Shown here: positions 1 through 36,244 of the stretch, one piece after another
How positions within the stretch are numbered: the stretch's first letter is position 1
Layout: every line of letters begins with the position of its first letter
Notes under the pieces: generated by a model
Seen by the model: only the letters and a program-made list of their open reading frames with translations
What the model was told of the DNA's origin: nothing
Databases searched by the model: none
Position numbers and translations under genes: made by a program
Origin: Chrysochromulina tobinii
Taxonomy: Eukaryota
Assembly (NCBI GenBank): GCA_001275005.1
Contig: JWZX01002258.1
Coordinates: forward strand, 1 to 36,244
DNA length: 36,244 nt
Direction: 5' to 3'

Positions 1-3000
1 CGTACGCGAGCGCCTCGTCCGTGCCCACCGCCTGGCCGCCGAGGTCAAGGTGGCGCAGGTGCGCCGCGAGCGTGAGCACGCTCTGCACCAGGTCGGCATG
101 GCACCTCGGGGCCGAAGACGCTCCCATCCGAGCCGGGGCTCAGCCCGCTCAGCCGCAGCTCGGCAACCGGCGCCGCGCTCGCTCTCAGGCCCTCGAGGAT
201 CCGCGCCAGCGCCGCCGGCGGGCACAGTTGGTGTGTGAACAAGCACACAGGCGAGTGAACAGGCACAGGAGGCGTGTGAAAAGGCACGGTCGGCGGCGGC
301 ATTGACGTACTCGGCGCAATAAGCGCCGCTGTTGTGGGCGCTGTTTCACTGCCGGGCAACGGCGGCGGCGGTGGGGGAGCAAGCGGTGCAAGGCCCCCGG
401 GCAACGGCGGCGGTGCGAGCGGCGGCGGTGCGAACAGGGGCGGCGCGAGCGGCGGCGGTGCGAGCAGCGGCGGCGCCGGTTGCTTCTTCAGCTGCTCAAC
501 CTCCGCCTTCAGCTTCGTCAATGCGGCCTCCTTTGCGCTGATTTCACACTTAAGCGCGGCCACCTCTTCGGCGTTCACAGCGCCCGCCGCATCCTTCACA
601 GCCGCCTCGGCCGCCTCGGCTGCCGCCTTGGCCGCTGCCTTAGCCGCCTCCGCCGCCTTGCGCTCCGCGTCGTTCTGAGCGCTCAGCGCGGCGGCCACGG
701 CCACCTCTGCGCTGGCTGCAACGGCCCTCGCCGCCTCCAATGCCGACCTGAGCTCCGAAATCTCCGACCTGAGCTCCGATATCTCCGACGGGTCCTGTGC
801 AACAAACGAGGATCGCGCCGACAAGCATGCATCCGCCGTGGCGGGCGCTGGACTCATGTGCGGCGGCGAGGTCGTCGAGGTCGCCCGGGAGATCGTCGCG
901 AGATCGGACGGGGTGCGCGCGGGCGTCGCCGGCGCCGTCGTGGGCACCACGGCCGCCGGCGCGGTACCGGCGATCTCGGCGAGATCTGCGCGCATCTCGA
1001 CGATCTCGGCGAGATCTGCGCGCATCTCCTCGTCGTAGACGGCAATCTGGATCGCGATGATCGTCTCCACTTCGTCGCCGCCGATGACGTTCATCATCGG
1101 GCGCGTGAGCTCGATGAAGTCGAGATCAGCGAGCTCATTGCGCATGCGCACACGCGTCCCGATCTCAGGACAGCCCGACACGATCGCGTTGATCAGCGTG
1201 AGCCGATGCGCGTGCGACCTCGATCTGGGCTTCCGGAGCTCGTCGACGAGCAGCTTGAAGGGTTGCGCGGCGCTGGAGGAGGCGGCGGGTGCGGAGCAAT
1301 GGAAGTAGTAGAGCTCCTCGAGTGCGGTGAGGACGACACGGTGGCCTGCGGCCTCATAGAGCGCGACCGCCGAGAGGACATGCACCGCCATCTGCACGAG
1401 CTCCTCCTCCTCCGCGAGAAGCAACGACCCACCTGCGTAGGGGGAGCGCCGTGATGAGCACTTGCATGCTGGGCAGGCTCCTCCTCCGTGCGCATGCATA
1501 GGGAGAGCGCCGTGATGAGCACTTGCATGCTGGGCAGGCTCCTCCTCCGTGCGCACTCACGACCCACCTCCGCTAGCAAAGGCCTGGCACACGAGGGCGG
1601 GGGACGTGATGACCCCAGCGAGCCCCTTGTCGGTCCGAATGAGCGCCTTGAGGCATCTCATCGCGATCTCGATCCGCTGATTGTCCGAAGGCGAGCGCTC
1701 CGAGTAACGGCAAAGCCCAGCAAGCAAGGTGGACAGGGCGGCGGTGCCCGACGGCTGAGAGTTGACGAACTCGGCCACCTGCGAAGGGAAGGCGCCGTGC
1801 TGAGCACCCGCATGCTGGGCCAGGGCGAGGAGCCGATGGTGTGGGCGCCGAGGTGAGCACTCGCATGCTGGGTCAGGGCGGCGGAAGGCGCCGTGCTGAG
1901 CACTTGCATGCTGGACAGGGCGGCTCACCTGAGAGACGGGCGCGCCACGGAGCCATGCTTCAGTGCCGAGCAGCTCTTCCAAATCTGGATCGTTGAGCAG
2001 CACTGCCGCGTAATGCTCCGGGCCGGGCCCTTCACAGGCACTAAGTGTGAAGTCGTAACCTGCCATCAGAGGTCATCAGTGGTCATCAGAGGTCATCAGC
2101 AGCCATCAGGGGCCATCAGAGGTCATCAGAGGTCATCAATGGCCATCACATCAGAGGTCATCAGCGGCCATGGGTGACCGGCCATCGGAGTTCAGCGAGA
2201 ATCAGTGGTCATCAGTAGTCATCAGCGGCACCTTTGAGCATATCTCGCTTGATCTCCTGTCATCAGTGATCATCAGTGGTCATCAGTGGTCATCAGAAGT
2301 CATCAGCGGCACCTTTGAGCATATCTCGCTTGAGCTCCTTGCTGAGCTTGAAGATGGCCTCTGCTTTCACAGGAGGCAGGCCGAGCGCCGAGACCATCTG
2401 CTTCAGCGCCTCGTCCAGCTGCTCGTCGGGGATCGCGGGCGCCGCCGAGGCCGTCGTAGGCGCTGATGACTCGACCACCCGTGACGAAACCGCCGATGAC
2501 GAAACCGACTCGGTGCGCGCCAAGTCGCTCTCAGGCTTTTTCGCCATACCGAAGAAGCCGGCGGCACGGCCGAGCATACCCCCCCCCGAGGCCTTTGCGG
2601 CCGGCGCGGCGCCGCCCACCGTCTTGCTGCGCCCCAGAGCTTCAAGAGGAGCCTTGGGCGGCGCCACGCGGGCGCCTTCCTTTGCGACGGTCACCGAGGC
2701 GGAGCGCTGCATCGCGTCGCGCGTGGCAGCCTCGAGGTTCATCCCGATGTTGGCGAGCCACATCTGTCGGTCGTCGGCCGACTTGGCGCAGTAAATCATC
2801 TTCGCGTGAGTCGTCTCGATGATCAGGTACGATGGCGTGCCCGTTGGGGGCCGCACCCCCGCAAACTCATCGTACGACCTCGCGCTCAACACCTGCTTCA
2901 CGTCATCCTTGCTTCGCGGCGGCCCGCGCGCGTTTTGCGGCGAGTCATAGTAGACAAGGTCCGTGCCCCGGAGCACCGCGTACAGCTTGTTCCATTCCTT

Positions 3001-3090
3001 GTTGTTCTCCTTGAGCCTGAAGAGGTAGCCCTGGCACTGGTCGATGCCAATGGAGGCGCGCGACGACGTGCGGAGCAGCATCGATGCCAT
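1..3090 (-). CDS. Formin-like protein (PH - GBD/FH3 - coiled coil - FH1 polyproline - LRR-like), 3' end outside window. Exons 3090-2313, 2059-1929, 1778-1568, 1432-~105, then ~82-<1
   Basis: PH motif (GYLFRLKENNKEWNKLYAVLRGTDLVYY...SADDRQMWLANI), GBD-like DEALKQMVSALGLPPVKAEAIFKLSKELKRDML, armadillo/FH3-like RCLKAL..., LTLINAIVSG...RVRMRNEL...IQIAVYDEE, then coiled coil and (LAPPP)n. GT-AG introns at 2312-2060, 1928-1779 and 1567-1433 keep the frame. Confidence 0.8.
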
Positions 3091-3233
3091 GCCGTCGAAT
3101 GGGCGTCACCGGCTACGCAGCGGGTTGCCGCGACTCCTCGCGAAGCCACCGAGCGAGGCGACCCAGCCCCTTGGTGCGAGAGCAAGCTCATAGGAAAACT
3201 TGACAAAACTAAGTTCCGGCGCGCCCGGACATA

Positions 3234-3311
3234 GTTGCGGATTTCACATCCCACGTTAAATTGCCCTCTCGGCAAGACGCACACGTGAACGTGGGATGTG
3301 AAATCCGCAAC
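3234..3311. repeat. Perfect 24-bp inverted repeat with 30-nt spacer (hairpin/MITE-like)
   Basis: gttgcggatttcacatcccacgtt (3234-3257) is the exact reverse complement of aacgtgggatgtgaaatccgcaac (3288-3311). Confidence 0.9.
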
Positions 3312-3676
3312 ATCCCAGACATCCGCATAGCGCAACGGTCCGGACCCCCAAGCACGAGGGCCGCATCTCTGCGATATCTGCCTGTCTCTGCATGGACGAG
3401 CGTGGCCGGAGTTCGCTGGCGGCGGCTCGCTGCCGCGACGGCGCCCGAGATTGGATCAGATTCCCATAGCCTATTCCGACACTTGCCGCGCACGGACCGT
3501 CAAAATGTGTACTCTAGAAAACGTGCCCCAGCCGGCGCGCGACTGAGCGCTGTGTAGTTCGCGTACTGTTCACTCTTAATTCCGTGGAACCGAGTGCATA
3601 CCCGGATACCGCGTCATAACTGGAACCGAGAATGGCTCGATACTATTGCCGCGTAGACGCGCAGCCGCTTTGTGTG

Positions 3677-4714
3677 TCAATCATCACTCTCGTGGTGACC
3701 ACGCGGAGTCGCACTTGGTGGGCGCGGAACCGGGGGCCGACTGTCTGACCACAGCGGCGGCTCGATATTAAGGTGGGGCAACAGCGTCGGCCGCGGATTG
3801 AGCACGAGCCCCGACGTTTTCATGATCGTGCTCATCGCTCCGGTCGTTGAGAGCGCCTCGAGTCGCTGCGACCGTTGCGGAGCGCGGCCATCTGAAGCCG
3901 ACGGCGGCCTCATCAGTGGCAGCTCCAGCTCGGGTGCCCAGGGCGGCACCAGCACTTGCTCACGCGACGATCGGCGCGACGCTCCCGCTGAGCTGACGGA
4001 GACGGTGCTGCTGCCGGCGCTCGTGTGCGTCATTGAGGCTGAGCTCGAGCATAGACTGCCTTTGCCTAGTTGGGTCCAGGCACCCACGCCGCCCTGCCTG
4101 ATTTCGGTCCAGCGCGTGTTCGAAGGCGCGCCGCGCTGCGCCGGCGACAGCGGGAGCGTCGGCAACGAGCAGGAGCTGTGCAAGGTGCCGTTACTGCGAC
4201 TGCTCGTGTGACGGTTGCTGGCGTTCGCACGCTGCTTCTTTTGAAGCGGAGCATCTGATGCGGACCGCTTCGAATATGGCAGCGGCGCGCGTGGCTGCAA
4301 CACAGGCTCGTCGTCGAGAAAGACGTGGTGGTGCAGCGGTGCGAGGGCGTTGCGCTTTTCGTGATGCGGGCACGCGGAGGGTGGGTGCCGGCGTCGGTCC
4401 GAGGGCCGTGATAGGCGCGACGCTGGCTCGTGAAAGCCGAGGGCTGCGAGTCGCTCTCGCAGCGACCGTGCATCCATGCCCATTGATGCGGCAATCTGCT
4501 CTGGACGCCTTGTGTCCCGGCGGGCGTCTGCAGCGGCGAGCTCCTGCGATAGGAATGGTGCGAGAGTGCTCCAGTCGTCGAGGACTACCGTGAATGCGGC
4601 CTGAGTCGGTCGCGACGGCGAGATGATGGGCGAGAGGGGTTCCCCCAGCAACACCATGAGAGTGCAGACTCGAGACGAGGGTTCGAGTCCGGACGGTTGC
4701 TTGGACGCGCTCAT
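3677..4714 (-). CDS. Hypothetical Ser/Pro/Arg-rich, mostly disordered protein (345 aa)
   Basis: ATG-initiated uninterrupted ORF filling the gap between neighbouring genes. No recognisable domain. Confidence 0.45.
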   Translation of the reverse strand: MSASKQPSGLEPSSRVCTLMVLLGEPLSPIISPSRPTQAAFTVVLDDWSTLAPFLSQELAAADARRDTRRPEQIAASMGMDARSLRERLAALGFHEPASRLSRPSDRRRHPPSACPHHEKRNALAPLHHHVFLDDEPVLQPRAPLPYSKRSASDAPLQKKQRANASNRHTSSRSNGTLHSSCSLPTLPLSPAQRGAPSNTRWTEIRQGGVGAWTQLGKGSLCSSSASMTHTSAGSSTVSVSSAGASRRSSREQVLVPPWAPELELPLMRPPSASDGRAPQRSQRLEALSTTGAMSTIMKTSGLVLNPRPTLLPHLNIEPPLWSDSRPPVPRPPSATPRGHHESDD

Positions 4715-4949
4715 TCGGTTGCAAGTTCGCGGAGCGGGAATACACCGTCGGCGTCGCGGCGTGTGGTTCAGGAGAAAGTAGTTTACGTCTCGCGTTTACG
4801 TGTTCTCGGTTGCTCTGGTTTGAGTTTATCGAACCCAGCACGCATACGCACGGGTAGAGATTGCAGATTCCCAGTGACGCCGATCATGACGCCGATCCTC
4901 TAGAGTAAGAGTTTGTAAAACTCGACCTACAAGTACAACTGGACTCGCA

Positions 4950-5777
4950 TCACTCCCAGGGCGGTTTGGGCGGCTTTACCTCGATGCCCATCCACTCCGC
5001 ATACGAGCCGCCTACCCCTTCAAATTTGCCTTTGCCAATGCGCGCGAATGCACTGCTAGGCCGCAGCGGATCTTTGAGATCGATGCCGTTCCGCGGGATG
5101 TTGTATTGCCCCGGGCCAAGGTTGCCCGCGCCACTCTTGTACATGGGTTGCCCGCGTACAACCTTCGTCTTCGTCTTCATCACCGAGTACCTTCGTGGCG
5201 AACGACTCATGTTGACTGTCATCGTGCCAAAGAGGGCAACAGGCGACGCTCCGATGTGATCGAGCTCGTAGAACTGATCCAAGCCAGGCGACCGTCCGAT
5301 TGGCGCGCCGTTCTCGAGCGGGTACGGCTTGAACGGTACGTGAAAGAACGGAGGCTTGCGTTCACCTTTGGCCCACGGTGCCGAATGGGTACCTGGTGCC
5401 CGTGGCAAATGGCGCAGCTGGAGCGCCTCGTCTGGCGCAAAAGGAACATTGGCAGCGGTGCTCGGCCTGATCTCTGCCTTCTTGCTTTTTGAGGCAAACG
5501 CGCTTCCCTGGCGTAGAGGATCGAAGATTGCGGCTGCCTCTTTCGGGATTCCATAGCCGGGCTTTGGGCTGTACATGCCCGGTCCGCGCTCGGGATCGAT
5601 GCATAAAGCGGGACGCTGCACCGAACGACTCTTGAACACGGCTTGATACGGCCGATTCGATCCGTCTTGGTACTTCGTCAAGGAGCCGTGGAAGAGGGGC
5701 ATCGCGAAATAGGCGCAGGCCGACAACCGGAAAAGCGGCTGTTTCTTCCAGGCCGCGACGCGTTGTGGCAGTTCCAT
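4950..5777 (-). CDS. SHIPPO/ODF3-STPG-like PG-rich repeat (flagellar) protein, ~275 aa
   Basis: PGPGxY-type motifs (ERGPGMYSP, SPGLDQFY, NLGPGQYNIP) followed by SAF-type motifs (GSAFASKS, PSSAFAR). First ATG at 5777; the ORF track start is a GTG. Confidence 0.65.
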   Translation of the reverse strand: MELPQRVAAWKKQPLFRLSACAYFAMPLFHGSLTKYQDGSNRPYQAVFKSRSVQRPALCIDPERGPGMYSPKPGYGIPKEAAAIFDPLRQGSAFASKSKKAEIRPSTAANVPFAPDEALQLRHLPRAPGTHSAPWAKGERKPPFFHVPFKPYPLENGAPIGRSPGLDQFYELDHIGASPVALFGTMTVNMSRSPRRYSVMKTKTKVVRGQPMYKSGAGNLGPGQYNIPRNGIDLKDPLRPSSAFARIGKGKFEGVGGSYAEWMGIEVKPPKPPWE

Positions 5778-5938
5778 CGACGAGAGTGTTCCAGTATTGT
5801 CGACACGGAGGTAGCCAGTCTGGGGGGACCAGTCTGGGGGTGTATTCTTCACAGCGAAACCCGCTCGCGAACGCGCTCGCGCGCGGTCTCCGACCCCTTA
5901 CGTGCGAACCTCTTGTGCTCCCCACTCTCTCTGCAAGC

Positions 5939-6367
5939 ATGATCGAGCATGTCGTTCTGTGTAAAACGACTCGATCGTTCACGGTCGAGGAGAAGACGAG
6001 CATATGCAACCAAATTAAGCAGATTCCGGGCGTGCTTAGCATCACAGTCGGCGCCAACTACACCGCACGAGGCTTGGAGTACAATACGGGCATCGTCGTG
6101 CGGCTTACTTCAAAGGAGGCCGAAGTGGCGTACCAGACACATCCCATACACGTGGGCGTGCGCGACTCGATCATTAAGCCGCTGATCGACAAGGGCACCG
6201 ATGGGACGCCGCCGATTCTCGTGGTAGACTACGAGTGCGCAGACGTCACGCCAGGAAGCCTGACTGGGGCTGCGCCAGCCCCGGTTTATCATGCGGCTGT
6301 GTGCGGCCTGGCTGTGGGAGCGCTGATCGGATGTGCTGCAGCGCTAGCGCTCGTCAGACCGCGGTGA
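5939..6367 (+). CDS. Stress-responsive A/B barrel (Dabb) protein with C-terminal hydrophobic tail anchor
   Basis: MIEHVVLCK...IPGVLSITVGANY...AYQTHPIH...ILVVDY matches the Dabb pattern. C-terminal AAVCGLAVGALIGCAAALALV is TM-like. Confidence 0.85.
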   Translation: MIEHVVLCKTTRSFTVEEKTSICNQIKQIPGVLSITVGANYTARGLEYNTGIVVRLTSKEAEVAYQTHPIHVGVRDSIIKPLIDKGTDGTPPILVVDYECADVTPGSLTGAAPAPVYHAAVCGLAVGALIGCAAALALVRPR

Positions 6368-6677
6368 GATGCGGAGTGTCATGCTCGCTCGAGACATTTG
6401 TCAATTGAGTAAAATGACCGTGCGCCGTGAACGGCCGCTCCAGATGTGAACTAGCGGTGGTGGGAGAGAAGGTGGATCGTAGTTGTACCGCCTCGAAGAG
6501 CGCCACATCTGGCGTCTGAGCTACGCGTAGCCGCTACACCGAGCAGCTACTCTTACCACCGTGGTACGACGGTCGTTAACAGCCATCTCGCGGATGGACG
6601 ATGGTTTAGTAGCGCCGCTTCATTATCCTCTTGGATCCACACAGCTCGGGGCGCGCGCGCGCCTGGCGCCTCGTCAT

Positions 6678-7664
6678 CTAAATTAAGGTCGAGCTTTGGC
6701 CTTCGGCTGTCTTCCCCGCCCGCAGTTTCTCGAGCTCTTCCGACAGCCACTTGACGAGCTCCGCATCTTGCGTGAGTGGGTGCGGCTCGACCGCTTCCAA
6801 CCGTGGGGCAAACCAGTACGAGACCCTCTTGCGCCCAGCGTTTGGCGATGCAAGAATCGAGGCGTGGTTGAGGCCACAGGTCTCCTCACTGTCGCACATC
6901 GGCGCCGCCAAGAACTTGAACACTTGAAGTCCCCACGCCGGGAAGGTAGAGGCAGCAAGATCAGTGTTGAGCAACCCAGGGAATGTGCCCATCACGTGTG
7001 CGTCGTCTCCCAAAGCCCGCTGCATAGACTGGAGCCAGGCGTCCGCGGCGACTGCAGTGCCGATCATGAGCTGAAAGCCTTTGAGTAGCCCAGTCACGCC
7101 ATCGGGTCTCATCCCATCGGACAGAAGCAGCTTCAGGCTGGGCTTGTCAAACGGCACTTTCTGGCCGGAGGCGAGGACGGACATCACACGCACGGATTTG
7201 CTGACGAGCCCGTTCCGCACGAGTGAGCTCATCACACAGTGGCGTGAGACAAGGTCGATAGAGAAGACTTTATGGATGCCTTCGGCGGTGTGCGCCTCCG
7301 TCGCGCTGGGCCATACGCCCACTGTGAACAGCACGAAGTCGAAGATGATGCCTAATCGCACAAGCTGCTTCTCAAACGCGTCGCAACCCTTGACCGTGGA
7401 CAGGTCGGCTGAGATACCACCGGGCGCCACGGCAGAACGGCCGACCACAGTCACTGAGCCACCAGCGGCACGGATGACGTCAGCAGTCGCCTTCCCAATG
7501 CCTTTAGTTCCGCCGATGCACAGCACGTGTTTGCCCTTGTACACGTGCGCGAGCTCCGCGATGGTCTTTTGCTCGGCGACACCACAGTCTAAGTCGTATG
7601 GGCAGAGCGTGAGCGACATTGATGAGCGGACAAGCCACCGGAAGGGCGCAAACATGGCGCTCAT
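6678..7664 (-). CDS. Short-chain dehydrogenase/reductase (NAD(P)-binding Rossmann fold)
   Basis: GKHVLCIGGTKGIGKATA glycine motif, VVGRS, ADLS, and FPGLLNTDL. First ATG at 7664. Confidence 0.85.
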   Translation of the reverse strand: MSAMFAPFRWLVRSSMSLTLCPYDLDCGVAEQKTIAELAHVYKGKHVLCIGGTKGIGKATADVIRAAGGSVTVVGRSAVAPGGISADLSTVKGCDAFEKQLVRLGIIFDFVLFTVGVWPSATEAHTAEGIHKVFSIDLVSRHCVMSSLVRNGLVSKSVRVMSVLASGQKVPFDKPSLKLLLSDGMRPDGVTGLLKGFQLMIGTAVAADAWLQSMQRALGDDAHVMGTFPGLLNTDLAASTFPAWGLQVFKFLAAPMCDSEETCGLNHASILASPNAGRKRVSYWFAPRLEAVEPHPLTQDAELVKWLSEELEKLRAGKTAEGQSSTLI

Positions 7665-7810
7665 GTCCACACGGGGTTTGACAATTCACACTGCGACCGA
7701 CCCAAATCTGTCCCATTGGAGGCCCACGCCCCTCCTCAACACCTAATCTTGCGTGCCCTCCATAGATTCCGAGAACAAGCCACGCGGAATTATATTCTGG
7801 GCTGGATGCA

Positions 7811-9572
7811 ATGCGTGCGACGTCGGCCGAGGAGCAGGAGGAGGCGCCTACGGTGAAGAAGGCCAAACACGAGGAGCAAATACGCGTGCGAGCGCGAGAT
7901 GGAGAGGAGGCCACATTGTCGCGCGATGCAGCCCGACTCATGGGCACCTTGAAGGATCTGATGGATCTCGCCACCTCCGAGGATGGCATCTATCCCATGC
8001 CCACGATCATGGCCTCGACGTCTTCAGATGGTGTGCAAGCTGAACGACCCAGACTATACGTGGATGAGCTGGAAGAGCGATTCGCTCTTCCAGCTCATCC
8101 AGCTCATCGAGGACGCCCTCTATCTGGACGCCCCCATCGCGCTCAAGCACATCCAGCACGCGATCGCCTCCCGACTCAACGGAAAGCGCGCCCCCGAACT
8201 CTGCGCGCTGATCGGCGCGGGTGGTGACTTTGGCAGCGCGGAGGAGCACGCGTCGCACGCTGCAGCGGCGTCAAACGCCGAGCCGGCTTTTGTACCGGAA
8301 GATGTCGTTGAGGCGCCGCAGCAGCCGGCCAGCTCCACGTTACCGCCCGAGCCGCTGCAGCAGCCCTCGTTCTCGGCGGATGCCATGGAGGCTGCTCTGG
8401 GCCTGGTGGACGTGGCCACGTTGGCCGAGCTCAAGGGCGTGACTCGATTTTGGCGGGCGCTGGCGCAACGTGTCCTCTGCTCGCGCCTGTGCCGCCGCGA
8501 CGGGCAGCCAGTACCCACACGTCTGGATGAGATCACCGACCTTGACGTGGAGCAGCTCATCGAGGCCGGCCGGCACGGGGACGCGGCCGTAGCGGGGCGG
8601 ATGCTGCCTGGGCTTGCGCGCCTCCATGGCTACGGCTATGTGGTGGACGTGGCTGCTGTTCGGGCCGCGGATCTGCGAAACGGGGCTGGCAACACGCGCC
8701 CCCCGTCCTTGCTACATGGTACAGCTAGGGATGCTCTCAACAGCTGCATCTCAGGCGAAGGAGAGCCGCCATTGGAACTGACGATCGCAGCTGTTGCCTG
8801 TGCGGGCTCGAGAGTCATTTGCGGCATCCCGGTCCAGCTAATGCGCGAGGATGGCGTCACCAAGCTCAACATGTCCAATAGGGGGCTCCACGTGGCTGCG
8901 GCCATGCTCATCGCCTATCTCATCCCTGCTACATCGGTGCTCAAGAACTGCAACTTGCTCAAGAACAGGTTCGACGTTGAGTCGGCCACGATGCTCGCCA
9001 AGATTGGCGCGGAGAAGGGTATCATGATCTCGGGCATGACGCGCGACCAGACGGTGGCCAATTTCTTTAATCAGAACCTCCAACCCGCCGACGCCATCCT
9101 CATCGCATCTGACCTGATTTTCATGGCGGTGGTGACCGAGTTGCGCCTCGGTTCGAACCCCATCGGAAACAACGGTGCCAAGGCGATCGCAGAGGCGCTG
9201 AAGGTCAACACGGTCCTGACCCAGCTGTGGCTCAACGACAACAAGATCGGCGACAACGGTGCTAAGGCGATTGCGGAGGCGCTGAAGGTCAACACGGTGT
9301 TGACCAACCTCTACCTCGGGTACAACTCCATCGGGGTTGAGGGAGCTAAGGCTATTGCGGAGGCGCTGAAGGTCAACACGGTCTTGACCAAGCTAGTCCT
9401 CTACAGCAACCTCAGCATCGGGGATGAGGGCGCCAAGGCGATCGCGGAGGCGCTGATGGTCAACACGGTCCTGAACAACCTCGGCCTTTTGAACATTATT
9501 TTGGGAGATGCAGCAAAAACAGCGTTGCAAGATGCGGTGAAGGGCCGGAGAGGATTTCAGTTGTCTCTGTAG
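7811..9572 (+). CDS. Skp1-like + F-box-like + RNI-type LRR fusion protein with a +1 frameshift at ~8021 (pseudogene, allele or assembly error)
   Basis: Skp1 POZ-like IRVRARDGEEATLSRDAARLMGTLKDLM...YPMPTIMAST. After removing one base it continues LQMVCKL...LFQLIQLIEDALYLD...IASRLNGKRAPELCALIG...DF (Skp1 dimerisation helices). Then F-box-like ADAMEAALGLVDVATLAELKGVTRFWRALA and 28-aa LRRs (NxIGDxGAKAIAEALKVNTVLTxLxL). Confidence 0.75.
9130..9490 (+). repeat. ~84-bp coding tandem repeat (28-aa NLRC3/NOD3-type LRR units, ~4 copies)
   Basis: Repeated aaggcgat(c/t)gcggaggcgctgaaggtcaacacggt at ~84-nt period. Confidence 0.9.
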
Positions 9573-9737
9573 ATTGTCCTGTGCGAGCACTGTGAAAATG
9601 TGCGGATCGCTGCTGTGGGTGGCAGCTGGATAAGTTTACGGCAAGTTTTCACACGGTCGTTCACAACCCTGCATTTCTCTCCTCCCCTGTGCGGTCGGCG
9701 CACGCGTCGGCGGCACGCGGCGGAGTACCAGAAGGAG

Positions 9738-10292
9738 ATGAATATGATGCGTGCTTCGCTGCTGTGCCTCGTCGCCGTATTCGCCATCAGCTGCGCAGCA
9801 AATGACGACGTGTTGAAGGCGGTTCGCATGAAGACGACCCGGCAGCTGCGTGAGATCTTCAAGGAACTCGATATTGATGCGCCAGCTTCGCTGTCCAAGG
9901 AGGAGCTGCAAGCTTTGGCCCTGAAGGAGAACGCTGTCTCGCGCTGGGAAGAGCTGCATCCGGAGAAGAAGCGCAAGCCCAGAGGCCCAGGGCCCGGCGG
10001 GTTTGCATTCGGTGGAGACGCGCCTGAAGGCATTGATCCTGACACATGGGCAAAGCTCAAGGCTCAGATGAATGGCGACTTCTCTTACGAAAAAGACCCC
10101 GAGAAGGCCCGGATCCTAAAGAAGCTCAAGAGCATGGGCATCTCGTTTGGCGGCGCCTCGGACATGGACATTGAGCAGCTGCGAAATCTTGAGCAGGCCA
10201 TGGGGGGCATGAAGGATGGATCCGGCTTCCGGACGCCAGGCGGTGGGGCTGGTGCGTCCGAGCCTGAGGAGATTGAGAAGCAAGAGCTTTGA
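9738..10292 (+). CDS. Secreted/ER-resident protein with signal peptide, SAP-like helical motif and C-terminal KQEL
   Basis: N-terminal MMRASLLCLVAVFAISCAA. VRMKTTRQLREIFKELDIDAPASLSKEELQALA resembles a SAP/ARMET-C fold. Ends in the KDEL-like KQEL. Confidence 0.75.
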   Translation: MNMMRASLLCLVAVFAISCAANDDVLKAVRMKTTRQLREIFKELDIDAPASLSKEELQALALKENAVSRWEELHPEKKRKPRGPGPGGFAFGGDAPEGIDPDTWAKLKAQMNGDFSYEKDPEKARILKKLKSMGISFGGASDMDIEQLRNLEQAMGGMKDGSGFRTPGGGAGASEPEEIEKQEL

Positions 10293-10718
10293 ACGTGCAC
10301 GTCAAGCCCCGACCTTGGCGACGTGCGTGTGCGTGGGTAGTTGATCGGTGTGCGCGCAACTTCGCCACATCGCGCGGCACCGGACACCAGTGACGACTGG
10401 GCGGTCTGGGATCATGGCGGATGCATCCTCATCATGGGCGGATGGCAGACCTCGGCACTTTTTGTTAGTTGTACAGTAGTAGGTATTGATTGACTACTCG
10501 TCGACGACTGTACAGCTATAGGGTGCAGGCAGGTGCGCCTGCACCACCTCCCGACTTCAAATTCCCCCACCGCACACACCGTGGGCGGTTCCTCCGTCTG
10601 AAGGGCCGCCTATTCGGATAAATCCCTCACGGATGGAGCTTGCAATGAGGTGGGTGCGCTATGCGAAACGTCTCAAAACGAGGCGGGGAGGGGCGCGGGG
10701 CCAGCGCTTGACGGTTTC

Positions 10719-13700
10719 TCACCCCGTCTTCCCGAGCCTCGCGATGATCTCGGCGCAAGTGGGTGCGACGTGCTCGAGCCACAACTTGTGAAGGCCATGG
10801 GCCACATTCTTTTGGCGGATCCTCTGGGACTCTGCGTCGATGTTGAGGTGCTCGACGCACTCACCAACCTTGAGGAGCTCGGGCGTCCTTTGCACGGTGC
10901 CCCACTCACGTACGAGCGTCGGCAGGCTCTCCCTGAGCTCATCCAGCTGCATCTGGCTCGTGTCATGGGGGTAGCTGATCGGAGCTTGGTGCGGCCACTC
11001 GACGAGCGCGTTGAGCGGCGAGCGTTCGCAATACCAGCGCTTGCACAGCTCGCCCAGGCCCTTCGCATCCAGCTCGCTTCGGAGCTTCGAGTTGCCAAAA
11101 GTGCTCTTCTGTCCCCAGGCGAGCTCGCGATCGGCCACGTTGCGCACCTCCGCCTTGAGCGCCGCGTGCGCGCGGTGTACATAGGCCGTGGTGAGTGCCT
11201 GGAGTAGCAGCTTCGCTCGCGATGCCTGCTCGGCGATGAGGAGGGACTTATGATGAGGGGCACAATCTCACATGCAATCAGAGGCAATCAGCACACCTGC
11301 TCGGCGATGAGGAGCTGCAATCAGAGGCAATCAGAGGCAATCAGAGGCAATCAGCACACCTGCTCGGCGATGAGGAGCTGCAATCACATGCAGTCACATG
11401 CAATCAGAGGCAATCAGCACACCTGCTCGGCGATGAGGAGCTGCAGCACCGAACGCGTCGAGCCCGGTGCCTTGACCTGCAGCTTGAACAGCGTGAAGAA
11501 GATGGTCGTGCGCAGCGCTTTGTTGTAGTGGCACTCGGGGCCGCTCAGGCCAGTGCATCTGAGCGCGGAGTGCGCGAGCACCGGCAGCACAGCCATGGTG
11601 GCCAGCTTCGCATCCTCCGAATCGAGCGCGTTCGGTGCGCGGCCGAGCGCCTTGAGGAGCTGTAAGACTGTGAACAGCGCCTTGTAAGCGACGGTCGCGC
11701 AGTTGCTCAGCTCCGAGAAGGCGCTGGGCAGGGTGGCCGGTAGTAGGCAGCGAGGCAGCAGCAAGTCCTTTACAATCAGCTCGCGCGCCATGTGCCGATG
11801 GGGTTTGATGAGCGCGAGGATCAGCGCGCTCTGCCCCGGATCCTGATGAGGCCTGAAGAGCGCGCTCATCCCCGGATCCTTCGCCTCGCCTTCGTTCGCA
11901 TGAGCGCCGGCACCGTGCACGCCTCTCGCGCCGCCCGCGCCGTGCACGCCACTCGTGCGAGCACCATCCTCGGGAAAGAGGAAGCCTTGACCGAGCTTGC
12001 GGACCGACGATCGGAAGTCGCTGTTGTGGTCGCGCGCGATGCGGCATAGCCCGCCCAGCACGCCGTCTAGTTCGGGGTGCACGCACGCCGAGTAGGGCGC
12101 CGACGCGGCGCCCTCGGCGAGCAGCAGGTCAATGAGGCAGCCGAGCATGACGCTCGAATTGGCACAAAGCACGAAGGGCAGTCGACTGAGCAGCAGCGCC
12201 GCCGCACGCACCGCAAACTCGGCGTACCGGCGCACGCCCTCCGAGCCGCCAGGCCCACCGCTGCGCACCTCGTCGAGCAGCCGAGGGAGCGTTTGCGCCA
12301 TCTTCTTGAGCGCTCGCTCCTGGCGCTGCAAGGCGCTCCTTGTGGGCGCATCTGCGGGGGGTGGGGCGGCGTAGGGCGCCTCGGACGCTCCACCCGTCCG
12401 CACTGCTCCCCCCGGCTGCACGGTGCTCGCCACGTGCTCGAGCGCTGTGGCGAGCAGTGCCACGCGCCCCGCCTCAAAGGGAGTCGCCTCGACTGACACG
12501 ACCGGCGCGCGCACGAGCGTCTGCAGCAGCGGCGAGGGCAGCGCGAGGGCCGCCGGATGCCGTCTCGCGAGCGCGCGCAGCTCCTGCGTGAGCATCGGCT
12601 GCAGCGTTGGGTGCACGCGCGGCTCGATGAAGGCGACCCACCTGTGGGGAGGGGAGGGGGCGCCGTGGTGAGCACATGCATGCACAGGACAGGGGGACTG
12701 ACGAACCCTCGATGAAGGCGACCCACCAGATCCTCTCCAGCTCCTCGAGCCGCGGCTGGACGAAGTCTTGCACGATCTTGCGCTCGAGCTGCTCGTCGGC
12801 GCCCTGGAGCGGGCGCAGAAAGTGGCGCGCAAACCACGCGGGCACGCACCGTCGTGCCTGGCGCTCAGCGAGGCTCGGTGCGCCCGGCTGCTGCTTGCGG
12901 TCGACCCCAGCCGTGTACTGGTGCTCGCCCGTCGCCGCGCTCCATGCACTCGCTGCATGGCGGAGCGCCGTGTCCTTGCGCACCGCATCGCCGCTGCTCG
13001 TCAAGGCACTCTCGAGCAGCAGCCGTTCGGAACGCCCCCAGCAGCGCACGAGAATGCTCAGCAGCATCGGAGCGCCGGCGGCGCCGTCCTGGGCGCCCAC
13101 TGAGCACGTGTGGAGGCGCGAGAGCCGATCCTGCAGAGCTGAGCCCCCCCCCGCGGCGTTGGGGGTGCGCCAGCACGGCTGCTGCAGCTGGCGAACCAGC
13201 GCGCTCGTCCACTCGCTACGCGCGGCCGCAAGGATGATGTCGCAGTCGTCGTCGTCGTCGTCCCCGCCGCCGTCGCCGCCGCCAACGCCGCCGCCACCGC
13301 TGCTGCCGCCGCCGCCGCTGCCGCCGCCGCCGCCGCCCAGCGCGGGTCTCGTGTCGCTGGCCGCTGGCACCGGCGTCGCGGCCGTTTCGAGCGCCGTCTC
13401 GAGCACCTGGAGCGCCGCGAGGCAGAGCTCCGGCAGCGCCGTGGTGAGCACTTGCATGCAAGGCAGGTCATCAGTGGCAATCAACGCACCTGGAGCGCCG
13501 CGAGGCAGAGCTCCGGCAGCGCCGTGGTGAGCACGTGCATGCAAGGCAGATCATCAGTGGCAATCAACGCACCTGGAGCGCCTCGAGGCAGAGCTCCGGC
13601 ATCCCGTGGCGCACGTGGTGCGCGAGCGTCGTACTGAGCACCTCGAGCAGCCCGCCGTCGACGGCGTAGTCGCGAAGGGGCACGGCGCTCAGTAGCACGC

Positions 13701-16700
13701 GGAGCAATGCGAAGCCACGCCGCGCGACCGCCGCGTCGTCCGCTGCCAGCGACGAGGCCGACGACGGCGACGGCGCGGTCGCGCTCACGACGGCGCCTGC
13801 GGCCTCGGCGTCGCGAGCTTTGGTGCAGACTGCGAGGGTGGCGTCGAGCGTCGCGACAAAGGGACGCACGCGTACGGCCGACGGGCGCCGCAGGGCCAGC
13901 TGCACGAGCACAGCACTCGCCTCGAGCAGCACGCAGCGCGCCGCGGCGCACGACGCCCCTAGATGTTCCCACACCTCGACGGGCGCCGTCCCGAGCGCCG
14001 TCCCGAGCGCCGTCCCGAGCGCCGTCCCGGGCGCATCGGCCCCGGCGCCTCGGAGCCGGTGTAACCGTCGGCTGGCCTCCTGGAGCGCCTTCGGGGCCAT
14101 GGCGTCGTCGTAGGGCAGGTGGGCACACACGAGGAGCAAAGCTGAGCGCGCCCATAGTAAGTCGACGGCCGCGCCCGCACCGGCGCCGCTCTCGCCAGCG
14201 CCGCCGGCGCCGCCAGCGCCGCCAGCGCCGCCAGCGCCGCCGGCACCGCCAGCGCATCTCTCGTCGCGTATGGCGCGCAGCCCGGCGACGCAGCACGCCT
14301 CATTGGCCCACGTGAGCAACTTGCTCTTGGCCTGGATGGCGACGCGATGGAAACGCACGAGGGCCTGCGCCATCACGCAGCGCAGCGCCGTTGTGAGCAC
14401 TTGCATGCAAGGCAGGTCATCAGTGGCCATCAGCGTACCTGCGCCATCACGAAGCGCAGCGCGAGCACGCGCATGCTCTCCCCCCCCGCGCACATGCATG
14501 CCTTGTAACCGCCACCGACCGACGGAGCGCCCGGCACGGCGCGGGGCGTGCCGTCGCGCCGTACCGGTACGGCCCACTCCTCGAGCGGCGGGAATCGGCA
14601 CTCTGCCAACGTCCGCGGCGCGCGCCGAGGCGCCGTCTCGAGCGCCTCGAGCTCCCACCGGTAGACGCCGAGCGCGCCGTCGAGGGCACCGCCCCAGACG
14701 CTCGAGAGCGAGCAGCAGAGGCAGAGCATCGCGCGGGCCGACGCCGCATCCGCAGCACCAGAGCGCGCGACCCTTGAGGTGAGCTCGAGTACCAACGGCC
14801 AGTTGGGGCGCAAGTAACCGCCGCCGCCGCCGCCGCCGCCGCCTCCTCCTCCTCCACCACCACCTCCGCCTCCGCCTCCTCCTCCGCCGCCGCCGCCTAT
14901 TGCAGCGCCGGCGCTGCTGTCGTGGGCGTCGATGTGAAGGGCGACGAGCTGGGGCACTGCGGCCCCAGCGCCGTCGAGGGCGTACAGCGGCAGCAGCGTG
15001 TGCAGGCACGCGACCCGCCACTCTATCAAGTTCAACTTCTCGAGGCCTTCGTGGGCGCTCCCGGCGGGCAGTGCGATGCCCACGGCCCGCATCTCGGAGT
15101 TGAGAAGCCCTGCAGCACGCCGATGAGGGGGACAATCAGAGGTCATCAACGGTAATCAGAGGCAATCAGAGGGCGCGATCCCCTCACCGCCTGCAGCACG
15201 CCGATGAGGGGGACAATCAGAGGTCATCAACGGTAATCAGAGGCAATCAGAGGGCGCGATCCCCTCACCCCAAAAGGCGCGCGCCGCCTCCGCTGCCGCC
15301 TGAGCCGCGGAGGCACTCTCCGAGTCCTTTGCCCACGGCGACTCGTCCTCCATCCAGCGGAGAGCCCCACGCTCGGCGGCGGTCGGCAGCGGAAGATCGT
15401 CGAGCACGCGTAGCAGCCGATGCCAAAGCGCGAGGAGTGGTCGGTCGATTGGCCGCGCGGGCGCCGAGTAAGGCTCACGGAGGGACGCGATCAGCTTGGG
15501 GGCACGCGCGTCGGCAGCGCCGTGCTGCGGCTGCTGCTGCTGCTGCTGCGGCGGCGGCGGCCGCAGTGCCGTGCCGGTAGCGTAGGGAATGTGGAGGAGC
15601 TCATCGCGCTGTGGCGGTGGCAGTGGCGCGAGGGCGTGCGCCTCACGCTGCATGCACACGAGCGGGAGCAGCTCACGCATCGTGGCACGCGCCTGGTGCA
15701 GGAGCATCCGGCGCAGATCGGCCGCGCTCGCGTCGGCGCTCTTCCTCGCCCCGGCCGCCTCGACCCCGGACGCCGCTAGGGCGCGCGCTGTCTCGAGCGC
15801 TGCGTCGCCGAGGGCACGCAGCCATTCGAGGCACAGCGCGCGGATGCGCACGTGCGTGCGCGCGGCATGCGCGAGGGCCGCCTTCGCGTCCGTCAGCGGC
15901 ACGTCGGCGGCGGCGGCGCTGCTACCGTCAGCGGGGTGTGCGTGTTTCGTCTCGTCGTTGAGCTGGCAGTTAGCCTCGCCCTCGGTGCCGGGAGCGAGGT
16001 GCTCCACCCACCACGGCATGGCACCATTCGGCGCGCTGTCGAGCACACGCATCGTCGTCGCCCCCTCCACCAGCACCCGTCCGAGGCGCTGCGCAAAGGC
16101 CGCCGCCTCGGCCGCCGCGTCGGCCGCCGCCTCGGTCGCCTCGGCTGGCACGCTGCTCGCACTCCACAGCGCGCGGCTCGCGCGCAGTGCGGCGTGCAGT
16201 TCGGGCGGAAAGGCGCCGCACCGCTCAGCCGCCTTGGCGCGCGTTGCGAGACCTCCGTGAGTGAGCGCCGTAGTGAGCACCGCCAGGGCGCAGCGCAGAC
16301 GCTCAAAGTGAAACGGCAGCTCGTCAGCGAGGCGAGGCCCTATGGGCAGAGCCCACCGCCCTGATGTCGTCGCACCTGCCGCTGCCGCCGCTGCCGCCGC
16401 TGCCGCCGCTGCCGCCGCCGCCGGGCGGTCAGATGCGGCCGCAAAGGCGGCTGCGAGTGGCTGCGCGGCGACCATGGGTGGCAGCGGCGAGGGGGCGGGC
16501 GCCAGGGCGTCCACCGTCGCGCCGTCGATGAGTGGCACGAGCGCAAAGCCCGCAGGTAGCGGCAGCGTCGGCAGCGGCATTGGGGCCAGGTTGAGGACGC
16601 ACACGGGCGGTGCACTCACGGCGCTGCTTGCGGCGGCAGCAGCTGGACGCTCTCGAGACGCCGCGCCGTGAATGTGAATGGGACGCTCTCGAGGCGCCGC

Positions 16701-19700
16701 GCCGGCGGCCGCCCTCTCACCGACATCTGACCCCACGTCCACCACTCGCTGCTCATCCGTCCGTTGGCTCGCGTCGCGACGGGCGTCCCCATTTGCCTGA
16801 GGCACTCGTGCCTTTCGCCGACCTGCTTGCGGCGAGGGCCTGTCGGCTGGCACATGGCGGCGCGCCGACGGCGACGCGCCGTCGTGCGAGGCGCCCAAGA
16901 CGGCGCTCACGTCCTCGCGCCGGCGCTGCAGCCTCTCGAGCATAGCATCGATGGTGGCCAACGGGCGCGCGCGCATGCTGCCGGCCGCCGCCCGGCCCAT
17001 GCGGCTCCGCGGGCGGATCTCAGCGGTGGAGCTATGCGAATGTACATTCGGTACGTTGGAGCCAGGAGGAGTCGCTCGGGGCGGCCGCGGCGGCGGAGGT
17101 AGCATCGAGCCGCCCCCCCCCACCTTGGGCCATCGTGCATCGAGACGCTGCTGCTGGAGCGAGGGCGGCACGAGCGGCGCCTTGCCATGGTTACGCATGC
17201 CGCCGGTGCCGCCGCCGCCGCCGCCGCTGCCACCGCTGCCGCTGCCACCGCTGCCGCTGCCACCGCCGGGCAGACAGGGCAGCTCGGCGAGAGGCTTTGC
17301 GTGCGGCGCCTTCCAATCGGTGGTGCATTGACTAGGCCAGCCCGCGCGCTGATGGCGCTCGTCCGCTGTATAAGCGGCTCGTCCGCTGTGAACGGCGCTC
17401 GTCCACTGTGAATGGCGCTCGTCGACTGCAGTGGCGGCGGCGGCGGCAGCCGGGTTCGTCGGGCCGTGACGTGTGCACGGGCACGTTCGGCTGCACACGA
17501 GGCAGCGCCATCGTCGCGCCGACTGACGGATGAAGGCGTCGAGCGCTTGCGCGCGCTCCCTCACTGGCATTGGGGCGCTCATTGGGGTGCCCGCGCCAGC
17601 GGCACACACATCGCCCTCGGCGTCGGCAGCACCGGCGGCGCCGTCGCTGACGCTGTCTGTCGCCCCTACGAGCACTCCCAGGCAATGCGTGCAGTAAGTG
17701 CGGCTGCAGCTCACACAGTGTACCCCGTCGCGCAGCCCGCCGAGCGCCGCCTCGAGGCGATCCTCATCATGCCCAAGCCCTTGACTGCCGGCCAGTCGCC
17801 CATGCCACGGGGGCAGCGTGACGCCATGGCACAGGTGGCAGAAGGGGCTGTGACGATGCGGGTAGGCTGGCAGCTCAGCAAACGCAAGGCCCTGCCGCAG
17901 TGCCGCGAAGCTCAGCCGCACGGGCGGGAGCGGACGCGGAGGCTCGACGACGGCACTACCGCTGCCGTGGACCTCGAGCTCGTCCGCACCACTGCCCTCA
18001 GCTTCGCCGCTATGGCTCTCGGCGGCCTCAAGGTCGACGGCCTCACGGCGACGCTTCTCGCCGCGTGCTGCCTCTCGCCCGTGCGCATGCCCCCGGTGCG
18101 AGTGAACCCCCCGATTCGAATTCAGCGGCGTGCTGCGCTGCTGAACACGTCGCTCGACCCATCGCTGGAAGCTCACCGGATGCCGCCGCCGCGCGTCGAG
18201 CCGATGCTCTGCTGGAGCCGCCTTGCCTGCGCGAGCCAACAGCGCGGGCCGCACCGGCCGCACTGGCCGCACCGCGCCGTCCGCGTCCGCTGCTGCTCCT
18301 GCTGCCGCTGCCGCCGCTGCCGCCGCACGAGCCTGCTGATGCCGCTGGCGCGCTCGTGCACGCTCGTCGATCTCCTCTGCGGTCAGAGCGGCGAGCTGTG
18401 CCATCCTCGCACGCTCCCACGGCAGGCACGGCTGCTGCTCAGCGGGCGCGAGGCGAAAGCGGAAGCGTCCATCCTCGAGTGCCTCGACAGTGTAGAGCCC
18501 ATCGTACCGGTAGCCGCCGTGCGGCGCGAAGCTCGATCGCAGCTTGTGGTGGCGCACCACGCGCACGGCGCGACCCCTGGCTGCTGAGAGCGAGAGCCAA
18601 TGCTCGGCGTGCTCGGCCGCGTGCTCGGCCGCCGTCGCTGGCGTCCCATGCGCGTAGGTGAACGTGTCGCCGCTGTCGTCGACGTGATCTCCGGGCCAGT
18701 GCGTGAGCAGCAGGGAGTGGGCACCGTGCGCGTCCGTGCCCGAGACGCCGTGCTTTTTCCCCACATGCACGCCCGCCTCGTGAAGCCCCTCGAGCGTCCG
18801 GAAGATGACGCCGCTCGGTACGGCGCGCAACCCGCCAACGGCCCGCGCATGCCTCGGGCAGCGTGGCACCTCGAGAGGCGCCACCGCCGGGTCGGGCCGC
18901 GCCCGCTTGGCCGGCCCCAGAGCGGCGGCGCCGCCGTTGCTGCCGCCGCCACCGCCGCTGCTGCTGCCGGTGCCACCGCCTGGTGCGCCCTTGCGTTTTC
19001 GCGCCAGCGCGGCAGGGAAAAAGTCGTCGTCGCTTCCCTGCAAGTCGTCATCGACAGACGCCTCGCCTGCCAGATCGTCCTCAGCCTCGTCCTCGTCCAT
19101 GTCCTCCACATCCTCGCTCCCACTCGAGCTGTCCCCGTCGCGCATCCGATAGGCACGCGGCACGCCGCGGCCGCCACTCCCGCCGCCGCCGCTCCCGCCG
19201 CCGCCTTCGTGACGCCGAGCGCCGCGCTGACCTTTGTCTACGCCCGCGAGCTCCCGCAGCGCATCGAGCGAGTGTCCCTTGTACTGGAGCGCGGCCCAGC
19301 CGTTGCCTTTCTCGAAGCCCGGAAGCTTCTGCCGCCCGATGGCCGTCTGCAGTGCGAGGAGGCGCAGCAGACCCGACGGCCAGAAGCGCTCGCCAGCGTG
19401 GCCGGGGCCGCCCGCGGGCAGGCTGATGAAGCCTCGAGCATCAAGGTTGGCCGCCGGTGGCAGGAACACGCCATTCCACACGACGCGAAGCACGCCTATT
19501 CCCGCGCGAACACGCAGACCCGGATCGAGATGACGCGACTTGCGCATCAGCTCGTGCAACGGCCCGTGCTCGCCGAGATCGCGCTCATCCGCCTCGTCGT
19601 AGGCCTCTCGTGCAGCGCCCGGAGGGGCCTCGGCGTCGTGCTCATCGTCGGTGTCCTCGGGCTCGTCATCGCTGTCGTCCGGCACGTCGTCCTCGTCCTC

Positions 19701-20074
19701 GTCCTCTTCAATCTGTATGACGCGCTTGGCCGGCCGCCGTGCGGCAGGTGGCGACTTGGAAGGTAGAAGCGCTCGAGCAGTCGCCGATGGTCCTGAGGAA
19801 CTCTGCGAGGTACCCTCAGCCGAAGATGGACGTAGTGCGAGGAGCTTGCCGATGACTGCGGGCGCAATGGCAACGGATATGCGTCAACGGGCAGAAACGG
19901 CAGGGCGCGCCAGCTTTCGCGGCACGTACAGGCTCGGAATTGCTGTGGATCACGTAAAGGGTCCTCAGAGCGCTGGCTTGCTTGGCGGCGCGGGCGGACG
20001 ATCTCGTCGCCCGCCCCATCCTCCTCCTCGTCCGCATCACCGCGGGCAAAGATAGCTGTGGTGAGATGTGGCAT
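10719..20074 (-). CDS. MMS22L-like protein with N-terminal RAMA, SRA/YDG and zf-4CXXC_R1-like domains (~2866 aa). Exons 20074-19930, 19855-15269, 15109-14439, 14364-13573, 13406-12727, 12641-11423, 11225-10719
   Basis: Seven exons joined by GT-AG introns give 8601 nt in one frame, with phases checked. RAMA-like at 19559-19251; SRA at ~18840-18420 (GVH...GVSG...GAHSLLL...DDSGDTFTY...AVRVVR...YRYDGLYTV); Cys cluster at ~17845-17465. MMS22L-like motifs: LLALWHRLLRVLD, AFWGLLN, LHTLLPLYALDGAG, PNWPLVLEL, AMLCLCCSLSSVW. Confidence 0.75.
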
Positions 20075-20509
20075 GAACCGCGCCGCGTCTCTGACGAGTA
20101 TTTGCGCGCGACGCCGCAAAAGAAAAAACTTCCAAGGTGTGTGTGAATAGGGGCTCGGGGAATACGGAGATGCCGCCCGCGGCCCGAGTGACTCACCGAG
20201 GCTCGCAGCGGCGGCCCGGCGCCCGACCCATGACCACAGCCGTGCGCGCTTCACGCGGGCGCCGAGGTTGCGCATCCCGTCTCCGGTTGATATTAGTGAT
20301 GTCCACCGCCCCCTGTCGCGCCGGCGCGTGGAACGCAGCAGCGGTAAGCCCCGCATGATTCGTGGCCTGCTGGCTAACCTGTTCGGCTCGCTGGGAAAAC
20401 GCTCAGAATGACGCCAATCTTAGGGGTCACAGCCTACGCAGTTCACAATTGGGTCTGAGTAAGGTCTGAGGCACGTATACTAATGACAGTTCAATACTGC
20501 GTCGCGAAG

Positions 20510-23243
20510 TCAATGGAAGCCTCTCCAATTGTGCGTGTCGTCATCGTCATAGATGCGCCGTGCGAGCGGCGGCGCCGCGCTCCACACTTCGCGCAATCTC
20601 GCCACGCTCGCGTCGTTCATCGCCCAGAAGCACGGCGGCTGCCGCGAGCCGCCATTCCACTCGCCCCGCTCGGCCGAGCAGAGGGAGGCCACACCTTGTG
20701 CCTTGGGGATCGCCCAAAAGTGACGGCGCCAGCCGCCGACCAGGTGGCGATCGAGCACCTGCGCAATCGGTGGCAATCCGAGGTCACCCGAGGTCACCCG
20801 AGGTCATCCGAGGTCATCCGAGGTCATCCGAGGTCATCCGAGGTGGCGCTCGCGAGCACCGGCTGGCCGCCGTTGGCCGTCGACAGGTCAAATAGGACGA
20901 CGCCCGCGGCACGGCCGGCGCTGCAGTTGGCCGCCGCGTGCGGGCAGCAGTAGTCAGGGCTCGGGCAACAGAGCGTGTTCGAGGTCGGGTCGAGGATGAA
21001 GTCCGACGGCCGCTGGCACACTCCCGCCTCGACGACCCAATTGCCACGTGGCAGAAAGTCGTAGAGCGGGTTGAGGTAGGAGTCGGAGCCGCAGGGGTTC
21101 GAGCTGAACGCCCCCTCCACCAGGTAGCCAAGCATAGGCAGCGCGGTGCGGTTCGTTTGCCACTCGCGCGCCTGAGTTAGGGATAGGTCCCTCGGGTTAG
21201 GCTTCGGGTTGGGGTTAGGGGTTCGGTTAAGCATAGGTAGCGCGGTGCGGATCGTGGGCGCCACTCGCCTTGGTATCCACCATGAGCGCGTCAGGCAGTT
21301 GCAATCAGTGGCGATCAGTGGTCTTCAGTAGCAATCACCTTGGTATCCACCCTGAGCGCTTCAGGCAGGCTCCAGTCCATCTTGTGCAGCCAGTGGTTGC
21401 GCGGGAAAGCTCGCAAGAGCCTCATCTTAGACGGGTCGAGGGCCGCGATGGCGCCGCGCAGCCGCGTGCGCCGCTCATCATCCGGCGCGGCGCTCGGCAC
21501 GGCGCTCGGCATGGCGCCCAATACGGCGCCGGGATCGTCGAGATGCAGGCGCATCGCGGCGACGAGCGCGGCTGAATCCGAGCTCTTCCAATCTCGTTGC
21601 AGCTCGTACCTGAGGTGAGAGGCAATCAAGAAGTCATCAGAGGTCATCTGAGAGGTAATCAGATACGTCATCAGAGGCCATCATTATTCATCAGAGCTCA
21701 TCAGTGGCAATCAGAGATGTCATCGGAGGCCATCATGCGTCATCAGAGCTCTTCAGTAGCAATCAGAAATGTCATCAGATGTCATCAGAGCTCATAGGAG
21801 GCGATCAGCTCGTACCGGAGCGCCCCTAGGAAGCAGTCAGTAAAGGCCATGTCGAATGCATGCAGTGTGTCGGCCACACGGCTTTCCTGGCGCCAGCCGC
21901 CCCCCTTGAATGCATGCGCCACCCTCTCCCGCCCGCCGATCATCCACTTCGTCAATTTCGTCCACTCGGCGAGCTGCTTCTCGCTCGCCTTCTCGCTCGC
22001 GGCGGGCGGCGGACTCCATACCATCCGCCAGCCGTGACCGCGCTCGTGCCTGATGAGGGGCGTCATCGTGTGTCGTGTGCAGGCCTTCAGAGGCAATCTT
22101 AAAGGCCAACTTAGGCCATATGCCCTGAGTGACAATCGGAGGTCATAAGTGGCCATCAGGGGTCATCAGAGGTCATTAGATGTCATCAGAGGCCATCAGA
22201 GGCCATCAGAGGCCATCAGAGGTCATCAGAGGCCTTCAGAGGCCTTCAGAGGCCATCAGAGGTCATCAGAGGCCATCAGAGGCCATCAGAGGCCATCAGA
22301 GGCCATCAGAGGCCATCAGAGGTCATCAGAGGTCATCAGAGGCCATCAGTGGACAAGTTTTGTACCAGAGGAAGCGGATGCCGTGCAGCGCTCGCAGCCT
22401 CCCACCCGAGTGTACCTGAGGAGGAGAGAGGGGGAGGCCATCAGAGGTCATCAGAGCCCTCAGAAGCAATCATAAGCAATAAGAGGCCATCCGAAGCTAT
22501 GCGAGGCAAATTAGCGTACATCGCCCAATATCGGCCCAAAGCTCGTCTTGAAGCGCATGTCGTACCGAGTGATCAAGACTGTCTTGTACGCGGCTCCGCT
22601 CAGGCGGCAGTGCTCCTGGAGCGCCCGGATGGCAGCGAGCGTGCTCAGGATCTGCTCGCTCGCGCTTGCATCGAGCGTCGTAATGAGCTCCAGGTGCTCG
22701 CCGAACGGCCGTCGCAGATCCTCGAGCGCACTCGGCCGGCGCACGTCCGCGTCGTACACAGTGAGGAAGACCTGGGCGAGGGCACGACTCATACCCCAGG
22801 CTGGTTACTGGCTGGTTCCGGTGGGTGTGTAGCGCAGGAGAGGAAGAGATCAGGAGGAGAAGGAGCCTCCTCACGAGCAGCAGAGCGAAGCTGAGTTCGA
22901 GAAGCAGACCACGCACCCCTACACGATCGCCAAGCTCCGCAAACGGACGTACGATCATGCGTTGGACCGAGAGTGCGCACTCGATCTGGGCCGCGCGGTT
23001 GACTTCTGGTGTTTCTGACCCACGGAAGGCGCCACCGCGTAGCAGGACTGCGAGGCCGCCGCCGCGAGCATGGCCGGCAGCCTTGCGACGGTAGATGCAT
23101 CGTGCGTTTAGACGATCGAGAGCGGCCTCAATGAGCCAGGTGGCGTTGGGCATGCGGATTTGGAGCTTGGTCGCATACCAGTCCTCGCACAAGGAAGCGT
23201 GGCGCCGCGCCGAACCCGGTGGCAAACCGACCGGCAAGCCCAT
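20510..23243 (-). CDS. Uncharacterised 564-aa protein with glycosyltransferase-like N-terminal region and Cys-rich C-terminal region. Exons 23243-22917, 22771-22520, 22415-22366, 22049-21816, 21609-21339, 21171-20860, 20758-20510
   Basis: Exons join in phase to 1695 nt. Motifs LAVLLRGGAFR...VFLTVY...YKTVLITRYDMRF...IRFLWHE...DTLHAF resemble uncharacterised GT-A-like families. C-terminal CCPSPDYCCP. Confidence 0.7.
22150..22348. repeat. Intronic decamer satellite (GG[CT]CATCAGA)n, roughly 20 copies
   Basis: Direct reading of the sequence inside intron 22050-22365. Related decamers occur in introns at 2060-2312, 11226-11422, 15110-15268, 20759-20859, 21610-21815, 22416-22519 and 24155-24244. 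Confidence 0.95.
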
Positions 23244-23425
23244 CCCTCAGCCCGTGAGCGACGCGCAAATTTCTCGCAGCATGCAAGGCCTTGCTCTTCG
23301 GGGCCGACGAGTTCGACTAATAAGGGTCATACTTGTGGAGGGAGAGAGCTCCGTCGCAAGCGCTCTTCATTCGCTGGGTTGACCGAGGGATCATGGAAAG
23401 TTCACGACAGAATCTTAATAAAGGC

Positions 23426-24730
23426 ATGCGCACCAGCAGCACACTTCTTTCTTGTGTGGCGACGGCGGCCTTGTGCATCGCAGGCGCCTCGCCCCGGTTG
23501 CATCCCACGGCTGCTTGCGTGCGCTGCCATGCTGCACCGGTGTGCATGGCAAAGGGCGATGGGAAAAAGTCACGTCCGCCAAAGGCACCAGCGCCGCCGC
23601 CTGGGCCGCCAATGGCACCACCAGAGGTGGCACCGCGCTCGGGCAGGATCACGCAGGGCGGTGCCGTATCTGGAAGTGGCAATGTGCTGAGCGTGCGGCA
23701 GCAAATTGCCATCGTCCGCTCCTTCAAAAAGATGGCGGCGGCTGGTCCGGCGTCGCCAGCCAAGCGCACCTCGTTCCGCAAGATTGCCAAAGAGGGAGGC
23801 GATCGCAATACCACGAAAGCCGTGGACGAAGACGTTGAGGTCGATTTGCGCGACCCCTTGCTATTTATCGATGGGTACAACGTGATCAACATGTGGCCGC
23901 GGCTGAAGAAGCGCTTTCAGAAGGGCGAGCTCCTCGAGGCTCGTGAGATGCTCCTCGCCGACGTGGCCGACTTTACGATCAGCCGCTTCGAATCTGTGGT
24001 GGTCTTCGATGCCAACGGGGCGGCCGACCGCGTCGAAGGCAAGGATCGCGAGGAGACGTACGCGAGCGGCCTCGTGCGCGTGGTCTACGCCCACGACAGC
24101 GCCGACGCGTACATTGAGCGTGAGACGAAGGCACAACGCGCCGAGGGTCGACCGGTGCGCGCGCGTGGCCACGAGCGAGGTTGACTGATGACCTCTGATG
24201 ACCTCTGATGACCTCTGCGTGCCCTTGATTGCTTCCCTCATCAGGTGCGCGTGGCCACAAGCGACAACGGCATCGCGACAGCGTGCGCGATGTATGGCGC
24301 GTCGGTCGTGTCCTCCCAGTTCATGGTGACGGAGCTCAAGGCGAGCCGCAACGCCGCCGCCGCCATCATCGACGAGTTCAACCGTCGTCAGGTTCGCGCC
24401 GCGGGGCTCTCACGACCGCTCTGGGACGCGTTGCCTTCCGACTTACAAGAGCAGTGGGACGCGTCGATACAGGCCGACGTCGACAAGCGGCTCACCAAGG
24501 CGCAGATCGCGGCCAAGGCTGCGCACGAGGAGCTGCTCAAGAGCGGTGCGCTCGACCGTGGCGCCGCTGCCCGGCGCAAGCAGCTCGAGCGACAGCGGTT
24601 GCGGCGCCGGCCAGGTGCGGAAGAAGCAGGCACAGGAGCAACCGAAGGCGATGCGGCGCGCGGGACGATGGACGATGAAAAGCCTAGCTCGCTATTCGAT
24701 GTGCTTGAGGATGGGCTTTTTGACGCGTGA
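23426..24730 (+). CDS. NYN_YacP (Rae1/DUF901-like) ribonuclease, probably plastid-targeted. Exons 23426-24154, 24245-24730
   Basis: LFIDGYNVIN...AREMLL...VVVFDA...SADAYIER...VRVATSD...GASVVSS catalytic NYN motifs. N-terminal signal peptide plus transit-like peptide. 90-nt GT-AG intron in phase 0. Confidence 0.88.
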
Positions 24731-24913
24731 CACTGCGCCGGGTGACGCTGTTGTCTGGTCACTGCGCCCGCGTGACGCTGCGTCCAGATTGTATGCCGGA
24801 CTTTTGCGATGCCAAATGGGTTTTGACCCAAATTCGGTGGCGATTGTGGAAGAATTCTCAAGGCGTTCCTTTTCACACCGAAGGCACGAAAGACGTCGGC
24901 GTGAACCTCCTTC

Positions 24914-25559
24914 ATGGCGCGTGCAAGCCACGAGGGAGGGTTTGCCGGGCGCGGACCGCTTGCGGGACGGCGCGCGGCGGACGAGGAAGACGCCTCTTAT
25001 CTGCGACTGGGGAAGGGTGCGCTCGCGCGCCTCATGAGCGGCGAACAACGCCGTGCGACAAATGTCTCTCCTGACGTTTGCGCGGTCCTTTGGTAGATTT
25101 CTCGCGAGCCAAATGTCTCATGAACGCTGACGTGGCGCTCATCCTCGAGCGGAAGCGGGAAATCATGGAGGCGAAGGGCCAGGCGCCGAAGAGCGACTTC
25201 ATCAAAGCGTACAAGTATGTCAATCAGGTGAAGCAGTTCCGCGAAAAGCATGTGGTGGTGCAAGTTCGCAAGTGCGTCGCGCAAACACCTCGTTCGCATG
25301 CCACCCAGGACCTCCCATGCCCGCCCTCAGTTGATCAACGAATCGCCGCGTGCGCAACCGCCCTAATGCCAGGGAGCTCGAGGCATTTGGCCTCGAGCCT
25401 TTTGAGGTCGCTCAGCTCGGCAATCTGTGTCCGGAGACGGCGGCGGAGGCGAAAGCGCTGATCCCGTCACTCGAGAACATGGAGGGCCGTATGCTGGACA
25501 ATGCGCAGCTCACCGAGCTGCTGCAGCAGCTCGCTGCTAACAAGCAATTCTCCACATGA
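24914..25559 (+). CDS. RPB4: RNA polymerase II subunit RPB4 (POLR2D). Exons 24914-25016, 25097-25271, 25373-25559
   Basis: EEDASYLRLGKDFSRAKCLMNADVALILE...FIKAYKYV...FEVAQLGNLCPETAAEAKALIPSL. Two GT-AG introns (80 and 101 nt) give a 154-aa protein. Confidence 0.93.
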
Positions 25560-25871
25560 TACGCCGACCGCGCGTTTAGGAACTTCCTACCATAGAACGA
25601 TTCGTGGCGCCCCGCCGGCCTGAGCCGGTCCGCGGACCCGAACCTGCGGGGGCACGCTTGCGAGCGCGACACTCCACAGTCTAAGTGGCAGCATGCCGAA
25701 ATGGAATCACATTTTTTTCATGAGTGTTCAATAAACGCGCTCCCCAGGCCGCGCATACGATCCCTTTCGTCGAACGCGTGGGCGGCCGCTCTGCCCTCTG
25801 GGGGCAGGAGCGTCCTCCCGGCGGGGTCCGAGGGCACGCTCTCTCTTGACTTCATCGGTTATGTCAGAGTA

Positions 25872-27749
25872 CAGGAGCGGAAATAGAAACTGCGCTCTGT
25901 ATCGTGGAATCTGTGCTCCCTACGTTGGTAAGCCCTAGGTATCGACACTCGGAAATTTGTGGGTCCCTCATTTGCTGCGAGTGCGACCCAAGAGGGGTCC
26001 TCGGAAACTCGGAAACTCGGAATCTGGAATTTGGGGGTCCCCTGGGCTCGGACCCAAGAGGGGTCCTCGGAAACTCGGAAACGCGGAATCTGGAATCTGG
26101 GGATCCTTTGGGCTTGCGACCCAGGAGGGGCCCTCGGTCCAGCTCGGAAACTCAGAAACTTGGAATCTGGAATTTGGGAGCCCCTCTCCTCTGCCTTGGA
26201 CCGAAGAGGCAAGAGGGGGCCTCGGAAACTCGGAAACTCGGAATCTGGAATTTGGGGGCCGTCCCTTGCGCCTTGGGCTCGGACCCAAGAGGGGGCCTCG
26301 GAAACTCGGAAACTCGGAAAAATCTGGAATATGCCCAGGAGTATCCTGGAATCTGCACACTCGGAATCTTGGAATCTGGAATTTGCAGAGGAGTATCCTG
26401 GAATCTGCCCATGAGGAAACATGGAAATATCTGGATTTTGGGATCCCTCTGCGGACCCACGGAGGGGCCCCGGAAACTCGGAAACTTGGAATCTGGAATT
26501 TGCAGAGGAGTATCCTGGAGTCTACACAGAACACACTTGGAAACATGGAATCTGGATTTTGGCATCCCTCTGCAGACCCACGGAGAGGCCCCGGAAACTC
26601 GGAAACTCGGAATCTGGAATTTGCTATTTGGAAGAATTTGGGTTTCCGTGCTGCAAGGTTGCCCCCCCCCCCCCTCGCGCTCTGGGTGACCGCTCATCCC
26701 TCCCCGGGCCCTCCCCGCCCTGGTCGACCGTGGGTCAACAGCTTTTCGTAAATGGACATCTCATGATTGTACATGTACCTCGAAACTCGGAATCTTGAAA
26801 AGTTTTGCGTTCGCGTTCAAGATGCCATCGGCACCAAAATCCGCTCGACCAAGAACGATCACCTACGCCACTATTTCCCGATCATGCCCTGCTGCCTTCG
26901 CTCACCATCGCGTACGTCGACTCGCAAAGAACGCAAAGATACACTCGACACCGTCGCGTGACGACAGTGTCGAGCGACAGGTCGCTCAAGTAGTAGCTCT
27001 TGTTCAGCAGCCAGTCAAAAGCGCCTACAGCGCAAGCCACTGCCAATGGCGCGCCTGTGCCTGCTGGCTTGGCAGGCGCCGCGCAAATCAAGCGCAAATC
27101 CAATCGTGCGGAAGTGGCGGTGCAGCATGTCCGCTGATACGGCCATCACAGCTGAGAAGAGCAGCGCGACTTTCAATGCGCCGCGCATCAGCCGGTGTGG
27201 CAAGGATGCGAGCGTGCTCCGACGCGATGCCGAGCCGCCCGCGGCGCGCGCTGCAGCGACGCGCGCTCTGGCCAAGCCGTTGCGCGCGCCGGGGGCCTTG
27301 CAACGTTGCAAGGGCCTTTCGCGTGCGGGAAACGTGCATACATGCAGCAGGGACATGCAGTACCGGTAAAGTGATCGCATTTTCCACTTTCCAAGATTCC
27401 GAGATTCCAAGACACAAGAAAAAAGAAAGGCGGTACCGGTTCAAAAACACCGGGGGAGCCGGACACACTATTTTGGGATTTCCAAGAACCAGCGCGGGTC
27501 ATCCAGATTCCAGATTCCACGCCTCGCCCCGGATTTTGGAGAAATGGACAGTTTCCAAGAACCGGCGCGGGCCATCCAGAATCCAGATTCCGCGCCTCGC
27601 CGCGGATTTTGGAACTTGGACAGATTTCAAGATCCAGATATCGCCATGCAGAATTATTCCAGATTACGCGCCTCGCCCTGCGATTTGGAAATTGAAAGAC
27701 AAAATACAGATTCCAAATTCCGAGACAGCAGTTTCTGTTTACGCTCCTG
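25872..27749. mobile_element. Non-autonomous DNA transposon (TIR element with subterminal repeat arrays; Tc1/mariner-like ends)
   Basis: 25867-25893 and the reverse complement of 27728-27754 match at 24/27 nt. Ends read TA|CAGGAGCG...CGCTCCTG|CA. Left arm has GGAAACTC/GGAATCTGGAATTT arrays; right arm has the same motifs inverted (CCAGATTCC). No transposase ORF. Confidence 0.7.
25940..26800 (+). repeat. Subterminal tandem array of CTCGGAAACTCGGAAACTCGGAATCTGGAATTT units (~50-80 bp period)
   Basis: Roughly ten or more degenerate copies visible directly in the sequence. Confidence 0.92.
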
Positions 27750-28069
27750 CACTCATGCCTCACCGGCAATCCGGGCGGGATGCGGCATGCGCGCGGCGGC
27801 GGCGGTCCTGCCGCGGGCGAGCCGCGCGGACGGGCCGCGGAGCCATCGATCTTCGATGCCCGCTTGCCCGGAGCGCGGCCGCGCTCGAGCGCGCGATGCG
27901 TCATGCGAAGTTGATGAAATTTTTTGGGGGGATCGGTGTAGCTGGGCCAGTCGGACTTAATATACCTTGCCTAAGCGTTTGCTGCATCAATGTGATTCAA
28001 GGAGAGTATACCAAAGGCCGACGCGGTGGCCTCGCACGCCCAACGTGGGACCATCCCACGGCGCGTTTC

Positions 28070-28736
28070 TCACGAGATCTCTGCAGGCGCGGGCGAGTCG
28101 CTGGAGCTCTGGGCAGTCGATGTCTCCGCCGCCGCGGCCTTCGCCGCCTCCTCGGCCGCGAGCTCTGCCTCGCGCGCGAGGATCATCTTCATACGAGCTT
28201 TCTTGAGGACCGCGTCCAGTTTGACCATCGACTTATCCTTGAGCGCGGCCTCAAGCTCCTCGAGCTCGTCAATGTCCTCGCATGCGGCGATGAGCTCCTC
28301 CACCTTTGCAACCTTCTCCTTCAGCTCCATGCTCGCCAGCTTGCCCTGGCCCTTGATGAAGCACCCCTCGCCATTGCACTGTTCGCATACCTCGGTGAGG
28401 ACACGGAAGCCATACTGCCGCTGGACGGTGCCGTGCGCCTGGCAGGCCTGGCACATGGTCACTTCGGTCATTTTCTGCTCGGAACTCGAAAGCACATCGC
28501 GGCGAACGTCACGACTCGCCTCCGCTTGCAGGTCAGCACGCGGACGGCTGTACTTCTTGCGAAGCTTCTCGATGTCGATGTCACTGCGAGAGCGAGCACG
28601 GACCACCGGACGAGTGAGCGAAGGCGGAGGGGGCGGCCGGTGGCCTGACAACAGAAGAGTGTTCTGTCAAGCTGCCTTACTCGGTGTTGTTGGGTTTAAC
28701 CTGTACCGGCGCGTCATGGATCACGGCTTGCGTCAT
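28070..28736 (-). CDS. DnaJ-type zinc-finger (CxxCxGxG-like) coiled-coil protein without J-domain. Exons 28736-28681, 28583-28070
   Basis: CQACQAHG...CEQCNGEG motifs followed by an acidic coiled coil. 97-nt intron GTAAGG...CTCTCGCAG in phase 2 gives a 189-aa protein. Confidence 0.75.
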
Positions 28737-28934
28737 GGAGATCCGTTGGCAGGCGAAGCCGAAGGAGCGAGTGTGAACGAATGGTCGACGGTTCGGTCAG
28801 ACGGGTTTGAGGTGAACGCGCGTGTTATACTGGGGGGGAACAGTCGTTGGAGCCGGATACGGGTGCGCCCCCGACCCCAAATTTGGGGAAACACGGGCGC
28901 CCGCCGCCGCGCCGCCGTCTTCCGCCGCCATACG

Positions 28935-30845
28935 ATGGCCACCTCGTCGCGACGAAGCGCTGCCGCTCTTTCCGCCGCTGCCCGCGAGCGCGCAACAGAG
29001 TACGTGAGCGAGCGCAAACCAATGGTGACTGCTGACGGGGAGGCTGCCGATCTCGGGGACGATCTCGAGATCGACAGGACGCGTGCTGCTGTTGATTGCG
29101 CAATCCAACGATTGCGTCAATCAAACGATGAGTTGCTCGGGCGCTCGAAGCGCACTAAGGGACAATGTTGCCGCCGCTGCTGCTGCTGCTGCTGCTGTCT
29201 CCTGCTTCTTCTGGCGCTTGCTGGCGCCATCATAAAGGCGCTCCTTGACCATGAAGGACCGTTGGCTCTTCCGGAGAAGAGCCCTGTGCGGCTGTGGCCA
29301 CGCCTGATTGCGAGCTCGCAGCTGTTCAACCTGGTCCTGCAACCGAGCGCAACCTCTCGTAAAGGGCGCGAATACTTTGAGCAGCAACTGCCCCTGTTGG
29401 AGGCGAGCGCGCGCAGCTTCGACTGCCTCGACTACTGGTGCAAGAACCTGACCGTGCCGTCCATGGAAACGAATTGGTTCCCCGGGTTACAGAAGTACGA
29501 GTGGTACTCGCTGCTCACATATCGGTACGACATGATGCTCGAGAAGATGCGCGCCGACCCGCGCGCCGACGACTTCCGCATGGAGAAGAACAAGTGCGAC
29601 ATGTATGACTGGTACGCGCTCAACGGGTTTCGTGCGATGCGCGTCATCTACAGGTGGTCGGCGCGCGGCGAGTGGGGCACCTCGCCCGCGAGTGGGGCCC
29701 AACAGGTGGTCACCGACCTGCTCGAAAACCGCACGGGCCATGACTTTCCGATGTACCTGAAGATGTGCCATCTCACTCAGGGCTGGCAGCGTGCGACGCG
29801 ACGGCTCAAGAGCCGCGAGGAGCTCGAGGCCAATCGTGCAGAGGTTGAGGACTGGATTGGAAAGCTGTGGGCAGTGCACCCGGACGACTGGGAGAGGCCT
29901 TGGGCGGCGGCGCACAACATGCTCACCGACACGCTCTCGCCTGGCGCGTTGGTGCAGGAGCTGTACCCTGGCAATTTCGTGGGCAACTACGACCCAGCTG
30001 CAGAGGAGGTCGGTGCGGTCGTGGAGTTGAAGACGTATGTGATCTGGGGGCACGCGTACATGGGTTCGATCCACGACATCCTGCTGCTGCGCGACGGTAC
30101 GATGGAGGATTACCATGATCAATGGCTCTCGATGCTCCATGGGCACGTGTCCTCCAAGGTGCTCCAGTGGGTTGTGACTGAGGGGCACCTCGAGCGCGCC
30201 TTTTTCATGGCCGAAACTGCAGCGCTGGTCGCCGGGATGGACATGGTGCGCATGGACTTTTTCCTTCGCAAAGGCGATCCCGCGGGCATTGTTTTCAACG
30301 AGGACTCGATCTCGTCGGCACGCAGCCCAATCTACCACCACCATTTCGACCACATGTCGTACGCGTGGGCGCGCGGCCACGTCGAGCGCTGGTACCGCCC
30401 TTTTGACGCCGGTGGCAAGCGCACGTATGAGCTCAGCCTGCACGACGAGGTGGTTCCCAACAAGCAGCGCATTCGGCTCAAGCTGGCCAGTAACGCTGCG
30501 CTCGCAGAGGAGGTGGGGCTGCACATGTCAAGCCGCTCGTCTCAACCTCCGCCTCCGCCTCCAACGCCCGCGCCCGCTCTGACGGTGCCCACAACGCCGT
30601 ATGGCTCGTGCTGGATGCAGCACCCATCGGGCTGTCCGTGCGCAGCTGGCAGTGGCTGCCGCACTGCGAACAGTACGGCGTACTTCCCCGTAGGGTGGAA
30701 CCGCGACACGTATGGCGAGAACAATCTCAACTCGCGCACGTTCGAGGGTTGCATGGCGCGTGCTATCGGCGAGAACGCATGGTGTGGCACGACGAACGTC
30801 GAGACGTACTATGTGCCCTTCCCGTCTCCATCGCCCCCCCCGTGA
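28935..30845 (+). CDS. Type II membrane protein with TupA-like ATP-grasp domain and C-terminal Cys-rich module (may continue via a GTGAGT donor overlapping the stop)
   Basis: Poly-Cys plus TM (CCRRCCCCCCCLLLLLALAGAII). ATP-grasp TupA-like motifs EKNKCDMYDW, MYLKMCH, GALVQEL, ELKTYVIWG, MVRMDFF, IVFNE. Pro-rich linker, then a Cys/Trp domain. Confidence 0.7.
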   Translation: MATSSRRSAAALSAAARERATEYVSERKPMVTADGEAADLGDDLEIDRTRAAVDCAIQRLRQSNDELLGRSKRTKGQCCRRCCCCCCCLLLLLALAGAIIKALLDHEGPLALPEKSPVRLWPRLIASSQLFNLVLQPSATSRKGREYFEQQLPLLEASARSFDCLDYWCKNLTVPSMETNWFPGLQKYEWYSLLTYRYDMMLEKMRADPRADDFRMEKNKCDMYDWYALNGFRAMRVIYRWSARGEWGTSPASGAQQVVTDLLENRTGHDFPMYLKMCHLTQGWQRATRRLKSREELEANRAEVEDWIGKLWAVHPDDWERPWAAAHNMLTDTLSPGALVQELYPGNFVGNYDPAAEEVGAVVELKTYVIWGHAYMGSIHDILLLRDGTMEDYHDQWLSMLHGHVSSKVLQWVVTEGHLERAFFMAETAALVAGMDMVRMDFFLRKGDPAGIVFNEDSISSARSPIYHHHFDHMSYAWARGHVERWYRPFDAGGKRTYELSLHDEVVPNKQRIRLKLASNAALAEEVGLHMSSRSSQPPPPPPTPAPALTVPTTPYGSCWMQHPSGCPCAAGSGCRTANSTAYFPVGWNRDTYGENNLNSRTFEGCMARAIGENAWCGTTNVETYYVPFPSPSPPP

Positions 30846-31308
30846 GTTTGCTACACTTAAGGTGCTGTCCTGCGCGGATGACGCGCGACGCGTGCGTGCG
30901 TGCGGTTCTATCTGTGAAGGCCGTTTCGATGAGCTTTACAGTCACCGGTCCGGCTCGTAGCACGTATCTTGCCATAGATCGTGTTCGGGAGTGCGCTGCG
31001 CTCCCCTCCGTTATATTAGCCATATAGGTGGACTCTCTCGTCATATCCATAGTGCAGCTGTAAAGTTTAATCTGAAACGTGGATCAAATGACGGGGGTCC
31101 TCGTTCTAAAGTGTAAAAACCCACTGTCGGGTCTTCTGTGCTCTGCCTCGGCCCTCGCTGCCTCGGCGGCTATGCTCTAAAAGCGCTTTCGTAGATGAAG
31201 ATGTGGGCATTCGCGATTGCGGAAAAGCGGAATTGGGAATGGGGCTCGACTCACGGTCCGACGGCGCGGTGCGGTGGTCGGTGCAGACTGCAGTGTGGCT
31301 ACGGTAGG

Positions 31309-34300
31309 CTAGATGCTACGGAAGGGGTTGAGCCGGCGGACGCCGCCGTCATTCTCGGTACCCATGGGGCGTAGCGCCGTGCGCAACGTGTGCGGCGGCG
31401 CCTCGCCGCGGCAGTGAAGAGCCGACGTGTCGGCGACGACGATCGTTTGTTCCACGTCTGGAAGTGGCAGGATGGGCGTAGCGCGAGGGAGCCCGATCGC
31501 GTGCAGTACGGCGGCGGCCTGGGTGCATGTGCTCGAGGCAGCATCGAAGCGGATCGACGGCTCTTTGAGTACGTCGGGTGCGTTGGCCTGGGTGCGCCCG
31601 TACAGCCAGCGCAGCTTCGCTGGGGAGCAGCGGTGCGAGCCGCGCACCACGTGCAGCGGCCCCTCAGCCTCGCTCATGTTTCGAGGGTACACCCAAATCT
31701 TGACCACGCTGTGGAACGTGTCCATGTGCAGAGCGTACTGCGGGTCGCCGGCCACGTGTCGCACGGCCCGGGGCACAAAGCGAAGCGTGTGCTCGGGCAT
31801 CGACGAGGCAGCCGCCATCCGAAGGACCTCATTGAGTCGCTCGTTACCAGTCCCACGTGAGGATGTATACTCTGCCCAATCTAGCAGTAGGACACCGTCA
31901 CGCTCCCATGCCGGCCGTAGCGCCTCCGCCTCCGCCGACCAGTTGGATGCGAGTCGGCGGCGCGAGTCGTCCATCCGCTCAGCGAGTAGTACCCGCAGCA
32001 AGTGCAGCCCAGCCGCATTGAGGGCATGAGGCACGAAGCGCACGGCAGAGAGCACAGCATCGATAAGCACGATACCCTGCATCGTGGCGATGGGCTCCGT
32101 GGCCGCACGGACCACGCGCCCGACCAAGTCGGCTACGCTCACACGTGTCACCGCCTTGAACATCGCCGCGTCGTCGTCGCTCACGTGCTCAAGGACGAGC
32201 GCACGAAGCCGCTCTACCTCTACCTCTACCTCTGGCGCCACGCGCGCAGCGGCGGCGGCGGCTTCGGCGTCGGCGTCGGTGGCGAGGGACGCCGCGGCGG
32301 AGGCTTCGGCGCGGGTCTCGGACGAGGATGGCTCGGACGCGGATGGCGTACGGAAAGCGAGCAGCATGTGGAAACCCCCGAAGGCGGCAGTGAGCGCACC
32401 CGGCACAAGGCAACCGCCCGCATGCTCGCCGCCAAATGGCACGCGCCCGAGCGCGTTGTCGAGCAGGCAGATGCCCTGCCGGCCTGAGGGGGCGTTGAGC
32501 ACTGTGTCGAGCCATACCGTGTTGCCATCCATCGGCATCACGTCGAATGAGTAGAAGCGCCATTGGACGGTACAGCCGATGCGCGCGCTCAGGGCCAGGC
32601 CGGTCCCGACCCATGAGCCAAGCGGTGTTAGCTGCAGCTGATCATCTGGATCATCTGCGGATCGTACGATAGCAAGGCCGGGATCATCTACGGATCGTAC
32701 GATAGTAAGGCCGGGCGTCATCTCGTATGGCAGGGCCGTCCACACGACGCATTGGTTGCCTGCGCCGGGCACCATGGTGGCCGTCTCCATCGTAGTCGTC
32801 GTGAGGCCGGCCGCAGAGACAACAGTGGGGGAGGAAGAGGGGGCGGCGGCTGGCTTCTCGAGGATCGTCAGCTGACTTTCGCGCCTGCTCAGGAGCCGCT
32901 GGTCACCCGAAGGGCACGGGATGGGCAGGTCGAGCGTCTGGATCACGGGGCACTTGGCCGCGGCGTGGTACTCGAGCACGAGAGTCGTGCGTGCGATGAG
33001 TCCCTCGGGGACTCCCCGATGGAGAGTATTGGTGTCGAAGACGAAGCCGGAGCCGCGCGGGCCTCCGAGGAAGGCCACCGTGTACTCGGAGCGCACGAAG
33101 CCATCGGTGTATCGCGAGTGCTCGTACCCCTCGAAAGAGTAATGGAGCAGACCGTGCGAGCCCGCCGCGACGAGCGTGGGGTGACCTCCCGCCTCTGGCC
33201 GAGGGTCGACTGCATGCAGCCGAACGAAGATCTTGAGGCGGTTGCCTGCGCGGTCATTGTGCCAGAGCCCCGCGATATTCTGTGCGCCGCTTGCATTCGG
33301 TGCGAGGCGAACTGCCTTGTACCCGTCGAGAGCCGCGTCTGGTCCCAGGTAGGCCCGAACAGCCTTGAGGATCGTGCTGTTCGAGAGGAGCGGGGCAAGG
33401 GCTGGCAAGTACACACGCGTCGCCATGCTCGCTCCGTTGGAGGCGACGGACGTGACGGCGGGGTCGGGCTGTGCAAGGGCGGCGTCGACCGCCTCCTCGA
33501 TTGCGTTGATATCAAGCCCGAAGTCGTCGATTGTGGCCAGCCCCTCCTGCTGCAGCCCGCGCGCGATCGCAGCGGCGGCCGGGTCGTCGGCCTCGAGCGC
33601 CTCGATCGCCTTCGGCTCGCCAACAGCCTTGTCGAGGTCCCACACGATGTTGACACGTGGCGACAGGTAAAGGAGGCGTAACAGCCCAATCTCCCGGCAG
33701 CTCGCATTCAGCGCGCTCAGTAACGGCCGGCGCATGATGCCCGCGTCGTTCCACTGCAGCACGCCCTCGCCGACCAGCCGGCGCAGCGCCGCCGCGTCCG
33801 CTTCGTGTGCCCTCAGGTACCGAATGAGGGCGCGCCGCCGCGCGCGGTACTCGGCTTGAAGCCCTTCGCTGAAGACGTACGCCCGGCGCGCCACCTCGGG
33901 TCGAAATGGGTCCGGCAGCCCCGCGAGAACACTGTCGTCGTCGTCGTCGGTTTCGTCGGTTTCATCGGTTTCATCGCCTTGAGTCTCGTCGGTTTTGTCG
34001 GTTTCGTCGGTTTCATCGGTTTCATCGCCTTGAGTCTCGAGAGTCTCGTCGGTTTCTGTCTCGTCGGCGCGCTGTGCTGTCGGGGCTGCGCATGCGGCGT
34101 CCGCGCCGCTCGGCTGCCGCGGCTCTGTCTCGACATATGGACTCACGTCATCTGTGCGGACGTCATATGTACTCGTCATATAGACTGCCTCGTCATATGT
34201 ACTCACGTGGCAGTCGACAGGCGAGACGCGCGAGCTCGACCCCTCACGCTTGGCGCACTCGAGGAGTAGCGCTTGCGCCATCAGCACGACCCCAAAGTCC

Positions 34301-36087
34301 AGCAACGCGCGGCTCGCATTGTAGTAGGCGGGTGCTACCTGGGCAGCTGCCTCAAGTGCACCCCGCAATGTCACAGGCACGGTGTACACTTCACAAGCCT
34401 CCTCGGCGCATGCAAGGCATCTGACGCCAAGAGCCTCCGTACATGGCGCCGCGCTGTAGTGGCTGCCGGCAGCCTCGCCGCCAACACCGCCGTGCTCGCA
34501 CTCAGCCAGCCGCGTCTCGGTACCGACGCAGCGCAGCCCACGCAGCCACATAGGGCCGTCGGAAGCAGAAGGCATGCGCATCGTGCCCGTGGCCGCACCG
34601 AAGCCGAGCTGACGGCAAGCGACGGCCGACACACGCCGTGCATCCGCCTCGTGCGCACACACGGTTCCCCACACGCCTCTCCGGAAGAATTGCACACGGC
34701 CCGCATCCGTCGAGCCGCCGTCGAAGCGCAAGCTGCCGTCCGCGGGATCGGTACGTCCGCTGCTGGCCTGCACCGAGTGTAACGAAGGGTTGGTGCCCGC
34801 GACGGCGCCCATGGCGGCGACCAGCAGCGCGGCCGACCAGCAGCCCACTACGGCGCCCAAGGCGCCCATGGCCCGGGCTCGAGACGGCGCGAGCGAAGCC
34901 GGCGAGCGCTGCGCCGGCAGCGGCGCGCCCGTCTCGAGATATCGGAGCTCCGCGGAGCTATCTGAGCTCATATCTGGCAGCGGCGCGCCCGTCTCGAGAT
35001 ATCGGAGCTCCGCGGAGCTCATGCGCGCGACGGGTGACGAGAGGCTTGCCGCACGCACATTCTGCTCAAAGTGAGCCGTGCTCGTCGTCCCAACGAGGGC
35101 AAAGCTGAGCGGCGACTGCGAGAGCACGTAGCCCAGAGCGACCACGGGCAGGTCGACGCCCTTGGCTGCCGCGAGTGCGACCGCCCTGTCACGTCGATCG
35201 AAGTTGAGGGGACCGTTGCAGTACGCGCGTCGTAACTGCCACTCGCGCCACTCGGCGACGTTGTCCTTCCCGAGCGAGATCTCCACTAGGCCCTGGTCAT
35301 CCTCGGGCGTCCATTTGCCGCACATGAAGCCCTTGGCGAGGCATTCCCAGCCGAGCATCGCCACCTGGCCGCGCGTCACCTTCGCCCACGCGGGCCGCGT
35401 CTCCGCACTCATGAAGCTCGTATTCGGCCACACGGCGCGAGAGGGCTCGGCGAGAGAGTTCTGAGGCGAGTCGGCGATCGGCGCGTGCTTGCCCGAGCGG
35501 CGCGCATACTCGAGAGCCGCGCCGAGCCTGTGCAGCTGCCAGTTGGACACGCCCCAGCCGTGAATCAGCCCTTCATCCACGAGGGCGCTCATGAAGTCCG
35601 CGATGCGCTCGACCGGCTCCATCGGGTCGTCGCGGTGCAGCAGGTACACGTCGAGGTACGCGACGCCGAGCCGGCGCAGCGAGCGCTCGAGTTCGGAGCG
35701 CACGCGCGGCTGATCACTGATCGTGCATGCCCACAGCTTCTCCTGAGTCTCGCAGCCGCCCTTGGTGATGAGCACCAGGTCCTCGCGCGCCCTGCCTGTG
35801 CAGAGCTGCCGTGCCATCAGCCAGCGGCCCATGCGCTCCTCGCAGAGGCCGCCGCCATATATGGCGGCGCAGTCAAAGGTATTGCAACCCGTCGCCCACA
35901 CGCTGTCCAGCAGTTTGTGTACTTCCTCCTCGGTCGGTAGCAGGTGCAGGAAGAGCGTGCCGTAGATGATACGTGACGCCTCTTTCCGCACGCCACCTGG
36001 TAGGCGTGCAGTGAGTACACGGCCGCGCGGCGGCATGGCGTCGAGCGGGCCCGTGGGTGACAGCGGGTCGGGAGAACTTGGGTCCAT
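31309..36087 (-). CDS. Multidomain ORF: aldo-keto reductase - TM/signal - SRCR - acidic repeat - two PhyH-like 2OG-Fe(II) oxygenase domains (~1592 aa)
   Basis: AKR: FDCAAIYGGG, LITKGG, SLRRLGVAYLDVYLLHRDD, WGVSN. SRCR: GRVQFFRRGVWGTVC...VACRQLGFG...MWLRGLRCVGTETRLAEC. Oxygenases: WHND...GSH...FDTNTLHRG and LHMD...GSH...ADTSALHCRG. First ATG at 36087. Confidence 0.8.
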   Translation of the reverse strand: MDPSSPDPLSPTGPLDAMPPRGRVLTARLPGGVRKEASRIIYGTLFLHLLPTEEEVHKLLDSVWATGCNTFDCAAIYGGGLCEERMGRWLMARQLCTGRAREDLVLITKGGCETQEKLWACTISDQPRVRSELERSLRRLGVAYLDVYLLHRDDPMEPVERIADFMSALVDEGLIHGWGVSNWQLHRLGAALEYARRSGKHAPIADSPQNSLAEPSRAVWPNTSFMSAETRPAWAKVTRGQVAMLGWECLAKGFMCGKWTPEDDQGLVEISLGKDNVAEWREWQLRRAYCNGPLNFDRRDRAVALAAAKGVDLPVVALGYVLSQSPLSFALVGTTSTAHFEQNVRAASLSSPVARMSSAELRYLETGAPLPDMSSDSSAELRYLETGAPLPAQRSPASLAPSRARAMGALGAVVGCWSAALLVAAMGAVAGTNPSLHSVQASSGRTDPADGSLRFDGGSTDAGRVQFFRRGVWGTVCAHEADARRVSAVACRQLGFGAATGTMRMPSASDGPMWLRGLRCVGTETRLAECEHGGVGGEAAGSHYSAAPCTEALGVRCLACAEEACEVYTVPVTLRGALEAAAQVAPAYYNASRALLDFGVVLMAQALLLECAKREGSSSRVSPVDCHVSTYDEAVYMTSTYDVRTDDVSPYVETEPRQPSGADAACAAPTAQRADETETDETLETQGDETDETDETDKTDETQGDETDETDETDDDDDSVLAGLPDPFRPEVARRAYVFSEGLQAEYRARRRALIRYLRAHEADAAALRRLVGEGVLQWNDAGIMRRPLLSALNASCREIGLLRLLYLSPRVNIVWDLDKAVGEPKAIEALEADDPAAAAIARGLQQEGLATIDDFGLDINAIEEAVDAALAQPDPAVTSVASNGASMATRVYLPALAPLLSNSTILKAVRAYLGPDAALDGYKAVRLAPNASGAQNIAGLWHNDRAGNRLKIFVRLHAVDPRPEAGGHPTLVAAGSHGLLHYSFEGYEHSRYTDGFVRSEYTVAFLGGPRGSGFVFDTNTLHRGVPEGLIARTTLVLEYHAAAKCPVIQTLDLPIPCPSGDQRLLSRRESQLTILEKPAAAPSSSPTVVSAAGLTTTTMETATMVPGAGNQCVVWTALPYEMTPGLTIVRSVDDPGLAIVRSADDPDDQLQLTPLGSWVGTGLALSARIGCTVQWRFYSFDVMPMDGNTVWLDTVLNAPSGRQGICLLDNALGRVPFGGEHAGGCLVPGALTAAFGGFHMLLAFRTPSASEPSSSETRAEASAAASLATDADAEAAAAAARVAPEVEVEVERLRALVLEHVSDDDAAMFKAVTRVSVADLVGRVVRAATEPIATMQGIVLIDAVLSAVRFVPHALNAAGLHLLRVLLAERMDDSRRRLASNWSAEAEALRPAWERDGVLLLDWAEYTSSRGTGNERLNEVLRMAAASSMPEHTLRFVPRAVRHVAGDPQYALHMDTFHSVVKIWVYPRNMSEAEGPLHVVRGSHRCSPAKLRWLYGRTQANAPDVLKEPSIRFDAASSTCTQAAAVLHAIGLPRATPILPLPDVEQTIVVADTSALHCRGEAPPHTLRTALRPMGTENDGGVRRLNPFRSI
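33930..34070 (-). repeat. Coding acidic microsatellite (DET)n
   Basis: GA(C/T)GAAACC repeats encoding DETDETDETDKTDETQGDET... Confidence 0.85.
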
Positions 36088-36244
36088 TGTTGTTCTATCA
36101 GTCCTTTTACCGTTGCGGAATTCGTCGACCAGTCGAGCACAGTGGCATGAGATCATTATCGATAGTGCCGATGCACCGTCGCGGGGTAGTCTGTAACGGT
36201 ATTGACGATCTTTTGGGGATTGCTCAGATGGCGCCGTATTGGTA

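What the first reader, a model, noticed from the sequence alone, without database searches (positions are those of the whole stretch)
1433..24244. Introns flanked by long duplications of adjacent exon sequence, suggesting an intron-generating mechanism
Seen in sequence, at least eight introns in four genes have direct repeats at their borders. In some, the intron 3' end copies the end of the upstream exon: 11226-11422 (~19 nt), 13407-13572 (~30 nt), 14365-14438 (~25 nt), 21269-21338 (~31 nt). In others, the intron 5' end copies the start of the downstream exon: 1433-1567 (11 nt), 12642-12726 (20 nt), 20759-20859, 21610-21815 (11 nt), 24155-24244. Each duplication spans the junction, so one splice dinucleotide lies in the duplicated sequence. 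The interior is a short shared repeat. This resembles target-site-duplication co-option by Introners, but the repeats are long and variable and there are no TIRs. That points to templated duplication/DSB repair or a retro-type mechanism. Ordinary introns here (RPB4, 19856-19929, 28584-28680) lack the pattern.
Basis: partly seen in the sequence, partly recalled or inferred. Interest (0 to 1): 0.82.

Follow-up and report, generated by a model that had tools for sequence, protein, structure and literature searches.

The report
Newborn introns carrying copied exon ends
In a freshwater alga, many introns are short repeat arrays that carry a 9-40-base copy of the neighbouring exon at one end, at least one is cleanly absent from a near-identical wild relative, and they were likely made recently by a DNA-copying slip that borrows part of an existing intron, a route to new introns that current transposon surveys did not detect in this genome.

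Summary
The window is Chrysochromulina tobinii. Of 14 repeat-filled introns in four genes, 8 have a junction-anchored exon copy beyond chance and a ninth has two internally; 0 of 3 plain introns do. Correction: 21269-21338 is half of a compound intron, 21172-21338. The introns look recently gained. A wild relative with about 1% exon divergence lacks 20759-20859 exactly. Called ORFs indicate empty sites at 1779, 11226 and 24155, and a sister lineage has its own such intron elsewhere in the same gene. There are no TIRs, no fixed TSD length and no shared pair of ends; cores are mosaics of three to four branch-site repeats. Best model (0.5): template switching at a G|G site copies part of another intron and re-copies 9-40 exon bases; selection keeps spliceable products. 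Main rival (0.3): a non-LTR or Replitron-like element with variable TSDs. Splicing support is indirect, and no genome-wide survey was possible. A 2025 Introner survey lists 0 families for this genome. The scan noted the same footprint earlier on another piece of this genome (e1-2577349). New variant of a known kind.

The parts
1433..1567 (-). 5'-type intron in gene 1 (PH + FH3, formin-like); 9+11-nt copy of downstream exon; two 61-nt units with the GCATGCAAGTGCTCA motif
1779..1928 (-). Repeat intron, short borders (CAG|GTG), three motif units; absent from one called ORF that reads into both neighbouring introns
   Evidence: P0112
2060..2312 (-). Decamer intron with an internal tandem duplication of exon end plus intron start
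11226..11422 (-). 3'-type intron in gene 2 (2866 aa, SRA domain); three units, each ending in a copy of the exon end; site empty in an 84%-identical lineage
   Evidence: RNA contig ends
12642..12726 (-). 5'-type intron, 19-nt exact copy of downstream exon
   Evidence: X15 contig stops fitting at 12708
13407..13572 (-). 3'-type intron, two 83-nt units, 29-nt exon copy with the internal AG changed
14365..14438 (-). 3'-type intron, 24-nt exon copy; core matches 13407 at 49 of 51 nt; 7-nt overlap between donor-like core and exon
15110..15268 (-). Decamer intron, two units in the window, one 78-nt unit in L002
20759..20859 (-). Youngest 5'-type intron (gene 3); exactly absent in L002 and in 13 of 15 listed cluster members
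21172..21338 (-). Compound intron: 3'-type unit 21269-21338 plus 5'-type unit 21172-21268 with (CCCTAA)n-like core; both at one AAG|GCG site
   Evidence: X13 contig starts at 21173
21610..21815 (-). 5'-type decamer intron, 10-nt exact copy
22050..22365 (-). Decamer array intron, 316 nt here and 156 nt in L002; no long border copy
22416..22519 (-). Decamer intron, 4-nt border copy
24155..24244 (+). 5'-type intron in the NYN_YacP gene; site empty in a sister lineage 98% identical over exon 1
19856..19929 (-). Plain control intron, no repeat, no border copy
25272..25372 (+). Plain control intron in RPB4 (boundaries inferred from the reading frame)
28584..28680 (-). Plain control intron in a DnaJ zinc-finger gene

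Best explanation
These are recently gained, likely spliced introns, each likely made when DNA synthesis through an exon switched at a G|G site onto an existing repeat-filled intron, copied one end of it, and returned to the exon 9-40 bases out of register, leaving an exon copy on one side of the insert. Shown: the anatomy, exact empty sites in relatives, kinship of the cores to other introns. Inferred: gain rather than loss (outgroups and sister lineages empty). Inferred, untested: the template switch itself, and whether the template is chromosomal DNA or cDNA. If the insert brings the donor's 5' end and branch site, the re-copied exon end supplies AG (3' type); if it brings branch site and AG, the re-copied exon start supplies GT or GC (5' type). 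Splicing then removes the core plus one copy and restores the ancestral mRNA, so selection keeps these products. The direct repeats afterwards allow unit amplification and would allow exact loss.
For: Exact empty site at 20759 in L002, about 1% exon divergence; empty on both haplotype backgrounds. Reciprocal lineage-specific introns in the NYN gene. One border is always a true splice junction with 0-4 nt overlap; G|G at 13 of 14 repeat introns against 0 of 3 plain, exonic GG frequency 0.093. Copy length varies 9-40 nt, no TIR, no common pair of ends. Cores are partial and mosaic; 13407 and 14365, neighbours in one gene, match at 49 of 51 nt; best hit in the same gene for 9 of 15 units, permutation p 0.013. 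Overlap at the inner copy/core border sums to 20 nt over 10 units against 10.4 expected, p 0.013. The exon beside 14365 is one of only 2 non-intronic matches to the core motif in the window. 3 of 4 mismatches in the 3'-type unit-end copies remove a competing AG, about p 0.002 post hoc. An orthologue (P0123) carries a stop-free antisense-decamer insert with a 13-residue exon duplication, which suggests the process is strand-blind and splicing is the filter (protein only).
Against: The overlap signal rests largely on one unit (7 of 20 nt); 5 of 10 units show 1 nt and 2 show none or were matched to poor donors, and the borders were set by eye. Overall target-to-core similarity is not significant, p 0.075. 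Long arrays attract best hits, so the same-gene test is soft. All 66 decamer hits lie in introns, in sense, none in the other 33.8 kb; a strand-blind DNA process should leave some intergenic copies. No exact donor was found for any insert, as no genome was held. Five of 14 repeat introns have no long border copy. Splicing of the youngest intron is not shown: the RNA joint at 20759 (X13, X18) can come from the empty allele, and the NCBI model stops inside it (P0038).
Confidence: 0.5

Rival explanations
1. A non-autonomous mobile element, or excised intron RNA, is inserted by an enzyme that makes variable target-site duplications (non-LTR target-primed reverse transcription, or a Replitron-like HUH transposase). 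The two intron types are the subsets in which the duplication ends in AG or begins with GT.
For: Both types have the geometry copy-core-copy. Replitron-1 inserts at RG with variable TSDs and fuzzy ends, and one Replitron locus is reported in C. tobinii (PMC10288648, passages). The retained ends are the natural ends of an excised intron. Marine Chrysochromulina MAGs have TIR-less Introners.
Against: At least three unrelated cores share the footprint, and they are truncated at opposite ends in the two types. No copy outside introns in the window. No tail or hairpin end; self-antisense scores equal those of plain introns. Craig found TSDs only in the Chlamydomonas element. The 2025 survey lists 0 Introner families for this assembly.
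Confidence: 0.3
2. Plain tandem duplication of exon sequence across a proto-splice site made the intron (Rogers model); the repeats came later by slippage and conversion among introns.
For: Tandem duplications across borders are common here: 2060, 11226, 13407, 15110. Splice sites come from G|G sites.
Against: The youngest intron (20759) already has about 80 nt of family-like repeat and only 19 nt of exon copy while same-haplotype alleles are empty. Copies are one-sided; the short side is never over 4 nt.
Confidence: 0.1
3. The introns are older; exon copies are scars of incomplete conversion by spliced cDNA, and empty alleles are losses.
For: It explains copies that stop exactly at the junction, and 21172-21338 holds a copy of the spliced junction in its middle. 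Direct repeats favour exact deletion.
Against: Orthologues at 40-67% identity are continuous at the sites examined, several on 8-297-kb contigs; sister lineages hold different intron positions in one gene. Many parallel losses would be needed.
Confidence: 0.07
4. The repeats are assembly artefacts or the inserts are not spliced.
For: No raw reads were seen; splicing evidence is from contigs only; 20759 is unspliced in the NCBI model.
Against: L003 is identical across 10513-26041 and L002 shares five repeat introns; retaining any one of six introns truncates the 2866-aa gene; homologues align across the modelled junctions.
Confidence: 0.03

Closest known systems
Introners of marine Chrysochromulina MAGs and other haptophytes (Gozashti 2022, 10.1101/2022.06.06.494994 / PMC9860276; Gozashti 2025, PMC12130899)
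   Same: New introns related to each other; one splice site carried, the other co-opted from a duplication; no TIR in the Chrysochromulina example. E. huxleyi fam24 (5 copies) is annotated '10bp terminal direct repeats', co-opt 5' carry 3'.
   Different: The Chrysochromulina example has a 4-bp TSD; here 9-40 nt, variable, with both polarities from the same cores, and similarity does not reach both ends. C. tobinii GCA_001275005.1 is listed with 0 families.
Introner-like elements of Symbiodinium and Polarella glacialis (Roy et al., 10.1101/2020.10.14.339549)
   Same: Splice sites recruited from a TSD in several frames; proto-splice-site bias.
   Different: TSD fixed per class at 3-8 nt; inverted repeats in the Symbiodinium elements.
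Daphnia pulex neointrons from staggered break repair (Li et al. 2014, PMC4202315)
   Same: [quoted passage not shown]
   Different: Repeats 4-12 bp (33 cases), filler AT-rich and mostly of unknown source; here longer copies and filler drawn from shared intron repeat families.
Tandem genomic duplication and RT template-switching models (reviewed in Yenerall and Zhou 2012, PMC3443670)
   Same: Duplicated AG/GT context supplies splice sites; template switching is named as a route that mimics intron transposition.
   Different: Here the intron is mostly foreign core, and only one site comes from the long copy.
Dinoflagellate identical repeated intron boundaries (Mendez et al. 2015, PMC5032977)
   Same: Exon end repeated at the intron 3' end, cut between conserved GG.
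   Different: 2-11 bp, no mechanism or polymorphism given in the passages read.
Replitron-1 of Chlamydomonas (Craig 2023, PMC10288648)
   Same: RG target, variable-length TSD, imprecise end.
   Different: 0.9-3.6-kb elements with terminal direct repeats and a hairpin; not reported to form introns in the passages read.

Membership tests
Introner (sequence-family definition of Gozashti 2022) | Multiple introns with similar sequence | tested here: met
   also L004, L006
Introner (sequence-family definition of Gozashti 2022) | Similarity extends to near both splice boundaries and is not microsatellite-driven | tested here: not met
   One end is replaced by exon copy; much similarity is decamer repeat; definition
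Introner (sequence-family definition of Gozashti 2022) | Insertion at new positions (empty orthologous site) | tested here: met
   DNA: 20759 in L002; protein level: 1779, 11226, 24155
MITE / TIR DNA-transposon Introner | Terminal inverted repeats | tested here: not met
   2-8 of 14 terminal bases pair, plain introns 3-6; self-antisense scores 5-12 against 8-10
MITE / TIR DNA-transposon Introner | Fixed short TSD | tested here: not met
   Long side 1-40 nt
Non-LTR retroposed element (SINE-like) | Variable TSD | tested here: met
Non-LTR retroposed element (SINE-like) | Common 3' end or tail with 5' truncation | tested here: inconclusive
   5'-type units end in pyrimidines plus CAG; 3'-type units lack that end
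Non-LTR retroposed element (SINE-like) | Partner autonomous element; copies outside exons in both orientations | tested here: inconclusive
   0 of 66 decamer hits outside introns in the window; one antisense case in an orthologue; no genome held
Replitron | Rep HUH transposase or alignable termini with direct repeats and hairpin | not testable with these tools
   No genome held; no such termini seen in the 15 units
Rogers tandem-duplication intron | Intron consists of duplicated exon, both sites from the duplicated AG/GT | tested here: not met
   Exon copy is a minority of each unit; short side 0-4 nt
U2 spliceosomal intron | GT/GC...AG ends, branch motif, removal restores the ORF | tested here: met
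U2 spliceosomal intron | Excision seen in RNA of the same strain | tested here: inconclusive
   Contig ends fit 11226, 12642, 15110, 19856, 21172; the one listed joint (20759) may be the empty allele

The most novel reading that the evidence does not exclude
C. tobinii and kin gain introns at genome scale without a transposon: any repeat-filled intron serves as a template, branch-site-bearing microsatellites (decamers, telomere-like repeats) are the propagating seed, and each birth leaves a long one-sided exon copy. Introns would beget introns by copy choice, fast enough to segregate in lake populations.
Probability: 0.35. Interest if true: 0.85.

Novelty: new variant of a known kind. Interest (0 to 1): 0.7.

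Why it matters
The source of new introns is a long-standing question, and the current leading answer is transposons. Here gains are recent enough to have empty alleles, each keeps a readable footprint, and the host is cultured and has abundant lake metagenomes, so donor, target and breakpoints can be read for many events. The class escapes end-to-end family searches (0 families listed for this assembly), so such gains may be undercounted in haptophytes. It also misleads annotation: the NCBI model ends inside the youngest intron.

Tried and rejected
No whole genome was held, so no genome-wide survey. Motif scans for more family members gave little: viral collection 1, 0, 2, 0 loci (L005 is a chance match, L001/L006 one contig end), GTDB 0 and 1; a protein scan of viral contigs found none. 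A second read-laying with the mixed-culture RNA runs was not obtained, so splicing of 13407, 14365, 20759 and 21610 in this strain stays open. My first idea that the imperfect copy at 20759 shows error-prone synthesis is weakened: two cluster members (P0036, P0039) encode E at that codon, as the intron copy does, leaving only a 2-nt slip; the 4-nt slip at 24155 is missing from the common allele (P0093, 35 contigs), so it is later. General target-to-core homology: not significant. A first one-sided overlap null was too lenient and was replaced. The automatic non-coding estimate (2451 nt) is unreliable at this GC content and was not used. The RNA joint at 20759 was first taken as proof of splicing and then rejected as such. 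Notes e1-9761426 and e1-7134672 concern GT-AT introns elsewhere and were not used.
Full report
Source. The window is eukaryotic, 64.6% GC. A homologue cluster of one exon holds KOO30251.1 of Chrysochromulina tobinii CCMP291 on a 36,244-nt contig, and a C. parva model. No whole genome was held, so all counts are for this window.

Observation. I modelled 17 introns. Removing three gives an 835-aa PH/FH3 gene; six give a 2866-aa SRA-domain gene, and retaining any one of the six truncates it; five give a 462-aa gene; one splits an NYN_YacP domain whose halves join without a gap in 7 of 7 aligned homologues. Fourteen of the 17 are filled with repeats. Eight of the 14 have a junction-anchored exon copy scoring 10 or more, against 0 of 3 plain introns and a maximum of 7-8 in 272 mismatched pairs. 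The NCBI model splices it the same way. Five repeat introns have 4 nt or less at their borders.

Anatomy. The long copy is on one side only; the other side matches for 0-4 nt. Thirteen of 14 repeat introns sit in G|G, 0 of 3 plain ones do. Cores are built from a decamer (CTGATKRCCW), a GCATGCAAGTGCTCAC motif, or (CCCTAA)n-like repeats, sometimes mixed; most are rich in branch-site-like YTVAY words in sense and poor in antisense, though 1433, 1779 and 20759 are not. All 66 decamer-pair hits are in introns and in sense; 9 of 11 motif hits are intronic, and one of the two others is the exon beside 14365. There are no TIRs. In 3'-type units the family's pyrimidine tail is replaced by the exon copy a few bases after the branch motif; in 5'-type units the copy replaces or precedes the family's start. 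Whole units amplify: 11226 three times, 13407 twice, 15110 twice here and once in L002.

Age and polarity. L002 differs from the window by 52 substitutions in 4.9 kb of gene 2, shares 15110, 19856, 21172, 21610, 22050 and 22416, and lacks 20759-20859 exactly. Of 15 listed members of a 30-member cluster, 13 called ORFs run through that junction, one is the window's own model and one a spliced C. parva model; five of the 13 (35 contigs) begin inside the upstream intron and so come from unspliced sequence, and both haplotype backgrounds are empty. The cluster was found with a length filter that favours continuous ORFs, so these are not allele frequencies. P0112 equals the window ORF 1557-2066 minus the 50 codons of 1779-1928 while reading into both flanking introns (one contig). 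At 24155, four listed proteins of a sister lineage (22 contigs, up to 46 kb; 98% identical over exon 1) are continuous, and instead break about 50 codons later, where they read three exon-like residues and then decamer-type peptide; the window and the outgroups shown are continuous there (15 of 76 members listed). At 11226, 24 of 24 listed near-identical proteins stop in the intron, while 12 of 15 members of an 84%-identical cluster, on contigs up to 23 kb, are continuous; two do not cover the site and one starts in the intron. More distant homologues are continuous: 24 of 25 at the NYN site (one does not cover it), some on 8-297-kb contigs; P0010 across all five gene-3 sites, with a 5-residue gap at the first; P0123 at 13407, 12642 and 11226 (DNA or RNA origin unknown). 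Apart from L002 this is protein-level inference. Gain is the simpler reading.

Splicing. Four RNA runs were laid on 10600-21950, contigs only. One listed joint matches an intron (20759, runs X13 and X18), but it can be the empty allele. Contigs that stop fitting at 11243/11422, 12708, 15268, 19855 and 21173 with unplaced remainders are what spliced RNA would give for 11226, 12642, 15110, 19856 and 21172; I did not see the unplaced letters, and 38 joints were not displayed. Nothing was seen for 13407, 14365 or 21610. 1433 and 24155 lay outside the stretch.

Mechanism. Any insertion with a duplication is removed cleanly if the splice sites fall in register in the two copies. The data add that one end of the insert is an authentic intron end and the other is an arbitrary point in a donor-like core. 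That is what a two-step template switch gives: leave the exon at G|G for the junction of an existing intron, copy part of it, return out of register. Support is moderate: inner-border overlap 20 nt against 10.4 (p 0.013, mostly one unit), neighbours as closest relatives (p 0.013), loss of competing AGs in 3 of 4 mismatches (post hoc), and one antisense, read-through case in an orthologue. Against: no general target homology (p 0.075), no intergenic copies, no donor pinned down. An enzyme-driven insertion with variable TSDs remains the main rival. Apparent copying errors are partly explained by segregating variants and later slips.

Literature. Seen: Gozashti 2022 (parts 1-2 of 5, passages, supplement rows from a file cut when stored); Gozashti 2025 (passages, supplement rows; files 13-14 not searched); Roy 2020 preprint (parts 1-2 of 4; supplements closed); passages of Craig 2023, Li 2014, Yenerall and Zhou 2012, Mendez 2015, Hovde 2015, PMC3622300 and PMC11282704. 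Ten searches listed no paper that describes this intron class in C. tobinii; most hits were seen as listings only, subscription papers are not held, and the family-level rows for marine Chrysochromulina MAGs were not read, so a longer-TSD family there cannot be excluded. Reported border repeats in what I read are 2-12 nt. The scan noted a 15-nt case on another piece of this genome (e1-2577349); it led me to the Roy preprint, and I did not check its counts.

Verdict. Real, recent and polymorphic intron gain with an unusually long, one-sided, variable exon copy. It works like TSD-co-opting Introners and Daphnia repair introns but fails the end-to-end family, TIR and fixed-TSD tests. New variant of a known kind; interest 0.7.

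Noticed in passing
window 25856-27765: About 1.9-kb non-coding element with 43-nt imperfect terminal inverted repeats (77%) and inverted subterminal arrays of a GGAATCTGGAATTT-like unit; looks like a non-autonomous DNA transposon.
   Followed up: partly
window 21172-21268: Intron core made of degenerate (CCCTAA)n, the complement of the haptophyte telomere repeat (PMC3622300, passages), which contains a CTAAC branch motif; telomerase or telomeric DNA may seed some cores.
   Followed up: partly
window 11226-11422, 13407-13572, 21172-21338: Units abut as AG|GT or AG|GC with no exon between them, so they could be excised stepwise like recursive splice sites.
   Followed up: no
P0123 residues 420-491: Orthologue of gene 2 with an in-frame insert that reads as antisense decamers and a 13-residue exon stretch repeated twice plus a partial third time.
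   Followed up: partly
P0118 (C. parva model of gene 1), at window 2060-2312: The model reads DMLKDMLK, as if part of the internal exon copy were kept as a mini-exon.
   Followed up: no
P0008, at window 21172-21268: In this allele the intron copy and the exon both read RTKR where the window exon reads QTNR: conversion between copy and exon, or misassembly (one contig).
   Followed up: no
window 7811-9570: Skp1-like plus leucine-rich-repeat gene (family judged by eye) with a frame break near 8090; sequencing error, small intron or pseudogene.
   Followed up: partly
L004 977-1097 and 1330-1440; L006 4360-4554: Haptophyte-type repeat introns with nearby 23-30-nt duplications sit in a bacterial MAG contig and at the end of a viral contig, probably contamination or chimeric assembly.
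   Followed up: partly
window 743-789, 971-1028, 32648-32723, 34915-35020: Tandem duplications of 21-60 nt inside coding sequence, showing that local duplication is frequent here without making introns.
   Followed up: no

Follow-up and report, generated by a model that had tools for sequence, protein, structure and literature searches.

The window, by which we mean the whole stretch of 36,244 nucleotides of Chrysochromulina tobinii DNA that was analysed, carries a gene for what appears to be one protein of 2,866 residues, with an SRA domain, a split zinc finger and a tentative RAMA-like module ahead of a long helical solenoid. We suggest, with a probability of roughly 0.47, that this protein is a self-tethering MMS22L-like recombination scaffold whose N-terminal modules grip DNA, and that it is not a reader of hemimethylated CpG.

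Gene structure and conservation of the fusion

The gene lies on the minus strand in seven exons separated by six introns, all of them GT-AG, and splicing gives 8,601 nt that encode 2,866 amino acids and contain one stop codon, at the end. Its exons and modules are as follows.

19930..20074, minus strand: exon 1 (residues 1-48), with the ATG at 20074; placed by GT-AG and frame only
15269..19855, minus strand: exon 2 (residues 49-1577), with all N-terminal modules, linkers of low complexity and the first part of the helical body
19245..19559, minus strand: RAMA-like module (residues ~148-252); PF18755 is the top family, under the cut-off
18411..18878, minus strand: SRA/YDG domain (residues ~375-530); pocket loop remodelled, NKR-type finger lacking
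17466..17840, minus strand: split zinc finger with ten Cys and a His, zf-4CXXC_R1-like spacing and two long insertions
17334..17357, minus strand: R-H-x-x-A-G-W-P motif (residues 882-889), shared by the window protein with P0024 and P0022
15269..15854, minus strand: start of the conserved helical body (residues ~1383-1577), with LW and FW blocks
14439..15109, minus strand: exon 3 (residues 1578-1801), with W...LY-x-LD, PNW and LC-C...W blocks and a poly-Gly insert
13573..14364, minus strand: exon 4 (residues 1802-2065), helical body
12727..13406, minus strand: exon 5 (residues 2066-2292), helical body
11423..12641, minus strand: exon 6 (residues 2292-2698), HEAT-like solenoid
10719..11225, minus strand: exon 7 and stop codon (residues 2699-2866)

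Exon 2, which is open for 1,528 codons, thus holds all three N-terminal modules together with the beginning of the body, and each of the other five frames has 11-34 stops over the same exon. Orthologue sequence is continuous across the intron 3, 4, 5 and 6 junctions; intron 2 splits an FW-x-x-L-N block that is unbroken in P0022, P0025, P0026 and P0046, and orthologues give no support for intron 1 and exon 1. A 98% identical locus, L002, has a 1,150-codon ORF that extends from the SRA domain into the body, and its exonic indels relative to the window gene (12, 3 and 3 nt) keep the frame. The single in-frame gene of seven exons proposed in the first-pass annotation is upheld by the GT-AG introns, the 2,866 codons with one stop and the orthologue-backed junctions of introns 2-6.

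Searches with profiles of the C-terminal body and of the N-terminal part of the body found unnamed algal-type relatives only; the former, used alone, recovered 22 proteins and the latter only P0045 and P0046. The fusion is conserved, because orthologues recovered with the C-terminal body begin with the SRA domain and the finger. Both orthologue clusters with ORFs that reach the reader region carry an SRA domain and finger residues: the P0010/P0024 cluster has the SRA and the full finger, and the P0022 cluster (labelled as a Prymnesium sp. MAG) has the SRA and the second half of the finger. In these two distant clusters SRA, finger and body lie in single ORFs of 1,620-2,357 aa. The fusion is also old, since the bodies in these clusters share no more than 23-32% identity with that of the window protein.

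The SRA domain

The SRA/YDG domain claimed in the first-pass annotation is confirmed by a match to PF02182 (E 3.9e-16; 59.6 bits against a cut-off of 30.7) and by PDB sequence matches to TagI (E 2e-9), UHRF2 and UHRF1. The domain was also found in P0010 and P0024 (E 4-6e-8) and in P0022 (E 2e-16). The predicted model of the reader region is poor (mean pLDDT 39); a fold search with it returned SRA structures alone from the PDB and nothing from a viral library at E <= 0.001. The window protein shares the core motifs and the fold of the SRA domains of UHRF1/UHRF2, SUVH and TagI, but differs from them in its remodelled G-Y-x-D-D loop, in the missing NKR-finger region and in having no RING, SET or HNH partner by Pfam.

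The G-Y-x-D-D pocket loop is present in all eight bacterial SRA domains compared and in none of the three algal copies, whose versions differ from one another; in both the window protein and P0022 a His precedes V-D in this loop. The 5mC pocket of the UHRF1 SRA is described as Y466, D469, Y478 and T479 (PMC5995235). What stands at these places in the window SRA depends on the register: in the TagI register there is W at Y466, D at D469 and Tyr at the Y478 equivalent, whereas in the UHRF register P/H replace W/D. The UHRF1-type pocket motif is not retained in P0022 or P0024. The alignment with UHRF1/2 breaks after F-T-Y, and the NKR finger, a loop that takes part in hemimethyl-CpG recognition by UHRF1-type SRA domains, has no counterpart in the window SRA; in its place is an Ala/His/Glu-rich loop that varies among orthologues. 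The retention of the SRA core together with a variable pocket loop fits DNA binding without canonical 5mC readout.

The zinc finger

The finger comprises C721, C724, C762, C765, C770, C773, C833, C836, C840, C842 and H845. All ten cysteines are present in P0024, and the last four in P0022. To judge from sequence, the His of the R-H-x-x-A-G-W-P motif may be the last zinc ligand. The order and spacing of the Cys pairs are like those of CDCA7 (class I/HMZF) and of the class III proteins IBM1, JMJ24 and DMM-1, and the finger likewise ends in W-x-C-x-x-C-x-x-x-C-x-C; this likening uses what we take to be the Cys pattern of the zf-4CXXC_R1 family. The first-pass assignment to that family therefore stands as regards the spacing and the conservation of the cysteines, but there are ten cysteines and the Pfam profile search gave no match to PF10497 (zf-4CXXC_R1). 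PDB sequences gave no match to the finger at E <= 10.

A true CDCA7 finger was rejected: the window finger has ten and not eleven signature cysteines, no PF10497 match, long insertions, and neither the ICF residues nor those that read hemimethylated DNA. In a Cys-anchored reading, R274, Q275, G294 and R304 of CDCA7 become H, G, R and L, where we presume that the hemimethyl-selective pair R274-Q275 follows the second Cys of the CDCA7 finger and place the residues relative to the cysteines. A DNMT3-type ADD domain is not favoured either (E 0.001-0.004, 18 residues matched, under the cut-off). The finger fits the divergent zf-4CXXC_R1 classes, and not CDCA7, by the class criteria given in PMC10538959, and these divergent variants are described there as having no direct link to DNA methylation.

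The RAMA-like module

The claim of a RAMA domain is only weakly supported. PF18755 is the top Pfam family in all four overlapping, and so non-independent, pieces (E 0.008-0.04), but the match reaches 14.2-16.6 bits against a cut-off of 35.2 and covers profile positions 76-99 only. The RAMA motifs can be seen by eye, in order and with insertions; the N-G-W motif and the terminal helix are common to the window module and to the RAMA domains of MPND, MYSM1 and bacterial R-M fusions. In contrast to these, the window module was missed by two bacterial profiles. A profile of 37 bacterial domains did not detect it at E <= 10 among 598 sequences; 38 domains had been extracted from 41 loci, the exclusions comprised a stop-containing one, two incomplete ones and one belonging to an unpublished genome, and one proteobacterial group dominates the profile. 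A balanced profile of 12 sequences gave it 0.5 bits and placed it 88th of the 1,446 sequences scored out of 2,001; the hhalign probability was 0.6%. The PDB sequence search and plasmid tblastn with this piece returned noise, the predicted model has pLDDT < 50 over the region, and the module was seen in this strain only, with no copy shown in an orthologue. In its list of eukaryotic RAMA fusions, PMC4738411 gives neither an SRA nor an MMS22L partner, and no haptophytes.

The helical body

Five MMS22L-like motifs occur in the order named in the first-pass annotation, at residues 1523, 1576, 1608, 1679 and 1706. These are also the best-conserved blocks of the body among orthologues (~25-35% identity); all five recur in order in P0022, P0025, P0026 and P0046, and the last three in P0045. 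We take the LW, FW-x-x-LN, LY-x-x-D, NW and CC...W blocks to correspond in order to human MMS22L, which two further blocks upstream and one downstream presumably also match. From this motif order, the helical body is quite probably a divergent relative of MMS22L. The likeness to animal MMS22L and yeast Mms22/Mus7 lies in a helical body of about the same length with its blocks in order, if the correspondence is right, and in the predicted solenoid fold of the C-terminal part; the window protein differs in being ~1,380 residues longer at the N terminus, where the SRA, finger and RAMA-like modules lie, and in its many Gly/Ala inserts.

The C-terminal 450 residues, modelled on orthologue P0009, are predicted to fold as a HEAT-like solenoid (pLDDT 82.6, pTM 0.81). 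Its structural neighbours are generic HEAT/ARM solenoids, of which exportin-4 is the best (Z 13.4, rmsd 7.6 over 285 residues); the neighbours listed include no MMS22L chain, which excludes nothing about MMS22L identity. An Atlas search with P0022 likewise gave generic solenoids, the best being the LINES (0.93) and FIRRM (0.91) clusters, which share 107-124 of 256 features, a range typical of chance hits or distant kin.

The name MMS22L was returned by no Pfam, PDB, Atlas or named-homologue search of the body. Unlike animal MMS22L, the window exon pieces have no match to Pfam MMS22L_N, MMS22L_C or Mus7, and the MMS22L models matched none of 29 orthologue proteins (E <= 1 or <= 10) and neither of two trimmed pieces, with the caveat that HMMER filters discard weak matches. 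A homologue search with the exon-2 start of the body among proteins of 840-2,674 aa found nothing, exon 3 had no usable match in the Atlas, and PDB sequence searches with exon 6 and two body profiles returned noise. What remains of the MMS22L-like body first proposed is a helical solenoid with five motifs conserved in order, but with no MMS22L profile match. PMC9409234 describes MMS22L in animals and in fungi, and its presence elsewhere should not be taken for granted, because plants appear in that account to lack an orthologue. The neighbouring LRR gene (7962-9572) was considered as a candidate TONSL and rejected, since Pfam gives LRR repeats only.

Possible functions and alternatives

MMS22L, Mms22 and Mus7 bind RAD51, RPA-ssDNA and either TONSL or DDB1/Mms1, and their loss leads to replication-stress sensitivity (PMC9409234, PMC6396947); in animals, MMS22L contacts both RAD51 and RPA-ssDNA, and TONSL anchors it via histones (PMC9409234). 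By analogy, the body would act on DNA coated with RPA and on RAD51 where forks have stalled or broken. The N-terminal modules would hold the solenoid on DNA without singling out half-methylated CpG, and might take the chromatin-anchoring role of TONSL by binding to DNA or to DNA that is distorted. The SRA of UHRF1 is reported to bind DNA with interstrand crosslinks (PMC4386029).

An alternative, which we think unlikely, is that the body is another HEAT/ARM scaffold, FIRRM-, LINES- or importin-like or specific to this lineage, in which case we would have a chromatin adaptor, equipped with an SRA domain and a zinc finger, that has no assigned pathway. The blank results of every tool test for MMS22L and the generic fold neighbours speak for such a scaffold; against it, the blocks that orthologues conserve are those matched to MMS22L, in order, further blocks presumably match on both sides, and the LINES and FIRRM matches share few features. 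If it is correct, the protein is still a conserved chromatin scaffold, though a less informative one. It is also conceivable, but highly improbable, that the fusion is accidental within a GC-rich open frame, and that there are two genes or transcripts, or that the modules are remnants in decay. The linker that follows the finger seems free of constraint (eight non-synonymous and three synonymous codon changes relative to L002), and a second frame through it is likewise free of stops; however, the single ORFs of two distant clusters, the intact L002 frame despite its indels, and the conserved finger cysteines and R-H-x-x-A-G-W-P motif make the fusion of SRA, finger and body real.

Guidance of an MMS22L-like body by modified bases, with the SRA domain (and the RAMA-like module) reading 5mC or 6mA, we consider unlikely. 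In its strong form, hemimethylated CpG would be read behind the fork and recombination confined to post-replicative DNA. The SRA domain is far over its Pfam cut-off, its nearest solved relatives are methyl readers, and the TagI register keeps W/D and Tyr in the pocket; the MPND RAMA bound 6mA DNA in pull-downs (PMC6591016), and the haptophyte Emiliania is reported to have heavy linker methylation and DNMT5 enzymes (PMC9998398). Against this, the inference from the first-pass annotation that hemimethylation is read fares poorly: the pocket loop is altered in three of three algal copies, the NKR region is unaligned, His-Gly replaces R274-Q275 and the G294 and R304 equivalents are absent (placement presumed), and divergent fingers are not directly tied to methylation. 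In addition, the RAMA of MYSM1 showed no selective binding of 6mA (PMC6591016), and a weak test was negative, CpG in the window not being depleted (o/e 1.15) and CpG transitions relative to L002 not being in excess (18/1,397 versus 19/1,866, p 0.51). Distinctly unlikely, in our view, is a haptophyte TONSL-independent MMS22L that finds replicated or damaged DNA through a RAMA reader of 6mA and a re-tuned SRA pocket, in which a His would replace the cytosine-reading Asp. If true, recombination after replication would there be directed by a mark on the DNA, as a counterpart to the histone-based routes that animals (H4K20me0) and plants (H3.1K27me0) use.

Finally, we return to the self-tethering MMS22L-like scaffold. 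A literature search of titles and abstract openings found no description of this architecture, nor of MMS22L in haptophytes. A conserved haptophyte MMS22L would, if true, extend the range of the family, and the DNA-binding modules within it would mean that a single polypeptide can include the anchoring step for which animals use TONSL and histones. The altered SRA pocket represents a naturally occurring variant of a base reader that has been studied in detail. Because the modules are small and separately expressible, the aiming of recombination at replicated DNA would be directly testable.

Conservation of the fusion

The fusion of putative DNA-reader modules to a long helical body, proposed in the first-pass annotation, is conserved: SRA domain, finger and body occur together in two distant clusters of orthologues. 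Among 1.84 billion proteins, 22 matched a profile that combined exons 4-7 with two relatives and left out the reader sequence; most are exon-sized fragments, and the reader region is present in both clusters (2/2) whose ORFs reach that far. P0010 and P0024, orthologues of 2,322 and 2,357 aa, carry an SRA domain (E 4-6e-8), ten of the ten finger cysteines and a complete body; P0022 (1,620 aa), which alone among the orthologues is labelled with an organism (a Prymnesium sp. MAG), carries an SRA domain (E 2e-16), the last four finger cysteines and most of the body. This label suggests that the window is haptophyte DNA. Orthologue bodies are 23-32% identical to the window protein, and the motif R-H-x-x-A-G-W-P after the finger is common to the window protein, P0024 and P0022. 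The ORFs of both clusters start at or inside the SRA domain, so the RAMA position lies beyond their reach.

A metagenome scan confirmed three of 218 pattern matches. L001 is identical to the window over the gene and therefore not independent; L002 (98%) carries a single 1,150-codon ORF from SRA into body. Relative to the window, L002 has one exonic indel of 12 nt and two of 3 nt (a gap of 8 nt where the alignment ends was disregarded as an edge effect), and substitutions by codon position number 12/21/35.

Gene structure and surroundings

Spliced by coordinates, the gene has seven minus-strand exons, six GT-AG introns (74-197 nt) and 2,866 codons with a single stop, matching exactly the limits originally called. 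The DNA is eukaryotic and GC-rich (62-75% over the gene). Exon 2, which spans all three modules and the first part of the body, runs for 1,528 codons without a stop, and its remaining five frames have 11-34 stops; across a 368-codon linker a second frame is likewise open, and for that reason a lack of stops counts for little by itself in this DNA. Orthologous proteins are continuous across the junctions of introns 3-6, and the block interrupted by intron 2 is unbroken in four orthologues; this support covers introns 2-6 only, exon 1 having none.

Exon-edge repeats in the introns supply spare donors and acceptors. A relative from the P0001 protein cluster (~80% identical) is uninterrupted where introns 4 and 5 fall in the window gene, which suggests recent intron gain or loss there. 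There is no sign of a functional cluster among the Pfam-annotated neighbours in the window.

Repeats and neighbouring genes in the window
45-1556, minus: formin FH3-like protein (Pfam)
2293-3105, minus: PH-domain protein (Pfam)
7962-9572, plus: LRR_6 repeat protein (Pfam)
9573-10292, plus: small gene, tail-to-tail with the MMS22L-like gene; hydrophobic N-terminus, weak HeH/Rho_N match (E 3e-4)
23324-24184, plus: YacP-like NYN nuclease (Pfam)
15109-15269, 13403-13609, 11268-11445: head-to-tail exon-edge copies with splice signal (periods 81, 83, 63)
14365-14438 (intron 3), 12642-12726 (intron 5): partial exon-edge copies
2062-2306, 11317-11416, 20776-20844, 21617-21795, 22135-22491, 24185-24217: 10-bp minisatellite family, in introns and spacers
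21195-21230: short degenerate telomere-like G-rich stretch, within the upstream neighbour gene
25985-27637: nested tandem repeats of complex structure (periods 29-121); both strands have long frames without stops; probably non-coding

The helical body

Judged by sequence, the body is MMS22L-like with a probability of about three in four, but it is not filed as a family member. The five blocks first read as MMS22L-like are conserved islands among the orthologues; human MMS22L presumably has counterparts of all five in the same order, plus two blocks upstream and one downstream. Against this reading, the Pfam MMS22L models matched 0 window pieces, 0/29 orthologue proteins and 0/2 trimmed pieces.

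Modelled from a 23-sequence alignment, the last 450 residues of orthologue P0009 form an all-helical solenoid (pLDDT 82.6) whose structural neighbours are generic HEAT/ARM proteins. A Foldseek search with the model gave no match at E <= 0.001, the best fold match had Z 13.4 (rmsd 7.6 over 285 residues), and the Atlas returned the same solenoid class with no convincing family named.

The N-terminal modules

The SRA call is borne out by Pfam (E 3.9e-16) and by solved relatives, of which TagI, UHRF2 and UHRF1 are closest. The G-Y-x-D-D loop is found in 8/8 bacterial SRAs and 0/3 algal copies, whose pocket loops are also unlike one another, with core motifs retained. In the window SRA the region of the NKR finger, the source of hemimethyl selectivity in UHRF1, fails to align. 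UHRF1 grips 5mC through Y466, D469, Y478 and T479 (PMC5995235); at the Y466 and D469 positions the window loop has W and D in the TagI alignment, and P and H in the UHRF alignments. The latter register is favoured because P0022, like the window protein, has a His before V-D.

The finger has ten Cys, one His and two long insertions, with no PF10497 or PDB match and weak matches to DNMT3-ADD and IBR. Anchored on the cysteines, at what we take to be the placement of CDCA7 residues R274, Q275, G294 and R304, it has H, G, R and L. CDCA7 orthologues are defined by 11 Cys with R274, G294 and R304 (PMC10538959), and their hemimethyl selectivity comes from R274 and Q275 (PMC11343034). A CDCA7-type sensor is rejected. 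By its sequence it is a divergent finger; divergent zf-4CXXC_R1 variants are not directly tied to methylation (PMC10538959).

For the third module, PF18755 is the top family in 4/4 overlapping pieces, with scores far below the cut-off (E 0.042-0.008) and over its C-terminal motif only. Other RAMA motifs are discernible by eye; a whole-exon Pfam search gave no RAMA match, and two bacterial-RAMA-domain profiles missed the module altogether. The PF18755 match carries some weight because the first-pass annotation had named RAMA without tools, and RAMA ancestry appears fairly probable. The MPND RAMA binds 6mA DNA and that of MYSM1 does not (PMC6591016); PMC4738411 lists the RAMA fusions known from eukaryotes.

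Possible mechanism

In animals, MMS22L binds RAD51 as well as ssDNA coated with RPA and is recruited to new chromatin by TONSL/H4K20me0; it is apparently missing from plants (PMC9409234). PMC6396947 further describes it as an adaptor of CUL4-DDB1. In the simplest reading, the algal protein would contact DNA directly through its N-terminal modules and so tether the solenoid, which might then work at stalled forks.

The suggestion that the modules read hemimethylation is weakened by the remodelled SRA loop (3/3 algal copies) and by a finger without R274/Q275 equivalents. It is possible that they read 5mC or 6mA. Linker methylation and DNMT5 are known from Emiliania (PMC9998398), but the window has no CpG footprint, on a weak test (CpG observed/expected 1.15 and TpA 0.52 over the whole window; no excess of CpG transitions between L002 and window 14186-18706). 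Since the residues that confer selectivity are gone from both of the candidate hemimethyl sensors, binding of DNA or distorted DNA is favoured, and the binding of interstrand crosslinks by the UHRF1 SRA (PMC4386029) would be a precedent for such a grip.

A literature search returned no paper joining MMS22L and a haptophyte, and further searches, at the level of abstracts, gave no description of the architecture. The parts are all of known kinds; their combination appears to be new.
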